This document shows, piece by piece, positions 1-64,000 of a stretch of DNA of 64,000 bases. Made by a program: the position numbers and the translations under genes. The notes under the pieces are model-generated. The model saw nothing but the letters and a program-made list of their open reading frames with translations. It searched no databases and was not told the origin of the DNA. Positions within the stretch are counted from its first letter, which is position 1; every line of letters starts with the position of its first letter. Location of the stretch: IMG/VR virus record IMGVR_UViG_3300045988_168611, positions 1 to 64,000 of that record. The stretch is one strand, 5' to 3'. Origin of the DNA: a virus.

Positions 1-436
1 ACACGCAAAAAGGTTCATTGGGGTTGTGTGGTCGATGGACGTGATAGAACGTATTGCACCCCGGTGGATCAATGATCGTACCGGCGGAGAAGCCACTCGC
101 CTTGAAGACATGGCGAGTGCCATCAGGTCCTTCGGCTTCGAACATGTCACCAGTGAGCTCTTCTGGCTCGATCCTATCTTCTGCGATTGCCTTGTCAGCC
201 TTTTCGGAGGTATCAATGGGATTATCCCCATTGTCCCTATCGGTGATAAGAGACTTATCAATGTTGACGTTGAAGGTGTCGCAGAAGTAATCAAGAGCGC
301 GATCGAGATCGGCCTTGACATCGAAGTCGGATTCATTTTCTTCAGAGATTTCATCGAGAAAAGCCTCGTTGAGCATGTCGTTGAGCAATTCAACGAATGC
401 TTCTGCGTTACCTATGAACTCTTGATGGTTAGGCAT
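1..436 (-). CDS. hypothetical acidic protein; starts at 436 and runs off the left window edge
   Basis: Hand translation of the minus strand from ATG (434-436, AGAGGAA upstream) gives an open frame MPNHQEFIGNAEAFVELLNDMLNEAFLDEISEENESDFDV... down to position 1. The listed + ORF 26..544 appears to be its shadow. Confidence 0.5.
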   Translation of the reverse strand, partial: MPNHQEFIGNAEAFVELLNDMLNEAFLDEISEENESDFDVKADLDRALDYFCDTFNVNIDKSLITDRDNGDNPIDTSEKADKAIAEDRIEPEELTGDMFEAEGPDGTRHVFKASGFSAGTIIDPPGCNTFYHVHRPHNPNEPFCV

Positions 437-469
437 ATGTATTCCTCTGTTGATGCAAGATGTCGCGGA

Positions 470-967
470 TCAGCCGAAGTGGATGATCGTGACGTTGCCG
501 TTGGCATTGCGAGCGAGTTCAGCCACAGCGTCATCATCGAGTAGCTCAGTCATGGTGTTGACCCACACACTGTGACCGTGTTCGCCATGATCGATGAGAG
601 CGTGGAGGAACTCGTCACCCTCGATGGAGATGACGGTTCCGAAGGGGAGTTCGATCGCCTTGTAGGTACTCTGGAGCCCATTGGGATCCTGAGCGGTGAA
701 CAGGTCTTCTGCGAGCACAGACTCAGGCTCTCCCTGTTCAGACGGCTCGTTCTTTTCGGTCGTATCAAACATCTCTTCTTGAGAGAAGACAATCTGACCA
801 CCGTTAATGAGCTTTTCAACCTTGTCCAGGTCGATGCCGATGATTTCGGAGAGAGCCTTTCGAGCGTTGGCCTGCTGAGTCTTTTCGTCAGGCACCTTAC
901 CCAGCAGTTCGTCAATGAGAGCCTTGAACTCTTCTTCAGTGGTTGCAAAGCCGTATTCGTCAGCCAT
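470..967 (-). CDS. hypothetical acidic protein (165 aa)
   Basis: ORF track. SD-like GAAAGGATAAC upstream. A TAGAAT -10 lies about 55 nt upstream on the minus strand. D/E-rich sequence. Confidence 0.6.
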   Translation of the reverse strand: MADEYGFATTEEEFKALIDELLGKVPDEKTQQANARKALSEIIGIDLDKVEKLINGGQIVFSQEEMFDTTEKNEPSEQGEPESVLAEDLFTAQDPNGLQSTYKAIELPFGTVISIEGDEFLHALIDHGEHGHSVWVNTMTELLDDDAVAELARNANGNVTIIHFG

Positions 968-1017
968 GTTGTTATCCTTTCGGGTTGTGTGTGGTAGTGG
1001 TCTCTGTACCTCTACCG

Positions 1018-1034
1018 ATGCAATTCTATTGCAT
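1018..1034 (-). promoter_or_regulatory. candidate promoter: -10 TAGAAT (1023-1028, minus) embedded in the palindrome ATGCAAT-AGA-ATTGCAT
   Basis: Read directly. The 7-bp inverted repeat is centred on the -10 hexamer upstream of CDS 470..967. Confidence 0.4.
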
Positions 1035-1049
1035 GGAAACAGAGCATAA

Positions 1050-1137
<88 letters not shown>

Positions 1138-1158
1138 TGTGTGCTCAGCGTCTTGCGC

Positions 1159-1530
1159 TTAGTTGTTGTCGCCGTAGCGGCTGTAGGGGTGGTGCTTCAC
1201 GTAGTCGTGGAAGTTGCTCAGAACGTTGTTCCACGATCGGCGCGAGCCGAACAAGCGATCGAGCTCAGACCAGTACTCGGGATTACCGGAATCACCGATA
1301 GCACGAGAGGTCTGCTTGTATGGGCTGTCGCCCATCTTTTCGACGCGGGTGACGATTAGTGAGGCGGGATCTTCGTTGTCGTTGAAGTTCTCCCACAACG
1401 CAACATGGTAGACGTAGTTCCAGTCATCGAACCATGTCTGGCGATGCATGTAGGAGTCTTCAAAGAGGCCGACATCGGGGCCGGCCTTTTCCCATTGTCG
1501 CCAATCGATGTCGAGAGGTACGTGAGGCAT
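1159..1530 (-). CDS. hypothetical protein (123 aa, Trp-rich)
   Basis: ORF track. SD-like AAAGAAGGAG upstream of the ATG. Confidence 0.6.
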   Translation of the reverse strand: MPHVPLDIDWRQWEKAGPDVGLFEDSYMHRQTWFDDWNYVYHVALWENFNDNEDPASLIVTRVEKMGDSPYKQTSRAIGDSGNPEYWSELDRLFGSRRSWNNVLSNFHDYVKHHPYSRYGDNN

Positions 1531-1547
1531 GAGTGTGCTCCTTCTTT

Positions 1548-1799
1548 TCAGTTGGCGGTGTCGATGACAACCACGACAAATTCCATCTCAAACTTGTCAT
1601 AGAATTCCTGGACAGTCAGCTGAGTCTGCTCACCCAGCATCAGCCAGAAACCGTCCCTGGTGTTGTCGCTCGACAGGAACATGAACCGCTGGCCGGAGAC
1701 AAGGACGACGGTCCCAGGGACGGTAATTTTCCAGTACCCTTCCGTCCTGATCTCACCGTTACGGATGACGAGAAGAGGCTTGTCGTAGATAGTTACCAT
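1548..1799 (-). CDS. hypothetical protein (83 aa)
   Basis: ORF track. SD AAGAAAGAAGAAAAA region upstream. Tightly spaced with its neighbours. Confidence 0.55.
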   Translation of the reverse strand: MVTIYDKPLLVIRNGEIRTEGYWKITVPGTVVLVSGQRFMFLSSDNTRDGFWLMLGEQTQLTVQEFYDKFEMEFVVVVIDTAN

Positions 1800-1829
1800 T
1801 GTTTTTCTTCTTTCTTCTAAAATTCTTTG

Positions 1830-2318
1830 CTATGAGAAGAGCTTTTTGAGATTGGTTGACGGTGTGTCATTGAGGAACAACATAGTTGCGATCTGAGATC
1901 GCGATAGTTGCTGTAGCTCGTTGTCCAGATCAATGAAGAAACCATCGCAAGCGATAATACGTCTATTTGCGATATGTAGTAGTTCGCCGGGCTTAGCATG
2001 CATCGCCCTATTGAGTGAGATGTCTTGACTCTTGATATTCTGCTCAGGGGATGGTTGGCTGAAATCGATATAGCATGCGTCTTCGTATTTGGGATTCTTA
2101 CCTTGGACGAAGCTGGTGAATTCTGATGGGTTCAACTCCCCAATAGTTTCGTTGGTGCAGATGAGGGTATCACGAATCGTTGTGACGAATTCGTAAGTAT
2201 CACCGTCGAAAAATTCAACGTGGACAATGTGAGCCTTGGGGAGACTCTTGAGCACTAGCGCCAGAATATCTGGATTGTGGACGAGATCGATGTTACTCGT
2301 GTCAATGTTGATGTTCAT
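1830..2318 (-). CDS. hypothetical protein; lower-GC segment
   Basis: The ORF track gives 1830..2342 from a TTG. The ATG at 2318 (MNINIDTSNID...) has AAAGGAG 4 nt upstream and is the more likely start. Confidence 0.5.
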   Translation of the reverse strand: MNINIDTSNIDLVHNPDILALVLKSLPKAHIVHVEFFDGDTYEFVTTIRDTLICTNETIGELNPSEFTSFVQGKNPKYEDACYIDFSQPSPEQNIKSQDISLNRAMHAKPGELLHIANRRIIACDGFFIDLDNELQQLSRSQIATMLFLNDTPSTNLKKLFS

Positions 2319-2348
2319 CGGGCTCCTTTTGGGTGTTGTCAATGTGGG

Positions 2349-2477
2349 TTAGTAAGACCAATATCCTTCATCCCCATGACAGTAGAAGCAATCGCAATCA
2401 TCGAAACCGTTGCAATCCGTACAGTCACATGGGAATTGATCGCTGTAGTCGCAGCAGAGACATGTGTGCTTTGTCAT
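2349..2477 (-). CDS. small Cys-rich peptide, 42 aa (MTKHTCLCCDYSDQFPCDCTDCNGFDDCDCFYCHGDEGYWSY)
   Basis: Hand-translated; it is below the ORF-track size cutoff. 9 Cys plus 1 His in 42 aa. GAAAGAAGG lies about 10 nt upstream. It fills the gap between two same-strand genes. Confidence 0.35.
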   Translation of the reverse strand: MTKHTCLCCDYSDQFPCDCTDCNGFDDCDCFYCHGDEGYWSY

Positions 2478-2511
2478 TTCGAAATCGCCTTCTTTCGGTT
2501 GTTGTTTGTTG

Positions 2512-2742
2512 TTACCAGATCGCTGGAATGAGCCAGTAGTAAATGACGTTGATCATGCCCCACAAGGCGATTACACTGGACAAGGCGCTTGGCACTCCAA
2601 AAATCATAATGATAGCGAAGCGATCTTCTTCACCCTTGCTGCCAAGAATAAAGTAGCAAGCTGCAACGAACATGGCTATCGCGGCAGCACCTGTCATTAC
2701 AATAAAAATAAGTGCCTTCATGATAGCGTTAAAGGTTTCCAT
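2512..2742 (-). CDS. small membrane protein (76 aa, 2 predicted TM helices)
   Basis: ORF track. AGGAGG SD directly upstream. Two long hydrophobic stretches. Confidence 0.55.
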   Translation of the reverse strand: METFNAIMKALIFIVMTGAAAIAMFVAACYFILGSKGEEDRFAIIMIFGVPSALSSVIALWGMINVIYYWLIPAIW

Positions 2743-2757
2743 TTTTCCTCCTGGGAT

Positions 2758-3552
2758 CTATTGAAGCTTTTCTTTCAAACCACCATCGTGGATTTCCCCA
2801 TTGTGGTAGTTAATATCCCAATGGTTAGCGGTATTGAACACTGTAATGTGCTCGGAAATGGACTGGTCGCACGATTCCATGTCGATGGTGACGGTGCGAG
2901 GGATTAGTTCGCTGTTGATGTAGTTGGGTGTCACAGCATAGTAGAGCGGACATTGTGCGTTGGCTGGGTTATCCAGATAGTCACGCGCCTTGGTCTCTGC
3001 GTACGCCATACCGCCAGTGTGGTTGTTATCGATGCCGACGTTCTGAGTACGTGTTCCGGTGACAAGGTTTTCTTTCACGGGATCTCCACCGAGCGAATCA
3101 GCGATCATGTGTGAGCGGTTCCAGAACCATCCGTAATAGGGTTTGTCGTCTCTGCCATAGGTGGCACTATAGATGGTGACCTTTCGGTTCTTTTTGGGCC
3201 ATCCGGTAGGGTTGATATTGATGTCTTGCCTGCCGCGCTCTTTGGCTTGGAGCCTACTCTCGGTGGTGAGAACGCCATACGCGCACGTCGGGCGACTCAG
3301 CTCGTCGAGAGGGCAGTACGCGATGGTACCATCAGAGGATGCGTCAGTCTGGTACGGATGCTGCGCCGGGCCTCCGATGCTGTAGTAATTGCTGGTGACA
3401 CCGGATTGATTGGGCTGGGGGAGGTTATTAAAGAATCCAAACAAATACCCTATCAGCGTAATAGTCAGTACCATTGAGACGATAAGGAAGATGGTTTTTC
3501 TAATCAATTCATCAGGTGAAATGTTTGGTTTAGCAAAATAATGATTGAGCAT
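2758..3552 (-). CDS. membrane-anchored DNA/RNA non-specific endonuclease (NucA/EndA/Endonuclease_NS_2-like)
   Basis: N-terminal TM helix. Motif WNRSHMIADSLGG...NLVTGTRTQN, with RSH at nt 3109-3117, resembles the (D/N)R(G/S)H...N signature of this nuclease family. Confidence 0.65.
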   Translation of the reverse strand: MLNHYFAKPNISPDELIRKTIFLIVSMVLTITLIGYLFGFFNNLPQPNQSGVTSNYYSIGGPAQHPYQTDASSDGTIAYCPLDELSRPTCAYGVLTTESRLQAKERGRQDININPTGWPKKNRKVTIYSATYGRDDKPYYGWFWNRSHMIADSLGGDPVKENLVTGTRTQNVGIDNNHTGGMAYAETKARDYLDNPANAQCPLYYAVTPNYINSELIPRTVTIDMESCDQSISEHITVFNTANHWDINYHNGEIHDGGLKEKLQ

Positions 3553-3563
3553 GTTTACGTCCT

Positions 3564-4370
3564 TTACTGTTCGCGGGTTTCGCCTGTGTGGTAATTGATG
3601 TCGTAGGTGGTTTCAACGTTGTAGATTGTCATTCGCTTAGAGAGCGACTGATCACACGCTTCAATATCAACTGTCAGGCTTCGTGGAATAAGCTCATCTG
3701 CCTCGTAGTTAGCTGTGACTGCGTAGTACAACGGGCATTGCGCGTTGTACTGATCGTCGAGATACTGTGCGGCGAGATGCTCGGGGTATTGGAGTCCGTT
3801 CTTGAAATAACCATTGCCCGTATGCCCGGAGTTATTCAGGTATTCGGTTCCCGTAATGGTGTTATTGGGAACGAAGTCTCCGCCTAGTTGCGTTCCGAGC
3901 ATAGGCGTCTTGACCCAGAGTGGTCCGAAGTATTCAACATAAGTGTTAGTCTCGGGCCAGCCGCTGGGGTTGAAATCAACGTCATGACGTTGGTAATTCC
4001 TACCCTTCTCGCGGTTTTCTGGAGTCAGGAGACCGTAGGCGCATGTGGGACGACCATGATCATCAGGATCGCAGTAGGTGATTGTGCCTTCGCTTGGCTG
4101 ATACGTGCGCTGTGCAGGACCGTCGAATGCGATGTATTTCTCGGATGATGAGAGCACACCAGGGCCTGAGACGAATGGGTCAGGCTGTGTGTGGTTATTA
4201 ACGATATGAACAGCGAGGAAGGCGATGGCGATTGCCCCGATGAATGCGATGATTCGGGCAACATTTTCAGGAATTCGGATTGTACCGAAGAGGTAAAGGT
4301 CTGCTGTGGCGGGTTCTCGTGTAGTAATCGATCCATCGTCGTTCTCGATGATTTCAATCATGGGATTCAT
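3564..4370 (-). CDS. paralogue of the adjacent nuclease with a degenerate active-site region
   Basis: Shares TCAYG, NPSGWP, QCPLYYAVT and ELIPR..V.I..CDQS blocks with 2758..3552. The NRSH segment is replaced by VKTP (nt 3903-3911) and about 7 residues are deleted. Confidence 0.6.
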   Translation of the reverse strand: MNPMIEIIENDDGSITTREPATADLYLFGTIRIPENVARIIAFIGAIAIAFLAVHIVNNHTQPDPFVSGPGVLSSSEKYIAFDGPAQRTYQPSEGTITYCDPDDHGRPTCAYGLLTPENREKGRNYQRHDVDFNPSGWPETNTYVEYFGPLWVKTPMLGTQLGGDFVPNNTITGTEYLNNSGHTGNGYFKNGLQYPEHLAAQYLDDQYNAQCPLYYAVTANYEADELIPRSLTVDIEACDQSLSKRMTIYNVETTYDINYHTGETREQ

Positions 4371-4394
4371 AGGTATGGGGTGTCTCTTTTCTGT

Positions 4395-4631
4395 TTAGTG
4401 GGAGATAGATGGACACCAACCATGGCCGCTGAGCAACCACGGCACGTCGACACGCAGCATATCTGCGAGCATGTCGAGATCTCCAAACGTGTAATCCAGC
4501 AACTGACCAGCAACTGATCGAATGACATTATGGTCAGTGTTTGGGTAGATCTGGTCACTACGGGAGATCACTCGATCGATGAACGCCTTCTGTGCGTTGT
4601 CGCCAGTGATATGACAGATGTTGATAGCCAT
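4395..4631 (-). CDS. small XRE-like HTH protein (tentative)
   Basis: Start moved to ATG 4631 (MAINICHITGDN...). The C-terminal ...LADMLRVDVPWLLSG resembles the end of XRE-type HTH domains. Confidence 0.4.
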   Translation of the reverse strand: MAINICHITGDNAQKAFIDRVISRSDQIYPNTDHNVIRSVAGQLLDYTFGDLDMLADMLRVDVPWLLSGHGWCPSISH

Positions 4632-4647
4632 GATGGAGGATCTTTCC

Positions 4648-4929
4648 TTAGTTGGTCGGTGCAGATGTGAGAGCATCGATCGTCTGAGCAACCGTGTCGC
4701 AGTGAGCGCCGTCGACGATGTAATCAGTAGCGGTCACGATGACGACGATCGGATCCACGTCAGCGCTGTTGGCGTGAGCGTGGAGAGTGATGACGCTGTT
4801 GTTGCGCTCCACGACATCGAAGGTGATGTCTCGGGCTTCGCTCATGAGATCGAATGCGAGCTCATCTGCGCGATGATCGTGTACGTCGCGGAATGAGGTG
4901 GTGGCGTGATTCTTACGCTTCTTGGCCAT
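4648..4929 (-). CDS. hypothetical 93-aa protein; candidate partner of the Panacea-domain gene
   Basis: Inner ATG 4929 (MAKKRKNHATTSF...) of track ORF 4648..5151. The upstream extension overlaps the neighbouring gene and looks non-coding. Confidence 0.45.
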   Translation of the reverse strand: MAKKRKNHATTSFRDVHDHRADELAFDLMSEARDITFDVVERNNSVITLHAHANSADVDPIVVIVTATDYIVDGAHCDTVAQTIDALTSAPTN

Positions 4930-5002
4930 GGTGGTATGGGCCTTTCTTGTTGAGAGGTGTGGAGAAATGGGGGGTGATGAGGGAGGGAATCCGTACGATT
5001 CC

Positions 5003-5020
5003 CGGCACACGGTAGTGTGC
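5003..5020. promoter_or_regulatory. palindromic box CGGCACACGGTAGTGTGC (copy A)
   Basis: 17 of 18 nt identical to the copy at 5567-5584. It lies 4 nt after the stop of CDS 5024..5503. Confidence 0.5.
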
Positions 5021-5023
5021 TGA

Positions 5024-5503
5024 TCAAGAGACAAGCCGGTGCTCGCTGTAGTAGTCACGCATTGCGTCCTGGGTGATGATCTCATCAGTGGTGACGATGG
5101 GGAGGTGTACCAGATGAGAGAGCGATGATGATGTGTGTCGTGCGTAAGCATCTGCCCATGGAAGCTCGCGATACATTCTTTTGCTCAGTGCGGCGTGGGT
5201 CATGCTACCCATAGCAGTACAGACACGATCGATGAGAGCTCGCTCTGCATCGGTGAGAGCCGAGGGGTTACCGGAGGGCAGTTCTTCTGGTCGAATCAAG
5301 AGCTTGCCCCGATGAAGGTGGTAGAGCTCTGGGCTCACAGGGCCGACGATCCATGCGTGGAAATCCTCTGGAAACAGAGGGGATGTGTGACGAACAAGAT
5401 GTTCAGCCTGTGCGTAAAACGCAAGCTTATGGAGCTTCATCGTCACCATTGTGCTCTCACGAGCGAGGATGTATGCGGCGACATCTACGATGGATGCAGT
5501 CAT
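5024..5503 (-). CDS. Panacea/DUF4065 (SocA/GepA-like) antitoxin-domain protein
   Basis: MKLHKLAFYAQAEHLVRHTSPLFPEDFHAWIVGPVSPELY matches the K-L-x-K-L-x-Y...F-x-A-W-x-x-G-P-V pattern typical of DUF4065. Confidence 0.6.
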   Translation of the reverse strand: MTASIVDVAAYILARESTMVTMKLHKLAFYAQAEHLVRHTSPLFPEDFHAWIVGPVSPELYHLHRGKLLIRPEELPSGNPSALTDAERALIDRVCTAMGSMTHAALSKRMYRELPWADAYARHTSSSLSHLVHLPIVTTDEIITQDAMRDYYSEHRLVS

Positions 5504-5566
5504 GGGCCACCTCTTCTTTCTGTTGTCTGGTGGGGGGTACAGTACTGACAGATCATGATGATGCTC

Positions 5567-5603
5567 GGCACACGGGAGTGTGCCAAGGCTCTGTGTTATA
5601 CTT
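5567..5603 (+). promoter_or_regulatory. palindromic box CGGCACACGGGAGTGTGC(C) (copy B) overlapping the -35 region of an extended -10 promoter (TGTTATACT, 5595-5603)
   Basis: Read directly. It lies in the divergent region between CDS 5503(-) and 5664(+). Confidence 0.45.
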
Positions 5604-5663
5604 AGTTATCAGGAAAAACGAAGAGCCACAACACAGAGACAACAAGCAAGACAGGAGGTTGCA

Positions 5664-6032
5664 ATGGCAGTGACCAAGACAAAGACTGGAAAGACTGGAG
5701 GGGCTGGCGAAGCAGGAGAGCCGATGGTTCGGCTCAATGTGCGTATGCCAGCAAGTGTGCGTGACAAGGTAGATTACTGGGCCGAGAAAGAGGGTCTCAG
5801 CGCCAATGAGTTCATCATCGAGTGTATCGATGGTCACGTTGCCCGTAAGAACGGAGACTACGATCTACCGACGCTAGAGCAAGCGCGTCTGGCGCAGCTT
5901 GTGGATGCGCAGATCTCGTTGGCCAGCAATGTTGCCAACCTCGAAAAGACTGTTATGTCGATGGCGTCGACGATCATCGGTTTGACTCGTGGCGATAGCT
6001 ACCTGTTGGATGATGAAGACGGTGAAGAGTAA
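5664..6032 (+). CDS. ribbon-helix-helix (CopG/MobC-like) DNA-binding protein
   Basis: ATG 5664 with AGGAGG 5 nt upstream. VRLNVRMPASVRDKVDYWAEKEGLSANEFIIECI fits a beta-strand/helix/helix RHH pattern. Confidence 0.5.
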   Translation: MAVTKTKTGKTGGAGEAGEPMVRLNVRMPASVRDKVDYWAEKEGLSANEFIIECIDGHVARKNGDYDLPTLEQARLAQLVDAQISLASNVANLEKTVMSMASTIIGLTRGDSYLLDDEDGEE

Positions 6033-6065
6033 GCGAGCACAGGGAGAGTACGGGGAGAGTAAGCA

Positions 6066-7136
6066 ATGAGCAATTTTGAGTACGATGAGCCATCGCCTGA
6101 GGTGTTCGATCCTTTGTATGCGGCTCAGAAAGAGTTGCGCGATCGTATGTCTGGAGCGAATCAGCGACAGGCTGTTGTGTCTGCGCGTAGCGCTCGCGTT
6201 CAGCCTGTCCATGGACAGAGGCAATCTGGCCGATCGGGCGGCGGTAATGCGAATGGCGGTAACAACGCCGGGAACGGTTCTCCGGTGGGTGCGTCCGGTG
6301 TCGGCTCCACGCCGCCTGAGCCGCAACGCAACGAACCCGATGATCTGATCACCGAAGCTGACAGCATTACGGGTACAGACACTGGTGTTGATCTCGATGA
6401 GAAGGCTTCACCTACGGGAGAAGCCCACCAAGATGAGCATGCGCACATCGAGCACAGTAAGCCGGATAGCGATGCTCAGCAGTCCCAGCAATCAGCAGAG
6501 CGCCTGTATGAGCCTGTTCCGATGGCGTTGCGTCATCGTGACGGTAGTGAAATCCCCACGACGATCGAGGGCGATGTTCGTTTTGCCTTTGATGGTGATT
6601 CGACAAGGCCCCGAGATTTGCCTGCCATCATCGTGCAAGCGATTCGAGACGAGCTGACGCGCCTGGGTGCACCAGAGCTTGGTGCTGCCCCAACACCAAA
6701 GACGCAGAGCAAAACGCTGTCATCGGGTTCGTTGATCACAGCGTTGGTGATGAGTGCGCTCGACATCGAGATCCCTGGTGTGGACGAGAATACTCGTCGT
6801 GCTGCTGAAGTGTTGCGCACAGGTCAAGGTCGTGTGGCTGCGATTGAGATGAAGGTGGAGCAGGTGCTGGATAACCAACAGCGCGCCCAGAAGGATCTCG
6901 ATGCGATGACGAAGCGTGCGCTCAGCGCTGAGAAACAGCTCTATGAGCTGGAGCTCATGCTCACGTGGTTGCTTGTCGACAAGACGGAGCCGCGTCTTTT
7001 CAACAATGCAACTGCGACCTCTATCGATCTCACGCACAAGACGGTTGTTGATGCACGTGCGAAGCTCCGGGATAAGGCCCGAGAGCTCAGCAAAGACGAG
7101 TCCGTGCAGCGCGGCAATCTGCGGATCGTGGAGTAG
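6066..7136 (+). CDS. hypothetical protein (356 aa; disordered N-terminus, coiled-coil-like C-terminus)
   Basis: ORF track. Followed by the 12-bp-stem hairpin at 7141-7176. Confidence 0.6.
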   Translation: MSNFEYDEPSPEVFDPLYAAQKELRDRMSGANQRQAVVSARSARVQPVHGQRQSGRSGGGNANGGNNAGNGSPVGASGVGSTPPEPQRNEPDDLITEADSITGTDTGVDLDEKASPTGEAHQDEHAHIEHSKPDSDAQQSQQSAERLYEPVPMALRHRDGSEIPTTIEGDVRFAFDGDSTRPRDLPAIIVQAIRDELTRLGAPELGAAPTPKTQSKTLSSGSLITALVMSALDIEIPGVDENTRRAAEVLRTGQGRVAAIEMKVEQVLDNQQRAQKDLDAMTKRALSAEKQLYELELMLTWLLVDKTEPRLFNNATATSIDLTHKTVVDARAKLRDKARELSKDESVQRGNLRIVE

Positions 7137-7140
7137 CATA

Positions 7141-7176
7141 GACAACGCCCCGCAGCAAAAGCTACGGGGCGTTGTC
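7141..7176. terminator. bidirectional hairpin terminator (GACAACGCCCCG / CGGGGCGTTGTC)
   Basis: Perfect 12-bp stem read directly, between convergent coding regions. Confidence 0.7.
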
Positions 7177-7188
7177 TTCCGGTGGGAA

Positions 7189-7365
7189 TTAGCGCTCGAT
7201 CGGGCTAAAGGATCCATTGGAGTAGTCGATCGTGTATCCGTTGGCTGTGTTGAAGACGATGACATGCTGGGACAATGAGCGATCGCATGATTCAATGTCA
7301 ATGGTGACGATTGATGGGATTGGACTATCTCCGTCGTATTTGGGGTCTGATGTTTTTGAGATTGG
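7189..7365 (-). pseudogene. 3'-terminal remnant of a third NucA-like nuclease paralogue
   Basis: The minus-strand frame reads ...KYDGDSPIPSIVTIDIESCDRSLSQHVIVFNTANGYTIDYSNGSFSPIER*. It aligns to the C-terminus ELIPRTVTIDMESCDQSISEHITVFNTANHWDINYHNG of CDS 2758..3552. There is no start codon, and an in-frame TGA lies just upstream. Confidence 0.5.
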
Positions 7366-7482
7366 TGATCACGAAAACTCCTTTTGGTGGTTGTGGCTGA
7401 TGTGGAGCAAGATTGTGTGCCATAACTCTATGATATGCTGGTTTACCAGAATAATCAATGAGCCATGGGAGGGAAGATAGGG

Positions 7483-7511
7483 TTGCACTACCCTTGTACC
7501 GATGATAGAAT
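7483..7511 (+). promoter_or_regulatory. promoter TTGCAC-17 nt-TAGAAT; the predicted TSS coincides with ATG 7518 (leaderless mRNA)
   Basis: The hexamers were read directly. Only 6 nt separate the -10 from the ATG, and there is no SD. Confidence 0.45.
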
Positions 7512-7517
7512 TGCCTC

Positions 7518-9677
7518 ATGAATGAAGCAAAACTATTTCCTGAGGGTAGCGTGACTGACCTGGTGTGCCGTGGTTGGTCGCGTGAGCGTGTCATCGCAGC
7601 CACTGATGTCGATCCTGGGTATCACAATGCGTCAGTGAGGACTGAGCTGACAGGTGTGGATCGAACAGCATACAAGATCGAGCATGTGCGGCAGCGTGTT
7701 GCCCAGGAGACTGTGCGTGACGTGCTAGAACAGTATGCTGCGTGCGATCTGGACAAGGCCGGGGTGTTGGAGCATTTTGGGTTGCACGACGCGGTGAATC
7801 TCATCAAGCTTTCCGAGCTGTTCACAGCTCTGGATCTGGGTGGAGAATTCCGTGATGCCGATCGTCGTTTTCGTCGTGGCACTATGCAGGCGGGTATGAT
7901 CGCTCAGCACGGTACGGACAATCCGTTCAAGCTCGATGAATACCAGGAGAAGGCGGCTCGGACGAGAGAAGAGCGCTACGGTGCTCGGTACACGTTGGCC
8001 GAGGGCTCGGTGTTTGCTGACGAGGCTCGGAAGAAAGCCAAAACGACTCGTTATTCTCGCGAGAGATATACGCGTGTTTTGACCTCGGATGAGATCGCAC
8101 AGCGTAGCGCACGTGCGGTAAAAACTTCACGATCGCGTTATGGCGTTGACCATCCCAGTCAAACTCCTGATGCTCGTGCGGCTCAGAGGCAACGGGCTGA
8201 GCAGTATGGGAAGCAATGGGCTGAGAAAGCTCGCCAAACGAGTATCGAAAGGTATGGCTTTCCTTCATGGACTATGCGTGAGGAATCTCGTCGAGAGATC
8301 TCCAAACGCATGTCAAGCGCATGTGTGCAACAGCAGTCGTTGGCGACGAAGAAACGTAATGCCACATTGGCTACCTCTTCATCAGAGGACGCGCTTCATG
8401 AGCTGCTTGTTGAGTATGCAGATCACCACGGTATGACCGTGGTGCGACAGCATCGTGATGAAAACCGCTATCCCTTTGCTGTTGATTTTTATATCCCTGA
8501 GCGTGATCTTTTCATCGAGCTCAATGGCTCGTGGTCGCATGGCGGGCACTGGTATGAGGTCGATCGCGATATGGACCAGAAGACAGTACAGACCTGGTGT
8601 AAGAAGGGTGAGAAGTCGCAGTATTACCTCAATGCGCTTGGGACGTGGACTGAGCGAGACGTGCGTAAGCGTGCAGCTGCTCGCGAAGCGCAGTTGAATT
8701 ATGTGACGCTGTGGGATGGTTCTGAGTCTCTGTGGGATGCTCATCTGTGGTTTGCTCTCGGGGCTCCTGATGGCCACGACTGGGATCGTGAGTACTCCTG
8801 GCTCGATCTACCTGAATCTCTGACTGATCTCAGGGAAGGTCTGAGTGAGCAGGTGCAGCAGTGGGCGGATATTGATGTCACGAATGCTGGTTCGAGGCAG
8901 ATCTCCTGGCTTGCCCGTAGCGGCACGTGGGAGACGTTCTATGCTCGCGAGTTGCAGATGTGGGAGGCCGACGAGGTACATCACCGCAAGTGGGGCCGTC
9001 TACGTGCACGTTTGCTTGCTAATCGATTGCAGTATCTGGGTAAGCTTCCTGAGTCGGCCCTAGAGATCGTGCGAGGTCTGTCTATCAGTGGTGAGATCCG
9101 TTCGTACTCGACGTTTGTCAACACCGCTATGGTGGCTGTTCTCGATCGGTATGAGCCGACGCACATGTACGACCCGTGCAGCGGGTGGGGTGAGCGTATG
9201 CTCACCTGTGCTCAGCGCGGTGTGACGTATACCGGCACAGATATTTCTGAGGCAGTGGTAGAGGCTCACCAGGGTCTTATCGATCGTCTGAGTCTGACGA
9301 ATGTCAGTGTGTCGCTCGGTGACAGTGCGACCCGTGATATGCGAGGTGGCTCGCATGAGATGGTTCTGACGTGCCCGCCGTATGGAGATACGGAGATCTA
9401 CACTTCTCAAGGCGCTGAGAATCTGGATGACGAGGCGTTCTTGGAATGGTGGAAACAGGTTGTCTCCATGAGCGTTGCTCCGTCGACGCGTGTTTTCGCT
9501 TTCCAGATCAGTGAGAAGTGGCGCAAGCGTATGTCGGCAGTGGCTCAGAGCGCACTAGGTGAACAATGGCACCTGGCAGATGAGATCGATGCGTCGGCAT
9601 CGCGTAATCATTTCCAGCGTGCGAGGTCGCGTCAGAAGCATCGCGGTGAAATGATGGTGGTCTTTGAACGACTCTGA
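7518..9677 (+). CDS. fusion protein: RYG-repeat region, PD-(D/E)xK-like endonuclease-fold core and DNA methyltransferase
   Basis: Three ~40-aa repeats (ERYGARYTL.., SRYGVDHPSQ.., ERYGFPSW..). VDFYIPERDLFIELNGSWSH at nt 8481-8528. MTase motif I YDPCSGWGE (9168-9194) and motif IV TCPPY (9369-9383). Confidence 0.65.
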   Translation: MNEAKLFPEGSVTDLVCRGWSRERVIAATDVDPGYHNASVRTELTGVDRTAYKIEHVRQRVAQETVRDVLEQYAACDLDKAGVLEHFGLHDAVNLIKLSELFTALDLGGEFRDADRRFRRGTMQAGMIAQHGTDNPFKLDEYQEKAARTREERYGARYTLAEGSVFADEARKKAKTTRYSRERYTRVLTSDEIAQRSARAVKTSRSRYGVDHPSQTPDARAAQRQRAEQYGKQWAEKARQTSIERYGFPSWTMREESRREISKRMSSACVQQQSLATKKRNATLATSSSEDALHELLVEYADHHGMTVVRQHRDENRYPFAVDFYIPERDLFIELNGSWSHGGHWYEVDRDMDQKTVQTWCKKGEKSQYYLNALGTWTERDVRKRAAAREAQLNYVTLWDGSESLWDAHLWFALGAPDGHDWDREYSWLDLPESLTDLREGLSEQVQQWADIDVTNAGSRQISWLARSGTWETFYARELQMWEADEVHHRKWGRLRARLLANRLQYLGKLPESALEIVRGLSISGEIRSYSTFVNTAMVAVLDRYEPTHMYDPCSGWGERMLTCAQRGVTYTGTDISEAVVEAHQGLIDRLSLTNVSVSLGDSATRDMRGGSHEMVLTCPPYGDTEIYTSQGAENLDDEAFLEWWKQVVSMSVAPSTRVFAFQISEKWRKRMSAVAQSALGEQWHLADEIDASASRNHFQRARSRQKHRGEMMVVFERL

Positions 9678-9695
9678 TATACTCGTTATACTCGT
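9675..9695 (+). promoter_or_regulatory. candidate promoter/operator box TGATATACTCGT-TATACTCGT (tandem 9-mer TATACTCGT x2)
   Basis: Read directly. It overlaps the stop codon of CDS 7518..9677 and lies 32 nt upstream of ATG 9727. Related boxes occur at 32972 and 47171. Confidence 0.4.
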
Positions 9696-9726
9696 ATATG
9701 AACGTTTTCGATGATTTGGAGGATAT

Positions 9727-11940
9727 ATGACAGTTGGAATTCTGACTGAGAAGCCGAGCGCAGCGCGTAATTTCGCGAAGGCGCTTGGTGGTCAGACTGG
9801 AACCTGTAACGGCGAGAACTATGTGATTGCGTTTGCTCGCGGCCACCTCTTCGAGCTGAAGCAGCCGGTGGATCAGGTGGATTCGTCGAAGCGCACGCAG
9901 TATGCGTCGTGGGTGCTGAGTGATCTGCCGTGGGATGTGAACGATCTTGCTTTCGAGCGAGAGAAGAAGGATGGTGTGTCGAAACTGCTGTCCGACATCC
10001 GCACGGCGTTCCGTTCCTGCGATGAAATTTGCATCGCTACCGATGTTGATCCATCGGGAGAAGGAGGGCTACTAGCCTGGGAAATCATCGCTGCCCTCGG
10101 ACTGGACACAAAGCCTATCTCGCGCATGTATTTCACCGATGAGGCTCCAGCCTCGATCAAGAAGGCGTTTACGTCGCGTAAGCGTCTGACTTCGATGGAA
10201 GATCACGATGAGTACCGCATGGCGTGGCTGCGATCAAGGTGGGATTTCCTCTCGATGCAGTGGACCCGTGTTGCCTCCCAGCTTGCGGGTCAGCGCACTG
10301 TGCTGCGCCAGGGTCGACTGAAGTCGGCCATGACCGTGCTCGTGGGTGATCAGCTGAAGGCTCACAAGTCGTGGAAGAAGGTGCCGTTCTACGAGTCCCG
10401 TTTCCGTGATGAGAACGGTGTCATGTACTCCGATCCCGATGCTCAGCGACATGCCAAGGAAAGCGATGTGGATCTCAGCGGTCTTCACGCATCGAGCGTG
10501 ACGGTGGACTCTAAGACCATGAAGCGATCTGGTCCACCCAGGATGCTGGATCTGGCTGGTCTGTCAGCACTTCTGAGCGCTAAGGGCGTGAAGGCGGCGG
10601 ATGTGCTGAAAATCTATCAAAAAATGTACGAAGCCCAAGTCGTTTCGTACCCCCGCACCGAAGACAAGCACGTCACCAAGGAGCAATTCGCGGAGCTTGT
10701 GAGCAACGCCTCTGCAATCGCTCGCGCTGTCGGTATCGATCCAGCTCTGCTGACGCACACTGCGGCTCGTTCGACGCACGTCAAGGACTCTGGTGCCCAC
10801 GGTGCAAACCGTCCTGGTCCCAATGTCCCGAAGTCGCTTGCGGATGTGGAGGCGAAGTACGGCAAGACGGGTGCCATGATCTATGAGCTGCTGGCTCGCT
10901 CTGCCCTCGCGGTTCTCGCAGAGGACTATGAGTACGAGGCTCAGAAGGGTCACGTCACTGACTTCCCCTCCTACACGGGTTCGTGCTCGGTGCCGAAGAA
11001 GCCGGGTTGGAAGTCTGTTCTTGGTGGCGCATCGATGGCAGACGATGATGATGATGAGAACAACGTGACGGGTCTGGGTACCCAGGCTCAGCCGTTCGTT
11101 CACGAGGGTGTTCCACCGCGCCCTGCGGCCCCCACCGTTAAGTGGCTCATGAAGCAACTGGAGAGGCGAGACGTGGGCACTGGTGCAACGCGCACCAGCA
11201 CCTTCGCTGAGGTGTCAAGCTCGAAGGCTCGGTATCCTCTCATGACTGAAACGAGGGGCAAGATTGCTCTCACTGAGCATGGTGACATGAGCTACCGGCT
11301 GTTGCCAGGAACTCATATTGGTGATCTCACGATCACTGAACGAGTGTTCGCTGACATGAAGGCTGTGGCCAAGGGTCAGAAGAATGCAGACGATGTTCTG
11401 GCTGAAGTGGCCGGACTGATCACAGATGATATTGCCGTCATGACGGCGAATGCACAAACAATGCGAAAGGAACTTGGAATGAGCGAATTTGTCGAGAAGG
11501 AATACTTCGAGGGTACGTGGGCCAAGAACGGTCAGCACGTGAAGTTCAACCGTACGTGGAGTGGCCATCGTTTCACCGATCAGGAGTGCATGGATCTCCT
11601 GGCTGGTAAGGACATCGAGATCACTGCCACGTCTAGGAAGACGGGGGATGACTTCACCGTCATTGGGGCTCTTGGGGAGAATGAGTTCAATGGGCGTAAG
11701 TTTGTTGGTTTCAACCCTGATTACACCAAGCCGACCTCGGCTGCAAAGAGGGGTGTTGCCCCCAAGTCGATGCTTGGCGTGAAGCTGACTGATGAACAGC
11801 GTGAGAAGATCGAGGCTGGGGAAAAGGTTAAGGTCAAAGGCATGAAGTCCAAGAAGACCGGCAAGACCTTCGATGCGTATTTGTCCCTGGAAGATAAGCC
11901 GGATGGGACGCGCGGTATTGCGTTCTCGTTCGACAAGTGA
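9727..11940 (+). CDS. type IA DNA topoisomerase (conjugative-element Topo III-like)
   Basis: N-terminal TEKPSAARNFAKALGG. TOPRIM acidic cluster IATDVDPSGEG. Active-site VVSYPRTEDKH, cf. the Y-x-R-T-D/E catalytic tyrosine motif. Confidence 0.85.
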   Translation: MTVGILTEKPSAARNFAKALGGQTGTCNGENYVIAFARGHLFELKQPVDQVDSSKRTQYASWVLSDLPWDVNDLAFEREKKDGVSKLLSDIRTAFRSCDEICIATDVDPSGEGGLLAWEIIAALGLDTKPISRMYFTDEAPASIKKAFTSRKRLTSMEDHDEYRMAWLRSRWDFLSMQWTRVASQLAGQRTVLRQGRLKSAMTVLVGDQLKAHKSWKKVPFYESRFRDENGVMYSDPDAQRHAKESDVDLSGLHASSVTVDSKTMKRSGPPRMLDLAGLSALLSAKGVKAADVLKIYQKMYEAQVVSYPRTEDKHVTKEQFAELVSNASAIARAVGIDPALLTHTAARSTHVKDSGAHGANRPGPNVPKSLADVEAKYGKTGAMIYELLARSALAVLAEDYEYEAQKGHVTDFPSYTGSCSVPKKPGWKSVLGGASMADDDDDENNVTGLGTQAQPFVHEGVPPRPAAPTVKWLMKQLERRDVGTGATRTSTFAEVSSSKARYPLMTETRGKIALTEHGDMSYRLLPGTHIGDLTITERVFADMKAVAKGQKNADDVLAEVAGLITDDIAVMTANAQTMRKELGMSEFVEKEYFEGTWAKNGQHVKFNRTWSGHRFTDQECMDLLAGKDIEITATSRKTGDDFTVIGALGENEFNGRKFVGFNPDYTKPTSAAKRGVAPKSMLGVKLTDEQREKIEAGEKVKVKGMKSKKTGKTFDAYLSLEDKPDGTRGIAFSFDK

Positions 11941-11975
11941 TGTGACGGATGTGAGGTAAGAAAGGAGAGTTGTGA

Positions 11976-12860
11976 ATGGCTGTTAAAGAACGGTATTCCA
12001 TTCCCGTCTCGCTGGATCGGACGATCCTCGATCATGAGCTGAGCCTGTCGAATAACTCCGTCAAGCTGAAGCCACTTCCGATGAAGGTGATCTTCGCCTG
12101 GATCGGTAGCATTGTGATCCTTATGTGGCTGCTCATGGGCACGCCACTCAAGGGCGCAAGTTTCGGCTATTTGGTGTTCATCTCGATTTGGTGGATTGCT
12201 GCCACGGCGTATTTCGCTGCGTACTCGAAGACTAAAGAGATGCGCGGTGAGATGATCATGGCTCTATTCGACTATCTACCGAAAACGGCGCGCAAGGTGC
12301 TGACGCGATCTGATTCGAGCCCCGGTCAGTTCCACTCGATCGTCGGCATCAAGGATGTCGACGAGAAGACGGCTTTCATTACCTATGCGGATGGCATGGT
12401 GGGCCAGGCGTACGCTGTCGTGGGATCCGCGTCGCGTCTGCTGTTTGATCAGGATCGAAATGCGATTCTGAACCGTAACGATCGTTTCTATCGCAAGTTG
12501 GAACCGGGTGTCGAGCTAGAGTTCATCACCACGAAGGAACCTCAGCGCGTTCATACACAGATTGCAACGCTAGAGAGGCGTAATCGTGCTTTGGATCCTG
12601 AGGCTCGTGATCCTGAACTGGTTGCGCTCATGGACGAACAGTACGAGTCTTTGAAGAGCTACGTGGGCTCCAGTTTCTTCAGCATCCATCAGTACCTGAT
12701 TCTCATTGCCAGCAATGAAGAGGATCTACGCAAGGCGCACAACCTGCTCGATGCCGAAGCGGCTGATTCGTCGCTGATGTTCAAGCAAATCGCGATGCTC
12801 ACGTATGATGAGACGATCGAGCTCCTGCGGACTCATTACGGACCCGTCGTCACGCACTGA
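11976..12860 (+). CDS. T4SS-associated membrane protein (VirB3/TcpE-like position; tentative)
   Basis: Two TM helices near the N-terminus. Sits immediately upstream of the VirB4-like gene. AAAGGAGAG SD. Confidence 0.45.
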   Translation: MAVKERYSIPVSLDRTILDHELSLSNNSVKLKPLPMKVIFAWIGSIVILMWLLMGTPLKGASFGYLVFISIWWIAATAYFAAYSKTKEMRGEMIMALFDYLPKTARKVLTRSDSSPGQFHSIVGIKDVDEKTAFITYADGMVGQAYAVVGSASRLLFDQDRNAILNRNDRFYRKLEPGVELEFITTKEPQRVHTQIATLERRNRALDPEARDPELVALMDEQYESLKSYVGSSFFSIHQYLILIASNEEDLRKAHNLLDAEAADSSLMFKQIAMLTYDETIELLRTHYGPVVTH

Positions 12861-12880
12861 TCTGTGTGTCACAGAGCCAG

Positions 12881-12908
12881 CAACCCCGGATGGTAACGTC
12901 CGGGGTTG
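12881..12908 (+). terminator. hairpin CAACCCCGGA/TCCGGGGTTG
   Basis: Perfect 10-bp stem, 21 nt after the stop at 12860. Confidence 0.6.
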
Positions 12909-12967
12909 TTGCGTATCTAATGCCTCCAAACAGGTACTGTGCGATGGGCTTTTGCCTGGTTTTCGTG

Positions 12968-12973
12968 TAGAAT
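12968..12973 (+). promoter_or_regulatory. -10 hexamer TAGAAT upstream of the VirB4-like gene
   Basis: Read directly. Same hexamer as at 7506, 29140 and 41544. Confidence 0.35.
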
Positions 12974-13046
12974 AGCCTGAGGAACGACCATAATCGGTCT
13001 TCAATCGACCACGACAGTAATTATTGAAGTGAAAGGAGTGGCATCT

Positions 13047-15167
13047 ATGGCGAAAAAGGATAGTGTCACGAATGTGATCGCATCGGATGAGTCATCGCCG
13101 TGGGGCATGGCGACCTCGCGTGTTCGCGAAGCGAGTGCCTCGATGGCTGCTGATGAGGCGCGTGATCGTGCTGCATCGCAGCAGAGAAGCCTGAAGGGTA
13201 TGTCTCGTAAGGAGCGTAAGGCGCTGTTCTCGAAGACCAATGGCACAACGTTTAAGGAGTATGCACATCTTCTGGCTGTGAAGCCTCGCCAGGGCTATGT
13301 ATTTCACAGCGACTACTTCGAGATCGACGGTAACGTCGGATGCATCCTGGGCTACTTCCACGACGAGAGCGCCCGTGATGAGCTCCCTCCGTTCTGGGGT
13401 GTGAACCTCATTCCCTATCTGCCTCAGAACGTGACGGCGGTTTTGCTTCAGCAGGTCTCGCGCGTGACTGAGTCCTGGCTCAAGGACAAGATTAAGGCGT
13501 CTGAGCGCCTCGATCGTCTCGACGAGCAGGAGCAGAGCGAGAACGGCACGAAGTCGTCCCGTCGCAAGGCATCGAAGGTGTCTGCTGAGGTTGAGCAGGC
13601 GATCGCTGAAATCCAGGACGGCGCTGCCTACCTGTCTGTGCACTACCGCATTCTCTTGAAGGCTCCCTCGTTGGAGATCCTCGATGATGTCATCGATGAT
13701 CTGCGTCATCGGTACATCGATAGCGTTGGCAACCTGTCGATCGCTGCACATCCTGGTCTTCAGCGCCAGGAGTTGGCGACGCTGTTTGCCCCTAACGCCT
13801 CGAAGAAAGGCAAGGGCTTCCACTTCACCTCGACTGAGCTGGCGGGTGCGTTCAACCTTGTCACCAACGGTCTCAATGACCGTGGTGGCGAGTTCGTCGG
13901 CTACATGGTCGGTGACGTGAACAACTCGGGCGTCCTCATGGACGTTGATCAGTACAGTCATCACGTGGTGGTTGCCGATGATGAGAAGTCTCGCGCTGAG
14001 ATCATGAACAAGGCTCAGGTTGCCGATATGTGGGCATCGAAGATCTCACAGGCGGCTCTGATCAACAACAAGCGCGTTGTGCACATCATTCTCGATGGCG
14101 CTGATCTGACGGGTGTTCTCGGTCCTCGTATGGACACGATCACTGCGCGCATCGACATGTCGCAAGGTGATGTCAACCCCTTTGAGGTCTTCGGTGATCG
14201 CAAGGATCAGCTCTCGCTGTTCTCGACTCACCTGGAAAAGATGGTGCTTCTGACCGAGCAGGTGTATCAGCCTACTGATGACGATCGGACGATCATCCAA
14301 GGTCAGCTGAAGGACACTCTGGAACAGTTCTATGTGGATCAGAACATGTGGGCGCGTAACGCGAAGGACAATCAGGATCGTTTGCGTCTTGTGGGTGTGC
14401 CGCATGATCAGGTACCGCAGCTGAAGCTGTTTGTCACGTATCTGGATCAGCGCTATAAAGCGCTGACCGGCAGGGCTAACCGTGATGATGAGATGGTGCA
14501 CGCATACTCTGTGCTGTCTTCTGTCTTCAAGTCCATGCTGAGTGCAAACGGTGACTTGTTCAACGTCATCACGAACGATGTCATTGATGGAACCCAAAAG
14601 GCTCGTCGCGTCATCTATGACTTTTCGGCTCTGGTGGATCGTGGGAAGGGTGTTGCGATGGCACAGCTCGTCAATGTGCTGGCGTTCGCGGCTTCGGCCT
14701 TGGGCGAAGGTGACACACTGATCATCCACGGTGCTGAGTTGATCGATAAGGGTGTGAAGCCGTACATGACTGAGCAGTTCCAGCGCCTCTTCCGTCGCAA
14801 TGGCCGTGTCGCCCTGTGCTACAACGGCGTGAAGGCGATGCTGGATGACTCGGAGTTCAACCACTTCGATGAGGCTGATTGGACGGCGCTCGGTGCGATG
14901 AGCGATGCTCTCGTGCCTGTGTATGAGAAGAAGCTGGCCAAGCAGATTCCTGTCGACATGACGAAGGTCATCACTCAACGAGGTGAGGGGCTCACATTCT
15001 TGCGACGAGGGACGGTCAACGTTGTCTTCAAGCGTGACCTTGCGCTCGGTCTCCATGCTCACGTGCGCGACATTACCTACGATGGAAGTGTTGCTCCCGG
15101 TCGACACAGAGGATCTGTGATGGCCCGGCAGAAAGCCCGCAAAAACGCTGAAAGGAAGAACAAGTGA
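13047..15167 (+). CDS. VirB4/TcpF-like conjugation protein with degenerate Walker A and B motifs
   Basis: ATG 13047 with GAAAGGAG SD. Overall VirB4-like layout. At the P-loop position it reads HHVVVADDEKSRAE (13959-13991) instead of GxxGxGKS, followed by RVVHIILDGADL. At the Walker B position it reads TLIIHGAE (14715-14738) instead of xxxxDEAW. Confidence 0.5.
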   Translation: MAKKDSVTNVIASDESSPWGMATSRVREASASMAADEARDRAASQQRSLKGMSRKERKALFSKTNGTTFKEYAHLLAVKPRQGYVFHSDYFEIDGNVGCILGYFHDESARDELPPFWGVNLIPYLPQNVTAVLLQQVSRVTESWLKDKIKASERLDRLDEQEQSENGTKSSRRKASKVSAEVEQAIAEIQDGAAYLSVHYRILLKAPSLEILDDVIDDLRHRYIDSVGNLSIAAHPGLQRQELATLFAPNASKKGKGFHFTSTELAGAFNLVTNGLNDRGGEFVGYMVGDVNNSGVLMDVDQYSHHVVVADDEKSRAEIMNKAQVADMWASKISQAALINNKRVVHIILDGADLTGVLGPRMDTITARIDMSQGDVNPFEVFGDRKDQLSLFSTHLEKMVLLTEQVYQPTDDDRTIIQGQLKDTLEQFYVDQNMWARNAKDNQDRLRLVGVPHDQVPQLKLFVTYLDQRYKALTGRANRDDEMVHAYSVLSSVFKSMLSANGDLFNVITNDVIDGTQKARRVIYDFSALVDRGKGVAMAQLVNVLAFAASALGEGDTLIIHGAELIDKGVKPYMTEQFQRLFRRNGRVALCYNGVKAMLDDSEFNHFDEADWTALGAMSDALVPVYEKKLAKQIPVDMTKVITQRGEGLTFLRRGTVNVVFKRDLALGLHAHVRDITYDGSVAPGRHRGSVMARQKARKNAERKNK

Positions 15168-15199
15168 ACAAGAACCATGAAAAGAAAGGAGAGAGTTTG

Positions 15200-18100
15200 A
15201 TGCTCACAAGCCGTGTTCGAGCAGTTCGGGGCTTCACCCGTGCGATGTCGTTTGTCGCAGCTGTGCTCATTGCCGTCTTTGGTCTCACCATGATCGGCGG
15301 AAGTGCGTACGCTGACAAGGACAAGGCTGAGAAGTATGACTTCTACACGCTCTCGTCTAACGTCACTGCCTACTTCTCCGATGCGACTAAGCCTGGTGAA
15401 GGCGATGGTCTCTCGGCGGATGAGGGCTGGACGACGATCGCTCAGAATGCCAGTGAGGGTGGAAACTTGCTGGGTTACGGAGACGATGATGTGTCGAGCT
15501 TCTCCGGCTGGCTCGTTTCTAAGGCCACGGGTTCATCGAACACGGTGGGTTATGACTCGTTGAAAGTTCGCGACAACGATTCGAGCAGTGCAAACTCCGC
15601 GTATAGCGGCGTTCTCGCATATGCGCAGTATGGCTCGCTGTTGAACGCGTTGGGTCTTGATTCCACGTCGACGGGTCTGGGGCTTCACTTCCAGAACATG
15701 GCGTTTGGTTCCATCATGGCCCTGCTGTATTTGCTCGCTGGTGGTATCGATACGATCTTCTCGGCTGTGATCTGGCTGCTAGAAACCCTCAACCCGTTCA
15801 AGCTCTTCTTCTCTGCGATCTCCGCATCGAGCACGGCAATGGCCAACGGTATGACCGGTGGACAGGGTGTGCCGGTGTGGATGCAGAGTTTGGATACGTG
15901 GTTTAGCGGCTGGTATCAGGCGCTTGTGAACCTGTCATGGACTGTGCTCATTCCGCTCTTCCTCTTTGTGTTCATCATCTCGTCTCTCATGTGGAAGAAG
16001 GGCAATGCTCTCGGTGGCTTGAAGAAGCTGGTTATCCGCGTGCTTTTCCTCGGTGTGGGTCTGCCTCTTATCGGATCGATGTACACGGCTTCGCTGGGTG
16101 TCATGAAGGACGCGACAGCAGGTGCTGGTATGGGTGCGACGCGCGTTGTGATCTCCACCTTTGTGGACTTCGAGAACTGGGCGAAGAAGGACCGCCTTGC
16201 TGTGCCGGACAATGCCACGCTTCAGTGGGATTCGTCTAAGCAGGCTCCGACCGGCGCATCTGTGAACAAGCTGCGTCAGACGACTGTGGCGATCAACAAG
16301 CTTGCGAACTCGGGTGCATTCTCGTCTGTGTCGGATATTGATGTGTCTGGCCTTGGCTCTATCTCCACGGAGGCTGCGAAGGCAGATACGACATCGAGCG
16401 GCGGTCTGAAGGATTTCACCTATGTCGCTGCCATGGAGATGCTTCTGCGCTACACGACTGCTCAGTCGTACCAGGCATCTGACTTTGATACGGCCATTAA
16501 GGGTCGTATCAGCCAGCAAGCATCGAGCGGCCAGGAGCAGGTCAAGAGCTGTGCGACGACCTGGTTCAATGTCCAGGCCGATGGTTCGACCAAGGCTGAT
16601 GGCAAGGGTTGTTCTGCGACCAAGGCATCGGATAATCCGGTGCTGAAGGTTCGTGAGGGATCTGGTCTCCAGGCGTCCGGTGAAAGCGGCACCATCACGT
16701 TCACGACGAGCGGTGATAAGTACGCTGGTGACTGGGTTATGTTGGGCGAGAACTTCAACGGTGCGAACTTGTCTGCGCTGTCCATGTATAACTACTTGAA
16801 CACGACGTTCGACAAGAACTCGGCAACCACCTACTCGTCGAGCAACGCGGTGTCGTCTGCTACTCGTGAGTACCACAACTCGGTGAATCTGGTTGGTTCT
16901 GCTGGCGTGAGCTGGCTCTACTGGGTAAACGGCGCTGTGACTCTGCTCTGCTTCATCGTGCTCGGCCTCGGTTACGCATTCGGTATGTTCACCGGCGCGA
17001 TCAAGAACTCGATGCACATCATCACGGCGGTTCCGTTCGCAACGCTGGGTTCCATGGCAGGTATCGCGAAGGTTGTTATTTACACCTTTACGATGATTAC
17101 CGAGATCATCGCAACCATGTTCATCTATCGTCTCGTCCAGGAGATCATTCTGTCGATTCCCGGTATCTTCGAGGGCGGCTTGGAACATATGTTCAACTCG
17201 ATGGGTGGTTTTGGCGTTTACCTGAAGAACAGTGGTAACGTCACGCTCTTCACGTCGCTGGTGTCCACTGTGCTGCTGATTCTCCTGACGTGGAAGATGA
17301 TGCACTTCCGTGGTGCATTCGTGAAGGGTCTCAACGAGGCTGTCACGAAGATTGTCGATAAGTTCCTGGACACGAATGTTGCTCCCCCTGCTGGTGGCGG
17401 CAAGCTGATGCCCGCTCTGGCTGGTGGCGTTGGCGCAGGCGTTGGCTCTGCTGCTGCTAACCGTCTGATGAGCGGTCGTGGTGGTCTGGGCTCTGGCTCG
17501 GGACGCGGCGGTGCATCGAGCGGTCTCATGGCTGGCTCTGGCGGTATTCAGGATGGAAACGGCGGTGTCTCGGGTATGGGCGGTGGATCGATGCTATCCA
17601 TCAACGGTACCGATGGCCCTGGCCCGGATGAGATCGGTCCCGGTGCATCCGGTGGTGATCCGAACGCTCCTGGCGGCGGTGGTGGCGGTTTGCTGCTCAG
17701 CGACGGATCGGGCGGCGTGAACGTCGACAACAGCACAAGCAATGACAACTCCAGCGCACTGATGACATCCGAGTCGGATCGTCAGCTCGCAAGTGAAGTT
17801 GATGCTCGTGGTGGTTTGTCTGAGCCAGCTCAGCTTGAGGCTGGTCCGCAGGCTGATGCAACCGCATCGAGCAAGGTTGCCAACAATGCCGATGACGCTA
17901 TGAGTGAGACGGCAGGGTCGATTCAGTCGACGATGGATGCTCACAACAAGGCCGATAAGGCACGTGTTGATCAGGCAACGTCTGGTGTGAAGGCCGTGTG
18001 GCACGGTGGTAAGGCAGCTGCCAAGGCTTACTCCGGTGATGTCGCAGGCGCTGCTCAGGATGGCCAGAAGGCCCTGGGTGATGTCCAGAGTGCTCAGACC

Positions 18101-18439
18101 AAGGGTCAGGAGGCGAAGGCTCACCGTCAGTCTGCTGAGGCTTCACGTCCCGTGCAGCCAGCGCGTCAGAGCCAGCCACAGCAGACTCAGTCTCAGCCGC
18201 AGCGTGGTGCTGTGGGTGCTCAGCGTCAGCAGGTTCGTCAGCCTCAGGCGCAGCCTCAGCAGCAGGCACCGACGCAGACGCAGGCTCCAGCACAGACTCC
18301 TGCGCCGTCTCGACCGGCACCGTCTCGTGGTTCGCGCTCTCTGAGTGCGCCTCGTCAGGGTGCATCGGGTAAGGCGGGCAAGGGCCTGAAAGGCGTGAAG
18401 CCTTCGGGTGGTTCTTCGATGCCGCCGATGCCCTCGTGA
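15200..18439 (+). CDS. large polytopic membrane protein (VirB6/TcpH-like), with a Gly-rich then Q/P/A-rich C-terminal tail
   Basis: ATG 15200 after AAAGGAGAG. Many hydrophobic helices. Sits immediately downstream of the VirB4-like gene. Confidence 0.55.
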   Translation: MLTSRVRAVRGFTRAMSFVAAVLIAVFGLTMIGGSAYADKDKAEKYDFYTLSSNVTAYFSDATKPGEGDGLSADEGWTTIAQNASEGGNLLGYGDDDVSSFSGWLVSKATGSSNTVGYDSLKVRDNDSSSANSAYSGVLAYAQYGSLLNALGLDSTSTGLGLHFQNMAFGSIMALLYLLAGGIDTIFSAVIWLLETLNPFKLFFSAISASSTAMANGMTGGQGVPVWMQSLDTWFSGWYQALVNLSWTVLIPLFLFVFIISSLMWKKGNALGGLKKLVIRVLFLGVGLPLIGSMYTASLGVMKDATAGAGMGATRVVISTFVDFENWAKKDRLAVPDNATLQWDSSKQAPTGASVNKLRQTTVAINKLANSGAFSSVSDIDVSGLGSISTEAAKADTTSSGGLKDFTYVAAMEMLLRYTTAQSYQASDFDTAIKGRISQQASSGQEQVKSCATTWFNVQADGSTKADGKGCSATKASDNPVLKVREGSGLQASGESGTITFTTSGDKYAGDWVMLGENFNGANLSALSMYNYLNTTFDKNSATTYSSSNAVSSATREYHNSVNLVGSAGVSWLYWVNGAVTLLCFIVLGLGYAFGMFTGAIKNSMHIITAVPFATLGSMAGIAKVVIYTFTMITEIIATMFIYRLVQEIILSIPGIFEGGLEHMFNSMGGFGVYLKNSGNVTLFTSLVSTVLLILLTWKMMHFRGAFVKGLNEAVTKIVDKFLDTNVAPPAGGGKLMPALAGGVGAGVGSAAANRLMSGRGGLGSGSGRGGASSGLMAGSGGIQDGNGGVSGMGGGSMLSINGTDGPGPDEIGPGASGGDPNAPGGGGGGLLLSDGSGGVNVDNSTSNDNSSALMTSESDRQLASEVDARGGLSEPAQLEAGPQADATASSKVANNADDAMSETAGSIQSTMDAHNKADKARVDQATSGVKAVWHGGKAAAKAYSGDVAGAAQDGQKALGDVQSAQTKGQEAKAHRQSAEASRPVQPARQSQPQQTQSQPQRGAVGAQRQQVRQPQAQPQQQAPTQTQAPAQTPAPSRPAPSRGSRSLSAPRQGASGKAGKGLKGVKPSGGSSMPPMPS

Positions 18440-18480
18440 GCCCATGGTGACTGTGTGAGAGTGTTCATGTGACACTCATG

Positions 18481-18524
18481 ACGCCCTCGATTATGCTGGA
18501 TCTTCAGTGTGATCGAGGGCGTTT
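18481..18524 (+). terminator. hairpin ACGCCCTCGAT/ATCGAGGGCGT followed by TTT
   Basis: Perfect 11-bp stem read directly. Confidence 0.6.
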
Positions 18525-18645
18525 CACTTGCTCGATGCACGTGGGTTGTGTAGTATGTATCTAGGTCATGAGTGTAGGCATCTGACAACCCGCCGGGCTC
18601 TGGCCAGATGCACATGTCAGCTATTTTCAAACGAAAGGAGAGATC

Positions 18646-19050
18646 ATGTCTCTCGATATTCTCGCTACTCAGACGATCGATGTCCTCAACGCCCAGGCGA
18701 ATCGTGCACTCTTCGCGATCGCGGATAACCCGCTTGTTGCGGACTGGGATCTGAAGAGCTTCCTCGTCAATGCGACGACCTACATCAAGTTCATTGGTGG
18801 TCTGGTCATCGTGCTGCTCGGTACGGCTGCGGTCGTGTGGGGCGCTTACAAGTTCTTCAGCAAGTTGTTTGGTGGCCAGTCGGCCGCTCAGACTTCTTGG
18901 GTGACTGTCGCGCTGCTCATCATTATCGGTGGTGCAGCGATGGCCGGTGGTGGCTCTCTCGTCTTCGGTATTGCCGAGGGTGGTAAGACCACGATTGAGG
19001 ATCTCGGCGGAGGCACGATTCTGCCGTATCTTCTGACCATGTGGCCGTGA
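18646..19050 (+). CDS. small membrane protein (134 aa)
   Basis: ACGAAAGGAGAG SD. Two hydrophobic helices. Confidence 0.6.
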   Translation: MSLDILATQTIDVLNAQANRALFAIADNPLVADWDLKSFLVNATTYIKFIGGLVIVLLGTAAVVWGAYKFFSKLFGGQSAAQTSWVTVALLIIIGGAAMAGGGSLVFGIAEGGKTTIEDLGGGTILPYLLTMWP

Positions 19051-19088
19051 TAGGTTAACAGCGCAACGATGGTCAAAAGGTCACTGTG

Positions 19089-19121
19089 ACAGCCGGGGCC
19101 GGTTCATCCGGCTCCGGCTGT
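19089..19121 (+). terminator. GC-rich hairpin ACAGCCGGGGCCGG/CCGGCTCCGGCTGT
   Basis: 14-bp stem with one G-U pair. Confidence 0.55.
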
Positions 19122-19180
19122 TGCTATCCACACGCACTCCCAGATTAAAAACATAGAACACGAATCGAAAGGATCACAAT

Positions 19181-20629
19181 ATGGCATGGGGTAAAGGTAA
19201 AAAGAACGGTGAGAATCAGAATGTATCTGTGGATGACGTTCGTGATGATGCCGCTGTAGACACTGTAGTGGCTGACGATACCTCGTCTAGTTTCGCTGCG
19301 AAGTTTAAGGCATTCCAGACCCGCTTCAAGTTTGATTCGCACCACGCGATGGAGCGATTTGGTGTCGCTGTGGCTGTTTTCAGTCTGACGGGCGCAGCAC
19401 TGTTGACTGGTGCAGGTGTGTCGTCGTACACGAATGCCCAGGAACAGCTCAGCGCGACGGCGATGTACACGCAGAGTTTTACGACCTCTCGCACGCAGGC
19501 AACCGGTCGCGTGATGGGTGTGTACACAGATCCGTCTAAGACTCGCACAATGGTGCTTCTCAATGCTCGTGACGAGGCACGTCTTCCCGCGAACGCGGAT
19601 GACTACCAGGTGTTCCTGACGGGCACCGATCGCGAGCTCCATCAGCACTCGTTGAAGGGTAAGTCGATCACGGCTCGTTACGTGACGTTTGGCAACAACG
19701 CCAAGTACATGGCGGTTGTCTTGGATAATCCGAACGGCTTTGATCTCCAGATCCTCGATATGACGATTCGTATCAATCGAGAGATCTCCTACAAGGAGGG
19801 TGAGGGCGCTGCCAGTGAGCCCCAGTCCGGTGGATCGTCTTCGTCGAAGACTGATCCCAACGCAGGCGATAAGTCTTTCCAGCAGTACGATCAGATGCGT
19901 ATTGCGTTCAACCCTGTGGCATCGGGATCTGTCAGCATGAACCTTGGAACGGCTGGTACTGAGTTCAATGCGGGCGATGTCTACCACGAGGCTGTGACTC
20001 GTGATGCCGAGCAGAAGCTGCGAGATGCGATGGATGGCCAGTTGCTTCAGATGAAGGCTGATCTGGCGAAGATCGACCAGTACACCTCGCAGATCTCTAC
20101 AACCTCTGTGAACGATCGTGGCACGATGCTTCAGCTCAATGAGCCGGTGGTTCCCGATGTCATTGCGGGTGATCAGGTGACTGGTCAGGATGCGAAGAGC
20201 AGCAAGACCGGTGAGTCGACGCTGTTCCTGTCGTCCAAGACTGTTGTGCCTGGTGGTTACGACTTCGATTGGCGACACGGCACCGTGAACGAGGGCTACC
20301 TCGATCAGGTTGTCCCCAAGGGCATGAGCTACGTGGACTTCATGAAGTCTCAGGCTGCGCTGTCTGCACCGGCTCCTGATTGGCAAAAGGTTGAGTTCAC
20401 TCTGACCAATGGAACGCCACTGAGTTCGTACACGAACCGTGACACGTTCGTGAAGCCGTTGCTGGATCTGCGTAGCAACCTCATCACGTCGTGGCAGACC
20501 TATTACGACCACAAGAAGGCGTACCAGGTCACGTCCTACAACGATCTGCTTAATCTGGAGATCGAGCTGCGTAATGTGCGAACGAACACAGTGCAGAATA
20601 CAAATGCCAATGTGTTGACGTTGTACTGA
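19181..20629 (+). CDS. membrane-anchored conjugation protein (TcpC/VirB8-like position; tentative)
   Basis: SD CGAAAGGA. A single N-terminal TM helix (FGVAVAVFSLTGAALLTGAGV) followed by a large extracytoplasmic part. Confidence 0.4.
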   Translation: MAWGKGKKNGENQNVSVDDVRDDAAVDTVVADDTSSSFAAKFKAFQTRFKFDSHHAMERFGVAVAVFSLTGAALLTGAGVSSYTNAQEQLSATAMYTQSFTTSRTQATGRVMGVYTDPSKTRTMVLLNARDEARLPANADDYQVFLTGTDRELHQHSLKGKSITARYVTFGNNAKYMAVVLDNPNGFDLQILDMTIRINREISYKEGEGAASEPQSGGSSSSKTDPNAGDKSFQQYDQMRIAFNPVASGSVSMNLGTAGTEFNAGDVYHEAVTRDAEQKLRDAMDGQLLQMKADLAKIDQYTSQISTTSVNDRGTMLQLNEPVVPDVIAGDQVTGQDAKSSKTGESTLFLSSKTVVPGGYDFDWRHGTVNEGYLDQVVPKGMSYVDFMKSQAALSAPAPDWQKVEFTLTNGTPLSSYTNRDTFVKPLLDLRSNLITSWQTYYDHKKAYQVTSYNDLLNLEIELRNVRTNTVQNTNANVLTLY

Positions 20630-20686
20630 GTGTGGGACGGGACGAAAGAACGGATAAGAGCTCGAATGAACGAAAAGGAGATAGGT

Positions 20687-22567
20687 ATGAAACCAGAGGG
20701 GATTGAAAAGCTCCCTCAGAGTCAAGATGCCGGTATTGAACCGTCTGCTCAGCCCAATGAGCCTGTGGACACGGGAGCTGACACAGGAGCGAACGGTACC
20801 GATGTGATGGGTTCTGGTGGCGCTGAGCCCGGTGACGGTGGTCTGCTGGGTGACGGTATCCAGGGAGGCCAGGGTCAGGGCGGTGCTCGTAAGGCTGCGA
20901 CCGGAGCTGCTGCTGGAGCAGCGGCTCCTGCTGCGGCGCAAGCCGCTGCGCTGACTGTGTTTCTCAATTGGCTCAAGACGGTGATGATGTCGATCATGGC
21001 AGCGGCTCAGTCACTGTGGTCTGCGATCACAGGTGCTGTTGTTGCAGCAGCAAAGGCTGTCGTTGGTTTCTTCACAGGAGCCGGTGCAGCTGTTGCCAGC
21101 GCACTAGGTGGAGCTGTGTCGGCGGCGACCGCGACTGTTGCAACGGTTGTGGCAACGGCTGTTGGCGCGGGTGCTGTTATTGCTGGTGGCGCGGTTGCGT
21201 TGCGTGATGGCGACATGGCTGCTCGCAGCGATGGGTTGCTAGAGCCATGCACTGTGGCTGTTGAAAACGCAGCAAAGGCAGCAGACGGCGCTGTTGGTGA
21301 TGTATCTGCCAAGACCGAAGAGAATGCCAAGACTGTGTACTCTGTGCTCTCTGCCTGGGGTATGTCGGATGAGAACATTGCTGGTGTTCTGGGCAACTGG
21401 TCGCACGAGTCGGGTATCGATCCAACCAGTGTGGAGACGATCTTTGACGAGAAGTTCACGATTGGTCCTCGTAAGCAAGACGCTGAGGCCAAGGGCTTCA
21501 AGATTGCACAGGTGGATCCTGCGTATTCGGCACGTTTCCCTGCGATCGATCTCATGGGTATTGGTCTGGGTCAGTGGACAAACGGTCGTAACGCGCTGCT
21601 CACCGAGTACGCACAATCGATCGGTAAGCCGTGGTCGACGCTGGAAACCCAGCTCGGCTTCATGATTTCAAAGGACGATCCGGCTCGCGTGGCTCAGGTG
21701 AAGGCTCTGATCGATAACTCCGAGGGCGGTAGCGTCTCTGCGTCGACCTCGTACTTCCTCACGAAGTGGGAAGGTATCAACGACGGTACGCTCGGCTCTC
21801 GCGAGAGCGCTGCTGGTACCTGGTTTGCCAAGATGGGCGGCTGGGAGAAGAACAAGTCTCTCGCTGATTCGATCCTGGCTCAGTCGGGCAGCGCTGTGAC
21901 CGGTGCGAACAGTAGCTCCGTTGCCGCTGCTGCCAGCAAGTGCAAGTCGCACGGTGGCAAGGTGGATAACTCCACGATGGTCAAGGCTGCGATCTCTTAC
22001 GCATGGCCGTACAACGACGATGGTAAGGGTAACGATGGCACCGACATCTACAAGTACCTCCACAAGGAGGTGCTCGGTGAGTCGGATAACTACTTTGCCT
22101 CGTGCGACCGTACTGTTGCCACCGCTGTTCGCTGGTCTGGTACTGACGATACGTACCCGGCTGGTGGCGTGTCCAATCAGCTAGAGTATCTTCAGGGTCA
22201 GGGTGGTTCGAAGTGGACCAAGATCGACTACAACGGCGACAAGTCCAAGCTTCAGCCCGGTGACATCCTCCTGCGTACAACTGGCGGTGTGTCGCACACG
22301 GTCATGTACGTTGGTGAGGACTCTGTGAAGGAAGTCTGGGGCGAGGGTAACTACGAGCCCCAGGGCGAGATCGTCTCGGGTTCGCTCAACGATCGCGCTC
22401 CGACAGTGGGCCAGTTCTACACTGGTTCGACCGGTCTCGATACGGACTATGTCGCGTACCGAAACACCACGAAGGAGTCTTCCTCGAAGTTTGCATCGGT
22501 GACGGTTCCGTCCACGATGCAAAAGGGTCAGGGCGATAAGAACTCTCGTCTGACCCCTGGTCCGTGA
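20687..22567 (+). CDS. T4SS peptidoglycan hydrolase: lysozyme-like domain plus NlpC/P60-type Cys peptidase domain
   Basis: ATG 20687 after AAAGGAG. Ala-rich TM region. NIAGVLGNWSHESGIDP...GIGLGQWTNGR is a phage-tail-lysozyme-like signature. C-terminal YFASCDRTV...GGVSHTVMYVG supplies the Cys...His pair. Confidence 0.7.
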   Translation: MKPEGIEKLPQSQDAGIEPSAQPNEPVDTGADTGANGTDVMGSGGAEPGDGGLLGDGIQGGQGQGGARKAATGAAAGAAAPAAAQAAALTVFLNWLKTVMMSIMAAAQSLWSAITGAVVAAAKAVVGFFTGAGAAVASALGGAVSAATATVATVVATAVGAGAVIAGGAVALRDGDMAARSDGLLEPCTVAVENAAKAADGAVGDVSAKTEENAKTVYSVLSAWGMSDENIAGVLGNWSHESGIDPTSVETIFDEKFTIGPRKQDAEAKGFKIAQVDPAYSARFPAIDLMGIGLGQWTNGRNALLTEYAQSIGKPWSTLETQLGFMISKDDPARVAQVKALIDNSEGGSVSASTSYFLTKWEGINDGTLGSRESAAGTWFAKMGGWEKNKSLADSILAQSGSAVTGANSSSVAAAASKCKSHGGKVDNSTMVKAAISYAWPYNDDGKGNDGTDIYKYLHKEVLGESDNYFASCDRTVATAVRWSGTDDTYPAGGVSNQLEYLQGQGGSKWTKIDYNGDKSKLQPGDILLRTTGGVSHTVMYVGEDSVKEVWGEGNYEPQGEIVSGSLNDRAPTVGQFYTGSTGLDTDYVAYRNTTKESSSKFASVTVPSTMQKGQGDKNSRLTPGP

Positions 22568-22587
22568 TCATGTAGCATCACTCATGG

Positions 22588-22623
22588 CACCCCGTACTGG
22601 ATGATTGCATCTGGTACGGGGTG
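22588..22623 (+). terminator. hairpin CACCCCGTAC/GTACGGGGTG
   Basis: Perfect 10-bp stem after the stop at 22567. Confidence 0.6.
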
Positions 22624-22701
22624 TTGTGGTATGATTGATTATGTTGATACACGAGTGAAATCACGTCAATGGAAAAGAGATAGAGAAAGGGAGTGATGAC
22701 C

Positions 22702-23472
22702 ATGGCGGATCGAATGAGCAAGCTCAGTGAATGGGCGAAGACACCAACGCCGAAAACGCATTGGAAGAGTGGCCAGGAATTGGCCGATGAGCTTGAACGT
22801 AAGAAGGCTCAGCGCGCCGAAAAGAAGGCTCACGACGACGGTGACGGTAAGAAGCGTCGTATCGATCTGAAGATCGCAGCGGGCTTGGGCCTGGCTGCGA
22901 TGGGAATCGGCATTGCGATCGTGGGTACTCAGAGTGCTCCAATCGATCGAAGCGCTGAGATCCAGACCTTGACTGCCCAGGTTGCTCAGGCTCAGCAGGC
23001 ATCCGAAGTTGTGCCTGACGTTGAGGGGGCAAAGGCTGCTGTGAATTCTCTCCAGGAGAAGAGCCAGCAGGTAGCCGACCTCCAGAACGAATATCGTGGC
23101 TGGTCGACGAGTACCTCGGACGCGGATGCGCAGCGTGTGGCTGATCTGCATGCTCGGCTTAGTGAGCTTGTACCTGATGGCGCTGCCGTGCGTTGGTACG
23201 CGCCGCTGGCGAAAGACGCTTCGGGTCAGACGAGTGCATTGCCCGCTGATCAGTACGAATGGGAATCGGTTGTCACCTATGGCGTGACAGACACGTCGGC
23301 ATTGCCGATCGCTTGGCTGTGCAAGAGTTCTGACGGCACGCTGCTGGCATGGACGACGGCCACATACGACGCTGCCTCGGGCACTTTCTCCGGTGTTCAC
23401 ACCGGAGTGACGACTGCTGGTGCGCGACTGCTCGTCAGTGACGATACGGCTCACGAGAATGGAGTTGGCTGA
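22702..23472 (+). CDS. membrane-anchored hypothetical protein
   Basis: ATG 22702 with GGGAG SD. One TM helix (AAGLGLAAMGIGIAIVG). Confidence 0.55.
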   Translation: MADRMSKLSEWAKTPTPKTHWKSGQELADELERKKAQRAEKKAHDDGDGKKRRIDLKIAAGLGLAAMGIGIAIVGTQSAPIDRSAEIQTLTAQVAQAQQASEVVPDVEGAKAAVNSLQEKSQQVADLQNEYRGWSTSTSDADAQRVADLHARLSELVPDGAAVRWYAPLAKDASGQTSALPADQYEWESVVTYGVTDTSALPIAWLCKSSDGTLLAWTTATYDAASGTFSGVHTGVTTAGARLLVSDDTAHENGVG

Positions 23473-23473
23473 G

Positions 23474-24142
23474 ATGACGCAAGAGAACAAGAAGACGCCT
23501 GTTATTGCACGGTTCGGTGCGCTGATCGCAGGAAGCGCGATCCTCCTGGGTGGTGTCGGTGTCGCGGCAACGCACAGTGATCATGTGGCCGATGAGAATG
23601 CTCGCACCGCTGAGCAGGTGCAACAGCTGCAATCGCAGCTTGCATCGTTGGAATCGTCGACTGTCGATCACCAGGAGACTGTCTCGGCTGAAGCAACCGG
23701 CATGTCTCCCGCTCGTAAGCACAGCGATGATGAGGCCGTGAAGGCCATCATGAAGCAGGCGCTCACGTGGTCGAGCGGGGATGAGTACATCTCTGCGCGA
23801 CAGGCGCTCATCGATCGCTGGCATCTGGATGAGACCTCTCAGTTCCTCACGGTGTTCATGCCGGGGGAGGATGCAGGAGCCTGGCGTACGGACTCGTCCG
23901 GTAAGACGTATTTCGCTTATGAGGGCGCAAACTCGTCCCTCGACAGTTTCACGACCTCTGTGACAGACGTTGACGGCACGAAGTATACGTACTTTGCTGT
24001 CGTTGGTATTACGACCACGAGCACCGATGGCAAGGCGACGAGCACGTCGTACTCCACGATGCGTTACACGCTTGATAGCGATGGTTCGATCTCGGACATC
24101 ACCGGTTGGGCCGGTGCTCCGGGACGCGATCGAACCTACTGA
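23474..24142 (+). CDS. membrane-anchored hypothetical protein
   Basis: ATG 23474 sits next to the upstream TGA (translational coupling). One TM helix. Confidence 0.55.
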   Translation: MTQENKKTPVIARFGALIAGSAILLGGVGVAATHSDHVADENARTAEQVQQLQSQLASLESSTVDHQETVSAEATGMSPARKHSDDEAVKAIMKQALTWSSGDEYISARQALIDRWHLDETSQFLTVFMPGEDAGAWRTDSSGKTYFAYEGANSSLDSFTTSVTDVDGTKYTYFAVVGITTTSTDGKATSTSYSTMRYTLDSDGSISDITGWAGAPGRDRTY

Positions 24143-24207
24143 GCGATGATGGGTGCGGTCCCACTCGTTCTTCCACTTTTTCACCAATAACCTGAAAGGA
24201 ATCTGTT

Positions 24208-24687
24208 ATGAATCTGTCTTCTCTCATTAACACTGCTCGCACGCCTATGACCCTTGATGAGAAGGGTTCGATTAAGCGCAGTGCTCGCATGGGTGTCTAC
24301 GTTGTGGCGCGCGTCATCGGCTTTGTCTCGTGGGTTCTCGTGAGCCTATGGATCATGCTGTGGGGTGCCTTGAAGGTCATTCCGAACATGGGCCGTCTCG
24401 TCCAAGACGGTCTTGGCGTGACGAGTGCGAATGCTCCGAGTACGGAAGCTTTCATCGCGTACTGGGTCGCTCCGATGCTGCTCATTACGATCGTGATTTC
24501 CGCTGGTGTGATCTGGTTGTGCGCACTTGGCCATCGTGGCATGAACAAGGTGTTTGCAGCGATGCGTCGTTGGGTTGATCGTGCTGAGTTCGATACGAGT
24601 ACCAAGGCGCTTGACAAGATGTCTGAGAAGTTGTCTGAGACGTTGGAGCTGGCGAAGAAGGCAGAGAAGAAGTCTCGCCAACGCTGA
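24208..24687 (+). CDS. polytopic small membrane protein (159 aa)
   Basis: SD GAAAGGAA. Three hydrophobic helices. Confidence 0.6.
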   Translation: MNLSSLINTARTPMTLDEKGSIKRSARMGVYVVARVIGFVSWVLVSLWIMLWGALKVIPNMGRLVQDGLGVTSANAPSTEAFIAYWVAPMLLITIVISAGVIWLCALGHRGMNKVFAAMRRWVDRAEFDTSTKALDKMSEKLSETLELAKKAEKKSRQR

Positions 24688-24728
24688 TCGCGTTGGGGTA
24701 TCCACCAACCAACAAAGAAAGAAGGAAC

Positions 24729-25883
24729 ATGAGTACAGTAACTGGCATGAAGCGCTCCAACCGCTGGGCGCGACACGCGCTATCGATGCGAGGCGTTGAG
24801 TCTCGCGAGGTCAAGGGTGAAGCTGACATCAAGGTGCTCGTTGACACCTTGTACTTCACCAACCACGGGGCCAGGTCGAATTACCGGCCTGTCCTCCACG
24901 TCCGAGGTCGTCTCGTGGGACTTGTTCCCTATGGATCGCCTGAGATCGCCTATGGTGTGACAGAGGTGGATTTCGATCAGATGGACGGCGGTGCAACAAC
25001 TGTCGATGCATTCTACGAGTTCACTGACGAGCAGCTGGTGTCGCTGGTCGAAAAGGGCTTTTTCAACGAGGGCTTTGAGCCACCCAGCGATCTGCTCAAC
25101 CAGGTGTGGATGCTCCCGGCCCATTACGAGGGTGTTGTTATCGCACCTCGTAACGAGAACGAAGCACCACTGGCATTCCTCGATGTCGTCGATCGGGATG
25201 GCCTGGTTGTCGACGCTGTGACATCGGGTCTGGATCTGTCCGACTACTTCCCGGACTACCTCGCTCAGATCCGTGCTCGTGATCATGAGAGCGAGAAGGC
25301 TGTCGATCATGCGCTGGAGCGCACGGATCACGTGAATGATGTCTTTGCTGGGATGGAGTCTCAGTTCGATGACGAGGGTACCGATGGTCGCACCAACGAG
25401 GCCGAGGGTGCATCGATTGCTCAGGCTCTCAGCGGTGAGTCGACCGTGCTACCCGTCATGGACTCGCCTCTCTTCGATGCGCTCATGCGCAACGCTCAGG
25501 CCGCTCAGCGTGCAGATGAAACTGAGGCCGAGGTTGCGCCTGAGGCTGAAACCGAGATCCAGTCTGCTCCTGTTGCCCAGGCTCAGCCTGAGGTCGTTGA
25601 CGACGTTGAGAGCCAGCGTGCAACCCTGACGACCGATGCTTTGGCGTCGACGTTCCGTGAGGTCGTTGCTGATGTCATCAACACTTCGGTTGCTCAGAAC
25701 GCGCCCGAGATTCTGGTTCAGCCCGAGGTTGATTCGATCGAGGATCTGCACGAGGCTGTTGCTGATGCCGAGCGAGATACGGAGCGAAAGCGTCTGTCGG
25801 CTCGTGAGGCTGTGGAGGCTGCGGCACCGGTCGCAACGGCGGACGAGATTGACGCTGCTGATCTCGATGATCCAGAATTCTGA
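24729..25883 (+). CDS. hypothetical acidic protein ending in ...DLDDPEF
   Basis: ATG 24729 after AGAAGGAA. D/E/A-rich C-terminal half. Confidence 0.55.
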   Translation: MSTVTGMKRSNRWARHALSMRGVESREVKGEADIKVLVDTLYFTNHGARSNYRPVLHVRGRLVGLVPYGSPEIAYGVTEVDFDQMDGGATTVDAFYEFTDEQLVSLVEKGFFNEGFEPPSDLLNQVWMLPAHYEGVVIAPRNENEAPLAFLDVVDRDGLVVDAVTSGLDLSDYFPDYLAQIRARDHESEKAVDHALERTDHVNDVFAGMESQFDDEGTDGRTNEAEGASIAQALSGESTVLPVMDSPLFDALMRNAQAAQRADETEAEVAPEAETEIQSAPVAQAQPEVVDDVESQRATLTTDALASTFREVVADVINTSVAQNAPEILVQPEVDSIEDLHEAVADAERDTERKRLSAREAVEAAAPVATADEIDAADLDDPEF

Positions 25884-25902
25884 CATCATGAGCAGCAAGT
25901 AA

Positions 25903-25939
25903 TGACAGGGGCGGTGGGGCATACCTGCCGCCCCTGTCA
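25903..25939. other. 12-bp perfect inverted repeat (TGACAGGGGCGG / CCGCCCCTGTCA), followed by an AT-rich tract to about 26005
   Basis: Read directly. It is either the terminator of the upstream gene or the oriT inverted repeat upstream of the relaxase. Confidence 0.5.
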
Positions 25940-26023
25940 ACGCCGTACTGTATGTATGTAATGATTTTTATTTAAAAAATAGACGCAATTTGAAGCAATT
26001 AGAACGAAAGGTGTGTTGATACC

Positions 26024-28354
26024 ATGAGCTTGAAGCAGAGCATTGTTGTTGTCAACGAGTTCAGTGTGCCAACCCCAGGCGGGGGTAAACATGGCGGTTC
26101 TCGCGGTGGCACACCCGGTGCTTACGTGATGCGCTACATGGCGCGCAAGGGCGCAACCGAGCCTGTGACGCCCATTCGTCGACACGATACGGAAGACTTC
26201 ATCCTGCGCTATATGGCACGAGAGAGTGCCACAGAAAAAGCTGTGTCGAGGCATCAGCTCAAAGACAACGTGCTGCATGTGTCTGGGCAAGGCGGTGTTG
26301 CATTCGGTTATGGTCAGCCGTCACTGTCCGATGAAGGCGTGCGCCGTGCCAGTGCTGACATTCAGCGTTTGTTCGACGAGGGGCATACAGTGATGAAAAC
26401 CGTGCTGTCTTTCAGCCCTGAGTATCTTCAAGAGACAGGTGTTGTCCCCAAGGGCTTCGTCGCACAGAACAAGGGTGATTATCGAGGCCATATTGATCAG
26501 ATGCGTCTGCGTATGGCGATTATGCATGGCTTGGAGCGTATGGGGCATCGTTTCGATGATCTGCGCTACGTGGGTGTGATCCAGGTTGATACCCTGCATG
26601 TTCACTGCCACCTTGCCATGGTCGATGCCGGGCTCGGTCGACGTGTGCGTACAGAGAAGGGCATGCAACAAAAGGGCAAGCTCACCAGCACGGATATATC
26701 GCTGTTGCGACGCGGTGTTGACTCGTGGCTTGATGAGAACCAGCACGTGGCTCATATGTCCAGTGCTGTGGGCTATGAGCGCATGAACGTTGCTGCGTTC
26801 GTGAAGCGTTGGGCTCATGAGAAGGTGCTCGATGAGTCACTGCCTCAGTTGTTGTTGGCGTGCTTGCCTGCTGACAAGACGTTGTGGCGTTATGGGTCTC
26901 ATCGACCGGAGATGCGGCGCGCGAATAGTGTTGCAACAGAGCTCGTTACTGAGTTGCTCGATCGACCTGGCTCTCCCATGGGATCAGCCATGATCGCAGT
27001 CGAGACATATGCGAACCGTCGAGCTCAGCGAGAGGGTTTGGGCGATCGAGAGCGTCAGGCGCTTGTGCAGCGTGGTTATGACACGATTATGGAGCGCAGC
27101 GTCAATGGTCTGTACCAAGTGCTGCAATCTCTCCCACCCGAGGCTCTTTCTGTGCGTACACCGATGCTCAACGTGATGAGCCAGGATGTGGAGACGCTCA
27201 TGGTGACGCAATCTCAGCGCATGAAGACCCAGGCTCAGGGTATGAGCGCTGATGATGATCTGGTTGGATTCTCACTGCGCCTTCGATCGTATGGAGCTCG
27301 TCTACGAGAGCATGATACGCAGCGTGAGTATTGGCGTATGCGTGCTGCTGACTGGGAAGCCGGTCTTCAGGCAGGCGCGGTATCCCCACAATCCGAGGTG
27401 ATGCACAAGCTGTATCTGGAGGAAGAGGAATACCACGCTCGTTGCGTCAGTAAGTACCGATCGTTGCTCGGGCCACTAGCGGTAGGTGTTGACGGGCAGC
27501 GTCAGGATGACGACTCGTGGAAAGGCGTGTTGGAGTCGGTGGATAAGCGACGCGAAGCAGTCGTTGGTCTCGAAGCTCTGCTGGCAGATAGATCCATCCC
27601 GAAGATGAAGGACGCTGATGAAGCTGAGAAGCTCGGTGTTGCTGCCCATGGTGTGAGTGGTGGACGCTTGCTTGTGGCCGGTGGTAAGGCTGGTCGGACT
27701 ACGTTGAAGCAACGCTTGGAGCGAGCTCGTGCATCATTGGCTTCTCGAACAGCAGATCTTGTGTCGATGCTGTCCGGGAAAGGACTTGTATTGCAAGCGA
27801 TACAAGATGATGCGCGCGAGGATAATCAAGACGATCAGGGCGATCGTGGTGCTGTGAGTGTGGTTCCAGGGGAGCGATGGGCGCTGTCTCAGACAAAGGG
27901 TATGGATTTGCACGACGTGCGTTCTGATACTGTTGTCGACATGGCGCTTGGTCGCCATGTTGCCGATCGGTTCGTTACCTGGGCGCGCAGAAGGCGACAG
28001 CTTGTTGATGACGCTCAGGCGTATCTGCATGAGTCTGGTCAGGAAGACATTGTCGAGATGGTTCTTCCTCTCGATGATGTCCGTCGAATGAATCGTGTTG
28101 CTGATGATCTGGAACGCCAGATGTCAGCGAAGAAGACCGGGGATCTCATTCTCACGAGTGCTCTTAGTGATGTGGTGCCAGTAGCGAAACGTATTCGCCG
28201 TAGCGCAACAGTGAGTTTCGATGAAGGTCTTGCCGGAATCGTGCGGACAAGCACGTGGAGCGAGACTGAGCGTTTGGTACCTCAGCTGGAACAGGTGTTG
28301 GAAGAGAGCGAGACTTCATCAATGGATTCTATGGATTCCATGGAATTGGGATGA
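26024..28354 (+). CDS. relaxase (MOBQ-like N-terminal domain) with a long C-terminal extension
   Basis: GGSRGGTPGAYVMRYMARKGA resembles RSF1010 MobA SRSGGQSARAKADYIQREGKY (catalytic Tyr region). The histidine triad-like motif is IQVDTLHVHCHLAMV, with HVHCH at nt 26597-26611. Confidence 0.7.
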   Translation: MSLKQSIVVVNEFSVPTPGGGKHGGSRGGTPGAYVMRYMARKGATEPVTPIRRHDTEDFILRYMARESATEKAVSRHQLKDNVLHVSGQGGVAFGYGQPSLSDEGVRRASADIQRLFDEGHTVMKTVLSFSPEYLQETGVVPKGFVAQNKGDYRGHIDQMRLRMAIMHGLERMGHRFDDLRYVGVIQVDTLHVHCHLAMVDAGLGRRVRTEKGMQQKGKLTSTDISLLRRGVDSWLDENQHVAHMSSAVGYERMNVAAFVKRWAHEKVLDESLPQLLLACLPADKTLWRYGSHRPEMRRANSVATELVTELLDRPGSPMGSAMIAVETYANRRAQREGLGDRERQALVQRGYDTIMERSVNGLYQVLQSLPPEALSVRTPMLNVMSQDVETLMVTQSQRMKTQAQGMSADDDLVGFSLRLRSYGARLREHDTQREYWRMRAADWEAGLQAGAVSPQSEVMHKLYLEEEEYHARCVSKYRSLLGPLAVGVDGQRQDDDSWKGVLESVDKRREAVVGLEALLADRSIPKMKDADEAEKLGVAAHGVSGGRLLVAGGKAGRTTLKQRLERARASLASRTADLVSMLSGKGLVLQAIQDDAREDNQDDQGDRGAVSVVPGERWALSQTKGMDLHDVRSDTVVDMALGRHVADRFVTWARRRRQLVDDAQAYLHESGQEDIVEMVLPLDDVRRMNRVADDLERQMSAKKTGDLILTSALSDVVPVAKRIRRSATVSFDEGLAGIVRTSTWSETERLVPQLEQVLEESETSSMDSMDSMELG

Positions 28355-28362
28355 GATTCGCC

Positions 28363-28392
28363 TTGACATTCAGGATTTCTTTCATCTATGAT
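28363..28392 (+). promoter_or_regulatory. near-consensus promoter TTGACA-18 nt-TATGAT
   Basis: Hexamers read directly (28363-28368 and 28387-28392). Confidence 0.55.
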
Positions 28393-28490
28393 GAGAGAGC
28401 GCTGCATGGAACAAGTCCATGTATGTGAGAGGGCTGATTAACCCTCGACCGACATCCTGCGGGATGAGATGAGAAAGGAGGGTGGTCATT

Positions 28491-29054
28491 ATGGCTACTC
28501 TACGTGGTAAGGGTTCGATGAAGTCGGTGGAACTGGTCGTTGTGGAGTATCCCAACGCTCATTCCAAGGATGGCAAGCGTGCCTTCCTCGACGTGATGGT
28601 TCGACCTGTTGAGGGCGCTGCTCCTCAGCGAGTTCCTCACCTGGTTTCGACCAAGAAGGAACTCGACGGTAAGACCGTCTACGACCATCATGCTGGCTAC
28701 AGCGCTTCTCAGCGCGATGCGTTCGTTGCAGCTGCGGGCGATAACATCGTCCAGATGCCGGAGCGCAACGGTCGACCTGGTCCGACTGTTTACGCCATTC
28801 AGGCGGATGTCATGTCTGCCTCTGGCAAGCAGAAGGGCTTGGTCATCAACTCCAAGACGGTGAAGCCGTCCGAGTTGGAGCCGATCGACGAGAACATTCT
28901 CGATACGATCTACGCCTCTTCCAAGGCTGCTGCCGAGGCCGACAAGGCCCGTAAGGCTGCTGAGAAGGAGGCGCAGACTGAGGCTGCTGCTGAGGCCCAG
29001 GTTTCCGAGCCTGAGGTCGAAGAGGTTGCCGAGATCGACGAGCCTGAGTTCTGA
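28491..29054 (+). CDS. hypothetical protein with SSB-like architecture (folded N-domain, A/E/K-rich linker, acidic tip ...EIDEPEF)
   Basis: ATG 28491 after AAAGGAGGG. I could not confirm an OB fold by eye. Confidence 0.5.
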   Translation: MATLRGKGSMKSVELVVVEYPNAHSKDGKRAFLDVMVRPVEGAAPQRVPHLVSTKKELDGKTVYDHHAGYSASQRDAFVAAAGDNIVQMPERNGRPGPTVYAIQADVMSASGKQKGLVINSKTVKPSELEPIDENILDTIYASSKAAAEADKARKAAEKEAQTEAAAEAQVSEPEVEEVAEIDEPEF

Positions 29055-29076
29055 TCGAACCTGATCTTTCATGGTG

Positions 29077-29110
29077 CCGCCCCTGCTGGTTTTTCCAGTG
29101 GGGGCGGTTT
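29077..29110 (+). terminator. hairpin (13 bp, 2 G-U pairs) followed by a T-rich tract
   Basis: CCGCCCCTGCTGG-TTTTT-CCAGTGGGGGCGG, then TTTCCTGTTTC. Confidence 0.55.
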
Positions 29111-29139
29111 CCTGTTTCTATAGCAGTCACTAATTATGC

Positions 29140-29160
29140 TAGAATGACTGGTACACCAGT
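29140..29160 (+). promoter_or_regulatory. -10 TAGAAT (29140-29145, preceded by TGC) plus the palindrome ACTGGT-AC-ACCAGT at the predicted TSS
   Basis: Read directly. The ORF-track ATG at 29144 lies inside the -10 hexamer. Confidence 0.4.
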
Positions 29161-29197
29161 CGAATCGATAGAAATGATTGAAAGATGGAGGAAAGAT

Positions 29198-32100
29198 TTG
29201 TTTGATGATGATCGTTTGAACGATGCATACCCGCTGCTTCGAGACTTTGCGGCCAAGCTTTCGCCGCCTGCTCGCGATATTGTGGGCCGAGAGAATGAGA
29301 AGATCTCTCTGATGAGCTCTCTGGCTCGCCCTGAGATGTGTAACGTGATCCTGTTGGCCCCACCTGGTACCGGTAAGGCTCATCCGAATGATGAGTTGAT
29401 CCCTGTTGCCGATGAGCGTGGATACGTGCGTGTGGGTCTGCTCAAGGTGGGCGATCGTGTCTTTGATGAGCACGGTGAGCCTGTGACCGTAACGGGTGTG
29501 TTCCCTCAGGGAATCAAGCGCGAGTACGTTGTGGTGACGAACTATGGCGATCAGGTGCGTTGCAACGATGAGCACCTGTGGACGGTGCGATCGGTTGGTG
29601 ATGTAGAAGGTGCGCAGCGAACGATGTCGCTGCGCGAAATTATGGATGCCGGTTTTGTCGGATCTGACGGTGGCCCTATCTGGCAGCTTCCTGCCTCTGG
29701 TGCGCTTGTGCGACAGAGCCGTCTTCTTCCAGTTGATCCATATGTCTGTGGTGCTTTGCTCGGCTGGGGTGTTCGTATCGATGAGCGTGGGTACGTGACC
29801 GTTCCCAATGAGATGCCCGATGAAGTCTTTGCTGCTATCGAGGATCGCATGGGGTGGGAGCGTGTGCATGATGGTGGTGAGCGTTCGACGTTTATCAACC
29901 GTGCGACAGGTAAGCGTCTGACACCTGATGAGGTGATGACTCATCCGGTGATGACGAGTGTTTTTGTTAAGTCGGAGAATCAGCGTCATATCCCGTACAC
30001 GTACATCACCAGCTCAGTGAAGGATCGAGAGGCTGTGCTACGAGCGCTGCGAGACAGTGAGTCGTACCGTTTGTCCCAAGGGACTGTATGGGTTGTTGAT
30101 GCTGATATGCGTGAGCTAGAGCGTTCTCTCGATGCGATTGGTGATATGATCGCTGAGGTGATCGACACTGGTCGTGAAGTCGAGATGACGTGCATCATGG
30201 TCGACTCTGAGACACATCTGTACCAGGTGGGTCGAGCTCATGTTGTCACGCACAACACGGTGCTGGTGCAGTCCTGTATGCAAGATGATCCAGAGCGTAT
30301 CTACCTGGAAGTCGACATGGCGAAGATGATCGCTAACCTGTCGAATCCTGAAGAGATGGCTGCGCGCCTCAAGGCTCTGTTCGACGAGGCTGAGAGTTTC
30401 TCGCAAGCCGAGGGTCGAGAGATCGTGCTGTTCATTGACGAGTTCCATCAGGTGGTGCAGCTTTCTGCTGCTGCTGTGGAAGCACTGAAGCCGTTGCTTG
30501 CTGCCTCTGGTTCGCGTGGTATCAAGGTCATCGCTGCGACCACGTATGACGAGTTCAATGCTCATATCGCATCGAATCTGCCGCTTGTCGAGCGACTGGC
30601 GCGTATCAACATCCCTCAGACGAATCGTGAGGTGACGATCGCGATTCTGAAGGGTATGGCGAAGAAGTACGGTGTCGATGAGGGGATCTTCAACGACTCT
30701 CTGTACGAGCAGATCTTTGACTACACGAATCGGTACGTTCCTGCCTCCGTGCAGCCTCGTAAGTCGATCCGTGTGCTCGATGCGATGGTGGGACGCCATC
30801 GTTACCTGGGTGAGCGAATGGACAAGAAGCTCCTTGCTGATGTTCTCAAGATCGAGTTCGGTGTTGAGGTGGAAATTAACGTCGATGCTACAGAGATCAA
30901 GTCTGAACTGGATAAGCGCGTGTTCAGTCAGGATTTTGCTACCACATCGATCGCACGTCGTTTGCAGTTGTGTGTTGCTGGGTTGAATGACCCCAGTAAG
31001 CCGATGGCATCGCTGTTGTTCACGGGGGCCACAGGTACGGGCAAGGCCACTACAGATTCTACTCGTGTACCAGTTTTTTCTGAGGACGGTTCTGTGGCAT
31101 GGAAACTTGCTGGTGACCTTGTTGTTGGCGATTACGTGTTTGCTCGCGATGGCTCTCCGACGAAGGTCCTCGGAGTGTTCCCTCAGGGGGAACGCGACGT
31201 GTACCGAGTGACGTTGGTAGACGGACGCATTCTTGATGTTTCTGACAACCACCTGTGGGCTGTTTATCCCAATAGGAGTGGGGCGTATGATGGTCCGACA
31301 ATTTATTCGACTAAGACTTTGGGATCTCTGATGAATAAACAAAGCGCTGTTGAATATTTTGTTCCTATGAATCAGCCGGTGCAGTGGCCTACGGCAAATC
31401 TCCCTGTGGATCCGTATGCGCTCGGTGCGTTGATTGCTAATGGTTGGTTTATGGGCCGCGACCTTTCTATGTATTCAGGTATCGATGAAGACATAGTTGC
31501 TCGTGTTGGCCAAGCTATTGGTGCTGTTTCGTGGGATCAACCTCGGGGTACGCATTCGTGGTGTTTCCGTACAGATAAGGAACAAGAGGTTCAGAAGGCA
31601 GATGTGCTTGTTGGTTCAGCTTCTGAGTTGATTGGTGTGCATGAGCTATCGCTATTTATCCCTGAGCAGTATTTGAATGCTTCGATTGAACAACGGTGGT
31701 CTTTGGTTCAAGGGTTGTTTGATTGCGACGGTTATATTGATGAGTACGATCATTATCGTATTTCTTATGCCACAGAATCGAAACGACTTGCTGAGGATGT
31801 TCGTATCCTGTTGCTTTCTCTTGGGGTGCAATGTTGGATTAAACGACATGAACCACGTAAGGGTTTGTTTGCAGCGACTGAATACGAAGTTCGTGTGATG
31901 GCTCGTGTTTCGGATGAACCTCGTTTTTTCAGTCTTGATCGAAAGAAGCGCCTTGCCATCGAGGGTCAGTATAGGCATAGTCGAGCGTTGGAGAAGGCGT
32001 TCGATTACGTCGGTATTCGTTCTATCGAAAAGCTCGACGCGAAAGAGAGCATGACCTGTATCTATGTCGACAACGATGAGCACCTGTATCAGGCTGGTGA

Positions 32101-32926
32101 TTTCATCGTGACGCACAACACGGAGGTCACGAAGCAACTAGCGAAGATTCTTTTCGGTGATGATCAGCGGCACCTCATCCGGTTCGATATGACCGAATGG
32201 GGTCGTGACGACAGTGTGGATCTGTTCCGCGAAGAGTTGTCGCGTCAGGTGTGGGCAACCAGTCACTGCGTGCTGCTCTTTGACGAGATCGAGAAGGCGT
32301 CCCCGCTTGTCGTGCGTCTGCTGCTCCAGGTGCTCGATGATGGTCGACTCTCTGACAAAGATGGTCGACAGGTGTCGTTCTTGAACACCTACATCGTGTT
32401 GACGACGAATGCTGGTTCGGAGATCTATCGCACCATTGGCGAGTACAACGCCGATGATCACGGTAGTGAGGCCAGCATGCGTGAGTATGAGAAGGTCATC
32501 GAAGAGTCCATTAAGAGCACGGATGGCGGTAAGTTCCCGCCTGAGCTCCTGGGACGTATCGATGCGATCGTGCCGTTCCAGCCGTTGTCGCGGCCTACGT
32601 TGCGCAAGATCATGATGAAGAAGCTGAGTGCTCTCAAGGCTGATGTGAAGCGTAAGCACGGTATCGATCTGACGATCGATAAGCGTGTTGTCGACTTCCT
32701 GGTGGAAGATGAGTCGCGTAGTGATTCTGATGCAGGTGGTGCGCGTGACATGGTGCGTCGCATGCAGCGATACCTGTCGACGGAAGTTGCAGCGTTCATC
32801 AACGAACACCCCGAGGAACGTGTGATCGCAGCCAAGATTGACGGCACGCTACGCAGCGAAGATGTGAATATTTTGAAGTCTGATGCTCGTGTGGTTGTCT
32901 TGCCGTACGACAAGCCACAGGCTTAG
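29198..32926 (+). CDS. Hsp100/Clp-type double-AAA+ ATPase (no N- or M-domain recognised) interrupted by two inteins
   Basis: Likely start TTG 29198 (GGAGG 6 nt upstream) or ATG 29174. NBD1: PPGTGK|T, IVLFIDEFHQ, VIAATT. NBD2: GATGTGK|T, VLLFDEIEKA, VLTTNAGS, PELLGRIDAIVPFQPL. Confidence 0.8.
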   Translation: MFDDDRLNDAYPLLRDFAAKLSPPARDIVGRENEKISLMSSLARPEMCNVILLAPPGTGKAHPNDELIPVADERGYVRVGLLKVGDRVFDEHGEPVTVTGVFPQGIKREYVVVTNYGDQVRCNDEHLWTVRSVGDVEGAQRTMSLREIMDAGFVGSDGGPIWQLPASGALVRQSRLLPVDPYVCGALLGWGVRIDERGYVTVPNEMPDEVFAAIEDRMGWERVHDGGERSTFINRATGKRLTPDEVMTHPVMTSVFVKSENQRHIPYTYITSSVKDREAVLRALRDSESYRLSQGTVWVVDADMRELERSLDAIGDMIAEVIDTGREVEMTCIMVDSETHLYQVGRAHVVTHNTVLVQSCMQDDPERIYLEVDMAKMIANLSNPEEMAARLKALFDEAESFSQAEGREIVLFIDEFHQVVQLSAAAVEALKPLLAASGSRGIKVIAATTYDEFNAHIASNLPLVERLARINIPQTNREVTIAILKGMAKKYGVDEGIFNDSLYEQIFDYTNRYVPASVQPRKSIRVLDAMVGRHRYLGERMDKKLLADVLKIEFGVEVEINVDATEIKSELDKRVFSQDFATTSIARRLQLCVAGLNDPSKPMASLLFTGATGTGKATTDSTRVPVFSEDGSVAWKLAGDLVVGDYVFARDGSPTKVLGVFPQGERDVYRVTLVDGRILDVSDNHLWAVYPNRSGAYDGPTIYSTKTLGSLMNKQSAVEYFVPMNQPVQWPTANLPVDPYALGALIANGWFMGRDLSMYSGIDEDIVARVGQAIGAVSWDQPRGTHSWCFRTDKEQEVQKADVLVGSASELIGVHELSLFIPEQYLNASIEQRWSLVQGLFDCDGYIDEYDHYRISYATESKRLAEDVRILLLSLGVQCWIKRHEPRKGLFAATEYEVRVMARVSDEPRFFSLDRKKRLAIEGQYRHSRALEKAFDYVGIRSIEKLDAKESMTCIYVDNDEHLYQAGDFIVTHNTEVTKQLAKILFGDDQRHLIRFDMTEWGRDDSVDLFREELSRQVWATSHCVLLFDEIEKASPLVVRLLLQVLDDGRLSDKDGRQVSFLNTYIVLTTNAGSEIYRTIGEYNADDHGSEASMREYEKVIEESIKSTDGGKFPPELLGRIDAIVPFQPLSRPTLRKIMMKKLSALKADVKRKHGIDLTIDKRVVDFLVEDESRSDSDAGGARDMVRRMQRYLSTEVAAFINEHPEERVIAAKIDGTLRSEDVNILKSDARVVVLPYDKPQA
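29378..30256 (+). mobile_element. intein 1 (293 aa) in the NBD1 Walker A; class-3-like, with a degenerate LAGLIDADG region
   Basis: Begins with Ala after GTGK and ends VVTHN|T. Carries W in DEHLW (block B), C in MTCIMVD (block F) and T in THN (block G). Confidence 0.75.
31046..32119 (+). mobile_element. intein 2 (358 aa) in the NBD2 Walker A; class-3-like, with a LAGLIDADG homing-endonuclease domain
   Basis: Begins with Ala after GTGK and ends IVTHN|T. Carries DNHLW, MTCIYVD and the LAGLIDADG-type motif LVQGLFDCDGYID. The central part (about 31300-31960) is visibly AT-richer than its flanks. Confidence 0.75.
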
Positions 32927-32939
32927 TCATATCGAATCT

Positions 32940-33047
32940 GCTCGTATGCGAGCACATTTGGCACAAAGTGTGATACCCTCGTATACGAGTGCAAACACAG
33001 TGTGCTTGCCGGTACCTGCACACATTCCCAATGATGCAGGTACCGGC
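32940..33047. promoter_or_regulatory. palindrome-dense intergenic region
   Basis: Contains GCTCGTATGCGAGC (32940-53), CTCGTATACGAG (32978-89), GCAAACACA-g-TGTGCTTGC (32991-33009) and a 13-bp stem hairpin (33008-33047). Confidence 0.5.
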
Positions 33048-33082
33048 TCACATACAACCGAATCGATCGAAAGGATTTGTCT

Positions 33083-35356
33083 ATGCTGTTTGGTAAGAAG
33101 GACGACACCAAGGTCGTCGACGAGCAGGTTGCTTCTGCCCCTGTTCTTGATAAGAAGGCTCAGAAGGCTGAGGCCAAGAAGGCCAAGGACTCTCTGGCGC
33201 TTGTCATCGATGAGACGGAGCCCGGTGCGGCTCTTGATCTCATCCGTAACAACGAGCGTTGGGCACTCCCCAATGGGGCTGGTGTCATCCTGTCTCTCCC
33301 CGTTGATGCACCCATCGAAGAAGGCGGTATCGGTGGCCTGGGCAAGGTCTCGTCCAAGGGGGACGAGAACAAAGGCTCGATTCTCCAGCGAATCGCTGAC
33401 GATAAGATTCAGGTCCTGATGACCCAGGATATGCTTCGTCACAACATTTTGGGCATTATCCCCACAGAGCAGTCTCTGAGCCCCGAAGGCATGGGTGAGT
33501 ACACCCTCTTCGACAAGGCTATTTTCATGCTCACGTCTGTTGACACGCGCGATGGGGCTCTCGTTGTGAACCCGATTCACTATGACGAACTGGCCGGTGT
33601 TCTCGACGTGCCTACTGGGGATGCCGATACGGTTACCCTGGCTCAGGCTCAGGCTATCTCTTCTGGGGCTGTGTCTCTGGCTTCTCTGATCCCGTCGCTG
33701 TGGCGTCGTCTGGGTGGCGAGGTTGACACTGAGTCGGTTGATTCGGAGTCCGAGGATCTCGTTGAGGATATTCCCGCGCCGCCATCGACAGACCATGCAG
33801 ATGAGTCTCTGGAAAATGTCGACAATCTGCCGGATTTCGACCCCGATGAGGTTCCAGACGAGCCTCTGGAAGACGAGCTTCCGTTCGATGAGGGCTCGTA
33901 TGACGACGATGATTCTGACATTGAAGATCCGTTCAAGGATCTCGATGTTGCATCGGATGTTGACACCGAGTCTGAGACTGATTCGTTTGGGGATGTTCCC
34001 GAGGTCGCAGAGAACCCCATCCCTGCCCCTGTCGTCGACAACCGTGTCTTCGATCGTGAGGCGGTGCGCAACACGATGGCGCGCAGGTTCCTCGATGAGG
34101 ATCTGGGCTTCACTGTCGATATGACGCCCTTCGAGGCCCTGTTTGGTCATGAAGAGGACGAAGCAAGCCGTTTCTCGCTGGATCATCTCAGCGATGAGAA
34201 CTGGCTCGATGGTCAGATCAAGCTGCTGTCTCAGCAGGCGAATGATGCACTGGCCCAGCAGCGTCGTCGTGACATCAGTGAGCTGCGCGATCTTTTCTTC
34301 TCGCTCGTGTCCAACACGGGCGATGAGATTGCTGCCCAGATGAGCACCGGACCTGGTGCTGACAACGTGTGGGCTCAGACGTTGGCTGAGGCTGATGCGA
34401 ACGCCGAGAAGTCTCGTGAGAGCCTTGTGGACATCGTGGGTGCACAGCGCGCCGCCATCATCGCCAAGTACGAGAAGGATAAGGAAGCGGATGCGCAGGC
34501 TAAAGCCGTGGAGGCGAAGTCTCTCTACGACGTGCGGCACAAGCCCAGTCTCGATCGAGAACTCGATGAGATTGAACCGAATCTCCGTGCAACCATCGAC
34601 GAGGATTACACTCTTCGTCGTCGCCAGATTCTCGATGCGCGCAAGCAGTCTGCGCAGGCTTCTTTCGACGCGGCTCTTACTCGCGTGATGGATCACCTGA
34701 TTCAGAAGCGCTCTGAGCAGGTTGCCCGTGAAGCGGAGCTCATGGAGCAGTTCCGTGACGATATGGGTCAGTTCTTGGATGAGAATCGCAAGGAAGACAT
34801 CGCTCGTGCCGAGGCTCTGCGAGAGCAGTTGTCTCGTGAGAATATCGTCGAGCAGAAGACTGTTGAATTTGCTGCTCGTGAGAAGGAGCTGCATGAGCAG
34901 ATCGCGCGTGAGCGCGAAGAGGCCGAGAAGCGTGCTCTGGCTGCTCAGGAGGAAACCAATAAGACTCTGGCGCGTATGCGTGAAGAGTGGGCTGTTCAGT
35001 TGGCTCAGGCCAAGGCTGAGGTCGAGCGTGCGAATGCGCGCACGGAAGAGGAAGCCGCTCGTGTGAATGTGGTGCGTGAGGAAATCTCGCGTCAGTATGA
35101 GAGCCAGATTGCTTTCCTGGAGAACGATCAGAAGACGCTGATGGCGCAGATGGACCGTGAGAGCCTTGTCGCCAAGCGCGCCAATCGTCTCTACATCGCC
35201 TTGGCGGTGCTGGTCGCTTTCGCGTTCCTCGCACTGGGTGTCATCGCTGGCATTCTGATTCACACTGCGTTCGGTGATGCACATACCGCAGCTGCGGCGA
35301 TCGCTGATGTCTCGGCACAGGTGAGCACCAATAGCGCAGCATCAATCGGTGTGTAA
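33083..35356 (+). CDS. hypothetical protein: acidic disordered middle, long coiled-coil, C-terminal TM anchor
   Basis: ATG 33083 after AAAGGA. D/E-rich tract. E/R/A/Q heptad-like region. C-terminal LYIALAVLVAFAFLALGVIAGILI. Confidence 0.6.
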   Translation: MLFGKKDDTKVVDEQVASAPVLDKKAQKAEAKKAKDSLALVIDETEPGAALDLIRNNERWALPNGAGVILSLPVDAPIEEGGIGGLGKVSSKGDENKGSILQRIADDKIQVLMTQDMLRHNILGIIPTEQSLSPEGMGEYTLFDKAIFMLTSVDTRDGALVVNPIHYDELAGVLDVPTGDADTVTLAQAQAISSGAVSLASLIPSLWRRLGGEVDTESVDSESEDLVEDIPAPPSTDHADESLENVDNLPDFDPDEVPDEPLEDELPFDEGSYDDDDSDIEDPFKDLDVASDVDTESETDSFGDVPEVAENPIPAPVVDNRVFDREAVRNTMARRFLDEDLGFTVDMTPFEALFGHEEDEASRFSLDHLSDENWLDGQIKLLSQQANDALAQQRRRDISELRDLFFSLVSNTGDEIAAQMSTGPGADNVWAQTLAEADANAEKSRESLVDIVGAQRAAIIAKYEKDKEADAQAKAVEAKSLYDVRHKPSLDRELDEIEPNLRATIDEDYTLRRRQILDARKQSAQASFDAALTRVMDHLIQKRSEQVAREAELMEQFRDDMGQFLDENRKEDIARAEALREQLSRENIVEQKTVEFAAREKELHEQIAREREEAEKRALAAQEETNKTLARMREEWAVQLAQAKAEVERANARTEEEAARVNVVREEISRQYESQIAFLENDQKTLMAQMDRESLVAKRANRLYIALAVLVAFAFLALGVIAGILIHTAFGDAHTAAAAIADVSAQVSTNSAASIGV

Positions 35357-35383
35357 TGCACGATGGTGTGATCACATAGAACA

Positions 35384-35422
35384 AGAGGTGCGGTGAGGGT
35401 TATCCTTGCCGCACCTCTTTTC
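35384..35422 (+). terminator. intrinsic terminator AGAGGTGCGG/CCGCACCTCT followed by TTTT
   Basis: 10-bp stem with a T-tract, read directly. Confidence 0.7.
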
Positions 35423-35445
35423 TGTGTCTTTATCATCGTTTTCTC

Positions 35446-35454
35446 TGGTATGAT
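35446..35454 (+). promoter_or_regulatory. extended -10 promoter element TGGTATGAT
   Basis: Read directly, about 60 nt upstream of ATG 35514. Confidence 0.4.
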
Positions 35455-35513
35455 TAGGTTGGTGAATCAACCGAATCGAAACGACGTAAGAGAAAGGTAG
35501 AAAGGTGGTGCAT

Positions 35514-38500
35514 ATGGCTTTCGGACGAAAGAAATCCGGTGGAGCAGCGCCCCGTGAACACGGTAGCCAAGCGTGGAATCAACTCGGTAAGCAGGATGAG
35601 CTTGACTCACTGGCTTACCAGGATGTTCATGGTGACCAGCAGCTAGAACGTAGTGACATCGAGGCAAAGATCTCTCCGGTGTCGCGCGAAGTCGCATCGG
35701 CTGTTGCCGGTGTGCTCGTCTTCATCCTCGTGTGGGCATTGTTCTCGTTTGGCACGATGGGTGTGACCATGGGCCGTGACGCCCTGTGGCGTTCGTCTGT
35801 TCCGAGCTACGCAGTACAGAACAAGGCTCTGACGAAGGAGCTGGGCAAGCCTGTGTGGAGCGAAGGGTGTTTCTCCCCAGCTCTGGAAACAGGTGAGATC
35901 GATACGTCCGATGAGACGTGCTATGAGGATGCTGAGGATGTTCCTGAGCCACAGTGGCACGTGGATGCCGTCGCAGCAGAAAAGGCTGATCGAGATGCTG
36001 AGTTGGCTCAGCGTCCGAACAGTGCGATCGGTTGGATGCTGTCGTTCGATTGGCTGAAGTTCGTCATGTCGTCGATTGCTGGTCTTGTTGTGTGGGGCTT
36101 GCTGCGTATGCGTTTGCTGCGCAACCTCAAGGCGCAGAATCTCATGCGCGATACCACTGACATCAACCAATACAAAAATGACCAGCACGTAGCACTCCCC
36201 GAAGAAGTGCGTGAGCGTTTCGATGTGGTGCCTGATGTGGGTGCGCACACGGGCGTGAGTGCAACGACGCTGATCTCTCACTCGATGGTTTCGAACAAGG
36301 GCATCGAGAAGGTTGCGTTTGCACAGCGAGCTGAGAAGGACATTCTCGATGAGGATGGCGATGTGGCTCTGTTCGAGGGAGAAGCTCTCACGGACGACAA
36401 TGGCGATGTTGTGACCAAGATGGTTCCGATGTTTGACGAAGAGTTCGGCACAGCCCTGTGGAACGCATCAGGACTGCCGGATAACAAGCAACTGCGTCGC
36501 CGTCTCGATCCTCGTAACGTGCCGTACAACCCAGGCAATGCCAACCGAGATAAGCTCAAGGGTTTCAATACCCTGGCTGATCTGGTGAACGGTGAGTGGG
36601 AACTTCCAACGTATGAGCCACAGCGTCCGGCTGGCGTCTACTACGTGGATACAGCTCCTGCGAACACCATGATTCTGGCTATGACTCGTGCCGGTAAGGG
36701 TCAGACGTACATTGAGCCAATGCTCGATATTTGGATGCGTCAGAAGCGTCCAGACAACATGATCATCAATGATCCTAAGGGTGAGCTCTTGGTGAAGAAC
36801 TATGTCCGCGCTACCATGCGCGGATTCCAGGTTGTGCAGTTCAACCTCATCAATGCCATGAAGACTGACATCTACAACCCTCTCGGAATGGCGGCTGAGG
36901 CTGCTCGTGAGGGTGACCAAACCAAGTGTGCTCTGTATGTCGAGAACATCGCAGATGTCTTCTTCCCTGTGGACGGCGCAGAAGATCCCGTGTGGCCGAA
37001 CGCTGCGAACAACGCGTTCAAGCGTGCAGCATATGGTCTCATTGATTACTACCTGGAAGAAGAGCACCAGCTGCGTCAGTACGCGATGCGCCACGGTATG
37101 GATCAGAAGGTTCTGGAACAGAAGCTCGATGCCATGTGGGGCAAGGTGACGCTCTACAACTGCTACCAGCTGTTCGTGCAGCTCACGAGTAAGAAGCGTA
37201 AGTCTCCGATGACTCAGGTGAACGAGCGCATCAAGAGCGGCTACTACGATCAGCAGTCGTCCGATCCTGATGAAGTCGACGCTCTGATTGAGCACGACAA
37301 GATGCAGGCTGAGCGCATTGAGTTCCTGTGGGAAGGTAAGCCGGAGTCTGACCTGCTCACCCTGTTCTTCAACGCCACTGAGGCTTTGCCTCAGTCGACG
37401 ATGCGTACGTTGATCGCTAACGCGAACAACGCGCTGCGTGCAATGGCTGGAGCCGAGAAGATGCTCGCATCTGTGTACGGTATTGCTATTACGGCAATGT
37501 CATTCTTCACGGATCCGACGATCTCTACTTTGACCTCTGGTACGCCGTCGCAGAACACCGACCTTGGGGGTCTGTCGTTCCCTCGTCGTTTCGGTGTGCG
37601 TTTTGCTCAGAACTTCACCAAGCGTGATGGTCTTATTGGCGCTCAGGCGAAGTGGGATGCATTTGATGATCCTGAGTTGAAGCACAACCTCGGTAAGGAT
37701 TTCGAGCACGAGGATACTGTGGTTCGAGAAGGATGGGCCCGGTACTATTTCGACGGTAAGTTCCCACATGACGTTGCCTACCTGCGACTGCGTTTGTTCA
37801 ACACCCATACGGGTGTTCTCCTGAAGACGTTCTACTTCCAGTTCACGAAGGGCTACCAGCTCTCGCTGAATGGTCGTAAGTTCGTCAAGGATCCGATCAC
37901 GGGTCAGAAGATCGTCCGTAATGGTGTTCTTGTGGAGATGGTGAAGGGTGAGAACGGTGTTCTCGTTCCTGGTCATCTGCGTTATCCGGCAACCCGTCTG
38001 TTGGATAAGGCTGGCAGTCTCAAGACTGTGCGAGAGAATGTTCCTGCGATCATCTTGTCGTCGGTTCGTTACTCGGAGCAACCAAAGGCTGTGTTCCTCG
38101 TGACGCCGCCTCACTTAATGAAGTACGCGAAGCTCGTGCTGATTCTTGTGAAGCAGTTGGTGGATCTGAATTTCGACAAGTCGTATATGACGAAGGCAAA
38201 CCAGAAGCCGCTCTACAAGACTCGTTTCATGTTGGACGAGCTCGGCAACTTGCAGTCTGAGGGCCACGGTATCTCTGGTTTTGAGACCATGCTCTCCATT
38301 GGTCTGGGTCAGGAGCAGCAATTTACGCTGATTCTTCAGACGTTGCAGCAGGCCAGAGACGTGTATGGCGACAGTGTGGATAAGATCATCCAGGGTAACG
38401 TGGCGAACATTGTGTTCCTGAAGTCGACGGATGACACGATGATCGAAACTTTGGCCAAGATGTCTGGTACACGCCACCGCGCTGTGCGAGATTCGAAGAC

Positions 38501-39560
38501 GGTGACTCAGGATACTGAGCGTCTCATCGAAGGTTTGAACGTTGAGGGCAAGGTGTCGTACACGATCAGTGCGAAGGAGGAAAGTGTCATCGGGTACAAC
38601 GATTTGGCGTTCTTGCCGGAGCGTAACTCGATTATCTTCTCGGCAGGCATCTCGCCAATCTGGAACCGTAATGCGGAGATTCTTCCGATGTCGTGGCGCT
38701 TGTTCAGCAACACCATCAAACACCCAGGTCACGAGTATTCGCTACAAACTATTCCGACGCTCTCGTCGGCACTAGAGTTTGACGTGCGTCTCAACCAGCC
38801 TGACTTCATGAAGATGCTCGATAAGCGTATCGAGCAGGCTGCAAATGCAGCTGAGGCGATGGAGTTGTACCAGGAGGCATACGATCTGGATGATTATGGC
38901 ATCTCGATTCTGGATCCCGATGTGTACTCGGCTGAGGTTATGGACCTCATCGCCTCGATCGAGGAAGAGCGTAAGGGCCACGACATGGAGAACGAAGAGT
39001 ATGACATGGACAGTGACGAGGCTCTGCGTGCTCAGTTGGGCTCTGGTTACGACATGTTCAACGAGGATGACGAGATTAACGAAGATGTCCGAGAGGATCT
39101 TGCTGCTCGTCAGGAGATGTTGGCCGATCGAGCGAAGATGCGCTACGCGGAAGGTCAGATTAGCCGTGAGCATCTGATGAGTGAGAGTGGACAGGTGTTG
39201 CACCATCTCGATGGTGACATCATTGCTGCGTATCGTGAAGCGAAGCACCCAATGGCGTCTGATGCACGGTTCTTCAGAACCGATGCGAATGGTTCGCTGT
39301 GCTCGTTGGATGGACAGATGTACATCAGTCAGGGTGTGTCGAGTGATGAGCTGCGTACTCTCCAAGCTGCATCGTCCGATGAGACGAGCGGTGTGTATGC
39401 AGACGATGAGTCGATCTCTGAGATCGCGGATCTGGGCTCGTGGCGAGTTCATGATGCGTTCTATAGGTTCTTGCACGGCCTGGAGTCGTGGGAGGATCTC
39501 GGCGGAGGCGCTTTCGATCGCGCTATTGCGCGAGTGTTCGAACGTCGAGAGAACGAGTGA
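35514..39560 (+). CDS. type IV coupling protein (VirD4/TraG/TcpA family) with a long acidic C-terminal extension
   Basis: N-terminal TM helices. Walker A AMTRAGKGQT (36684-36707; cf. TRSGKG of the TraG/VirD4 family). Walker B region FMLDELGNL. Confidence 0.8.
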   Translation: MAFGRKKSGGAAPREHGSQAWNQLGKQDELDSLAYQDVHGDQQLERSDIEAKISPVSREVASAVAGVLVFILVWALFSFGTMGVTMGRDALWRSSVPSYAVQNKALTKELGKPVWSEGCFSPALETGEIDTSDETCYEDAEDVPEPQWHVDAVAAEKADRDAELAQRPNSAIGWMLSFDWLKFVMSSIAGLVVWGLLRMRLLRNLKAQNLMRDTTDINQYKNDQHVALPEEVRERFDVVPDVGAHTGVSATTLISHSMVSNKGIEKVAFAQRAEKDILDEDGDVALFEGEALTDDNGDVVTKMVPMFDEEFGTALWNASGLPDNKQLRRRLDPRNVPYNPGNANRDKLKGFNTLADLVNGEWELPTYEPQRPAGVYYVDTAPANTMILAMTRAGKGQTYIEPMLDIWMRQKRPDNMIINDPKGELLVKNYVRATMRGFQVVQFNLINAMKTDIYNPLGMAAEAAREGDQTKCALYVENIADVFFPVDGAEDPVWPNAANNAFKRAAYGLIDYYLEEEHQLRQYAMRHGMDQKVLEQKLDAMWGKVTLYNCYQLFVQLTSKKRKSPMTQVNERIKSGYYDQQSSDPDEVDALIEHDKMQAERIEFLWEGKPESDLLTLFFNATEALPQSTMRTLIANANNALRAMAGAEKMLASVYGIAITAMSFFTDPTISTLTSGTPSQNTDLGGLSFPRRFGVRFAQNFTKRDGLIGAQAKWDAFDDPELKHNLGKDFEHEDTVVREGWARYYFDGKFPHDVAYLRLRLFNTHTGVLLKTFYFQFTKGYQLSLNGRKFVKDPITGQKIVRNGVLVEMVKGENGVLVPGHLRYPATRLLDKAGSLKTVRENVPAIILSSVRYSEQPKAVFLVTPPHLMKYAKLVLILVKQLVDLNFDKSYMTKANQKPLYKTRFMLDELGNLQSEGHGISGFETMLSIGLGQEQQFTLILQTLQQARDVYGDSVDKIIQGNVANIVFLKSTDDTMIETLAKMSGTRHRAVRDSKTVTQDTERLIEGLNVEGKVSYTISAKEESVIGYNDLAFLPERNSIIFSAGISPIWNRNAEILPMSWRLFSNTIKHPGHEYSLQTIPTLSSALEFDVRLNQPDFMKMLDKRIEQAANAAEAMELYQEAYDLDDYGISILDPDVYSAEVMDLIASIEEERKGHDMENEEYDMDSDEALRAQLGSGYDMFNEDDEINEDVREDLAARQEMLADRAKMRYAEGQISREHLMSESGQVLHHLDGDIIAAYREAKHPMASDARFFRTDANGSLCSLDGQMYISQGVSSDELRTLQAASSDETSGVYADDESISEIADLGSWRVHDAFYRFLHGLESWEDLGGGAFDRAIARVFERRENE

Positions 39561-39584
39561 TTCTCGTGGTGTGAGAGATGCATG

Positions 39585-39623
39585 AGAACCGGGTGGTAGT
39601 CCAATAGACTGCCACCCGGTTCT
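39585..39623. terminator. bidirectional terminator AGAACCGGGTGG/CCACCCGGTTCT
   Basis: Perfect 12-bp stem between convergent genes. Confidence 0.7.
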
Positions 39624-39643
39624 TTGTTGTGTGCTATGCAGAT

Positions 39644-41428
39644 TCAGCGTTCGACGTTCTTGATCCACCGGGTCTTACCCGCGTCATAGATCCTGTAGAG
39701 CTTGTTGGCTAGTGCCGCTTGGTGCTCAGTTTGACCAGGTTTATAGACGAGATCAGGATTGTCGATGAAGCTCTGCTTGGTGTACGTGGAGCGGTGAACA
39801 CGTCGCCATCTCGTGTGGCGTCCGACGTAGCTGTAGCTCGGAGCTTGCTGTTTATCCACAACGAAGCCTGCTGCTTGGTACATCCCGCCGTCAGAGATGT
39901 CGTTATCGCTCCACGATGTCCACGTGTCGACAGGCACAAGCGTCTCAGCGTGAGCAAGGAGCTTGGTGAAACCACCGACGATGACACCCAGTGTTGCGTA
40001 ACGCTGGATGTCCCATGTTCCCGCTGGCAACGAAACGCGCGAACCGTGGTTTTTGCGACCGATGCCAAGCAGAGCACGCAAAACATCGTTCGAGTCATAG
40101 AGGCCAACGTTGACGGTGCAATGAACCGACCCCTGGAGGTGATTGTCCTGCCAGAAACGTCGGGCAATGCCGCCATGGACGAGTTTCACCGTCAGGTTGC
40201 GTGCGTAGAGACGCTCACAGGCCAGCGGGTTGATGTCCGGTAGGACATCGGGCAGACGGTCAACAGCGTGCAGCCTGTGGGCGAGAGCTCGTAGAACGAG
40301 ATCGCGTCGGTGCAGCCAGTCGTCTTCCCATACGTGGACGAGCTGGTACCCTTGCAAGCTCGCCTCGCGTGTTTTGCTCGCGTGGTAGCCGTGAGGCAGA
40401 GTGCGCGAGTGCGCTTCAACGGTTGCGGCCTCGGAGTGCCAGAACACGCCGTTGAACTCGATAGCCAGGTGTTGGTTAGGAATGACAATATCCAGTTCTT
40501 TACCCGAGGGGAGAACTGTATGGTCGTCACCGAGGACCGTGCTGTCGGGGACAAGCGCCTGGATCATCTCGGTCAGGAGTGTTTGCGATGGGTTGGCGTG
40601 GAGCCTGTAACACATTGGGCAACCCGAGGGTTTCACACGGTTACTTGGAGCAGCAAGCCATGTGTGTTCCGGGTTGACCTGGCATTGCCATAGCACAGGT
40701 TCGCCTCCACCCTTGCTCACTACAGTCGTCAAAGACTGATCAACGAGCTGCGAGGCCAAAGCAGGATGTGTGGTCGCTAGGTCATTAACACCAGGAACGA
40801 TCTTTCTCCCGGAGCAGTACGGGCAACCGGTCTTTTTAGTCGTACGGCTGTATGGCGTTGCTTCCCATGTATGATCAGGGTTTTTGGGGCACTGCCAGAG
40901 CACGGATGTGTTTGATCCTGGCTTGAGAGTGGTAGCAAGAGACCGGTCGACGAGCTCAGCAGCCAACTTGGGATGTGTAGTTGCCAAGTCGCTTTGACCA
41001 GAGACGGCACGGCGACCTGAACACTGAGGGCAGCGCGTTCCTTGGCGTGCGACGTTGCTGAGCGGAGCAGTCCAGTGATCGTGCATAGGGTTACCGCACC
41101 AGAACTCAACTTTCTTGTTGGAAGAGCCGGTGAGCTTTGTTTGTAGGCTCGTATCGACCATGAGAGCAGCCGCTTCGGGGTGAGTGGTGGCAACGTCGTT
41201 GACACCGGGGATCACAGTCTTGCCGTTACATACGCTGCATCCGGTGGGGTTCTTCGCGTTCGTGCGGTTCATGGGGCTGGCCCACCACACGTGACGAGAG
41301 TCAACGGGGCAGCGCCATTGAACCTTCTTGTTTGAACCGCGAGCGATGGATCGTAGGGATTGATCCACAAGCTGGTCAGCAAGGGCGGGATTGAACTGCT
41401 CAAGGGTCTGGGAGGGTTTTCTCGGCAT
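39644..41428 (-). CDS. protein with four tandem Zn-ribbon repeats plus a PD-(D/E)xK-like endonuclease-fold core
   Basis: Repeats of W-x-C-x(n)-H-x-W...C-P-x-C-x-G...PG-x-ND-L-A-T-T-H-P. Core ELDIVIPNQHLAIEFNGVFWHSE...VWEDDW is paralogous to the core in CDS 7518..9677. Confidence 0.6.
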   Translation of the reverse strand: MPRKPSQTLEQFNPALADQLVDQSLRSIARGSNKKVQWRCPVDSRHVWWASPMNRTNAKNPTGCSVCNGKTVIPGVNDVATTHPEAAALMVDTSLQTKLTGSSNKKVEFWCGNPMHDHWTAPLSNVARQGTRCPQCSGRRAVSGQSDLATTHPKLAAELVDRSLATTLKPGSNTSVLWQCPKNPDHTWEATPYSRTTKKTGCPYCSGRKIVPGVNDLATTHPALASQLVDQSLTTVVSKGGGEPVLWQCQVNPEHTWLAAPSNRVKPSGCPMCYRLHANPSQTLLTEMIQALVPDSTVLGDDHTVLPSGKELDIVIPNQHLAIEFNGVFWHSEAATVEAHSRTLPHGYHASKTREASLQGYQLVHVWEDDWLHRRDLVLRALAHRLHAVDRLPDVLPDINPLACERLYARNLTVKLVHGGIARRFWQDNHLQGSVHCTVNVGLYDSNDVLRALLGIGRKNHGSRVSLPAGTWDIQRYATLGVIVGGFTKLLAHAETLVPVDTWTSWSDNDISDGGMYQAAGFVVDKQQAPSYSYVGRHTRWRRVHRSTYTKQSFIDNPDLVYKPGQTEHQAALANKLYRIYDAGKTRWIKNVER

Positions 41429-41543
41429 GGTGACGGTCCTTTCTTTGGTCCGTGTTGTTTACATTATTCAGTGTATCACGTGTGGTCTACTGTGCGTGTA
41501 CGTTTTTCTTGTGTTTCCAGTCGAAATAGGGGTTTTTCTCGGG

Positions 41544-41584
41544 TAGAATGGAGGGCGTAATACCCGATCGATCCAGTGGATCGA
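41544..41584 (+). promoter_or_regulatory. -10 TAGAAT (41544-41549) plus the leader hairpin TCGATCC-AGT-GGATCGA (41568-41584)
   Basis: Read directly. The ORF-track ATG at 41548 lies inside the -10 hexamer. Confidence 0.4.
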
Positions 41585-41607
41585 AACTCCAGGAAGGAGA
41601 ATGCGTT

Positions 41608-44600
41608 ATGCAAACGCGCAATGCCGGACTCCGGCGTTACATGTACGAGCACATGATCGCTCGTACGATCAATCGAACCTCAGAATTGACCAAGACTCCC
41701 ATTCTTGTGTCGCAAGGTCGACGCCTGAGGGATCTCATGGAAGAGCGTCTCAACGAACAAGGCCGTTCTTTCAACGATGGTGATCTCCCTGTTGCTGATG
41801 CGTTGAACGCTATTCAAAGCGTCATGCAGGAGAACGTTCCCGGTTACAAAGACTTGTTCCAACCTGCCGATACGTCGAGCAAGGGTTACAAGGCCCTGTA
41901 TGAAGAGTTCAGGAACATGGTCGGTCTGAATGGCTCTGCTGGAGCTGCTGGTCCTCGTCTGCCGATCTCTCCGTATGATCCTCGGTGGGGGAGCCGTCGC
42001 ACTGTGAAGCAGGCGGGAACGTCTATCCTGTACGTTCTTGATGGTGACATCGCTGCGTATGCAGACGGTAAGCCGAGCAATGTTGAGAAGGTGACGACCT
42101 CGGAGCTCACTCTGTACCGCCTGACTGACGAAGGGAAGGCCAAAGAAGCAGGCCGCGCGTTGAGCCTTGATGATGTCTCGGGTCTCACCGAGCTCATGGG
42201 TCGTATGTCGACGGCTGAGTACAACGAGGTTCGTCAGTGGGTGCTGGACGGTGCTCGCAACCCTGAAACGGGGCGTTACAACGCCCGTCAGTTCATGAGC
42301 ACTGAGGCATTGGCTCGTTCCCGAGCTGTGCTCGATATGCTGGCGGAAGAGGGAATTCCGTACACGATCGAGAAGGATCTGCGTCCTGGCCAGATTCGTG
42401 CGCGTTTGACGGGCACGAATATGACAGTGCGCCTGACTGATACTCGCGACAAGGAGCAGTGGGTGGGCCGTGTTTACGACAACGGTGCGACTTTGTACTT
42501 CTCCACGACGGCTCGTCGAGACAACAAGCAGGTGGCGTATGTGCCAACTGTTGACGAGGTGTGCGACCTCGTGCGCGTTGCGTTGGGTCGACCGGTGGAG
42601 CGTAAGGACGGCAAGGGCCTCGTGGGCCGAGTGGGCGAGCGTCAGACCAGCAAGGGTAAGACGGTTCAGGAGTCGTATCTCTCCACTGGAACACTGACGA
42701 GTGCGTACAAAGACATGCCCGGTATGAACAGTGAGCAGATCGTGATTCGTCGTCAGATGAAGGAGCGTTCTGCGTCGTCCCGGTTCTTTGCTGATACACC
42801 AGAGGGCCGTGAGCAAGCGTCGGCATTCATCTCTGATGCAGTTCACAGCGCTCGCCACAACGTGGCTGAGCAGCTGGATGTCGATGGTCTGATCCAGCAG
42901 TTCCGCGATCACGAGGATGCTGCCCGTGAGGGCGCGTACATCCCTATGTTGTCTGGTGATCCTGATCTGGCGGCAGTTGGCCGTGCGTACTGGGATGTGC
43001 TTCGTGGTGCTGAGACGACGCTACTGAAGCCCGAGGCTACTCGTGCTGAATACGCTGAAGCGACGGGTCTGCTTGACGACATGGATCAAGAGAGCGATCT
43101 GTCGGGTGTTCACGACATGTTGGTTGGTTCCGTGGCGTACACGGGTACCCCGGAAGAGCGCGTTCGCGCTCATCTTCGGGATCTTCTCGATACCCAGATC
43201 GGTATCGATGAGCCTATCGACTCTGATGACTTCGTGTTCGATCCGGTGCGCGTTGCTCGTTACATGGCGAGTGAGCACGGCCAGTGGCGCAATAATGATG
43301 ATCTCGTGGCAGCTATGCGCAGTGCAGGTGTGCCCCAGGAGAAGATCGTCGGGGAGTCGTTCTACTCCAACACGTTCCGCGATCGACTGATCACTTTCGA
43401 TGAGTCCACGGCGTTGCCGATGGATGTCGTGGAGGATACCTTTACTCAGTCGATGCTCCAGGTCGTGTCGGATACGCTGGAGTCCTGCGCTGTGACGCCC
43501 GGTTCTATCCGCGTCGACGCCAACGGTGTTGTGGAGTGGACTGGCTCGATCATGCGCTCGCAGACAGGTAAGGAAGAGCCCGTGAGCGGTACGATCGGAC
43601 AGATCTTTGCTCGCGGCGAGAACGGTGAGATCATCACCCGGTTCAATTCCGGTAACGATCTGATGATCGTGCCTGGTTTTGATGCCCGTGTGGTGGCACA
43701 GAAGCCTGGGGAGAACAAGTCCCTCGAAGAGCGCACCCGGCTGATCGGTTACGAACAGCAGATGAGTGACGCGATTCGATACCGAGTTCAGGCTGATGTG
43801 CTCTCAGGTCGTTCCCGTGTGGGCGAGCCTGCCTCGCTGAACAGCGTGTACCGTCGTTTGTCGGATACGCGCCATCGCGCGGATCACTACGAGCGCGCTC
43901 TCGAAGAAGGCATGGATCGGAAGATCCTTGATGCCATTCTTGCTACCGAAGCGCGTCGTGTGCGTTACCCGAACGCTTTGCGTGATGGGTCGACGATCGA
44001 CGCTGACTTCCGTGCATCTCGTGCTCGGGAACAGGGTATTGGTGGCGATCCGGCCAACGACACGACCATGGATCCGTGGGTGTTGACCGGCGGTCGCAAT
44101 ATGTCGTTGCTCAGCGAAGAAGCCGATGGCTACTTCGATCCGATCATGACATCGGGCGGTGTGAACCAGGGTGTCACCCGTTACCTCGTGTCCGGTGCGC
44201 AGGTGAACCCTGATGGTTCGATCGTGCGTTCTGATAAGAACGATCGTGCGCCGCTGATGTTGACTGAGCAGGCTCAGCTGATGAGCTACGACCCGTTCGA
44301 TCGTCAGCAGATGACGACCTCCAATCTCATGAACGCATCGTCTGTGACGAAGCCTGTGGGTACGGCGTTCATGACTGCCGGTGGTTGGACGATGGAGGAC
44401 TCCATCGTTGTGTCTGCTGACTTCGCTCGTCAATACCGTGTTCGTGGCACTGATGGTCAGATGCGTGATCTGATCGTTGGCGACAAGATCTCTGACATGC
44501 ACGGCAACAAGGGTGTTATCTCGCTCATTGTTGACCGTGACGCGGATCTGTCTCCTGATGAGATCGAAGAGCTTCATGGGTCGACCGATATGATGACGCT

Positions 44601-47058
44601 CTTCCGGGAGAATCCGGGTCTGGATGTCGTCATGGCACCGTTCAGCGCTGTGTCTCGTTTCAACGGTGGTTCTGCCCGTGAGGCAATGCAGGAGACTGCG
44701 CCGCTTCGTTTGCCCAACGGTACGACCGTTGAGGCCGGTATGGGTAAGGTGTCGTTCATCGGTACCCATATGACGGTGGATGCAAAGACAGCCGCATACG
44801 ATGAAGCTGCGATCCGGGCTGGCCAGGGCCGTAAGGCGTCGTCTCAGCTTGCGTGGGCGTTGCAGTCCCAGGGCTGCGATAAGGTGCTGGAGCAGATGTA
44901 CGGTGGCAACCTACAAGCTCTTGCACAGCTGCGTGAGATGGCTCTGGTGTGCGGTTTGGACATCGAGCCTGATGGCACCTTGCGTGATGGTCATGATGAT
45001 CTTGCTGTCGGTGGGCAGCGCCGTCTCATTGAGATGGGCGATGTTCCGCTCACTGAACGTGGATCGTTCGACGTGCGTCGCGTTCGTAACGATTTCGCTT
45101 CGTTGATTGGTGACGCTGGCGGTGATATGGAGATTCCGTTCCCGCTGACGATGCCAACGGGTGCTCGTACGCCTCATGCGACTGATACGACGTGGCGTGT
45201 GCCGGTGCTGAGCTCGCATCTGCGATCGGGCCAGGATCTTGACGACGGTACGTCGACGGTCCATGACTACACGTATCGCTACCTTGCGATCCGTGAATGG
45301 TCGCTGCGCTACAAGCATGCTGCTGATCGAGCTGCGTCTGGTGAGCTGACTGGCAAGGAGCTTTCTGATGCTCGTCGAACGATGGCTGAGGCGATGCATC
45401 GCGCTCAGACTGCGTACGATGGCATTGCACAGGACATCATGCGTCGCCGGTTCACCGGCAAGCGCAATGTCTTCAAGGAAGGTCTCATGGCTTCGCGTCT
45501 GCCGCACTCGGCCACTGCTGTGTGGACGGGTGATCCTCGTCTGGACATCGACCAGGTCGGTGTTGGCCCGGAGCTGGCGAAGAAACTGCATCTGCGTGAC
45601 GGTGATTACGCGCTTGTGTGGCGTGACCCCGTTCTTCGTGATGCGGGTGTGCGTTACATGCGCGTGAGCCTTGACGATCGTCTCACTGGTGTGAGTGTCA
45701 ATCCCAATATGGTCAAGTGCTTCGACGGCGATTTCGATGGTGACTCTGTTGCCGTCGTGAAGCTGGGTGATGGTCCGGCACATGAGCAAGCGCTGGAGCG
45801 CCTGACTGTCGAGGCTAACCTCATTGATCTGGGTCAGAGCATGGATGACGAGGGTCGTTACCCTCTTGCGATGCACAACGCGCTCGATGTGAAGGTGTCG
45901 CAGCACTACGATTCTCGTCATGCGGATGCGATGGATGAGGTCCACCAGCGTGCGAACGACGCCTACTATGATCTCGTGGAAGGGGAGGCTAATCGCGAGC
46001 AGTTCCTGGACGAGGGTCGTGATGTCGTGGATGCAGCGTCCTACATGTACCGTGAGGCGCTCAAGCATCAGTACGGTGAGGCTGTGTTGTCGTTTGGTTC
46101 CGTTCAGGAGCACATGAAGTCTGTGGAGGCTGCGTGTATTGAGACGGGAGCTAAAGGCTCGCCTAAGAAGATGCTGGATTATGCTCGATACATCGGGTAT
46201 GACCCGGAGAACCAGGTGGATCTGGTGACCACGCGCGTGACGCGCGAGGAACAGCTGGGTACCATGTATGCAACGGCTGTGAAGTCGTTTGGTACCGGTG
46301 TTGCCGGTACGTTCTCTCAGCGCGGCGTGCGAGCTCTTCGTAACGACGAGCTCAAGGCTGTGTTGGAGCTGACGTACCCGGTGACGCAGAGTATTCTGCA
46401 AGCCAAGCACGATCCGGTGGATGCTCGTCACCGGTATGAGCTGCTGATGGGTCCGGCTCGAAGCTTGTGGCGTGGTCAGGCGATTGCACAGGATGGCAAC
46501 GGTGTGTGGAACACTGTGACGGACGACGATCGTAAGCCGGTTCAGGCCACCAAGGATCAGTGGGTTGCCATGTTCTCGCAGTTCTACGGCGATGCAGGTC
46601 TGGGTGTGGCTGTGAACAGCGACAACATCACGAAGGTTGCAAATGCGCTCAGCGATAGCAACGGAGTGATGGTGAACCTGGAAGATGAGAAGGTCATTGA
46701 GCAGCTTGCTTCTCCGATGGATCGTCTGGCTTACGGCGGTGACTTCACCACGATGCAAGCGTTGGCTGAGGCTCACGCTAACCTGTTCGAGGGTCAGTGG
46801 AACGCCAAGTTTGCGCCAGCTCGTGTGCGTGAGGTGATGGAGGCCGATGTGGAGACGCAGGCCGAGGCACCGGTGATCGCCATGGAAGACACAGTGGCTC
46901 GTGTGGATCGTGATGAGAAGATCGGTCGACGTAAGTCGACATCGTGGGCTGTTCCGGTGCGTTCGCATACGGGTACCAGTGCAGCTGAGCGTTACGGTCT
47001 GACGGCACAGGTGGACAATGAGGCAGATGTGTCTGTCGACGACGGTTTCGAGTTGTGA
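41608..47058 (+). CDS. single-polypeptide fused beta/beta'-like two-barrel RNA polymerase (1816 aa)
   Basis: ATG 41608 after AGGAAGGAG. RpoB-like FMTAGGWTMEDSIVVS, VGDKISDMHGNKGVIS and DVVMAPFSAVSRFNGGSAREA. RpoC-like KRNVFKEGLMASRLPHSATAV, FDGDFDGDSVAV and ETGAKGS. Confidence 0.8.
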   Translation: MQTRNAGLRRYMYEHMIARTINRTSELTKTPILVSQGRRLRDLMEERLNEQGRSFNDGDLPVADALNAIQSVMQENVPGYKDLFQPADTSSKGYKALYEEFRNMVGLNGSAGAAGPRLPISPYDPRWGSRRTVKQAGTSILYVLDGDIAAYADGKPSNVEKVTTSELTLYRLTDEGKAKEAGRALSLDDVSGLTELMGRMSTAEYNEVRQWVLDGARNPETGRYNARQFMSTEALARSRAVLDMLAEEGIPYTIEKDLRPGQIRARLTGTNMTVRLTDTRDKEQWVGRVYDNGATLYFSTTARRDNKQVAYVPTVDEVCDLVRVALGRPVERKDGKGLVGRVGERQTSKGKTVQESYLSTGTLTSAYKDMPGMNSEQIVIRRQMKERSASSRFFADTPEGREQASAFISDAVHSARHNVAEQLDVDGLIQQFRDHEDAAREGAYIPMLSGDPDLAAVGRAYWDVLRGAETTLLKPEATRAEYAEATGLLDDMDQESDLSGVHDMLVGSVAYTGTPEERVRAHLRDLLDTQIGIDEPIDSDDFVFDPVRVARYMASEHGQWRNNDDLVAAMRSAGVPQEKIVGESFYSNTFRDRLITFDESTALPMDVVEDTFTQSMLQVVSDTLESCAVTPGSIRVDANGVVEWTGSIMRSQTGKEEPVSGTIGQIFARGENGEIITRFNSGNDLMIVPGFDARVVAQKPGENKSLEERTRLIGYEQQMSDAIRYRVQADVLSGRSRVGEPASLNSVYRRLSDTRHRADHYERALEEGMDRKILDAILATEARRVRYPNALRDGSTIDADFRASRAREQGIGGDPANDTTMDPWVLTGGRNMSLLSEEADGYFDPIMTSGGVNQGVTRYLVSGAQVNPDGSIVRSDKNDRAPLMLTEQAQLMSYDPFDRQQMTTSNLMNASSVTKPVGTAFMTAGGWTMEDSIVVSADFARQYRVRGTDGQMRDLIVGDKISDMHGNKGVISLIVDRDADLSPDEIEELHGSTDMMTLFRENPGLDVVMAPFSAVSRFNGGSAREAMQETAPLRLPNGTTVEAGMGKVSFIGTHMTVDAKTAAYDEAAIRAGQGRKASSQLAWALQSQGCDKVLEQMYGGNLQALAQLREMALVCGLDIEPDGTLRDGHDDLAVGGQRRLIEMGDVPLTERGSFDVRRVRNDFASLIGDAGGDMEIPFPLTMPTGARTPHATDTTWRVPVLSSHLRSGQDLDDGTSTVHDYTYRYLAIREWSLRYKHAADRAASGELTGKELSDARRTMAEAMHRAQTAYDGIAQDIMRRRFTGKRNVFKEGLMASRLPHSATAVWTGDPRLDIDQVGVGPELAKKLHLRDGDYALVWRDPVLRDAGVRYMRVSLDDRLTGVSVNPNMVKCFDGDFDGDSVAVVKLGDGPAHEQALERLTVEANLIDLGQSMDDEGRYPLAMHNALDVKVSQHYDSRHADAMDEVHQRANDAYYDLVEGEANREQFLDEGRDVVDAASYMYREALKHQYGEAVLSFGSVQEHMKSVEAACIETGAKGSPKKMLDYARYIGYDPENQVDLVTTRVTREEQLGTMYATAVKSFGTGVAGTFSQRGVRALRNDELKAVLELTYPVTQSILQAKHDPVDARHRYELLMGPARSLWRGQAIAQDGNGVWNTVTDDDRKPVQATKDQWVAMFSQFYGDAGLGVAVNSDNITKVANALSDSNGVMVNLEDEKVIEQLASPMDRLAYGGDFTTMQALAEAHANLFEGQWNAKFAPARVREVMEADVETQAEAPVIAMEDTVARVDRDEKIGRRKSTSWAVPVRSHTGTSAAERYGLTAQVDNEADVSVDDGFEL

Positions 47059-47087
47059 TCATCATGTGATCATGCGCTGAAGCTATG

Positions 47088-47125
47088 AAGAAGCAGGTCT
47101 CGCCTTTAGGTGGGGCCTGCTTCTT
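47088..47125 (+). terminator. hairpin AAGAAGCAGG.../...CCTGCTTCTT (10 perfect bp, extended by G-U/G-C pairs)
   Basis: Read directly after the stop at 47058. Confidence 0.6.
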
Positions 47126-47170
47126 TGTATTAGTGGAGGCTGGCTTGTGTCGTAATCGTTGCAATAGTGC

Positions 47171-47189
47171 GATATACTGGTATACGAGT
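47171..47189 (+). promoter_or_regulatory. promoter/operator box GATATACTGGTATACGAGT
   Basis: 16 of 19 nt identical to 32972-32990 (GATACCCTCGTATACGAGT). Related to 9676-9695. Confidence 0.4.
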
Positions 47190-47213
47190 CGAATGCAACT
47201 AAACGAAAGGAAG

Positions 47214-48566
47214 ATGGTCATGTCGACGATATGGTACGAGGGTCCAGCTGATGGCAACATTCAGAGGCGTTACGGTCTTGATTCTCATGAGTGGGTGGGA
47301 TCGCTGTCCGATAGGGTGGCGACAATCATTGACAAGGATGATCCTTGGAAGGAAACGCATGTGAATGCGCTTCTGCGTGATGGTGTGGAATTCTTTGCGC
47401 AGAAGTCTCAGGATCATCCAGAATTGGGTGATGATGACCAGATGCGTGATGCTGTCTCGTATGTGGCACACAGCGGTGTTCTCATCGATGATGAGACTCT
47501 GTTGGCTCTTATAGAAGCGGATGACAAGTATGTTGTTCCGTTTGGTGCAGAGTCGCTTATGTATGAATACAACAAGATGCATCAGCCTGATTACGGACGG
47601 CTGTATCAGCGTGAGCGTGATGCTGCACAGTTGCCGTACGCGGAGGCAACAGATGAAGAGATCAAGCAGTACTATGGCCTTGATCCACATGAGTGGAAGG
47701 GGAGCCTTGCCGATAAGGTGATGGCGATCGTCAACAAGAATACGCCTGACAAGGAAACGCATGTGAATGCGCTCTTGCGCGATGGCGCACGTCTGTTCGC
47801 TCAGAATATGGAAGCTCAACCGGTATCGGGTGTGAGTGACGATGATTTGCGTTACGCGGTGGAATCTGGTGGCGATGAGCTGCGTGCTGCCATCTCTGAC
47901 GCATCATGGGCTGGTGTCCTCATCAACGATGAGGCGATGGAAGCTATCAAGCATGTGGAGAAGGAGTACATCACCGAGTTTGGTGGAGATTCTCTCACAC
48001 GTGCGTACGATCAGATGCGCAAGTTGAACGATGCGCGCGCTCATTACCGCGAGGCTGCGAAGGAGATGCGCACGGCTGCCCCTGTTGCTCCGGCTCCGAC
48101 AACCCCGAGTTTTGATCGGTTCGCTCCGCCTCAGGGTGCGCGTGTGACGACGGTTCCGCCGCCTGTGCGTACTGTTGGGTCTGCTCGATCTGCCCGCTCT
48201 GTACAGCCTGTGCAGTCTGTGCCGCCTATTCCTCAGCCCCCGAAGACGCCGGGATCTCAGGTTCGTACAGGTGGTCCTGTGCGAGTGGGTAATGTCGCCA
48301 AAGATTGGCTCGCGTCGATGGGTCGTGACGAGAAGGGTCATCCTCTTGCGTCTGCGCCTGCACCGTCTGCACAGTCCCCTGCATCGTCTGGGCCTAAGAT
48401 TCCGGCTCAGCGATCGGGTTCGATTCAGGCTGCGCTCCCTGGCAGTGGTGTCACCGTGGGTCGATCGACGCCGCGTGTGCCACCTACTGCTGGTACAGCT
48501 CGTCGTATGAGTGCTCCTGAGCCCCAGGTGCAGACCCCAAGCGTTGATGACGGCTTCGAGCTGTAA
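47214..48566 (+). CDS. hypothetical protein with an internal tandem duplication, a Pro-rich tail and a C-terminal ...VDDGFEL
   Basis: ATG 47214 after GAAAGGAAG. Repeat units start YGLDSHEW (47271) and YGLDPHEW (47673), and both contain KETHVNALLRDG. Confidence 0.6.
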   Translation: MVMSTIWYEGPADGNIQRRYGLDSHEWVGSLSDRVATIIDKDDPWKETHVNALLRDGVEFFAQKSQDHPELGDDDQMRDAVSYVAHSGVLIDDETLLALIEADDKYVVPFGAESLMYEYNKMHQPDYGRLYQRERDAAQLPYAEATDEEIKQYYGLDPHEWKGSLADKVMAIVNKNTPDKETHVNALLRDGARLFAQNMEAQPVSGVSDDDLRYAVESGGDELRAAISDASWAGVLINDEAMEAIKHVEKEYITEFGGDSLTRAYDQMRKLNDARAHYREAAKEMRTAAPVAPAPTTPSFDRFAPPQGARVTTVPPPVRTVGSARSARSVQPVQSVPPIPQPPKTPGSQVRTGGPVRVGNVAKDWLASMGRDEKGHPLASAPAPSAQSPASSGPKIPAQRSGSIQAALPGSGVTVGRSTPRVPPTAGTARRMSAPEPQVQTPSVDDGFEL

Positions 48567-48608
48567 CGCGCCTTCGAAGAGATTGAAAGCAATAGAAAGG
48601 AGGAAAAG

Positions 48609-50282
48609 ATGGTTCGCCCACCTCGTCAACTTCCAGCACCTCGGTACGGGGGTGACGTTGGTCCGCAGAAGGATCAAGACGAAACTGCGACGATGGTTGT
48701 TACCAAGGAGCAGATTTTCGATGAGAAGCCTGAACCTGCCGAGCCTACCCAGGCAGTAGAGCCAAAGCCTGCGCTTGATTGGGCGCAACAGCTGAGGCTT
48801 GATATGCGCTACCACGCTGATGGGTATCTTCATGCTCTCAGCCAGATCGATATGAAGTCGATGAAGCGAAAGGCTGACATCGCTTCTCGCATGAACGATC
48901 TTCAGGGTAAGCACAAAGCGTATGCCTCGATGATGGTTCTCAGCGCTCTCATTCCACTGAAAGACGGTGTGTCGATGTCGGCTGTGGCCGAATCTGTTGG
49001 CATGGGCGTCACGATGTGGATGCTGTCGCCTAACTTCCGTCAACAGGTGAAGTCGTTTGCTCGCGATGCTCGTATGGCTGTCGAAGACATGGCAGAGGCT
49101 CGTCGACGCAGTCAGTCGAAACAGTTGCATGATCAGGCCGATCGACATCGGCAGAAGCATGGTGGTGAACTACCGCCATCTCTGAAGCGTCGTCTGGAGC
49201 GTATTGAAGCCAAGGAGCGTAATGGTCGCATCCCGTTTAATGAAGCGAGTGCGGCGTTGACACATCTCGGTTTGAGCGAAGCGATGTTCAACCAGATGCG
49301 TCAACCTGGTGTGGATCCTGCTGGGGTCCAAGAGGGCTATGCACACCTGATGGAGCGTTTCTGGGACGATGTTCAGAAGGACGGCCTGGACCCTGAACGA
49401 GTGAACACCGTCAGCCGCATGCTTATGGGTCAACGGATGCGTTATGAGCCTCATTGGGCGAATGCGTTCGTTGAGACGGCTCATGGTGAAGTCGACATGG
49501 ACATGGTGGAGCAAGTGGATGCTCAGACGGGTGAACCGCGTCGAACGTGGACCGGTATCTGGTCCACGCGCATGGGCGAGCCCATCGTGGGCGGTTCTTT
49601 CACTGTCCGTCCTCCGTACAACGAGATGCAGCATGAGTTGTCTCTGAGTACGTGCATGGCTCGTGAGATGGAGCGTGCAGCGCTGAATGGCAACATTGCG
49701 GATTTGAACGAATCGCTGCTTGCCTATGGTTCTGCCTGGTCTGTTCGGGACAAGAACCTGGATGTGCACAGCGTTCCTGGTGCGATGGGTGAGAAGATTC
49801 GTCGAGCTCGTCGTGGTCTCGATGCCATGGAATTCGATGGTTTCGATCGAGATGCGCAGCGAGACATCTATGCGACATCGTTCGTTCACGCCATGGACAT
49901 GGTGGCGAAGGCTCACCCGGACATCGAACGTCACTGGGCGCAGCAGTATGGGTCTCAGTGGCGATCAGAAATGCGAGACTTCGCAGCGACGCCTGAAGAG
50001 ACCTACAACCGGTGGCAACGGGGGGAGTTTTATTCTGATGCACGTGAATCTCCAGGGCATGACAACGCCCATGCGGATCCCCACACGGAGCGTATGAGGG
50101 AAGACTCAAGGCGCAGGCGCAGCGCGTACAACCGCGCGCGTGACAACCAGGAGTACAACGCTCATGAGACATCAGCGTTTAGCGCTGATACTGATTTCGA
50201 ACTCAACGATGTCGACGACGGGTTTGACATGGGTGGGTACGATCGACCTAATGACAATGATGGCTTTGAGCCGTCTCTATGA
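48609..50282 (+). CDS. hypothetical protein (557 aa) with an acidic-aromatic C-terminus (DTDFELNDVDDGFDMGG...NDGFEPSL)
   Basis: ATG after AAAGGAGG. No recognisable domain. Confidence 0.6.
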   Translation: MVRPPRQLPAPRYGGDVGPQKDQDETATMVVTKEQIFDEKPEPAEPTQAVEPKPALDWAQQLRLDMRYHADGYLHALSQIDMKSMKRKADIASRMNDLQGKHKAYASMMVLSALIPLKDGVSMSAVAESVGMGVTMWMLSPNFRQQVKSFARDARMAVEDMAEARRRSQSKQLHDQADRHRQKHGGELPPSLKRRLERIEAKERNGRIPFNEASAALTHLGLSEAMFNQMRQPGVDPAGVQEGYAHLMERFWDDVQKDGLDPERVNTVSRMLMGQRMRYEPHWANAFVETAHGEVDMDMVEQVDAQTGEPRRTWTGIWSTRMGEPIVGGSFTVRPPYNEMQHELSLSTCMAREMERAALNGNIADLNESLLAYGSAWSVRDKNLDVHSVPGAMGEKIRRARRGLDAMEFDGFDRDAQRDIYATSFVHAMDMVAKAHPDIERHWAQQYGSQWRSEMRDFAATPEETYNRWQRGEFYSDARESPGHDNAHADPHTERMREDSRRRRSAYNRARDNQEYNAHETSAFSADTDFELNDVDDGFDMGGYDRPNDNDGFEPSL

Positions 50283-50299
50283 AAGGAGTTGAGTGATCA

Positions 50300-50626
50300 A
50301 TGTTGGGTTTTCCAAAGGATGACGATACGATCGCCGGTCTGTTCGGTGTCAGCGAAGAGGATCGTCACGCATGGGCTAAGGAGCACCAGATGAGGTTGGA
50401 GCGTCAGCAGGCGCAAAAGCCGGGTCTGGCGAAGAAGGCAACGATGGCCGCCTACGAAATCGCTGCTGCGGGTATTACCTCGCAGATGCGTGCGGCGTAC
50501 ATCGAAGAGGCTCGTGGCACGATGGCGAAAGAGACGACTACGACGACTCGTAGTCAGTCTCGAAACATCGATCCTGAATTCGAAGAGATCCGTCGCGAGA
50601 GTGGTGGCTACGAATTCGGTGGCTGA
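50300..50626 (+). CDS. hypothetical small protein (108 aa)
   Basis: AAAGGAG SD. ORF track. Confidence 0.5.
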   Translation: MLGFPKDDDTIAGLFGVSEEDRHAWAKEHQMRLERQQAQKPGLAKKATMAAYEIAAAGITSQMRAAYIEEARGTMAKETTTTTRSQSRNIDPEFEEIRRESGGYEFGG

Positions 50627-50648
50627 TGTGTCGTTGTGGCGCTGGCTG

Positions 50649-50683
50649 ATATATCCCCAGGGGTTCATCCCCTGGGGATATAT
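50649..50683 (+). terminator. hairpin ATATATCCCCAGGGG/CCCCTGGGGATATAT
   Basis: Perfect 15-bp stem with a 5-nt loop. Confidence 0.7.
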
Positions 50684-50798
50684 TTATGTATCGGTCGGTT
50701 AGGCATCGGTGTGTTCCGATATGTTAGACTGATATACGAACATAATCAGAAAGCGGCTATGTGCCGTGACACGTAGGGAAAGGATGAGAGGTTGGATC

Positions 50799-51140
50799 AT
50801 GGCGCTCTACAAGAAGGACGCGGAGAAGAATGTGAGGGTGGACGATGACACTCGTATGACGAAGACGAGGTTGATACAAGCTGTATCGAAGCGGACGGGT
50901 ATCGATGCGGCGACGGTGCGAGCTGTGTATGCGGCAATCGTTGATGAGATCATCACGACTACCCGTTCTGGCCGATCGGTCATGCTGACGGGGTTCGGTC
51001 GTTTCTACCGGCTGCATAAGGCCGGTCATACTGTGCAGTTCACCAAGTCGGGTACAGGCGTAGTACCTGGCTACGACGTGCTGAAGTTTTCTGCTTCGTC
51101 GACATTGAACCGATCTTTGACAAATGAGTCGAGTGAGTAG
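50799..51140 (+). CDS. HU/IHF-family DNA-binding protein
   Basis: MTKTRLIQAVSKRTGIDAATVRAVYAAIVDEI...VMLTGFGRFY fits the HU fold signature. The start is uncertain (ATG 50799 or 50856). Confidence 0.6.
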   Translation: MALYKKDAEKNVRVDDDTRMTKTRLIQAVSKRTGIDAATVRAVYAAIVDEIITTTRSGRSVMLTGFGRFYRLHKAGHTVQFTKSGTGVVPGYDVLKFSASSTLNRSLTNESSE

Positions 51141-51154
51141 TCGTACGATCGTGA

Positions 51155-51195
51155 GAACAAAACCCTGAGCACGTGATGTGCCCAGGGTTTTGTTC
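51155..51195. terminator. bidirectional terminator GAACAAAACCCTG/CAGGGTTTTGTTC
   Basis: Perfect 13-bp stem between convergent genes. Confidence 0.7.
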
Positions 51196-51204
51196 ATGCG
51201 GAAG

Positions 51205-52362
51205 TCATTGGGGGATGGATCCATTGATCTCGACATATGTCGTCTGCACATTTGTTTGATCAGGTTTCTTTTCCCACATGACCCACCCATTCGTCAACAA
51301 TTCTCGATTACTGTCGTGTTCTTTCCATCTAAACGATAGCCAGAACGATGAGCCATTGAGAATGGATTTCCTAGTATCGATGGGTAGTTGGGACAATCGG
51401 TGTGTCGCATATTTGACGACATCATCAATTGTATATCGTTGGCCATGCACTGCCGCCCCTTGGAACTTCACAGATGTGGTAAACATCTGAGGTTCTATTT
51501 CGCCAATGTCAATGTTGTGACGATCGAATTTCATACGATAGCCATTGGCGCGAGGTGTTGTATCGTCATCCGAAGTAGCGAAGATGGATACCAACGTGCG
51601 AATTTCTGATTCACTCGATGCAGTGATGTCGACCGTACCCTCCACAATGGATGTTGTCGGATGCTCTCTCATTATATCGAGAAGTTTGTCTCGAAATTCG
51701 ATAGCATCTGCTTCGTTGAAATTCTCTAGGTAATAGAGATAGCCACGCCCATGGGGTTTCGCGAAGTACACAAGATCGTCGATGTCATACTGAGAAAGCT
51801 CACCAATGATTGCCTCGTTGTTTTTGAACCTTGTCATGAAATTGGTGATTCCGGTACGAGTGTAGTCGGCATACTTCCATGACGAAAAGCCCCATTGATC
51901 CAGGAGGTCAACAGTGAGATCTCTGCGGTCGTAGTACATGGTGTCCAAAATCGCAGAGTATAGTGCTGTTCCCTTGCTTTTCTGGATGAGGGTTTGTCCA
52001 CGTGCGATGAATGAGTCCTCTGTCGCGAATTCTGTCCATGTGACGACAATGTCCAACTTTTTATCCGTGAGTTGTTGGATTTTGGAACCCATGTCTTTTT
52101 GCTTGTGGCGTCGACCAATCACATCGAACATATCGATGAGGTTTTGGCGATAGTCGTTGCGACCTTTCGCCTTGAAGGGAATGCCGTAACACATTTTGTC
52201 GTCAGGCTGAGGACTCCATAGAGTAATTTTGGGACCAATTTTTGTTGACCACTCGTATTTCTCAGGATGCAACTCATTAACGATGTCGATAAACGTTTGG
52301 GCTACGTCTAACGATTCAGCAGTGATGTGGAAGTACCCTTTCACTGTGGTTGTGACTACCAT
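51205..52362 (-). CDS. hypothetical protein (385 aa), in a visibly AT-richer segment
   Basis: ORF track. SD GAAAGGGG. No recognisable motif. Confidence 0.6.
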   Translation of the reverse strand: MVVTTTVKGYFHITAESLDVAQTFIDIVNELHPEKYEWSTKIGPKITLWSPQPDDKMCYGIPFKAKGRNDYRQNLIDMFDVIGRRHKQKDMGSKIQQLTDKKLDIVVTWTEFATEDSFIARGQTLIQKSKGTALYSAILDTMYYDRRDLTVDLLDQWGFSSWKYADYTRTGITNFMTRFKNNEAIIGELSQYDIDDLVYFAKPHGRGYLYYLENFNEADAIEFRDKLLDIMREHPTTSIVEGTVDITASSESEIRTLVSIFATSDDDTTPRANGYRMKFDRHNIDIGEIEPQMFTTSVKFQGAAVHGQRYTIDDVVKYATHRLSQLPIDTRKSILNGSSFWLSFRWKEHDSNRELLTNGWVMWEKKPDQTNVQTTYVEINGSIPQ

Positions 52363-52436
52363 GGTTGACCCCTTTCGTTATTGTGCGCTCACTACTGTGA
52401 GTCTGATGTGGGTGCGTTTATTTAGTGCACCACAAT

Positions 52437-52790
52437 TCAGTCAAGGCCGAGAGCGACAGCGATACCGTCCTGAATGGTCTCCAGCTCATGGTCTTCCACA
52501 TGGCCGATGCGGCTCGTGAGTCGGGATTTATCGACGTTTGTCACCTGATTGCACACAGCAATTGATTCTCGGCTGTTGATGTGAACCGTGGGGTTGATGG
52601 TGTTGGTACGACGCTGCTTGTTTGGGGACGTGAGATAAACGACTTGGACGACACCAGATCGCTGGTTGATACCATCGTTGCTCACGATAACAGCAGGTCG
52701 ACCGGACCAGATTTCATTGCCAACAGTTCCGCCACCGGGGACGGGTGCGGCTTCGACGAACCAAACGTCGCCTTGGCGGATAGCACGCAT
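52437..52790 (-). CDS. MazF/PemK-like toxin-fold protein (117 aa)
   Basis: Inner ATG 52790 after AAAGGAG. RQGDVWFVEAAP...GNEIWSGRPAVIVSND...VVQVVYLTS...AVCNQVTNVDKSRL follows the MazF/PemK pattern. Confidence 0.6.
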   Translation of the reverse strand: MRAIRQGDVWFVEAAPVPGGGTVGNEIWSGRPAVIVSNDGINQRSGVVQVVYLTSPNKQRRTNTINPTVHINSRESIAVCNQVTNVDKSRLTSRIGHVEDHELETIQDGIAVALGLD

Positions 52791-52843
52791 GTGCGCTCCT
52801 TTCGAGTAGGGGAGTAGGGAATTAAGTAGATAGAGTGTGAGGG

Positions 52844-52883
52844 TGCCACATTGCCCCTGGGAAACCCCAGGGGCAATGTGGCA
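52844..52883 (-). terminator. 17-bp perfect hairpin after the helicase gene
   Basis: TGCCACATTGCCCCTGG / CCAGGGGCAATGTGGCA with a 6-nt loop. Confidence 0.7.
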
Positions 52884-52904
52884 GGAGGACGGCATAAGGG
52901 CTTG

Positions 52905-55900
52905 TCAGTCCTCGTCCGTCGTCGGATCACTTGGATCCACAGTAAGACCAGCAACGATGCTTCGAATCTGATCGAGATCGTTCTGTGCTGGTTGGGTGGT
53001 GTCCGCCTGAGCAGCGTCTGTCTGATCAGACGGGATTGCATCCTCGATGGCATCAAGGACATCATCCTCGTCAACGACGATTGCGTCGACGGCATGGTTC
53101 TCACCATCGTCATCAATGTCGTTACCAGAGGCGGGGTTGGTCAGCGAGTCAACGATGAGGTTGTAATCGCTGACGATGCGGGCCGACAGCGTGGTGCCAT
53201 GAGAAAGAACGAAGAGAGAGTTCTTGGCGCGCGTGAACGCGACGTAGTAGAGCCTCTTCTTCTCTTCCGTCATGTCCGACTGGTCCTTGTAGACGACAAC
53301 AACGTTGTCGAACTCAAGGCCCTTCACACCATGGACCGTCGACACGATCAGATCCGCCTTGGTTTCAAGATTACGGATCTTGCGTTCCTCGTTGTTGCGA
53401 TGCATAAGCGCATCGCGAATCGAGTTATGGCGAATCTCGTGGTCCAAGATGCACTTCTTCAAACGATCGAAGAAGACCTCCTTGGTGATGATGCCTGCCT
53501 GGTATTCGTACACCCAACCCTGGATAGTGAGGGCGGACGCAGTCCACCATTCACTAGCCATCTTGGCAAGTGCTGCCTGAGCGTTCGGGTTGGCACCCGG
53601 ACCTCGGCTTACGAGTTCCTTGGTGAACACGAACGACGCATTCGCCGGATCAACTGCCTCGATGTCGCTCCAGTGGTGCTCGATGAACGATGAGAAGAAC
53701 GTCGACGCGCGACGCCGATCAGAGATCATCGAGATGACCGAGCGACCAGGGAAGATCTCTTCCAGACGCTTCTGGATGGCGAAAGCCTCTCGACGGGTGA
53801 ACGCCAAGAAGGCGACCTGCTCTCCGCGATTCAGGCATTCCTGGATGTAGGAGTTGACGTGTTTCGAGAGAAGCATCGGTAGGTCGGTGAGGAACTTTCG
53901 ATCAGCCGTGTAGTGCTCGTGCACCACGCGCACCTTCTCCTGGAAGGAGTTTGCCGTCACAGGGGTCAGCGAGTTGGCTCGCAGACGAATCTGTGCAAAC
54001 TGGTTTGCTTCGATCTCAGACAAGAGGTGGACATTCGCCATGTCGAGAACCTCTTGGTTCGATCGATAGTTGGTTTCCAGCTTGTAGGGCGTGAAGACAC
54101 CGGATGATTCGAGTGCATTCAGAGCCTTCGGGTTCGCTGAACGGAACTCGTAGAGCGTCTGCGAACAATCCCCGACAATAAAGAGTGAACAGCCCAACTT
54201 GTTCACCAGACGAAGCAGATAGATAAACTCGAAGACCGAGTTATCCTGTACCTCGTCAATGATGAGGTGGCGGATGTTCAACCCAGTAGGCAGCGGCATC
54301 TTGTCGATCATCTGGTAAGCCAGGATGATCTCAAGCTCTAGCGATGTCTGCTTGATGAGGTTGAGTGCGTCAACCGTCTGCTCCAGGTGTGACTCGATGA
54401 AGTTGTTCAGCGCGGTGTGCGCACCCTCAGAGTTACGACCCTCCAGCCTGCGCAGCTTCTCAGCAAACTGGAACGCGAATGGATCCCCCGGCATATAGAT
54501 GCCCAAGGAGTTAGCGATCGTCTCCACAGAGCTGAGCTCATGAGTGGGGAAGTACGTCATGTACAGATCGTGAATCATTCGCGCGATCGTCATGGAGCGA
54601 ACGTTGGGGTTCTTACGGATGATGTTGTCTGCTGCCGCGTTGGTGAACGACAAGACAGTGATGTCAGCCGGATTGACACCGCACAGGCTGAGCTGCTGGA
54701 TGCGCTCAAGAATGACAGTGCTCTTGCCAGCACCTGCGCCCGCCTGAGTCAGGATGAGCGGTTCAGTCGAGCGCACAGCAGCAAGCTGCTGAGGCGAGAG
54801 CTGTCGCTGCACAGGAATAGTCTTGATGGTCTCCGGTGCACGCTCCAGCTGATCACGCTTGCTACCGAGGTCGCTGAGCGTGTCGTTCATCAGCAAGTTC
54901 ATATTCTGCTTGACCAGGAGCGAAGCGGTCTGGGGATCGCAGAGCATGTTGATGGACGCGTAGATCTTCTTGTATGCAGATAGTGGAACGTTGTACTGCT
55001 CCATGTAGCGCAGCTCGTAGACCATCTGAGCCAACTGTTCATCGTCGTACGAGTGCTTCTTCGACACAAGAGCGTCAATGACATCGTGGATGTCATCGGC
55101 AATGTCATCGCTGCTCCAGCGCTGTGCACTGTCCGTGACGTTGTCGTAGACGCTGTAGTCGGCATAGAACTCAGCCAGCGTGTCAAGGAAGCCGCGCTTA
55201 CGCGAGTGGTTGATTCCGGTGGCTCGGAAGATCTCATCCCACGGCAGATTCTCAGCGTCCTCAGCAGGAGCGTAGCTCCAGTCGGCAATGGCCCACGCCA
55301 GGTTGGCAGCGCTCATCCTGACGGCCTTGTTGGGGAAGGTGCTGATCGTCGTGCTGAGCAACGTAGCGCGAGTGCGGTAGCTCTCGTCCTCTGTGATGAT
55401 GAGCGTGTCATCGGCTTCATCATCGAACAGATCGATGTCATCATCGTCGACCTCAATGAAGTCAGGATCGTCAGGATCGATGGCATCCAGATCATTGATG
55501 AGACGGGCGAGCATCTGATCGCTGAGATCATCGATGTCTTCGCACCTCTTGGGCGGGACAACATAGAGCACAGTGCGGTAAGAGATCTGCAAGTCCTTGA
55601 CCTTGGTCTTGCCGCTGTTGTCCTCACGCATAGCAAGGCCCTGTACGTGGCACGATGCCCAGATGTCAAACGTGTCGGTGTCGTCGGTGAGACGCACAGC
55701 GAACTGGTCCATGTCATCAGGGACAGGCAGGGTCATACGACCGTAGCCCTGCTCGTAGGCGCGCTTCACGATGGTGCCGGTCGGAACGATGCGACTGGTG
55801 ACTGCGTTGGATGTCTGCGACACCTTGTAGCGCAGGTCTGTGGTTCCCATGGTGGTGCGATCCAGTCCCATGGGATAGCGGCCTGGGATGACAGAGCTGT

Positions 55901-56045
55901 TGAGCAAGCCCTGCTTTTTTCCACGACCGGTCAGATGCGACGAGAAGTACTTGGGCGTCACTGCTTTAATGGTGCGCGCCTTGGTTGCTTCGACGGCGGT
56001 GCTGAACTTAGCCGCTTCGTCGAGGTTATCGAGGAGGATGGGCAT
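52905..56045 (-). CDS. UvrD/PcrA/Rep-family SF1 helicase with an N-terminal extension of about 430 aa
   Basis: Motifs TQAGAGAGKST, LIIDEVQDNS, VGDCSQTLYEFRSANP, ETNYRSNQ, STVHGVKGLEFDNVVV and RLYYVAFTRAKNSL. Confidence 0.8.
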   Translation of the reverse strand: MPILLDNLDEAAKFSTAVEATKARTIKAVTPKYFSSHLTGRGKKQGLLNSSVIPGRYPMGLDRTTMGTTDLRYKVSQTSNAVTSRIVPTGTIVKRAYEQGYGRMTLPVPDDMDQFAVRLTDDTDTFDIWASCHVQGLAMREDNSGKTKVKDLQISYRTVLYVVPPKRCEDIDDLSDQMLARLINDLDAIDPDDPDFIEVDDDDIDLFDDEADDTLIITEDESYRTRATLLSTTISTFPNKAVRMSAANLAWAIADWSYAPAEDAENLPWDEIFRATGINHSRKRGFLDTLAEFYADYSVYDNVTDSAQRWSSDDIADDIHDVIDALVSKKHSYDDEQLAQMVYELRYMEQYNVPLSAYKKIYASINMLCDPQTASLLVKQNMNLLMNDTLSDLGSKRDQLERAPETIKTIPVQRQLSPQQLAAVRSTEPLILTQAGAGAGKSTVILERIQQLSLCGVNPADITVLSFTNAAADNIIRKNPNVRSMTIARMIHDLYMTYFPTHELSSVETIANSLGIYMPGDPFAFQFAEKLRRLEGRNSEGAHTALNNFIESHLEQTVDALNLIKQTSLELEIILAYQMIDKMPLPTGLNIRHLIIDEVQDNSVFEFIYLLRLVNKLGCSLFIVGDCSQTLYEFRSANPKALNALESSGVFTPYKLETNYRSNQEVLDMANVHLLSEIEANQFAQIRLRANSLTPVTANSFQEKVRVVHEHYTADRKFLTDLPMLLSKHVNSYIQECLNRGEQVAFLAFTRREAFAIQKRLEEIFPGRSVISMISDRRRASTFFSSFIEHHWSDIEAVDPANASFVFTKELVSRGPGANPNAQAALAKMASEWWTASALTIQGWVYEYQAGIITKEVFFDRLKKCILDHEIRHNSIRDALMHRNNEERKIRNLETKADLIVSTVHGVKGLEFDNVVVVYKDQSDMTEEKKRLYYVAFTRAKNSLFVLSHGTTLSARIVSDYNLIVDSLTNPASGNDIDDDGENHAVDAIVVDEDDVLDAIEDAIPSDQTDAAQADTTQPAQNDLDQIRSIVAGLTVDPSDPTTDED

Positions 56046-56064
56046 ATGAGCCCTCCTTTCTTTT

Positions 56065-56091
56065 TGAATAAAGTGACAAGAATTGAATAAG
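56065..56091 (-). promoter_or_regulatory. TTTATTCA box next to the SD, plus an upstream CTTATTCA copy (helicase gene)
   Basis: The minus strand reads CTTATTCAATTCTTGTCACTTTATTCAAAAAGAAAGGAGGGCTCATATG. Confidence 0.45.
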
Positions 56092-56174
56092 TGTGTGCAT
56101 GCGCACTATCGATCGGCCTGTCAGCGTATATTGCCAACAGGCCGACCGATGAGAATGGTGATTGGGATTGGTGA

Positions 56175-56846
56175 TCACACAAGCTTGTAGCCGATGATCT
56201 CCATATCGTCGTCAGTGTCGGGATCGATGAGAGTTCCCACATCGGGCAGATCGCTCAGCGGCTGGTCGTAGAGACAGCCTTTTTCGTCCGTGTAGACGAT
56301 GTACACCGAGTCAAGGTTCTTGTGGAGCTTGGGCGCATAGGGCGACAGCAGACCGTAGAGTGCGAGGGTGCTCTCGACCTGCTTTTCCCATGCTGGGGTA
56401 AGGGTTGTCTCAATGAGACGCGCGAGGCCTTCCTTTGTCTCGATGCCTTCGAGCATGCAGGGTGTCGTGCGTAGATACTGCGCAGCACGGCGTTGGCTCT
56501 TATCGGTGATGATGGTGTTGTGACGATCGTTGGGATCGTCTTCTCGCAGCCAATACCAACCATTGTCAAGTGCGTACATGGGCGCACCAGTTCGTGCATC
56601 AGAAAGATGGAGATCGACGAGCTGGCGAAGCCACGGGAACGCCTGAAGGATGTGGTCATGGACCATGCCGCAGTCGTCGGGTTCACTGTCGAAGAAGAAT
56701 CCGTCGTTGTCTTGGCGCTCGTAATACACCTCGCCAGTAACGCTGATGCGGTCATCGTTAATGCCGTATGTGGCGATGACCTTGATGCGGGTGCCGTTAG
56801 ATTCAGTGATGATGTCCTCAACGGTATTCGTGCATGTGTAACGCAT
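56175..56846 (-). CDS. hypothetical protein (223 aa)
   Basis: ORF track. TAAGGAG SD. Confidence 0.6.
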   Translation of the reverse strand: MRYTCTNTVEDIITESNGTRIKVIATYGINDDRISVTGEVYYERQDNDGFFFDSEPDDCGMVHDHILQAFPWLRQLVDLHLSDARTGAPMYALDNGWYWLREDDPNDRHNTIITDKSQRRAAQYLRTTPCMLEGIETKEGLARLIETTLTPAWEKQVESTLALYGLLSPYAPKLHKNLDSVYIVYTDEKGCLYDQPLSDLPDVGTLIDPDTDDDMEIIGYKLV

Positions 56847-56885
56847 GGAAGCTCCTTATGTGTCAGTGATGAGAAATGTGGGTGT

Positions 56886-56939
56886 GGTTCGCCTACGCAA
56901 TGAGGTGGGATATACACCTGTTTGTTGCGTAGGCGAACC
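56886..56939 (-). terminator. 15-bp perfect hairpin GGTTCGCCTACGCAA/TTGCGTAGGCGAACC
   Basis: Read directly after the stop at 56948. Confidence 0.65.
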
Positions 56940-56947
56940 GTTGCTGG

Positions 56948-58816
56948 TTAGTTACTCGCAGCGGAGAGCAGAGAGTCTTCGATGAAACCTCGAATAGCGC
57001 GAACAGCAGGGCGTGCGCCCTGATCCTTCAAGTATGTCTCTGCCACCAATCGATCGATGGTGTCATCGTCGATGGGATCGAAGCTCATACCTGGGTTCTC
57101 AGCGCAAATACGCGCCACTTGGCGATCATATTCATCACGCAGAATCTCAGCGTATTCGCTGGTTCCTAGCGGCATGAATGCGATGAGGTCATCGAACCTA
57201 CCAAGTAGTTCTGCGTCAAAGCTATTCTGGAGCTCATTGGTGAGGACCTGTTTGGTGATACTCTGCGTATGGTTACCGAACCCCATCTGGGAGCCAGAGA
57301 GCTTTTGCCTACCAGCATTCGTTGTTGCGATGACAATGCAACGAGACATGTCGACAGCAGGGCCGTTGGCCATCTGGATTTCGCCAGTATCGAGCGCGGA
57401 GAGGAACAGTCGCTGTACCGACATGTGAGCCTTCTCGAACTCATCCAGAACGATGACTCGATAGGGGTTCGATGCCAACGTGTCAAACGGTCGTTCTCGT
57501 GCACTCTCAGACCCAACGTATCCAGAGGGGGAACCAATGATCCTGTTGATCGTGTGGGCATCGTGGAACTCAGCCATGTTGAGCAAAATAGGTTCCTGTC
57601 CCGTGACCATCTGGGAGATGATCTTGGCGGTCTCGGACTTGCCCACGCCGGATGCTCCGGCGAAAAGCCACGATGTTGGTCGCGTTTGGGGGAAGATGTT
57701 CAGCTCGCGGCGACGCAGTGCGTCAACGAGACGCGGAAGCACGTCTTCCTGGCCCTTGAGCCTGGAGAGTTCACTCTCCAGAGTCTCGACATCAAGCTGC
57801 GGTGGCTGTGACTGGCCGGTTACAAGCAGCATGGCGATCGTATTGAGGCGCTTGGAGGTCAACGGGATCTGGGTGATTTGCTGAAGCATCTGTGCATACG
57901 ATGCGTTGCCAGAAGCAAGTGCTTCCTGGATCGCAGCGTGATGGCTGATCACGCTGTGGCTCAGTGCTCGATCGAGCAGCGTGATGGCCGTATCGGGGCG
58001 GTGTCCGGTGCTCATGAGACGATCAGCCGTGACAACGATGTCATCGAGGACATCAGATGCCACACTGACCTTGTTCTGGTAGTGCGTGAGCATGCCGGGC
58101 AGAACGACATCGAGAATCGAACGGGTCTGCTCTCGGTTAAGCTCATCGACGATGACAGACGAGAAGCGACGCTTGAATGCCGGATCGTCATCGAGGCGCT
58201 TTGCCTCACCCATCGTCGTTGCTGCGATGACGCGCAGGTATCCTCGGGCCAATGCGGGCTTGAGGATCTGTGCGATTTTTGAGTACGTAGGGTTGCTGTC
58301 ATCGGCGATGATGTGGATCTCATCAATGAAGAGCAGTGCGTCATTGTCTGGATCCTGGGCGAACTTAATAATGTCGGTGATCCTGTTTTCCAGTTCACCG
58401 ACGATACCAGCGCCTGCAACGAGAGTGGCGATCGGCAACTCATAGATGGTGGTGTTCTTGAGTTGCGGAGGCACGGATGCTTCCTGGTTAGCAATGCGCC
58501 GGGCGATCTCTTCGACGATGGCGGTCTTGCCAACACCTGCTGGTCCGACAAGAAGCGCGTTCGGCTTGCGCGACGATGAGATGATGCTCATCGTCTGAGT
58601 GACGATCTCGTCACGGAAGAGTGCTGGAGAGGACTTCTTGTATTCCTCGTTGTAGTTGATGAGCATGTCATCAATCTCGGAGCCACCGGTGATCGCGTGA
58701 TTGTGCGATGGCGCAGACGGGCCGACGCTGACGATGTTAGGCGCACCAGAGCCAACGCCTGATCCGGTCGGGTTGTTAGCGTCGTCGTCATTGGGCGTGA
58801 AGTTGGACAGGCCCAT
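56948..58816 (-). CDS. Clp/Hsp100-like double-AAA+ ATPase (622 aa, intein-free paralogue-type)
   Basis: NBD1: LLVGPAGVGKTA, LLFIDEIH. NBD2: LFAGASGVGKSE, VIVLDEFEKA, VIATTNAG, AELLGRFDDLIAFMPL. Confidence 0.8.
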   Translation of the reverse strand: MGLSNFTPNDDDANNPTGSGVGSGAPNIVSVGPSAPSHNHAITGGSEIDDMLINYNEEYKKSSPALFRDEIVTQTMSIISSSRKPNALLVGPAGVGKTAIVEEIARRIANQEASVPPQLKNTTIYELPIATLVAGAGIVGELENRITDIIKFAQDPDNDALLFIDEIHIIADDSNPTYSKIAQILKPALARGYLRVIAATTMGEAKRLDDDPAFKRRFSSVIVDELNREQTRSILDVVLPGMLTHYQNKVSVASDVLDDIVVTADRLMSTGHRPDTAITLLDRALSHSVISHHAAIQEALASGNASYAQMLQQITQIPLTSKRLNTIAMLLVTGQSQPPQLDVETLESELSRLKGQEDVLPRLVDALRRRELNIFPQTRPTSWLFAGASGVGKSETAKIISQMVTGQEPILLNMAEFHDAHTINRIIGSPSGYVGSESARERPFDTLASNPYRVIVLDEFEKAHMSVQRLFLSALDTGEIQMANGPAVDMSRCIVIATTNAGRQKLSGSQMGFGNHTQSITKQVLTNELQNSFDAELLGRFDDLIAFMPLGTSEYAEILRDEYDRQVARICAENPGMSFDPIDDDTIDRLVAETYLKDQGARPAVRAIRGFIEDSLLSAASN

Positions 58817-58833
58817 AGGCGTGCCTCCTTTTT

Positions 58834-58858
58834 TGAATAAATGGGAATTGAATGAATA
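58834..58858 (-). promoter_or_regulatory. TTTATTCA box next to the SD, plus an upstream TATTCATTCA copy (Clp-like gene)
   Basis: The minus strand reads ACTATTCATTCAATTCCCATTTATTCAAAAAAGGAGGCACGCCTATG. Confidence 0.45.
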
Positions 58859-58927
58859 GTTTGTGGACCCTCCCTCCCTCTCTTTTTCACCAGTAGGTGG
58901 TCACAAGAGGGGAGAGAGGGCTCAGTG

Positions 58928-60628
58928 TCACTTGGTCATGCCGAGGATGCGAGAGCCCGTACTGGGGTCGATCGTCTGCATGTGATGAGTGAAACTCTTA
59001 GCGCTTTCGCGCAAGGAGTTGTACCAGTTGTCTGGGACAGAGATTGGTACGTAATAGAGGTTCTCAGGAACCTCAAGGTGGTACGAACCGGGCCACCACT
59101 CGAAGTCGGTGATGACCAGGTTGAGTCGACGCTTGAGCGTCTGGTGTTCGTTAATGAGCTTGTAAATCTGCTCATAATCGGTACCCCCGCTCACCTTGGG
59201 CACGGCAGCAAACTGCTTCCATACCTGAGTGATAGAGCGATTCTTGATGCGAAGGCGCACAGGTGTCGACATGACGTGCGAGAAACTCGTGAAGTACAAA
59301 TCCACGCCCATTCGCTGAGCGAACTGGATGAGCATCTTGATCGTGTCCTCGTAGTTCTCCGTGGAAATCGATCCAGACGTATCCAGGTAAATGTGAATGT
59401 CTGGCATGTACTTGCGGGAGACAACCTTGCCTGGCTTATTCGGGTCGTTCGGCTGACGCCTATTGGCTCGAACAAAGCTCGTGCTCACATTCCTGATGGA
59501 ATTGAGAGACTGATTGACCTTCGACATGCGCGTGAGAACTCGCATGACCGACTTGTAGATGTCGACAGGTCTGGTGGGTCGCTTGCGGAACACCACACGA
59601 CCGCTACGGCCCGCTTGTTGCTGTGCGTTGGACAGGCTGTTGGCAGCCTGTACAGACGCCTTTTGCTGGGCGCGTGCCAGCGCTGTCAGCTTGCTGAGCT
59701 GACCCGGCGTGATGAGCTTGACCGGGTTGTGGAGGGACTTCATGATGAGATCCCACTCAGCGTTGATCTTGCGCATCGACGCCCTGGCATGAGCTTCGAC
59801 GTTGATGAGAACCAACGTACGAGGCAGTGCCAGCTCAGCGATGCTGAATGGCAGCATGCCGCATGTTTCAGGCGCACCAGGCTGGTTAGTCTGCTGCATA
59901 TGGGTCCACGTACTGAGAGCCCACATGAGCACACGTGCGAACGAGTACTCATCGAGGGCCTGCGAGTCATTCGCTCGCAGAATCAGAGACTCAGTGAGGC
60001 CGTTCAGGTCAATTTTGTCGAACTGCTGGAACATCCGGTTGTTAGCCGGAGTAATGTTCGATGCGATCTTGCTGAGCTCGCCACGTAGCCATGTCTTGAA
60101 ACTGTCGAATTCTGCATCTGTGCGGAACCAGAAGCCGATTGTGTGCGGATGGAACGTCCATCCCAGGGACACCAACAGGAGGTCCGTACCGGCATTGCCA
60201 GCAAGTACATCCTTAGCGGTAGGCATCACGTCGCTCTGCGTGGTGTACAGAGCCTTGCTGGGATCAGGGAGCTTACAACGCGCAGCTGCCTGGGTGATGA
60301 ACGCTTCGTCGATAGGCGATGATGCGGACGGAATCCATCGAACAAGAGACTGTTCGAAGATCGCACCCATAGTGGCTTGTGCGTCTGCATCGAGGACTTC
60401 GCCAACGGCTCGAAGAAGGAGGTCGTTCACTTCGTCAGAGTCACAGTCGCGTCCGTCGATCGTCAGATCGACATGACCGCCTGGAGTGAGTGGCTCGAAG
60501 ATGGTCTGTGTGATCATCGTTTCGAGTGTAGCGAGGGGTTCGCAATCACCCGTGAAAGGGGCGATGGGAACATACTGGTCGATATGATTGGGCTTTTGCC
60601 CGGTGAGGGTAATAGATGGAGAAGCCAT
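58928..60628 (-). CDS. von Willebrand factor A (VWA) domain protein
   Basis: MIDAS-type motif DIHIYLDTSGSIS in the C-terminal third. Start probably ATG 60628; the track uses GTG 60634. Confidence 0.6.
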   Translation of the reverse strand: MASPSITLTGQKPNHIDQYVPIAPFTGDCEPLATLETMITQTIFEPLTPGGHVDLTIDGRDCDSDEVNDLLLRAVGEVLDADAQATMGAIFEQSLVRWIPSASSPIDEAFITQAAARCKLPDPSKALYTTQSDVMPTAKDVLAGNAGTDLLLVSLGWTFHPHTIGFWFRTDAEFDSFKTWLRGELSKIASNITPANNRMFQQFDKIDLNGLTESLILRANDSQALDEYSFARVLMWALSTWTHMQQTNQPGAPETCGMLPFSIAELALPRTLVLINVEAHARASMRKINAEWDLIMKSLHNPVKLITPGQLSKLTALARAQQKASVQAANSLSNAQQQAGRSGRVVFRKRPTRPVDIYKSVMRVLTRMSKVNQSLNSIRNVSTSFVRANRRQPNDPNKPGKVVSRKYMPDIHIYLDTSGSISTENYEDTIKMLIQFAQRMGVDLYFTSFSHVMSTPVRLRIKNRSITQVWKQFAAVPKVSGGTDYEQIYKLINEHQTLKRRLNLVITDFEWWPGSYHLEVPENLYYVPISVPDNWYNSLRESAKSFTHHMQTIDPSTGSRILGMTK

Positions 60629-60641
60629 CGTCACCCCTTTC

Positions 60642-60649
60642 TGAATAAA
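60642..60649 (-). promoter_or_regulatory. TTTATTCA box next to the SD (VWA gene)
   Basis: The minus strand reads CCCGTTTATTCAGAAAGGGGTGACGATG. Confidence 0.45.
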
Positions 60650-60667
60650 CGGGAGCTATATGTGGTC

Positions 60668-60711
60668 GTGTCCGGCGTAGCCGAAGGAGAATGAAGTGCT
60701 ACGCCGGACAC
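60668..60711 (-). terminator. 13-bp perfect hairpin GTGTCCGGCGTAG/CTACGCCGGACAC after the MoxR-like gene
   Basis: Read directly. Confidence 0.6.
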
Positions 60712-60724
60712 GATGTCTGTGAAC

Positions 60725-61975
60725 TCAGTCGATGCCCATGGCTGCGATGACCGTGTTGATCTTGAGCGCGACACCGTCGCTCAGATGCATGAGCGTGTCG
60801 CAGTTCTTCTTATGGAGTGCGTCACTCGACCACAAGACAATGAGATCGTTGATGTGGCTCTGTTCGAGCTTGTCGAGTCGTGCATTCAACGCCTGGATAA
60901 TCACATGGTTGTCTTCGCGCTCGTACATAGCGAACACGAGGCAACCGGATGCGTCATTGTCGGTCATGGTTGCAACAACCTGGTTGACAGCATCAACGCT
61001 GGTCATCGCGGCCTTCTTGAGCTCGTTGTAGATGCGAGGCTTGACAACGCGCTGAGCATTGTTGTTACCCGTGCTGCCCTTGCTGAGCTCATCGCTGATG
61101 GCGCCCATCAGCAAGGTGGTGAACGAGGTGTTGCCGGTCATACCTTCGATGACCTCCTGGAGATAGGAGACATGTCGACCGTCTCGGGTCGTCGATGGAG
61201 TAGCCATGAGACTGGCAATCTCTTCGAATGACAGCACGTTGAGATACTGCGACACACCGTCGATCGTACGCGGAGTAGCGAACGGTCGAATCTCTTCGGT
61301 TCCGTCGAAAAGGTCGAAGACGGACACCGTGGCGTTGTCGTCATCATCGTCGTCTTGACCATCTGCGACAGCCTGCTCGTTGGTGTTCTTGACGAACACC
61401 GTCTCAGGGTGCTTTTCGAGCACAGTTTTCACGCACGGGTGAAGGTTCTTGTCGAGAACCTCGATAAGCGTCGACGCGTCGGGCGCAACGTTGATGATGG
61501 CGAATCGGGAGACCGACGCGTCATCAAGGGCAGTCACGTTGCCCTTGTCATTACCCGCCACGATAATGCGCAGGTTCTTAGGTAGATCCTCGTTACCAAT
61601 GCGACGCAGCGTCACAAGGGTGAGAGTTCCCGAAGTCACGTCAGACGTGGTTCGGTTGATCTCGTCAAGAAAGAGAATCGGCTGCTCGTTTGGGTTGTTC
61701 TTGGCGTAATTGATTGCCTGGGAGATGGTGTCATGTGGGAAGAACTTCTGGGACCAGATACCGGTCTTTTCGTCCAGAACAAGACGTGCGCCCGTCAGGT
61801 CAGCCTTGTCGGCCAACAGGTTGCACGGAAGCGTGAAGCACTTCGTGTTGGTGCGTCGTGCCACGTCTTCGACAAACGACGACTTGCCGATACCCGGCTC
61901 TCCCATGAGAGCAGGGACACGGTTAGCATCCAGTAGCTTGATCGTGGTGGTGACAAGCATCTCGTTGAATAGCAT
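60725..61975 (-). CDS. MoxR-like AAA+ ATPase
   Basis: Walker A LMGEPGIGKSS. Walker B ILFLDEINRT. Followed by a VWA gene, the classic MoxR-VWA pairing. Confidence 0.7.
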   Translation of the reverse strand: MLFNEMLVTTTIKLLDANRVPALMGEPGIGKSSFVEDVARRTNTKCFTLPCNLLADKADLTGARLVLDEKTGIWSQKFFPHDTISQAINYAKNNPNEQPILFLDEINRTTSDVTSGTLTLVTLRRIGNEDLPKNLRIIVAGNDKGNVTALDDASVSRFAIINVAPDASTLIEVLDKNLHPCVKTVLEKHPETVFVKNTNEQAVADGQDDDDDDNATVSVFDLFDGTEEIRPFATPRTIDGVSQYLNVLSFEEIASLMATPSTTRDGRHVSYLQEVIEGMTGNTSFTTLLMGAISDELSKGSTGNNNAQRVVKPRIYNELKKAAMTSVDAVNQVVATMTDNDASGCLVFAMYEREDNHVIIQALNARLDKLEQSHINDLIVLWSSDALHKKNCDTLMHLSDGVALKINTVIAAMGID

Positions 61976-61989
61976 GGGGTATTGCCTCC

Positions 61990-62012
61990 TGAATAAAGGT
62001 TGGTTGAATAAA
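61990..62012 (-). promoter_or_regulatory. two TTTATTCA boxes, the proximal one fused to the SD (MoxR-like gene)
   Basis: The minus strand reads CTTCTTTATTCAACCAACCTTTATTCAGGAGGCAATACCCCATG. Confidence 0.45.
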
Positions 62013-62203
62013 GAAGAAGAAGAAGATGGGAGTCAGACCGCGCCGTGAGGCGGTCTGACTCTCTATTTCTTGTCTCGGGTCGTACTTTGTACGACCACGC
62101 ATACGCACAACGTGCAGAGGGGTGCATAACTCTCACGAAAACCCTGGTGTTCCAGTAGAATAGGTACATACTGTTGAACATACATAGGAAAGGCGAGGGA
62201 GTT

Positions 62204-62944
62204 ATGCGGGGTTCGAATCACATCATTGCCGGATTGGCGATGCTCGGTATTGGACGCGCTGTTGTTGTGATTGGTGAGAATGCCGATCGTTCACGTGAGA
62301 TACCGTTGATTGACACAGAGGCGATAGAGGATAGCTACGGGGTTATCGACTCTGTTACATCGTGGGTATCTGATGGCCTGGATGCGCTTGGCGGGTCTAT
62401 CGCGTCATGGAGCACGTGGATCCATAGTTTGTTTGTGAGCGATGATGAACGCTGGTATATCAGTGTTGCGATCGGTCTCCCGCTGTTCATTGTTGGTACG
62501 GTGTTGGCGGATGCTGATTTGCCACACTCTCTTGCCGGGCGTTTTATGCTATGGGGAACGATGTGGCAGCGCAAGAACGCGAGCCGTTCTGCTGCAACGT
62601 CGCCTATCGCCCACAGAGGTTGGACACATACACTTTGGGTGTTGCTCGGAGTGGGTGTCTTGACTGCGATGGTGTCACCGATCTTTGTGTGGCTGTTGGC
62701 CGGTATGATGACCCATGTTCTGCTCGATGCTATGAGTATGGCTGGGTGGGTGTGGTACTACCCGCTGATACCGTCGACATGGGAGATTATCGAGAGAGGT
62801 GACACGCGGATCGTTGTGTCAACCCGACGACGGAGTGTTGTCGGTGATCGCTTGAGGTATCACGCTGGTGTGCCGTGGCTGGAGCATGTGTATGTTGCAG
62901 TGCTCGTTGCTGGAGCTATCGGCGCAACGTGGTACACGTGGTGA
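62204..62944 (+). CDS. YdjM-like membrane-bound metal-dependent hydrolase (tentative)
   Basis: ATG 62204 after GGCGAGGGAG. Polytopic. HRGWTHTLW and HVLLDAMS His motifs. Confidence 0.5.
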   Translation: MRGSNHIIAGLAMLGIGRAVVVIGENADRSREIPLIDTEAIEDSYGVIDSVTSWVSDGLDALGGSIASWSTWIHSLFVSDDERWYISVAIGLPLFIVGTVLADADLPHSLAGRFMLWGTMWQRKNASRSAATSPIAHRGWTHTLWVLLGVGVLTAMVSPIFVWLLAGMMTHVLLDAMSMAGWVWYYPLIPSTWEIIERGDTRIVVSTRRRSVVGDRLRYHAGVPWLEHVYVAVLVAGAIGATWYTW

Positions 62945-62957
62945 CAGTGAGTACGGT

Positions 62958-63001
62958 AATAGGCCCTGAGAGCGGTGTGGTAGCCAATCTCAGGGCCTAT
63001 T
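62958..63001. terminator. bidirectional terminator AATAGGCCCTGAG/CTCAGGGCCTATT
   Basis: Perfect 13-bp stem between convergent genes. Confidence 0.7.
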
Positions 63002-63006
63002 GCTTG

Positions 63007-63429
63007 TTACGAAGAGCTTTCGCTGGAGTTGACATCGTCAATGATCCAGTCAAGGACGCGATCGCATACCTCGTTGAAGAGTTCCCATGCTCGTTCGTCA
63101 TTGATTGACGAAATGAGAGCATTGAGATTGCCATCATCCATGGACTTGATTTTGTCACGGGCATCAAGAACCCGTTTGTTATCGGGGTCACTTGCGTTGA
63201 GTGTAGTGATGAGGAATCCCAGCTTTTCTCGAATGACGGAAGCGTCAATGGTGATGCCTCGGGTGTACTTTTCGGGCTGAAGATCGTATACATCGTAGTC
63301 AATTTCATACGGAAAACCGTAGTCTTCGTCGTAATGAATACGTTCGTTGAGGACTATCTCAGCATTGTCGATAGTGTCAGTGGTGACGGTGACAATAGTG
63401 TTGTAGCGGTTCATGTTTTCAGTCGTCAT
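63007..63429 (-). CDS. hypothetical acidic protein (140 aa), in a lower-GC segment
   Basis: ORF track. Confidence 0.5.
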   Translation of the reverse strand: MTTENMNRYNTIVTVTTDTIDNAEIVLNERIHYDEDYGFPYEIDYDVYDLQPEKYTRGITIDASVIREKLGFLITTLNASDPDNKRVLDARDKIKSMDDGNLNALISSINDERAWELFNEVCDRVLDWIIDDVNSSESSS

Positions 63430-63745
63430 GGGGATCTCCTAATAGTTTCTTACATACATCGGGTGTGGTGAATTCGTTAAACAACGGCATCATGAGAGCT
63501 TTGCGGGCAATATATTCCAAGACTTCAGGGAGTCTAATATATTTCCATGCTCTGAGACCACCCATGGGGTAGCGTACCGAATGATCTGGCAAGGTGATAT
63601 AGTCAGGCCCCTTATTGTCATACCAAGCACGCCAAACACGTAGTTGTGCAGGTGAGATTTCAAGAAATTCAGCTGCTTGTTCGGTAGTCAGTAGATCGGA
63701 GTTAGCCAAATTAGCAAAGTCTTTACCCATTAGTGTTTCTTTCAT
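63419..63745 (-). CDS. excisionase/MerR-type HTH DNA-binding protein (tentative)
   Basis: LLTTEQAAEFLEISPAQLRVWR resembles Xis/AlpA-type HTH domains. Confidence 0.45.
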   Translation of the reverse strand: MKETLMGKDFANLANSDLLTTEQAAEFLEISPAQLRVWRAWYDNKGPDYITLPDHSVRYPMGGLRAWKYIRLPEVLEYIARKALMMPLFNEFTTPDVCKKLLGDPHDD

Positions 63746-63754
63746 TTGGTATTT

Positions 63755-64000
63755 TTAGACGATCGGGCGCAACATATCCCTGATGCCGCAGATGAGTGCA
63801 GCGAGACCGTCAAGACCCTTAGCGTTTCGGTCGTAGGTCAAGTGTCGCGTATCTGTCCCGTGGGACAGATAGAGATCCCCAAGGGACCGAGAGCAATGCT
63901 CGATCATCACGTAGTCGCAGTCGTCGGATAGTGAACAGTCGATGTCATCGATCCCAGGAATGGTGTTCAGGAGGGTGACGGTATCTCGGATGCAATCCTT
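63755..64000 (-). CDS. hypothetical protein; C-terminal 81 codons only, with the start beyond the right window edge
   Basis: Hand translation of the minus strand is open from 64000 to TAA at 63755-63757 (...LAALICGIRDMLRPIV*). Confidence 0.4.
   Translation of the reverse strand, partial: KDCIRDTVTLLNTIPGIDDIDCSLSDDCDYVMIEHCSRSLGDLYLSHGTDTRHLTYDRNAKGLDGLAALICGIRDMLRPIV

Follow-up and report, generated by a model that had tools for sequence, protein, structure and literature searches.

Several nucleic-acid-processing proteins of a conjugative DNA element, whose host is an Actinomyces-like bacterium, end in short acidic tips closed by a hydrophobic or aromatic residue. These tips are under purifying selection, are confined to particular protein families, and are ancient in the family of the element's own RNA polymerase (RNAP). 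Analysis of the whole 64,000-nucleotide stretch (the window) and of its relatives supports the view that they are selected functional elements borne by only some of the element's proteins, namely soluble DNA- and RNA-processing ones: the RNAP, its downstream neighbors, the proteins on either side of the relaxase and, in the window's clade, the relaxase itself. Most likely the tail labels, for docking or export, proteins that accompany the DNA in transfer or work with it. With moderate confidence, we propose that the tips are short linear motifs recruiting their bearers either to the type IV coupling apparatus or to a common hub on the single strand being transferred.

The tip-bearing proteins

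A sequence-only reading of the window had listed five C-termini, all of which were confirmed by translation (Table 1), although the ranges it gave for the two SVDDGFEL tips span seven of the eight residues; the full octamers occupy 47032-47055 (RNAP) and 48540-48563. These termini fall into at least two sequence classes, D(D/E)PEF and D-G-F-E-L. The low-complexity linker described as preceding them was also borne out, with a net charge of -5 to -11 over the last 40 residues in four of the five proteins and, in AF2 models of the 28491 and 48609 proteins, tails below pLDDT 50. The set of tip bearers is larger than first listed, including also a 108-residue protein and the MobL relaxase. The tips take forms such as ..D-D-G-F-E-L, ..D-E-P-E-F, ..S-M-E-L-G and ..G-Y-E-F-G-G, in which a disordered acidic linker is followed by a hydrophobic or aromatic residue near the free carboxylate.

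Table 1. Tip-bearing proteins and candidate readers in the window
Feature	Position	Strand	Location or basis
Tip DLDDPEF	25860..25880	+	End of CDS 24729-25883; translation
Tip DSMELG	28334..28351	+	End of MobL relaxase, CDS 26024-28354
Tip EIDEPEF	29031..29051	+	End of CDS 28491-29054 (P190 family); translation
ClpB/Hsp100-like double-AAA+ ATPase with intein, candidate unfoldase/receptor	29144..32926	+	Pfam AAA_2, ClpB_D2-small, LAGLIDADG_3, Hint
VirD4-type coupling protein (T4CP), candidate receptor	35505..39560	+	Pfam T4SS-DNA_transf, TraG-D_C, TrwB_AAD_bind
Fused beta-beta' two-barrel RNA polymerase	41548..47058	+	Pfam Rpb2_6, Rpb1_2; DFDGD motif
Lineage-specific protein, tip SVDDGFEL at 48540-48563	47214..48566 (alternative start 47085)	+	Translation
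Tail with motif copies TDFEL, DDGFDM, NDGFEPSL	50190..50279	+	CDS 48609-50282 (P557/P579 family)
Tail NIDPEFEEIRRESGGYEFGG	50564..50623	+	CDS 50300-50626, 108 aa

The 384-residue protein encoded directly upstream of the relaxase has a conserved N-terminal domain of about 200 residues and an acidic, low-complexity C-terminal half. Its homologues in loci L085, L088, L089, L092 and L001 (blastp E 1e-33 to 1e-60) show relatives' tips reading DDPEF, DDEPGLG, GNGPELE, DSHEFS and EDGEQSLGT. The relaxase (Pfam MobL, E 4e-64) ends in ..DSMDSMELG in the window and ..DSVDSMELG in L085-L088, a tip resembling DEPELG, DEPGLG and DVDFELG of other tip families; in distant elements it is weaker or absent (..DRPLE, ..EEGLE, ..EREQKD, ..TSPGM) and is not conserved beyond the window's clade. 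The AF2 model of the P190 protein on the other side (mean pLDDT 80.7) shows a domain rich in beta strands, with a helix inserted between them, besides a long helix and an acidic tail that is disordered (pLDDT below 50 at residues 170-187). The label "SSB-like" previously attached to it found no support in Pfam, NCBIfam, PHROG, PDB-profile or Foldseek searches, and ssDNA-binding proteins appeared among its fold matches only at TM ~0.2.

Downstream of the 1836-residue RNAP, the 47214 protein contains an internally duplicated domain, a linker rich in Pro, Ser and Ala, and the tip. It is followed by P557, a member of the P557/P579 family, the conserved partner encoded directly downstream of the RNAP and found in 80 loci; its C-terminus reads ..TDFELNDVDDGFDMGGYDRPNDNDGFEPSL and residues 521-557 are predicted to be disordered (pLDDT <50). 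The 108-residue protein, whose tail reads ..IDPEFEE..GGYEFGG, lies between P557 and the gene for an HU-like protein, the place that P121-family proteins take in related loci. Both the HU-like protein and the element's topoisomerase, plausible cargo, lack a tip.

Conservation of the tips

The sequence-only reading had named loss of the tips in homologues as grounds for abandoning it; the tips are clearly kept. The RNAP and the 47214 protein share the octamer SVDDGFEL, encoded by TCT GTC GAC GAC GGT TTC GAG TTG in the former and AGC GTT GAT GAC GGC TTC GAG CTG in the latter, within flanks that lack similarity. Because five of the eight codons differ, every difference being synonymous, selection on the peptide rather than duplication of DNA is indicated. 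Among the 120 homologue clusters listed for the 47214 protein, 111 end in exactly SVDDGFEL, the remainder in DDGFGL or DDDFEL, and 65 distinct 30-mers precede the tip. Similarly, EP(E/G)(F/L) ends all 45 full-length close homologues of P190 (down to 63% identity; EPEF in 43), although the linker varies.

In about 80 related actinobacterial loci, an acidic-hydrophobic tip was found among the unique tails of RNAP (91%), P579 (69%), P121 (94%) and P190 (89%), as against 3% for the T4CP, 0-5% for the Clp-like ATPase and 0-3% for a membrane protein. This split by family indicates that tagging falls on cargo-like proteins and spares the parts of the machine. Right-anchored information content in the four tagged families is highest in the last six to eight residues, the tips being conserved while the preceding linkers drift. 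Enrichment within the window, which the earlier reading had proposed as a check, was modest with a loose descriptor (5 observed, 2.1 expected, P=0.06), a consequence of the overall acidity of these proteins; a strict regular expression gave 3 against 0.03 expected, having been chosen post hoc. The strong evidence for the tips lies in their conservation among homologues.

In the RNAP family this conservation runs deep. Its members adjoin a T4CP, encoded upstream, in 78-80 actinobacterial loci and occur also on Staphylococcus and Lactococcus plasmids, with tips that include DDYGMGY, DDYGLGG, DGFEYGF and DYEMGS and, on the Staphylococcus plasmids, GFELEM or GFDLEM. Among 138 distant representatives (at most 50% identity), 39 carry an acidic Phi-x-Phi tip, where 3.7-5.4 were expected; this strict form accounts for only 28% of the set, and a hydrophobic residue at -3 reaches 44%.

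The families differ in the tips they use. In other genera the consensus is family-specific: DDYGMGY for RNAP, EDYQPA for P579, EPDLEL for P121 and DEPAVG for P190, whose distant homologues end in DEPAVG (most genera), DEPAMG, DEPELG or DAPSFG. P557/P579 tips read EDYQPA, EHEYQA, DVDFELG, DGFEMGG or DGFEPSL, and those of P121 EIEPDLEL, IDPDFEL, LDEGFEF or DNGYEL (69-70 loci), while L004, L093 and L094 keep the pattern ..IDPE[FL]E..GGYEFGG of the 108-residue protein. A Phi-E-L-COOH core is common to RNAP, 47214-family paralogues and P557 in the window, L004, L005, L093 and L094, yet in L093 the RNAP (DSGLEL) and its neighbor (DDDFEL) have drifted differently. A permutation test for similarity of tips across families within an element was not significant (p=0.16-0.23). 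The earlier proposal that the tips mark a set read by one receptor therefore stands for the marking of a specific subset, but the single receptor does not follow, given at least two motif classes and this negative covariation.

Candidate readers of the tips

We tentatively favor, at somewhat less than even chances, a model in which the tips recruit nucleic-acid-processing proteins to the type IV coupling apparatus for delivery with the transferred strand. The tags on the relaxase, its two flanking proteins, the RNAP and the proteins encoded directly after it would be read by the VirD4-type T4CP (1351 residues, ATPase domain ~860-1055), possibly together with the Clp-like unfoldase encoded beside it. 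Both candidates lack a tip themselves, and the ATPase, interrupted by its intein, holds a conserved place between relaxase and T4CP in L001-L003 and L085-L089. The tagged proteins would then enter the recipient with the single strand; there, before the host's functions take hold, the RNAP could transcribe the arriving DNA or prime it.

We count in favor of this model the related tip on the relaxase, a canonical T4SS protein substrate; the deep conservation of the RNAP tip together with RNAP-T4CP synteny, including the Staphylococcus plasmids; the peptide-level selection on SVDDGFEL and on P190; the family specificity of the tips; and their place at the extreme end of tails predicted to be disordered, where T4SS and AAA+ unfoldase substrates are typically recognized. 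Counted against it are the several motif classes with their family-specific consensus elsewhere, the negative covariation, the divergence in L093, the clade-limited relaxase tip, the untagged topoisomerase and HU-like protein, and the minority of distant RNAPs with the strict tip. Known VirB/D4 signals, moreover, are positively charged rather than acidic.

A somewhat less likely alternative is docking without export, in which the tails tether the RNAP, its accessories and the relaxase-flanking proteins to a nucleoprotein hub on the transferred single strand, the candidates being P190, the RNAP, or the host proteins whose usual ligand is the C-terminus of SSB. The SSB-Ct of E. coli (..DDDIPF), a docking peptide that recruits many partners, and its actinobacterial counterpart (..D(D/E)EPPF) likewise run from a disordered linker through acidic residues to a hydrophobic or aromatic end residue with a free carboxylate. 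DLDDPEF and EIDEPEF lie one residue from the actinobacterial plasmid SSB tips ..SDEEPPF and ..NDEPPF (L002, L003), the predicted layout of P190 (helix-interrupted beta-rich domain, long linker, acidic tail) is SSB-like, all tagged proteins are predicted or plausible nucleic-acid handlers, and the two or three motif copies in the P557 and 108-residue tails suggest avidity. However, P190 has no Pfam SSB match, its fold matches in PDB and BFVD fall short of significance (best E ~0.04), and the carriers are not demonstrable OB-fold SSBs; the P190 tip in most genera is not SSB-like; DDGFEL, DDYGMGY and EDYQPA are unlike SSB-Ct; and the negative covariation applies here too. The element also has many proteins bearing the tip, where SSB offers one protein's tip to many partners. 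A parallel is found in phage T7, whose SSB (gp2.5) and helicase-primase (gp4) have acidic, Phe-ended tails that share one site on T7 DNA polymerase: there, as here, several non-homologous nucleic-acid proteins of one mobile element bear acidic, aromatic-ended tails, with a common reader in T7. The motif sequences differ, and the T7 replisome has a known receptor where the conjugation system has a candidate one.

It is improbable, on our assessment, that there is no shared reader, each family's tail having a separate role, for instance as an autoinhibitory DNA mimic that folds back onto the basic nucleic-acid-binding surface of its bearer, or in pairwise subunit contacts in an RNAP-P579-P121 complex, with cross-family likeness reflecting generic acidic-tail chemistry and the D-G-F-E-L of the Actinomyces clade having arisen locally, by convergence or through mimicry on the part of the lineage-specific 47214 protein. 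The family-specific consensus tips, the non-significant covariation and the weak loose-descriptor enrichment are as this explanation would have them. The identical octamer on two non-homologous proteins, kept in nearly all listed clusters, and the shared Phi-E-L-COOH core speak against it, and the restriction of tips to one functional class points to a shared reader, at any rate inside the RNAP operon.

Very improbable are degradation or unfolding tags by which the RNAP and its partners would be made shorter-lived or less active in the donor, without export: the window encodes two Clp/Hsp100-like ATPases (the second at 56948-58816) and AAA+ unfoldases commonly engage disordered C-terminal tags, as in ssrA/ClpX, but the window yielded neither a ClpP-type protease nor ClpP-docking information, the tips, being acidic, do not look like the C-terminal degrons known from actinobacteria (ending in ..LAA), and the idea overlaps the variant of the coupling model in which an unfoldase feeds the T4CP.

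Precedents for tagged and co-delivered proteins

For recruitment to the coupling apparatus, one precedent is the effector signal of the Dot/Icm (type IVB) system, a Glu-rich E-block with a hydrophobic residue near -3, read by DotM/DotL. It resembles DDGFEL, with F at -3, in being acidic and C-terminal, and it directs numerous unrelated proteins to the coupling complex of a T4SS, the role proposed for the tips here. In contrast, the present element has a Gram-positive-type conjugative T4SS with a VirD4-like T4CP, in which DotM/IcmSW homologues were not detected, and its tips are more sharply defined, as near-invariant 5-8-mers, than the Dot/Icm signal, which is a loose matter of composition. 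In the F plasmid, the C-terminal tail of TraD docks on TraM (PMC8406263 and references therein), likewise a short tail making a specific relaxosome-coupling protein contact, as proposed here. The polarity is reversed, with the tail on the coupling protein in F and on the putative cargo here, where the T4CP has none.

Delivery of polymerases with DNA is known for the primases TraC1 (RP4) and SogL (R64), by conjugation, and for the N4 virion RNAP, by injection (PMC5512222). The present element would resemble these in supplying its own polymerase for freshly entered DNA, its transfer being putative, but its enzyme belongs to an unrelated family, the two-barrel beta-beta' fusion RNAPs, and the signals of those delivered proteins are not acidic tips. 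If the tips do recruit their bearers to the coupling apparatus, an element-encoded RNAP could act on the incoming DNA before the functions of the new host engage.

Gene content and relatives of the window

Judged from its predicted genes, the window is a Gram-positive-type conjugative element; its long ORFs were annotated by Pfam scans, and the features are collected in the table. A search of a plasmid collection for near-identical DNA found none, and the relatives there were recognized at the protein level only (related loci bear L numbers). In all relatives examined, the gene of the Clp-like ATPase lies between those of the relaxase and the coupling protein (T4CP). The intein in this gene is present in L085, L087 and L088 and missing from the 887-aa version in L086, so that among near-identical elements it is polymorphic. 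The DUF4379 gene was also found in the close relatives L086 and L093-L095, and no copy occupies the T4CP-RNAP position in Streptomyces, Rhodococcus or Gordonia plasmids. The module to the right of the RNAP operon, which may serve defence or addiction, encodes a MazF/PemK-like toxin, a 1046-aa UvrD-like helicase, a 568-aa unknown protein, a second ClpB-like double-AAA ATPase (622 aa) and a MoxR-like AAA_5 ATPase; L093-L095 show the same module arrangement after their RNAP operons. GC skew is positive in all 2-kb bins of the window (0.06-0.22), the minus-strand gene region included.

Features of the window and of its C-terminal tips
Feature	Position	Strand	Remarks
Topoisomerase	9727-11940		Pfam
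Tail-lysozyme-type hydrolase	20630-22567		Pfam
24729 protein	24729-25883		just upstream of relaxase
MobL relaxase	26024-28354		Pfam
28491 protein (P190 family)	28491-29054
ClpB/Hsp100-like double-AAA+ ATPase (Clp-like ATPase), intein-interrupted	29144-32926	+	Pfam, including LAGLIDADG_3 and Hint
VirD4-type coupling protein (T4CP)	35505-39560		Pfam
DUF4379 treble-clef zinc-finger protein	39644-41428	-	between T4CP and RNAP
Fused beta-beta' two-barrel RNAP, 1836 aa, DFDGD motif	41548-47058	+	Pfam
SVDDGFEL of RNAP	47032-47055
47214 protein	47214-48566	+	directly after RNAP
SVDDGFEL of 47214 protein	48540-48563
P557 (P557/P579 family)	48609-50282
108-aa ORF	50300-50626	+	between P557 and HU-like gene
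Separate module right of RNAP operon	52437-61975	-	Pfam

The RNAP (41548-47058), like P0057-P0206, belongs to a large and diverse family, comprising 506 cluster representatives at E<=1e-3 and ranging in length from about 1800 to 3200 aa; the longer members may carry extra fused domains. Large plasmids of Streptomyces, Rhodococcus and Gordonia have syntenic homologues, plasmids of Staphylococcus and Lactococcus have partial ones, and a scan with one genome per species yielded 78 RNAP loci across Actinomycetota. The closest loci lie on two contigs of an uncultured Actinomyces MAG (96% and 86% identity). The same module order recurs on the staphylococcal plasmids SAP020A (Staphylococcus, L082) and pAYP1020 (S. 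capitis, L084), namely T4CP, 290 aa, 704 aa, an RNAP of about 1800 aa, 238 aa, 144 aa, topoisomerase and tail lysozyme. These plasmids are typed by MOB-suite as mobilizable or non-mobilizable, and a transfer system of this type may be under-recognised by typing tools.

C-terminal tips in the window and in homologous families

The sequence-only reading had listed five window proteins ending in short acidic-aromatic tips, and all five C-termini proved exact on translation. RNAP and the 47214 protein end in the same 8-mer, SVDDGFEL. Five of its eight codons differ between the two genes, all synonymously, and the flanks are unrelated, which excludes a recent DNA duplication as its source and indicates that the peptide itself is under selection. 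To the five can be added the 108-aa product, ending ..NIDPEFEEIRRESGGYEFGG, and the MobL relaxase, ending ..DSMDSMELG. Some tails carry the motif repeatedly: the last 30 residues of P557 contain three copies (TDFEL, DDGFDM and NDGFEPSL), and the 108-aa protein contains two, IDPEFEE and a terminal GGYEFGG, both kept in L004, L093 and L094. At least two classes of tip can be distinguished in the window: the two proteins on either side of the relaxase end in D(D/E)PEF, and the RNAP operon has D-G-F-E-L. Four tip proteins carry a net charge of -5 to -11 over their last 40 residues, and in AF2 models the tips terminate disordered tails (pLDDT below 50 at residues 170-187 of the P190 protein and at 521-557 of P557). 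Within the window itself, enrichment of tips is strong only with a strict pattern chosen post hoc. Under a loose definition it is weak, five proteins carrying a tip where internal windows of these same acidic proteins predict 2.1 (P=0.06). Because of this weakness the case for the tips rests on homologues.

There the tips are retained, as the proposal of a shared signal demanded, across the 47214, P190 and RNAP families, which rules out chance or composition as their origin. The exact SVDDGFEL end is found in 111 of the 120 listed homologue clusters of the 47214 protein (57-100% identity), the other nine ending in DDGFGL or DDDFEL, and the 30 residues preceding the tip occur in 65 versions. 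Close full-length homologues of the P190 protein (to 63% identity) all end in EP(E/G)(F/L) (45/45; EPEF in 43), following a linker variable in both length and sequence, and distant ones end in DEPAVG, DEPAMG, DEPELG or DAPSFG. The P557 family lies directly downstream of RNAP in 80 loci, with tips such as EDYQPA, EHEYQA, DVDFELG, DGFEMGG and DGFEPSL, and is followed in 69-70 loci by the P121 family, whose members end in EIEPDLEL, IDPDFEL, LDEGFEF or DNGYEL. Members of the 24729 family, which in six elements share a homologous N-terminal domain of ~200 residues, end variously in DDPEF, DDEPGLG, GNGPELE, DSHEFS and EDGEQSLGT.

RNAP tips include DDYGMGY, DDYGLGG, DYEMGS, DGFEYGF, ESDGFQP and DDGFEL in actinobacteria and NDKGFELEM and ASGFDLEM on Staphylococcus plasmids. 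A further sample consisted of 138 full-length RNAP representatives, taken from clusters at no more than 50% identity. Of these, 39 carry an acidic Phi-x-Phi tip (Phi, hydrophobic residue) among their final six residues, where internal or tail windows predict 3.7-5.4 (binomial P no higher than 1e-23). Their right-anchored profile is acidic at -8 to -4 (up to 28-36%) and hydrophobic at -3 (44%), with E/G at -2 and L/F at -1. In all four large families, right-anchored information content is highest over the final 6-8 residues.

To compare families over the related loci, unique tails were scored for an acidic-plus-hydrophobic end free of K and R. Such an end is present in 94% of unique P121 tails, 91% of RNAP tails, 89% of P190 tails and 69% of P579 tails, in 3% of T4CP tails, and in none (0%) of the tails of the Clp-like ATPase or of a conserved membrane protein. 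In the window, the topoisomerase, the putative channel components, the lysozyme, T4CP, the Clp-like ATPase and the HU-like protein are without a tip. The restriction to certain families indicates that the tag marks soluble nucleic-acid-processing proteins and not the secretion machine.

Several further features of the tip-bearing families were noted. P190 tails of Kribbella-type elements (L032, L033, L076, L078; about 950-1660) hold two motifs, ..GDVPLFED .. EELAVG; the window lineage has only the first type, at the terminus (DEPEF), and Streptomyces only the second (DEPAVG). Within the 47214 protein, a domain of ~150 aa (YGLD.HEW.GSL..ETHVNALLRDG) is duplicated in tandem; the protein's family, found only in the Actinomyces-type clade, has long (~440 aa) and short (~300 aa) forms, sometimes as adjacent paralogues (L004, L005). 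By position, the 108-aa ORF corresponds to the P121 family, and blastp found no link between the two.

Comparison with known C-terminal signals

Two precedents had been proposed for the tips, the first being that of SSB. The C-terminal tip of SSB (SSB-Ct), an acidic run ending in Pro-Phe-COOH after a disordered linker, is borne by an OB-fold single-stranded DNA-binding protein and binds a hydrophobic pocket and basic ridge on partner proteins. SSB-Ct ends in P-P-F or I-P-F, whereas the window tips DLDDPEF and EIDEPEF end in P-E-F; these are one residue from the ..DEPPF of plasmid SSBs in L002 and L003, and the linker is disordered. The DDGFEL class does not fit SSB-Ct. No tip-bearing protein matched an SSB in Pfam, NCBIfam or PHROG, and the label "SSB-like" given to the 28491 protein found no support in these databases. 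A search of PDB sequences with a P190-family profile was empty, and Foldseek of the AF2 model of the protein (pLDDT 80.7) against PDB and BFVD gave nothing significant (best E about 0.04), with single-stranded DNA-binding proteins appearing as weak matches only (TM about 0.2). The modelled layout, a beta-rich domain with an inter-strand helix, a long helix and an acidic tail, is SSB-like. For P557, neither a profile search nor Foldseek of its AF2 model (pLDDT 68, predicted all-alpha with one hairpin) found a match in PDB.

The second precedent is the E-block of Dot/Icm substrates, in which the last ~20 residues are rich in Glu and Asp with a hydrophobic residue near -3, and which is served by a type IVB coupling complex (DotL with DotM and IcmS/W). 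In composition the window tails resemble the E-block, being acidic and, in DDGFEL, having F at -3, whereas in DxPEF the F is at -1. Pfam scans found no DotM or IcmSW family among the window proteins scanned, and the T4CP domains are of VirD4/TraG/TrwB type only. [quoted passage not shown] The beta-clamp-binding motif, a non-acidic pentapeptide of QL[SD]LF type, is excluded as well, every tip being acidic and without a Q-L core; sortase signals and Gly-Gly ends of Pup or ubiquitin type are excluded by sequence.

The tips would act like SSB-Ct, the acidic tails of T7 or the Dot/Icm E-block, yet can be assigned to none of these classes, since their carriers are not demonstrable OB-fold SSBs, no type IVB complex was found and their charge is opposite to that of VirB/D4 signals. 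They would be a C-terminal docking or export peptide on a cargo set that is unusual in having the RNAP of a conjugative element at its centre. The papers found on the RNAP of such elements, on SAP020A and on MobL in actinobacteria contained no description of the tips or of a role for this RNAP.

Possible function of the tips

We tentatively favor, with somewhat less than even confidence, a model in which the tips serve as C-terminal short linear motifs. By means of these, a defined set of cargo proteins would be brought to the coupling apparatus and would then accompany the single strand into the recipient. The reader of the tips would be T4CP, perhaps acting via the Clp-like unfoldase encoded between relaxase and T4CP. 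This recruitment model is favored because the tips are extreme C-terminal and disordered, are restricted to cargo-like proteins and have a relative on the relaxase of the window clade, because the RNAP-T4CP gene linkage is ancient, and because precedents exist. The F T4SS translocates SSB, PsiB and ParA/B, and its TraD-TraM contact is made through a C-terminal tail (PMC8406263); delivery together with DNA is described for the primases TraC1 and SogL and for the N4 virion RNAP (PMC5512222).

It is conceivable, though we consider it rather unlikely, that Gram-positive-type conjugative T4SSs select proteins for translocation by the acidic Phi-x-Phi tips, which would then be the signal long sought in these systems. 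In that case the tips, with the conserved Clp-like unfoldase beside T4CP, would send a complete element-encoded kit for transcription or priming along with the single strand into the recipient. Such a kit would comprise the 1836-aa RNAP, its P557 and P108 partners, the clade-specific tip-mimicking protein and an ssDNA-coating protein.

The main rival, doubtful but with some claim to attention, is that the tips dock in the manner of SSB tips onto a nucleoprotein hub. DEPEF is nearly identical to the DEPPF tips of true actinobacterial SSBs, and T7 gp2.5/gp4 provide a precedent. The data do not demonstrate recognition of all tips by one receptor, as the sequence-only reading had supposed. Outside the lineage of the window each family's tip has its own consensus. 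Permutation tests showed no significantly closer resemblance among RNAP, P579 and P121 tips of one element than among those of different elements (p=0.16 and 0.23). The RNAP tip of L093 (DSGLEL) and that of its 47214-family neighbor (DDDFEL) have diverged differently and have in common only a Phi-E-L-COOH core. A second alternative, improbable in our estimate, is that the tail of each family binds a separate partner or turns back upon the DNA-binding surface of its own protein. A pure role as a degradation tag is less likely still and would surprise us.

How Gram-positive conjugation systems choose their protein cargo is poorly understood, and a two-barrel RNAP gene stands beside that of the coupling protein in hundreds of actinobacterial and firmicute elements. 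Should the tips prove to be SSB-tip mimics, they would show by what means elements of this type connect to the replication and repair hubs of the host. If the transfer of a complete kit is true, it would be the conjugative counterpart of the injected virion RNAP of phage N4. The near-invariant tag of 6-8 residues on RNAP, its neighbors and the relaxase region offers a handle that can be deleted or swapped in finding the receptor, and opens the questions of whether the element ships its own transcription machinery to recipients, whether a Clp-like unfoldase feeds the T4SS, and how single-stranded DNA becomes established in actinobacteria and firmicutes.

Follow-up and report, generated by a model that had tools for sequence, protein, structure and literature searches.

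A single gene in the 64,000-nucleotide stretch of DNA analysed here (IMG/VR record IMGVR_UViG_3300045988_168611, positions 1 to 64,000; hereafter the window) encodes an ATPase in which both ATP-binding loops are interrupted by a long insert. The locus raises the question of what these inserts are, inteins or parts of the mature protein, and, if inteins, whether one of them was copied from the other within the gene. The best explanation, which we consider highly probable, is that the gene encodes a precursor with two class-3 P-loop inteins of separate histories, and that the ATPase is that of a conjugative element.

Anatomy of the gene and nature of the inserts

The two inserts, intein 1 (I1) and intein 2 (I2), split the Walker A motifs of the first and second nucleotide-binding domains, with the junctions LAPPGTGK/AHPNDE…VVTHN/TVLVQ in NBD1 and TGATGTGK/ATTDST…IVTHN/TEVTKQ in NBD2, and their ends coincide exactly with codon boundaries (Table 1). 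The reading frame is uninterrupted over 1243 codons; it is also open from an upstream ATG at 29144, which is used by the gene call of the source record and yields a protein of 1260 aa. In-silico removal of both inserts leaves an ATPase of 591 aa in which the Walker A motifs are restored as PPGTGKT and GATGTGKT. A first-pass annotation of this DNA, made from the letters alone, had drawn the inserts with the same limits and had predicted the same restored motifs; the masses that it gave (about 68 kDa for the spliced product and 137 kDa for the precursor) are corrected here to 66.2 and 139.5 kDa, as computed from the TTG start, with sizes of 33 and 41 kDa for free I1 and I2, respectively.

Table 1. 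Features of the interrupted ATPase gene, with coordinates in the window; a slash marks an intein insertion point.
Feature	Position	Strand	Basis or remark
Host CDS, two-ring Clp/Hsp100-like AAA+ ATPase precursor	29198..32926	+	TTG start at 29198, GGAGG ahead
N-extein, ends in NBD1 Walker A PPGTGK (29360-29377)	29198..29377	+	gapless alignment, Gordonia pGKT2 orthologue LLAPAGSGK/TVLVQ
Intein 1 (I1), 293 aa, class-3 type, degenerate endonuclease centre	29378..30256	+	HMM, PDB sequence matches, AF2 model
I1 key residues	Ala1; His66/Trp68 (29567-29581); Cys272 (within 30185-30205); Thr291-His292-Asn293 (ends 30256); Thr+1		
I1 LAGLIDADG remnants	PYVCGALLGWG (29738-29770); LRALRDSES (30038-30064)	+	
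Middle extein: remaining NBD1, lid, NBD2 up to Walker A GATGTGK (31025-31045)	30257..31045	+	
NBD1 Walker B LFIDEFH	30428-30448	+	in middle extein
Intein 2 (I2), 358 aa, class-3 type with LAGLIDADG homing-endonuclease domain	31046..32119	+	Pfam, HMM, PDB sequence matches
I2 key residues	Ala1; His69/Trp71 (31244-31258); Cys338 (within 32051-32071); Thr356-His357-Asn358; Thr+1		
I2 LAGLIDADG motif 1 PYALGALIANG	31412-31444	+	Asn at usually acidic position
I2 LAGLIDADG motif 2 LVQGLFDCDGYID	31703-31741	+	
C-extein: remaining NBD2 and D2-small domain	32120..32926	+	Pfam, ClpB/ClpA alignment, Gordonia orthologue
NBD2 Walker B LLFDEIEKA	32273-32299	+	in C-extein
Sensor-2 GGAR	32735-32752	+	in C-extein

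The spliced product matches ClpB (1qvr) with an E-value of 1e-60 and is also aligned, in one stretch, with ClpA (1ksf). With the Pfam domains AAA, AAA_lid_9, AAA_2 and ClpB_D2-small, the host has the architecture of a class I Clp/Hsp100 protein, comprising two AAA+ modules with Walker A and B motifs, a lid, a D2 of the AAA_2 type and a D2-small domain. Its earlier description as a Hsp100/Clp ATPase is thus supported by Pfam and by the ClpB and ClpA alignments as far as the two-ring Clp/Hsp100 type is concerned, but not in the sense of a canonical Hsp100. None of the named orthologue groups (ClpA, ClpB, ClpV/TssH, ClpG, ClpK) is reached in NCBIfam, the scores being 194-257 bits vs cut-offs of 885-1900 bits. 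The pore-loop Tyr/GYVG is not found in the ClpB alignment, where ANLSNPEEM replaces AGAKYRGEF in D1 and the GYVG segment of D2 is a gap; an N domain is absent, the protein beginning some 25 residues ahead of NBD1, and the ClpA alignment contains no middle (M) domain. The host is Clp-like but divergent, and it forms part of a conjugation module.

Among the contents of the window are a MobL relaxase, a coupling protein, a lysozyme and a topoisomerase, in a gene order common to the window and to plasmids of Streptomyces and Gordonia. The relaxase, the coupling protein and this gene order led us to reject the reading of the window as a phage; it is the transfer module of a conjugative, plasmid-like element, and the ATPase belongs to this module, of the kind found on plasmids of Actinomycetota. 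One such plasmid, Gordonia pGKT2, carries an intein-free orthologue that aligns to the spliced product without gaps at both junctions. When the protein of the window was used in a tblastn search, 872 phage records were matched through the intein parts (helicases, terminases and DarB-like proteins).

The nature of the inserts was assessed with HMMs built on 145 other P-loop inteins, the inteins of the window being left out, and searched against all six-frame ORFs of the window. I1 and I2 are the only matches, both for the N-terminal part (E 3e-33 and 4e-29, respectively) and for the C-terminal part (E 6e-19 and 4e-23). In the PDB, sequence matches of both are to gp41-1 and to the class-3 DnaB inteins. 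No Pfam or NCBIfam family matches I1; its AF2 model (pLDDT 88, pTM 0.83) combines a Hint fold with an endonuclease-like fold, and its best fold matches are PI-SceI (TMq 0.68), the VMA inteins and, from M. smegmatis (Msm), the class-3 DnaB intein (TMt 0.84), while I2 was compared by sequence only. Judged by these matches, both inserts are inteins. An ATPase with a putatively self-splicing class-3 intein in each ATP-binding loop is common in this gene family.

By definition, a class 3 intein has no Cys, Ser or Thr nucleophile at residue 1, its blocks contain Trp at B:12, Cys at F:4 and Thr at G:5, and the residue at +1 is Thr or Ser (PMC2807308, PMC5050341); its chemistry involves an obligate block-F Cys nucleophile and two branched intermediates (PMC2807308). 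Every one of these residues is found in I1 (Ala1, W68, C272, T291, Thr+1) and in I2 (Ala1, W71, C338, T356, Thr+1), the WCT positions having been checked against aligned class-3 structures and the family alignment. This agrees with the WCT signature originally read from the motifs of the two inserts, all of which are present (Ala1; DEHLW and DNHLW; MTCIMVD and MTCIYVD; VTHN followed by Thr). Among 147 related P-loop inteins the F:4 Cys is found in all, the B:12 Trp in 138 and the G:5 Thr in 145; residue 1 is variable (A, G, S, L, M, D, P, N, Q), which fits a position without a catalytic role. In the alignment with Msm DnaBi1, the block-F Cys falls in the region of the catalytic Cys118. From this pattern we infer class-3 chemistry for both inteins.

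Distribution, composition and constraint of the two inteins

I1 is found in 120/120 of the closest homologue clusters, with no presence/absence polymorphism among close relatives, and its catalytic residues are invariant across 121 orthologue sequences. It is under purifying selection: its dN/dS, calculated like the other values from one sequence pair with few substitutions, is 0.11, compared with 0.02-0.07 for the exteins and 0.13 for the endonuclease-dead centre of I1 itself. Both LAGLIDADG motifs have been lost from this centre, which has no Pfam LAGLIDADG match and is still predicted by the AF2 model to fold like an endonuclease domain. I1 belongs to an NBD1-site lineage that is fixed in this plasmid lineage and has lost its endonuclease active-site motifs; it would be kept because the function of the host needs precise splicing.

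I2 is found in none of the 120 close homologue clusters, whose exteins are 94-98% identical. When the DNA is aligned with the empty-site alleles L001-L003, the alignment is interrupted exactly at 31045 and at 32117-32120. The site is fixed and, among close relatives, either occupied or empty, a presence/absence polymorphism that is the footprint of homing. The closest relatives of I2 (up to 64% identical) occupy the same NBD2 site in related ATPases. Its LAGLIDADG_3 match in Pfam is above cut-off (E 1.5e-11). Motif 2 reads GLFDCDG, while motif 1 has Asn in place of Asp/Glu (LIANG), a pattern of Asn and Asp seen in 9 of 34 NBD2-site inteins; the domain is a putative endonuclease, for which double-strand cleavage is uncertain on account of this Asn. 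The GC content of I2 is 0.479 vs 0.542 for the extein, a value at the 2.6th percentile for segments of 1074 bp across the window, and its GC3 is 0.433 (extein 0.641), falling to 0.371 in the endonuclease part. The first-pass annotation had likewise described I2 as AT-richer than its host gene and as keeping a good LAGLIDADG motif, and that of I1 as decayed (LRALRDSES); all three observations are borne out. I2 looks like a recent mobile insertion, in which an NBD2-site lineage with a LAGLIDADG endonuclease and a foreign composition would have homed into an empty NBD2 site. Three further I2-type alleles on related contigs are broken by a frameshift or stop; I2-bearing genes may sometimes be non-functional, or these contigs contain assembly errors.

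Origin, retention and predicted splicing of the inserts

The two inteins had been called clearly paralogous, and intragenic homing between the P-loops had been suggested as their origin, that is, the copying of an intein from one P-loop to the other of the same gene, with I1 and I2 as recent paralogues. The shared motifs and the common class of the two P-loop inteins speak for this reading; 'clearly paralogous' is an overstatement, the pairwise identity being 28% over 229 aa and 45% over 49 aa. Over the splicing domain the identity between I1 and I2 is 36%, and among the 146 relatives of either intein the other comes about 116th-120th, in an analysis that uses pairwise identity over 131 aligned columns rather than a full likelihood tree, with comparison inteins gathered with I1 as the query and hence a sampling bias. 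The nearest relatives of I1 occupy the NBD1 site of orthologues and those of I2 the NBD2 site, with bootstrap support of 95% and 99.8%; in general, nearest neighbours are site-specific (34/39 for NBD1, 27/34 for NBD2), and I1 is not among the best matches of I2, which are a PhoH intein (39%) and inteins from the NBD2 site. Within 32 twin-intein proteins, partners from the same protein have a mean identity of 37.6%, as against 36.3% for any NBD1-NBD2 pair and 36.4-36.6% between inteins of either site and those of unrelated host proteins. A recent intragenic duplication was rejected, as I1 and I2 are not mutual closest relatives; on these identities a recent intragenic event is already contradicted, and I1 and I2 are assigned to separate lineages, each P-loop having its own. 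It is true that the reconstructed empty sites of NBD1 and NBD2 are alike at 17/24 nt around the junction, so that both might in principle be cut by one endonuclease of relaxed specificity, that spread of class-3-like inteins between P-loops has been proposed (PMC10710043, PMC5050341), and that some NBD2-site inteins (for example P0141_702 and P0273_353) have an NBD1-site nearest neighbour, suggesting that cross-site jumps may sometimes occur. Overall we consider intragenic homing very unlikely for this gene.

According to another view, the mature protein keeps the inserts, either as normal inserted domains or as inteins that no longer splice, and the ATPase works in this form or is a pseudogene. 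The missing family match of I1 and the three broken I2-type alleles can be cited in its favour. This view is challenged by the position of the inserts, which separate the Lys of Walker A from its Thr and leave no P-loop that could work, by the intact splicing residues (in I1 invariant over the orthologues), by the low dN/dS of the exteins and of I1, by the colinear intein-free orthologue, by the resemblance in sequence and fold to proven inteins, and by the unbroken ORF; we regard it as extremely improbable. A different possibility concerns I1 alone, which might have been domesticated, and be retained not just for want of a clean way to lose it but as a conditional switch on the conjugation ATPase, possibly thiol- or redox-sensitive through its block-F Cys. 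Its fixation and the purifying selection that reaches its endonuclease-dead, endonuclease-like centre are in line with this, and oxidative control through the block-F Cys has been reported for a class-3 P-loop intein, Msm DnaBi1 (PMC6195587). However, purifying selection is expected anyway for a non-mobile intein, because the host protein is lost with any splicing defect, there are orthologues free of inteins, and the dN/dS values come from one pair, so that domestication seems unlikely. It is equally a speculation of low probability that both P-loops are long-standing landing sites for inteins and that dead I1 was co-opted as a post-translational gate on the ATPase and on plasmid transfer; if true, the gate would delay or condition the activation of the ATPase, and hence the transfer, perhaps through the thiol of the block-F Cys.

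Returning to the preferred reading of two class-3 inteins with separate histories, each Walker A loop is cut between the invariant Lys and the next Thr, and each intein would be expected to excise itself post-translationally. The block-F Cys (Cys272 in I1, Cys338 in I2) would attack the peptide bond ahead of Ala1, the N-extein would be transferred to Thr+1, and the terminal Asn would then cyclise, resulting in a normal GKT P-loop. As long as an intein remains in place, ATP should not be able to bind at that nucleotide-binding site; given the insertion sites, it is a sound deduction that ATPase activity would be conditional on two splicing events.

Comparison with known inteins

The closest known systems are Msm DnaBi1 (PDB 6BS8) and M. 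chimaera DnaB-1 (6RIX), class-3 inteins in a Walker A P-loop that share Ala1, the WCT triplet and the terminal THN with I1 and I2, and to which both match directly in sequence with the block-F Cys aligned (TMt 0.84 for the I1 model). Msm DnaB also resembles the present ATPase in containing two inteins within one protein (PMC6195587). However, DnaBi1 is a mini-intein with Ser+1 in a replicative helicase, and its partner DnaBi2 is of class 1 at a non-P-loop site, whereas the inteins of the window are both of class 3, both in P-loops, have centres of endonuclease size and reside in a Clp-like host from a conjugative element. The class-3 prototype, the DnaB intein of mycobacteriophage Bethlehem, is like them in its non-nucleophilic residue 1, WCT and Thr+1, and in being a full-size, LAGLIDADG-containing intein with an ATPase P-loop as host site (PMC2807308); it differs in residue 1 (Pro instead of Ala), in the host protein and in the genetic element, and the block-F nucleophile is biochemically proven in the Bethlehem intein only.

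Phage terminases (TerL1-a) and further ATPases of phages carry their 'classic' P-loop inteins at this very point, exactly after the invariant Lys of Walker A and ahead of its Thr (PMC5050341). Their hosts are phage proteins with a single P-loop, whereas here the element is conjugative and two P-loops per polypeptide are occupied. The class-3-like inteins of Anaeramoeba cluster 1 are likewise found in the P-loops of unrelated proteins, and in ASC1S3 homologous inteins occupy equivalent sites of two duplicated domains (PMC10710043); Anaeramoeba is a eukaryote, however, and the ASC1S3 inteins are mutual best matches, whereas I1 and I2 are not close relatives. Compared with these systems, the kind of intein is known, and the Clp-like ATPases of conjugation modules are a host family new to it.

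Inserts in the two P-loops of a Clp-like ATPase

The plus-strand reading frame that is open without interruption from 29144 or 29198 through 32926 encodes two Walker A motifs, each split by a long insert: LAPPGTGK/AHPNDE…RAHVVTHN/TVLVQSC in the first ATPase module (NBD1) and TGATGTGK/ATTDST…GDFIVTHN/TEVTKQ in the second (NBD2), where slashes mark the junctions. The insert coordinates of the first-pass annotation proved exact, as did its list of motifs (DEHLW and DNHLW, MTCIMVD and MTCIYVD, VTHN followed by Thr): in silico removal of the two inserts, here called intein 1 and intein 2, leaves a 591-aa protein in which PPGTGKT and GATGTGKT are restored. At the DNA level, the alignment between the window and three related alleles with an empty NBD2 site is continuous to 31045 and resumes at 32117-32120, so that the second insert consists of exactly the 1074 bp originally proposed.

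Coordinates of the two inteins and of genes of the surrounding element
Feature	Coordinates	Strand	Remarks
Topoisomerase	9727-11937		
Lysozyme (Phage_lysozyme2)	20630-22564		
MobL relaxase	26024-28351		
Intein 1	29378-30256	+	293 aa, exact insert
Intein 2	31046-32119	+	358 aa, exact insert
Type IV coupling protein	35505-39557		1351 aa
UvrD-like helicase	52908-56045	-	

That both inserts are inteins is borne out by several lines of evidence. Profile HMMs built from 145 other P-loop inteins, with the window's own two left out, were run against every six-frame ORF of the window and matched only these inserts (E = 3e-33 and 4e-29 for the N-terminal part, 6e-19 and 4e-23 for the C-terminal part); since the matches are confined to the two inserts and the E-values are low, the signal is not due to chance. 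No further intein in the six-frame ORFs was matched by these class-3 HMMs. Among solved inteins, both inserts match gp41-1 and two class-3 inteins of DnaB, 6BS8 from M. smegmatis and 6RIX from M. chimaera, with alignment of both the N- and the C-terminal blocks in each case. The AlphaFold model of intein 1 (pLDDT 88, pTM 0.83) is closest over its full length to the PI-SceI and VMA inteins (TMq up to 0.68), while its splicing domain matches the class-3 M. smegmatis DnaB intein with TMt 0.84. An ORF at 7518-9674 was considered as a homing endonuclease and rejected, as its PHROG match is weak and it resembles DUF7487 plus a methyltransferase.

The other reading, in which the inserts are ordinary domain insertions retained in the mature protein, had been named at first pass as the one that homologues might reveal; the homologues contradict it. 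An intein-free Gordonia orthologue of 588 aa is 54% identical to the conceptually spliced protein and aligns with it without gaps at both junctions (GSGK/TVLVQ, GVGK/TELTKQ), and in the 120 closest homologue clusters, whose exteins (the host protein without inteins) are 94-98% identical to that of the window, intein 1 is always present and the NBD2 P-loop always unbroken. Together, the intein matches, the colinear intein-free orthologue and the empty NBD2 sites rule out ordinary insertions that stay in the protein.

As judged from its sequence, the spliced product is a divergent two-ring AAA+ ATPase of Clp/Hsp100 type: it contains the Pfam domains AAA, AAA_lid_9, AAA_2 and ClpB_D2-small, matches ClpB (1qvr) with E = 1e-60, and matches ClpA residues 187-714 in one stretch. 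The original assignment to Hsp100/Clp thus holds at the level of two-ring Clp-type architecture; it does not hold at the level of the NCBIfam Clp equivalogs, for which the product scores far under every cut-off. The N domain and the middle domain are absent. In the alignment with ClpB, the D1 pore loop reads LSNPEE where ClpB has AKYRGE, with loss of KYR, and the D2 segment containing GYVG is deleted; inspection by eye of a few relatives (the Gordonia pGKT2 protein and the comparison-set proteins P0125 and P0138) showed that the latter is absent there too. With these aromatic pore-loop residues missing, the ATPase may serve conjugation in some way other than classical threading of polypeptides. 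At 56951-58816 (-) lies a second Clp-like ATPase with two rings, of 622 aa and 24% identical to the first, with intact P-loops (GPAGVGKT, GASGVGKS) and a canonical GYVG pore loop; the presence of this intein-free paralogue on the same element indicates that a P-loop alone is insufficient for invasion. The matches in a single scan of genome contigs were mostly ClpB genes of the ordinary kind, with identities of 30-37%.

Class-3 signature and present state of each intein

Class-3 inteins are defined by a non-nucleophilic first residue, by Trp at block B:12, Cys at block F:4 and Thr at block G:5 (the WCT triplet), and by Thr or Ser at position +1 (PMC2807308, PMC5050341). Every residue of the WCT signature that had been noticed in the window is present in intein 1 and intein 2, respectively: Ala1 in both, the block B His at His66 and His69, Trp68 and Trp71, Cys272 and Cys338, Thr291 and Thr356, the terminal His292-Asn293 and His357-Asn358, and Thr at +1 in both. 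In a set of 147 related P-loop inteins, whose extraction did not use the F:4 Cys as a criterion, this Cys occurs in 147/147, the B:12 Trp in 138/147 and the G:5 Thr in 145/147; residue 1 is mainly Ala and otherwise G, S, L, M, D, P, N, Q or C, a variability that fits a position without a catalytic role. Around the block-F Cys, both window inteins align with M. smegmatis DnaBi1, in which Cys118 is the proven nucleophile (PMC6195587). A class 1 reading is excluded by Ala1, and a class 2 (KlbA-like) reading by the WCT triplet together with Thr+1 (PMC2807308). By sequence both inteins are of class-3 type, and would be expected to follow class-3 chemistry.

Intein 1 is fixed in close relatives, and its splicing residues are all invariant across 121 orthologues. 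The contrast drawn at first pass between a LAGLIDADG motif in intein 2 (LVQGLFDCDGYID) and a decayed one in intein 1 (LRALRDSES) was reproduced; in fact both motifs of intein 1 are gone (LLGWG, LRALRDSES), and it has no Pfam LAGLIDADG match. With respect to the allele of the related contig L001, dN/dS is 0.11 for intein 1 overall, ~0.13 for its endonuclease-dead centre and, in the main segments of the extein, 0.02-0.07, all of these values coming from a single pair with few changes. The dead centre (window 29858-30292, intein 1 residues 161-305) shows 92% pairwise identity in 120 orthologues, matching the splicing blocks, and keeps an endonuclease-like fold in the predicted structure; it looks to be under constraint.

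Intein 2 looks like a recent arrival, being compositionally foreign and polymorphic. Its AT-richness, remarked on at first pass, is confirmed by a GC content of 0.479 vs 0.542 for the extein, which places it at the 2.6th percentile among the 1074-bp windows of the stretch; GC3 is 0.433 for intein 2 (0.371 for its endonuclease part), 0.543 for intein 1 and 0.641 for the extein. Two other stretches (~1350-2600 and ~50800-51600) have a GC content as low as that of intein 2 (0.445-0.48) and ORFs without a Pfam match; they may be other foreign insertions.

A LAGLIDADG_3 domain scores above the Pfam cut-off in intein 2, as anticipated, although motif 1 (31412-31444, LIANG) has Asn at the usually acidic position, motif 2 (31703-31741) being GLFDCDG. 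The combination of Asn-Gly (GNG/ANG) in motif 1 with Asp-Gly in motif 2 occurs in 9/34 NBD2-site inteins, also in those of P0145, P0155, P0157, P0170, P0172, P0177, P0195 and P0198, and is shared by some inteins that interrupt other proteins. Its frequency at the NBD2 site points to a lineage trait and not to random decay, and the pattern suggests a functional variant of the endonuclease, possibly a nickase. In three related contigs, all obtained in a single metagenome study, inteins of the intein 2 type likewise occupy the NBD2 site, but the gene is broken within the intein by frameshifts (L086, ~4950-5040; L004, ~835-884) or by an in-frame stop (L087, ~4950); these interruptions are either true decay of intein-bearing alleles or assembly errors.

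Relationship between the two inteins

A search with intein 1 against 1.84 billion representative proteins gave 8913 matches at E ≤ 0.001. The best-ranked are mostly Clp-like proteins of 1200-1480 aa, each aligned in four stretches, which indicates twin inteins. In the comparison set, seeded with intein 1, the 147 extracted P-loop inteins were sorted by host protein and site; 32 proteins have inteins in both P-loops. Lineages were compared by pairwise identity, computed on 131 aligned columns of the splicing domain; this is an identity-based measure and not a likelihood tree.

The first-pass annotation had attributed the pair to intragenic homing between the two P-loops of one gene. Spread from P-loop to P-loop has been proposed in the literature (PMC5050341, PMC10710043), the empty NBD1 and NBD2 sites have 17/24 nt in common, and a few NBD2-site inteins do have an NBD1-site intein as nearest neighbour, so that the general idea is not absurd; yet it does not describe this pair and is not supported by the comparison. 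Intein 1 and intein 2 are only 36% identical, ranking 116th and 120th of 146 with respect to each other, and same-protein partners in general (mean identity 0.376) are about as similar as random cross-site pairs (0.363). Mean identity is higher within the NBD1 site (0.438) and within the NBD2 site (0.431), and that of NBD1-site or NBD2-site inteins to inteins of unrelated host proteins is 0.364-0.366. The nearest neighbour comes from the same site for 34/39 NBD1-site and 27/34 NBD2-site inteins; with close orthologues left out, 95% of bootstraps place an NBD1-site intein nearest to intein 1, and 99.8% an NBD2-site intein nearest to intein 2. When intein 2 itself is the query, the best matches occupy the NBD2 site of related ATPases, with identities of up to 64%, and next comes an intein in the P-loop of PhoH (39%) rather than intein 1. 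Site-specific identities, neighbours and bootstraps all indicate, within the limits of a sequence comparison, that the NBD1 and NBD2 sites host separate intein lineages.

The ATPase of a Streptomyces plasmid (WP_329142712; locus L085, 12001-16296) is a twin-intein orthologue whose inteins differ from those of the window: the NBD1 intein begins with Leu (LLPLGT…), ends, like mycobacterial DnaBi1, in GFVPTHN and retains both its LAGLIDADG motifs intact, and the NBD2 intein begins with Phe. These differences imply that the sites were colonised by several lineages. Three proteins unrelated to the host ATPase that the search with intein 1 retrieved, P0168 (1896 aa), P0174 and P0176, apparently contain 3-4 class-3-type junctions (…THN followed by T or S) per polypeptide.

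Genetic context, proposed splicing and known systems

The window belongs to a conjugative element, of which it forms the transfer region; a phage origin was rejected, as Pfam domains and synteny reveal a conjugation module. PHROGs matches in the window are sparse, no tRNAs were found in it, and megablast gave no match, either among phages with the gene as query or among plasmids with 25 kb. The order MobL, small ORF, twin-intein ATPase, 757-760-aa ORF, coupling protein, giant ORF is found again on metagenome contigs 100-235 kb in length and on plasmid NZ_CP109461 of Streptomyces sp. NBC_01454, where the 1431-aa twin-intein protein is annotated only as 'AAA family ATPase'; in Gordonia pGKT2 the order is looser, with MobL further upstream and the series ATPase, hypothetical ORF, coupling protein and large ORF unchanged. 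The ATPase precursor of the window occurs in identical form on a JGI metagenome contig of 118 kb, from which the window derives. The 1836-aa ORF at 41548-47055 (+), conserved 3' of the coupling protein in related plasmids and annotated there as hypothetical, has weak matches to Rpb2_6 (aa 971-997, RNA polymerase beta) and Rpb1_2 (aa 1279-1403, beta-prime/A') and may encode a fused two-barrel RNA-polymerase-like protein. Two tandem ORFs, at 2761-3552 (-) and 3567-4370 (-), contain Endonuclea_NS_2 (non-specific nuclease).

With anatomy, signatures, distribution and selection established here, we infer the splicing chemistry, endonuclease activity and whatever part the inteins may play in regulation. 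In the ~140 kDa precursor both P-loops are split between Lys and Thr, and neither site should be able to bind ATP before its own intein has been removed. In each intein the block-F Cys would attack the bond preceding Ala1, the N-extein would move to Thr+1, Asn would cyclise, and an O-to-N shift would complete the peptide bond, yielding an ATPase of ~66 kDa. Intein 2 would have come into an empty NBD2 site by endonuclease-mediated homing, and intein 1 probably persists because its imprecise loss would destroy the P-loop.

One gene thus shows both ends of the intein life cycle: intein 1 is fixed, its endonuclease dead and its sequence still under selection, and intein 2 is seemingly recent, of foreign composition, endonuclease-bearing and polymorphic among near-identical plasmids. 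It offers a natural system for studying homing-site specificity between similar P-loops, and whether the order of splicing matters in a double-ring ATPase, and protein engineering could draw on it for orthogonal class-3 inteins. For annotation it carries a warning: on such plasmids, a gene of 1200-1480 aa labelled 'AAA family ATPase' encodes a twin-intein precursor.

The nearest known systems are the class-3 P-loop inteins of M. smegmatis and M. chimaera DnaB (PMC6195587), the class-3 prototype of Bethlehem (PMC2807308), the 'classic' Lys/Thr P-loop inteins of phage terminases (PMC5050341) and the P-loop inteins of Anaeramoeba, where one protein contains two duplicated domains, each with its own intein (PMC10710043). 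In the literature searched we found no description of such a Clp-like host or of double P-loop occupancy, and the paper on ClpI is silent on inteins. Intein 1 and intein 2 are ordinary members of the known class-3 P-loop kind, and their mechanism is not new; what is new is the host, a two-ring, Clp-like ATPase from conjugative elements of the Actinomycetota type, the habitual double occupancy, both P-loops being filled in no fewer than 32 clusters of sequences (50% identity level), and what appears to be an intein lineage proper to each P-loop site.

Follow-up and report, generated by a model that had tools for sequence, protein, structure and literature searches.

The window, by which we mean the whole stretch of 64,000 nucleotides analysed (positions 1 to 64,000 of IMG/VR record IMGVR_UViG_3300045988_168611), carries an ORF at 41548..47058 on the + strand that encodes 1836 aa when counted from its first ATG. 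The true start is likely ATG 41608, because a ribosome binding site (AGGAAGGAG) lies upstream of it at 41591-41599, the homologue alignments start at this Met, and in the AlphaFold2 (AF2) model the first 23 residues of the 1836-aa form had a pLDDT below 50. A single-chain two-barrel RNA polymerase (RNAP) gene was thus placed at 41608..47058 (+), and its product of 1816 aa has the length of the nearest database protein, P0001, and the length given in the initial annotation. The start at 41544 proposed there is not a codon; this position belongs to TAGAAT (41544..41549, +), a sigma-A-type -10-like hexamer by consensus match only, about 58 nt 5' of the likely start. Residues are numbered below in the 1836-aa form, in which aa 21 corresponds to nt 41608.

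The RNAP gene sits in a co-directional gene array of about 45 kb. Upstream of it are genes for a MobL-family relaxase ending ...DSMDSMELG (26024..28354, +; Pfam MobL, E 4e-64), a 190-aa protein ending ...EIDEPEF (28482..29054, +), a ClpB-like double AAA+ ATPase into which an intein is inserted here (29144..32926, +; Pfam AAA_2, ClpB_D2-small, LAGLIDADG_3 and Hom_end_hint), a 759-aa protein (33077..35356, +), and a coupling protein (T4CP) of the VirD4/TraG type, which is unusually long at 1351 aa (35505..39560, +; Pfam T4SS-DNA_transf, TraG-D_C and TrwB_AAD_bind). The genes directly downstream encode a 493-aa protein ending SVDDGFEL (47085..48566, +), found in the closest relatives only, and a 557-aa protein with repeated DDGF motifs in its tail (48609..50282, +). 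The 190-aa, 759-aa and 557-aa proteins have no assigned function; family searches gave no match for the first two, and the 557-aa protein had no match in Pfam, NCBIfam, PHROG or PDB.

The initial annotation had read RpoB-like and then RpoC-like motifs in the ORF, and every one of them was found where it had been placed. The beta-type motif FMTAGGWTMEDSIVVS (aa 941-956; 44368..44415, +), in which D951 is invariant, aligned to residues 670-696 of Thermus thermophilus beta and by homology would be the Mg-binding E-D site. The beta-type barrel motif VGDKISDMHGNKGVIS (44476..44523, +; Pfam RNA_pol_Rpb2_6 match at aa 971-997) contains two catalytic lysines, K980 and K988, both invariant. About 20 residues separate it from the E-D motif; in T. 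thermophilus beta the E-D motif ends at 696 and the lysine motif begins at 825, whereas the profile positions here are 62 and 68. This short spacing indicates that the RNAP lacks the flap (SBHM) insert that cellular beta has. A further beta-type motif, DVVMAPFSAVSRFNGGSAREA (aa 1026-1046; 44623..44685, +), with R1037, N1039, G1041 and R1044 invariant, resembles beta ...PSRMNIGQ as judged by eye.

On the beta' side, the secondary structure of the AF2 model has two long helices (model residues 602-624 and 631-662, or aa 1241-1263 and 1270-1301; 45268..45450, +), which may be the clamp helices as judged from their position before a switch-2-like motif; family-profile positions 1197-1410 aligned to E. 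coli beta' 241-495, and this alignment covers the clamp-helix-like stretch. The switch-2 motif itself, FTGKRNVFKEGLMASRLPHSATAVWTGDP (aa 1302-1330; 45451..45537, +), aligned to Rpb1 324-374 and to RpoA', and N1307, M1314, S1321, A1322, W1326 and P1330 in it are invariant. The beta'-type double-psi barrel runs from WRDPVLRD, with R1359, D1360 and P1361 invariant, through KCFDGDFDGDSVAVV (45619..45759, +; Pfam RNA_pol_Rpb1_2 match at aa 1348-1403), and holds WRDPVLRDAGVRYMRV at aa 1358-1373 and the catalytic triad D1395, D1397 and D1399 (DFDGD, 45730-45744). It is followed by the GAKGS motif (ETGAKGSPKKM, aa 1532-1542; 46141-46173, +), in which A1535, K1536 and G1537 are invariant, by a bridge-helix-like segment (46261-46338, +), and by a trigger-loop-like TQSILQAKH tip (46375-46416, +) with L1617, Q1618, K1620 and H1621 invariant. 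Over 46141..46416 the model showed a long helix, a break at QAKHD and a second helix. However, assignment of the bridge helix and trigger loop is tentative, because phmmer with that stretch alone found no match in the PDB. By sequence, then, the RNAP keeps both active-site barrels and the switch-2 region, and the model suggests that it probably keeps the clamp helices, bridge helix and trigger loop as well.

The reading of a beta-type and then a beta'-type barrel in one polypeptide, first made from the motifs, was borne out by profiles, model and fold search alike. The Pfam matches scored 28.6 bits for RNA_pol_Rpb2_6 (gathering score 23.4) and 27.7 bits for RNA_pol_Rpb1_2 (gathering score 25.3). 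In the PDB, the matches of the family profile were confined to the largest subunits of RNAP (E 4e-8 to 2e-6), and a profile of aa 900-1110 matched only beta/Rpb2 subunits (best E 8.4e-6). The AF2 model of aa 640-1836 had a pLDDT of 86.5 and a pTM of 0.81, and its top 50 Foldseek matches in the PDB were all bacterial beta' (best E 9.7e-12), with alignments covering about 950-1060 columns. K980, K988, R1359, D1395, D1397 and D1399 do not vary among 29 homologues, whose identity is 36-97%, and on these residues the enzyme is apparently catalytically competent. No sigma, alpha or omega was found in Pfam scans of the 41 ORF products of the window, which within the limits of these tools agrees with the initial annotation.

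Outside the barrels lie about 1,000 aa to which no function is assigned. They include an N-terminal family-specific region (aa 21 to ~639; 41608..43464, +), which is kept in actinobacterial homologues and has many invariant residues in alignments A1 and A3. The first ~640 aa were predicted to fold confidently (pLDDT 86.0), and Foldseek against the PDB gave a best E of 0.014, with none at or below 0.001. The N-terminus, to which no motif had been assigned at first sight, is thus also without a significant structural match over its first ~640 aa, within the limits of the tools.

The opposite end is a disordered tail of about 50 aa (46906..47055, +; pLDDT below 50), with a basic motif, IGRRKSTSWAVPV, at 46921-46959 and an acidic-aromatic tip, SVDDGFEL, at 47032-47055. 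Over 255 homologues the tail is basic at positions -40 to -20 and acidic in the last 20 residues. The tip of the 493-aa protein is identical to that of the RNAP, and an acidic C-terminal tail is common to six module proteins, namely the RNAP, the relaxase and four neighbours (...DDPEF, ...DSMELG, ...DEPEF, ...DDGFEL, ...DDGFEL and ...NDGFEPSL). A GFEL-type tip is also present in P0115, the representative of a Corynebacterium glutamicum cluster, and in a Staphylococcus plasmid homologue of about 26% identity; the corresponding proteins of plasmid pGKT2 have another common variant (..TSPGM, ..SPGPSL, ..SGPQLG, ..SEGLGA and ..TGPELGA). The shared tail resembles the C-terminal tips of SSB.

The initial annotation had located the RNAP gene in a conjugative transfer region, and the relaxase and T4CP genes do lie in the same module. 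This location was right but understated, since the T4CP is a fixed neighbour across Actinomycetota and co-occurs with the RNAP on Bacillota plasmids. The module order is MobL relaxase, ClpB-like ATPase, 759-aa protein, T4CP, RNAP and 557-aa protein, and co-directional synteny of the ATPase, 759-aa, T4CP and 557-aa genes with the RNAP gene was seen in 63-67 of 69 actinobacterial loci. Homologues of the ATPase (about 590-740 aa) occurred in 65 of the 69, those of the 759-aa protein, with a hydrophobic helix at the C-terminal end, also in 65, those of the T4CP in 66, mostly with no more than about 300 nt between the end of their gene and the RNAP gene, those of the 557-aa protein in 67, and those of the 190-aa protein in 28; the MobL relaxase lay upstream in 11 loci, those whose flank was long enough. 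Among 72,556 plasmids, RNAP homologues were found in 13 and the T4CP subfamily in 13, and 12 plasmids, from Actinomycetota, Staphylococcus and Lactococcus, carried both; on the Lactococcus plasmids the two genes are about 35 kb apart, a point against a transfer-coupled role. In a widespread family of Gram-positive type IV conjugative elements, the module for DNA processing and transfer includes the RNAP as a fixed part. Co-regulation alone could explain its adjacency to the transfer genes.

The RNAP was described at first as a fused enzyme of the kind known from a few mobile elements. The two-barrel fusion stood, but the protein is no orphan: by sequence it is a member of the NCgl1702-like family, whose fused beta-beta' RNAPs are carried by mobile elements and which is not new. 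It has 40% identity to P0115 over 93% of the query, and the 90% cluster of P0115 includes C. glutamicum ATCC 13032 BAB99168.1 (2169 aa), whose length and organism agree with NCgl1702 (PMC2919709). The family was a computational prediction (PMC2919709, PMC7824862), made about 20 years ago by Iyer, Koonin and Aravind (2003) as cited in PMC2919709, and in both papers its context is given just as "of mobile elements". NCgl1702 has the same barrel order in one giant chain and is likewise carried by mobile elements, and the family lacks the flap insert in the beta barrel (PMC7824862), as is true here. In contrast, the present RNAP is shorter, at 1816 aa against 2169 aa, and lies beside the coupling protein inside a T4SS transfer module with clear limits. 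At 50% identity the family divides into 540 clusters, of which 150 were listed, with lengths mostly of about 1,700-2,900 aa and few shorter fragments. This number of clusters and the fixed synteny contrast with the label of fast-evolving orphan given to NCgl1702 (PMC2919709). In the literature we found no published description of a fixed transfer-module context and no experimental test of a conjugation role for NCgl1702-like RNAPs.

Among other single-chain enzymes, YonO of the Bacillus prophage SPbeta is also encoded by a mobile element and has both barrels in one polypeptide without sigma, alpha or omega. It is about 100 kDa, with a demonstrated catalytic Asp triad, no detectable trigger loop and few residues homologous to cellular RNAP, and transcribes late phage genes (PMC5467207). 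The present RNAP is twice as long, is tied to a conjugation module and, unlike YonO, aligns to beta' over about 210 residues by profile and about 1000 Foldseek columns; it is closer to cellular multisubunit RNAP than to YonO. A tblastn search of 50,697 phage records gave no match at E <= 1e-5. Compared with cellular beta/beta', it has the same active-site motifs, barrel order and switch-2, and probably the same clamp helices, bridge helix and trigger loop, and bacterial beta' are the closest solved folds to its model. However, it lacks the flap, no alpha, omega or sigma gene is nearby, no significant match to the beta lobes was found for its first ~640 aa, and the NCBIfam rpoB/rpoC scores were 18-27 bits against cut-offs of 801-1043. 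A natural beta::beta' fusion occurs in Helicobacter (PMC2919709), and Orf6 of the yeast cytoplasmic killer plasmid pGKL2 is an Rpb2::Rpb1 fusion (PMC2919709, PMC6211774). Orf6, compared here by description, is likewise encoded by a plasmid and joins the two catalytic subunits into one chain in the order seen here, but belongs to a eukaryotic cytoplasmic linear plasmid, for which it serves as general transcriptase.

The virion RNAPs of phages, such as gp96 of P23-45 and those of crAss-like phages, are two-barrel enzymes that enter the cell with the DNA. P23-45 gp96, a Thermus phage RNAP joined to the tail tape measure protein (8h2n, PMC10770324), was the best single-sequence match in the PDB (8h2n_A, E 1.7e-6), with similarity confined to the DFDGD barrel (aa 1348-1403 stretch). 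Among viral folds, a phage "minor tail protein" matched best (E 3e-11), and there were matches to segments of proteins from crAss-like phages. In contrast to these enzymes, the present RNAP is neither a virion component nor a fusion to a tail protein.

Of the three roles suggested in the initial annotation, the evidence leans towards action of the RNAP on the incoming strand and towards the RNAP being a T4SS substrate. Our preferred reading, which we hold tentatively, is a transfer-coupled RNAP that is probably exported with the DNA and primes or transcribes the incoming strand; it would act on transferred DNA and not as a general transcriptase of the element. The disordered tail would be a recognition signal for the coupling protein; if it is so recognised, the RNAP would be exported with or after the single strand, perhaps unfolded for export by the adjacent ClpB-like ATPase. 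The relaxase, which shares the tail, is a canonical T4SS substrate. The tail could also bind another hub, or could equally have an assembly role in the donor. In the recipient, RNA would be made on the incoming strand without host sigma factors and would prime complementary-strand synthesis, allow early expression of establishment genes, or both. No primase was recognised among the ORF products of the window, which covers only part of the element, so that a primase may lie elsewhere. A full elongation set, including the tentative bridge helix and trigger loop, speaks against priming, for which less would suffice, and suits a processive transcriptase.

The main rival, which we consider rather unlikely, is an element-specific transcriptase that works in the donor independently of sigma, as YonO does for the late genes of SPbeta (PMC5467207). 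Its candidate targets are the long co-directional transfer array, within which the RNAP gene lies, and the divergent - strand block. The full catalytic apparatus, with the probable clamp helices, bridge helix and trigger loop, would suit such an enzyme, the missing flap argues against use of host sigma, and the 557-aa neighbour, which is kept in 67 of 69 loci, might act as its specificity factor. The sequence TTTATTCA could be a non-host promoter, as it occurs in 6 copies against 0.63 expected, of which 5 abut the ribosome binding sites of four consecutive - strand genes. However, in the - strand orientation it was absent from loci L001 and L002, both of which end near the first window copy, and in eight distant loci no similar sequence was conspicuous ahead of - strand ORFs. 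Nor was a repeated non-host promoter motif found on the + strand, where sigma-A-like -10 elements, one of them in a full TTGACA-18-TATGAT, follow hairpins upstream of the operons and of the RNAP gene. The density of such -10-like hexamers was 3.9 per kb between genes and 0.66 per kb over the window, an enrichment due in part to the lower G+C of intergenic DNA, and a strict sigma-70 scan gave no enrichment (5 sites, 8.2 expected). As host-type -10 elements lie ahead of the element operons and of the RNAP gene, the evidence speaks rather against the host holoenzyme being replaced wholesale. A donor-side enzyme would also leave unexplained the strict pairing with one T4CP subfamily and the tail common to RNAP and relaxase.

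It is improbable that the enzyme uses another template or makes another product, as a PolD-like DNA polymerase or a QDE-1-like RNA-dependent polymerase acting in establishment or anti-defence conflict. Such a change might be read from the DGDFDGD found here, where a nearly invariant Asp (D1393) takes the place of N458 of beta' (NADFDGD), an Asn that contributes to ribose recognition. The two-barrel superfamily does include archaeal PolD and QDE-1 (PMC7708050, PMC9508822). However, the top 60 profile matches and top 50 Foldseek matches in the PDB were DNA-dependent RNAP subunits, with PolD and QDE-1 absent among the matches listed; the Arg at the beta' R425 position (R1359) is invariant, and the switch-2 and clamp-helix-like elements match beta'. 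A catalytically dead relic that serves the transfer apparatus by scaffolding or DNA binding might account for the ~1,000 aa outside the barrels but is highly improbable, given active-site residues that are invariant down to 36% identity and kept in the Staphylococcus homologue (MDFDGD), and a family of 540 clusters with few fragments among the 150 listed.

The transfer-coupled reading has a functional analogy in Sog of ColIb-P9 and TraC of RP4, large transfer-region proteins that enter the recipient and there synthesise RNA primers on the incoming strand. Their folds, which are DnaG/Toprim-type primases, are unrelated to that of the present RNAP. It would also share the logic of the virion RNAPs, with an RNAP delivered together with incoming DNA, here putatively via the T4SS. 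If it is true, the RNAP would be the plasmid counterpart of the phage virion RNAPs and of the exported conjugative primases Sog and TraC.

The RNAP gene lies in a single long reading frame at 41548..47058 on the + strand, which encodes 1836 aa when counted from its first ATG. The ATG at 41608 is more likely than that at 41548 to be the start codon, because a AGGAAGGAG ribosome-binding site is found ahead of it at 41591-41599, the alignment of 29 RNAP homologues starts at the Met encoded at 41608, the closest database protein (P0001) is 1816 aa long, and residues 1-23 of the 1836-aa form are disordered in the model. The start at ATG 41608 gave the length of 1816 aa reported in the initial annotation, and all the RpoB and RpoC motifs quoted there were found at their assigned positions. 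The start placed at 41544 was wrong, this position being where a TAGAAT -10-like hexamer begins.

The catalytic core was examined using domain, profile and structure searches. RNAP residues 971-997 and 1348-1403 matched Pfam RNA_pol_Rpb2_6 and RNA_pol_Rpb1_2, respectively, both above the gathering score. When a profile of 29 full-length homologues was searched against the PDB, only largest RNAP subunits were matched (E 4e-8 to 2e-6), and these were bacterial, archaeal, eukaryotic and plastid; E. coli beta' 241-495 was aligned to positions 1197-1410 of the family profile, a likeness over about 210 residues. The profile of aa 900-1110 matched beta/Rpb2 subunits only, and the best match, Thermus thermophilus beta (8.4e-6), was aligned at the E-D motif as well as at the GDK..HGNKG motif with its Lys pair. 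Residues 640-1836 were modelled with AlphaFold2 from 40 sequences, and the model reached a mean pLDDT of 86.5 and a pTM of 0.81. The top 50 Foldseek PDB matches of this model were all bacterial beta' chains, with alignments of about 950-1060 columns; the best was 5x22_D (E 9.7e-12), and the probability of the match to beta' was 1.00.

Residues invariant down to 36% identity were D951, K980, K988 and R1037 on the beta side, R1359, D1360, P1361, D1395, D1397 and D1399 on the beta' side, and A1535, K1536, G1537, L1617, Q1618, K1620 and H1621 downstream, which argues that the active site is under selection. In the RNAP chain a beta'-type barrel comes after a beta-type one, and the catalytic Lys pair and DxDGD triad are both present; the sequence and model together point to a representative of the two-barrel superfamily, whose predicted double-psi beta-barrels would form one active site. 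A chance occurrence of the motifs was rejected because two independent Pfam thresholds were passed, the fold matched, and the key residues were invariant throughout the family. The initial annotation had read the product as a single-chain beta/beta' RNAP, and on this central point the Pfam, profile, AlphaFold2/Foldseek and residue data all agreed with it.

The spacing between the E-D and GDK..HGNKG motifs was about 130 aa in T. thermophilus beta, but only about 20 residues in RNAP (profile positions 62 and 68), which argues that the flap (SBHM) insert is missing. In bacterial RNAP, the flap is the place at which sigma region 4 binds. On the 3' side of the DFDGD barrel, the alignment and the model showed a GAKGS motif and a long helix, as well as a helix-QAKHD-helix hairpin whose His is invariant. 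The TQSILQAKH helix-loop-helix was trigger-loop-like by motif, invariance and secondary structure, and these elements may be the equivalents of the bridge helix and trigger loop, to judge by resemblance only. A phmmer search of the PDB with aa 1485-1717, the candidate bridge helix and trigger loop, gave no match. The N-terminal part, in which no motif could be assigned by eye, was equally refractory to structure search. Residues 1-700 were modelled with confidence (pLDDT 86.0) and are conserved throughout the actinobacterial family, and Foldseek of these 700 aa against the PDB gave no match at E <=0.001 (best E 0.014); a few RNAP beta chains appeared only at E 1-2, with probability <=0.04. This region may represent either diverged beta lobes or a new fold.

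The affiliation of RNAP was then considered. P0115 was 40% identical to RNAP over 93% coverage (E 0), and the 90% cluster that it represents includes BAB99168.1 from Corynebacterium glutamicum ATCC 13032 (2169 aa), which was identified as NCgl1702 by organism and length as in PMC2919709. NCgl1702 was described there as a fast-evolving orphan, with citation of Iyer et al. 2003 (PMC2919709). The NCgl1702-like fused RNAPs have a beta barrel without the SBHM 'flap' insert (PMC7824862), and the same absence was seen for the window RNAP in the aa 900-1110 profile alignment. Full-length homology thus places RNAP, as judged from sequence, among the NCgl1702-like fused RNAPs of mobile elements. It adds a new protein to a family described computationally and experimentally untouched: our literature search found no experimental work on these RNAPs, and the open literature yielded no paper tying them to a coupling protein, although other literature could hold one.

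Other affiliations were rejected. RNAP is not a canonical rpoBC fusion, because it scored 18.2 and 14.4 bits with the NCBIfam rpoB models (cut-offs 896 and 801) and 27 and 24.7 bits with the RpoA' models (cut-offs 819 and 1043), and the flap is absent. Cellular RNAP works with alpha, omega and sigma; in contrast, a Pfam scan of 41 window ORF products detected no alpha, omega or sigma domain, and the window enzyme lacks the sigma-binding flap. YonO is about 100 kDa, has no detectable trigger loop, and is like cellular RNAP in few residues only (PMC5467207), whereas the alignment of RNAP to cellular RNAP is much longer. A narrow YonO-like identity was rejected on the length of this alignment, on size (1816 aa is twice that of YonO), and on the lack of any phage match, since tblastn against 50,697 phage records gave nothing at E <=1e-5. 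Megablast of the RNAP gene against plasmids also gave no match, so the element is not a sequenced plasmid or phage of the searched collections. The best single-sequence PDB match of RNAP was the virion RNAP gp96 of phage P23-45, and its best viral fold match was a phage 'minor tail protein'. The P23-45 virion RNAP, which forms a fusion with the tail tape measure protein, transcribes pre-early genes (PMC10770324). Such injected RNAPs (P23-45 gp96 and those of crAss-like phage) enter with the DNA; such delivery of the window RNAP has indirect support only, from its likeness in sequence and fold to tail-fused RNAPs and from the disordered C-terminal tail that it has in common with the relaxase.

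A HMMER search with RNAP aa 640-1500 retrieved 540 clusters (50% identity) at E <=1e-3, 355 of them at <=1e-30, and the homologues were mostly about 1,700-2,900 aa long among the 150 clusters listed. ENA and Logan assemblies of metagenomes and sequencing runs supplied the 614 and 571 members of the two clusters nearest RNAP, and the closest relatives of RNAP (96% and 86% identical) were on two contigs of 88 and 99 kb in one 'uncultured Actinomyces sp.' MAG. The family extends across Actinomycetota, and scanning one genome per species recovered 69 RNAP loci, with Streptomyces, Arthrobacter/Pseudarthrobacter, Microbacterium, Kribbella, Nocardiopsis, Brevibacterium and Promicromonospora among the named hosts. 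Because these loci lie on complete chromosomes and on plasmid-sized contigs, both integrated and plasmid forms of the elements probably exist. Full-length homologues of 34-40% identity were also present on contigs assigned to unexpected or non-actinobacterial taxa, in a Parvibacter MAG (L047), a 'Clostridia' MAG (L060) and a 'Muribaculaceae' MAG (L067), which could reflect a wider host range or mis-binned mobile elements.

The genes around RNAP were examined for transfer functions. On the window are a MobL relaxase (26024-28354; E 4e-64), a VirD4/TraG-type coupling protein (T4CP) with T4CP domains (35505-39560, +), a ClpB-like double AAA+ ATPase identified by Pfam (29144-32926, +), a topoisomerase III (9727-11940) and a cell-wall hydrolase with a Phage_lysozyme2 domain (20630-22567). 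A 294-aa product (11976-12860, +) weakly matched a VirB4-type ICE ATPase, at its N-terminus only (E 3.8e-5, far below the cut-off), and the ORF directly after it (13029-15167, +; 712 aa) had no family match; together they may be a split or highly diverged VirB4. This gene content is that expected of a type IV secretion (T4SS) conjugative module, with a predicted relaxase, coupling protein and mating-channel components.

Homologues of the window proteins were sought in the 69 loci by tblastn and counted when <=10 kb from the RNAP gene on the same strand. The T4CP was present in 66 of 69 loci, the 557-aa protein in 67, and the ClpB-like ATPase and the 759-aa protein in 65 each; homologues of the relaxase and the 190-aa protein were present wherever the flank extends far enough. 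The gap between the T4CP match and the RNAP gene was within about 300 nt in most loci. In the window the two are separated by a DUF4379 gene (39644-41428, -; 594 aa, four treble-clef zinc-finger repeats), which looks like an insertion into a contiguous pair, because only 5 of the 69 loci have a homologue there (+ strand in L047); an opposite-strand insertion like that of the window is seen in 4 loci. Among PLSDB plasmids, 13 carried an RNAP homologue and 13 a homologue of the window T4CP. Twelve carried both, namely those of Streptomyces sp. NBC_01454 and Rhodococcus fascians, pGKT2 of Gordonia, five from Staphylococcus and four from Lactococcus. The location of the gene within a conjugative region, as first proposed, extends to a fixed place beside the T4CP in Actinomycetota and to joint occurrence with it on Bacillota plasmids. 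In the Staphylococcus plasmid SAP020A, the RNAP homologue (1807 aa) lies two genes after the T4CP, and the annotation of pGKT2, which is reported to be conjugative, has the same order MobL ... AAA ... T4CP, RNAP.

Several features of these genes were also recorded. The T4CP is 1351 aa long with recognisable T4CP domains only at aa ~860-1050; its N-terminal part of ~850 aa is conserved in Actinomycetota and, from residue ~180-200, also in Staphylococcus plasmids. The ClpB-like ATPase is 1260 aa in the window and about 590-740 aa in homologous loci, and the window protein contains an intein (Hom_end_hint at aa 656-691, LAGLIDADG_3 at aa 854-906). The pGKT2 tblastn match to RNAP (L071 20001-25571, record 74366-79936) begins ahead of the CDS start given in the annotation (75722) and also covers a small ORF annotated on the opposite strand (74570-74863); the RefSeq record may contain a frameshift or a mis-annotated start. 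The 557-aa protein had no match in Pfam, NCBIfam, PHROG or the PDB, even with a 19-sequence profile, and Rfam (gathering threshold) and tRNA scans gave no hit in the window. Two genes for non-specific endonucleases (Endonuclea_NS_2; 2758-3552 and 3564-4370, -), which are tandem paralogues, lie near the left end of the window, and a MazF/PemK toxin gene (52437-52895, -) adjoins the UvrD-like helicase gene.

Six proteins of the DNA-processing module have related acidic tails in which a hydrophobic or aromatic residue lies close to the C-terminus: the 396-aa protein (24693-25883; ...DLDDPEF), the relaxase (26024-28354; ...DSMDSMELG), the 190-aa protein (28482-29054; ...EIDEPEF), RNAP (41608-47058; ...SVDDGFEL), the 493-aa protein (47085-48566; ...SVDDGFEL) and the 557-aa protein (48609-50282; ...DVDDGFDMGGYDRPNDNDGFEPSL, ending NDGFEPSL). 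The last ~50 residues of RNAP were disordered in the AlphaFold2 model. In 255 full-length homologues, the net charge was positive at -40 to -20 and negative in the last 20 residues, and the strict acidic-aromatic tip was found in 93 of the 255, compared with the ~22 that internal 10-mers of these proteins would predict. The tails of P0115 (..DGGFEL) and of the SAP020A homologue (..NDKGFELEM) are similar, and the pGKT2 counterparts share another variant (..TSPGM, ..SPGPSL, ..SGPQLG, ..SEGLGA, ..TGPELGA). A tail that varies between elements and is common within one element points to a common receptor. The coupling protein is the simplest candidate for this putative receptor, because the set includes the relaxase; an SSB-like hub is an alternative, and the tips of the tails resemble SSB C-terminal tips.

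We also analyzed the intergenic regions for promoters. On the + strand array these typically contain a -10-like hexamer that comes after a GC-rich hairpin. Both 22693 and 35505 have TGGTATGAT upstream, TAGAAT precedes 13029 and, at 41544-41549, the RNAP gene, and TAGTAT precedes 18646; the complete promoter-like pair TTGACA-18-TATGAT is present at 28363-28392 (+). In a loose scan the -10-like hexamers were enriched (3.9/kb intergenic vs 0.66/kb in the whole window), to which the lower intergenic G+C contributes. A strict two-hexamer sigma-70 scan showed no enrichment (5 sites vs 8.2 expected), and neither a repeat search of the whole window nor inspection of all intergenic regions revealed a repeated non-host motif on the + strand. 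These data are moderate evidence that host RNAP drives routine expression of the element, which would leave the element RNAP for a special task.

On the - strand, the motif TTTATTCA was overrepresented in the window (6 copies vs 0.63 expected). Exact copies were at 56065, 58834, 60642, 61990 and 62005 (region 56046-62173), with another at 31332. The first five occupy four consecutive intergenic regions, each after a GC-rich hairpin and abutting a - strand AGGAGG RBS, ahead of genes for a UvrD-like helicase, a ClpB-like AAA+ ATPase, a 568-aa protein and an AAA_5 ATPase; TTATTCAA often forms a second copy 13-20 nt upstream. The motif may serve as an operator, or as a non-sigma-70 promoter that the element RNAP might conceivably use. 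In the - strand orientation it was absent from the compared loci L001 and L002, whose flanks end near the expected first window copy; L002 has one + strand copy. In eight distant loci, no similar motif was seen in the 80-nt upstream regions of long - strand ORFs.

Single-strand conversion and expression in a new host are usually credited to host RNAP, acting at ssDNA promoters or origins, or to exported primases. Host RNAP primes the single-strand origins of rolling-circle plasmids and of ICEBs1, and T4SSs translocate both large primases (Sog, TraC) and relaxases about 190 kDa in size. Identity, conservation, synteny, co-occurrence and shared tails are established for RNAP, and the reading we favour, although we give it slightly less than an even chance, is that of a sigma-independent RNAP coupled to DNA transfer. 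The T4CP would probably recognise RNAP through its C-terminal tail, RNAP would pass to the recipient, and it would there make RNA on the incoming strand as primer, early messenger, or both. The fuller version is rather doubtful: the elements would export their own RNAP via the T4SS, with the relaxase-type tail as signal and the adjacent ClpB-like ATPase unfolding it, and this enzyme would prime the incoming single strand, transcribe it, or do both, without sigma.

A donor-side transcriptase of the YonO kind is the main rival, possible but unlikely; a promoter role for TTTATTCA would be compatible with it, and the host-type signals upstream of the + strand genes, including that of RNAP, speak for routine transcription by the host enzyme. 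A two-barrel polymerase with another template or product is a minor alternative. An inactive scaffold is also minor, given the invariance of the catalytic residues.

If the coupling to DNA transfer is true, a third route would exist, in which a cellular-type RNAP that needs no sigma is tied to the coupling protein, in parallel with the RNAPs injected by phages. The single chain is also of interest for RNAP evolution and engineering: its barrel core and switch 2 are retained, as are, probably, clamp helices, a bridge helix and a trigger loop, but it has neither a flap nor any accessory subunit. What stands out is that the enzyme is tightly coupled, across phyla, to a single T4CP subfamily and has a tail in common with the relaxase; together these open to direct test the idea that plasmids deliver an RNA polymerase of their own. 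If the export reading holds, the family would be to plasmids what virion RNAPs are to phages, and this would apply to ICEs and plasmids of actinobacteria as well as to plasmids of staphylococci and lactococci; because the family is large and widely distributed, its function bears on gene flow in clinical and industrial Gram-positives.
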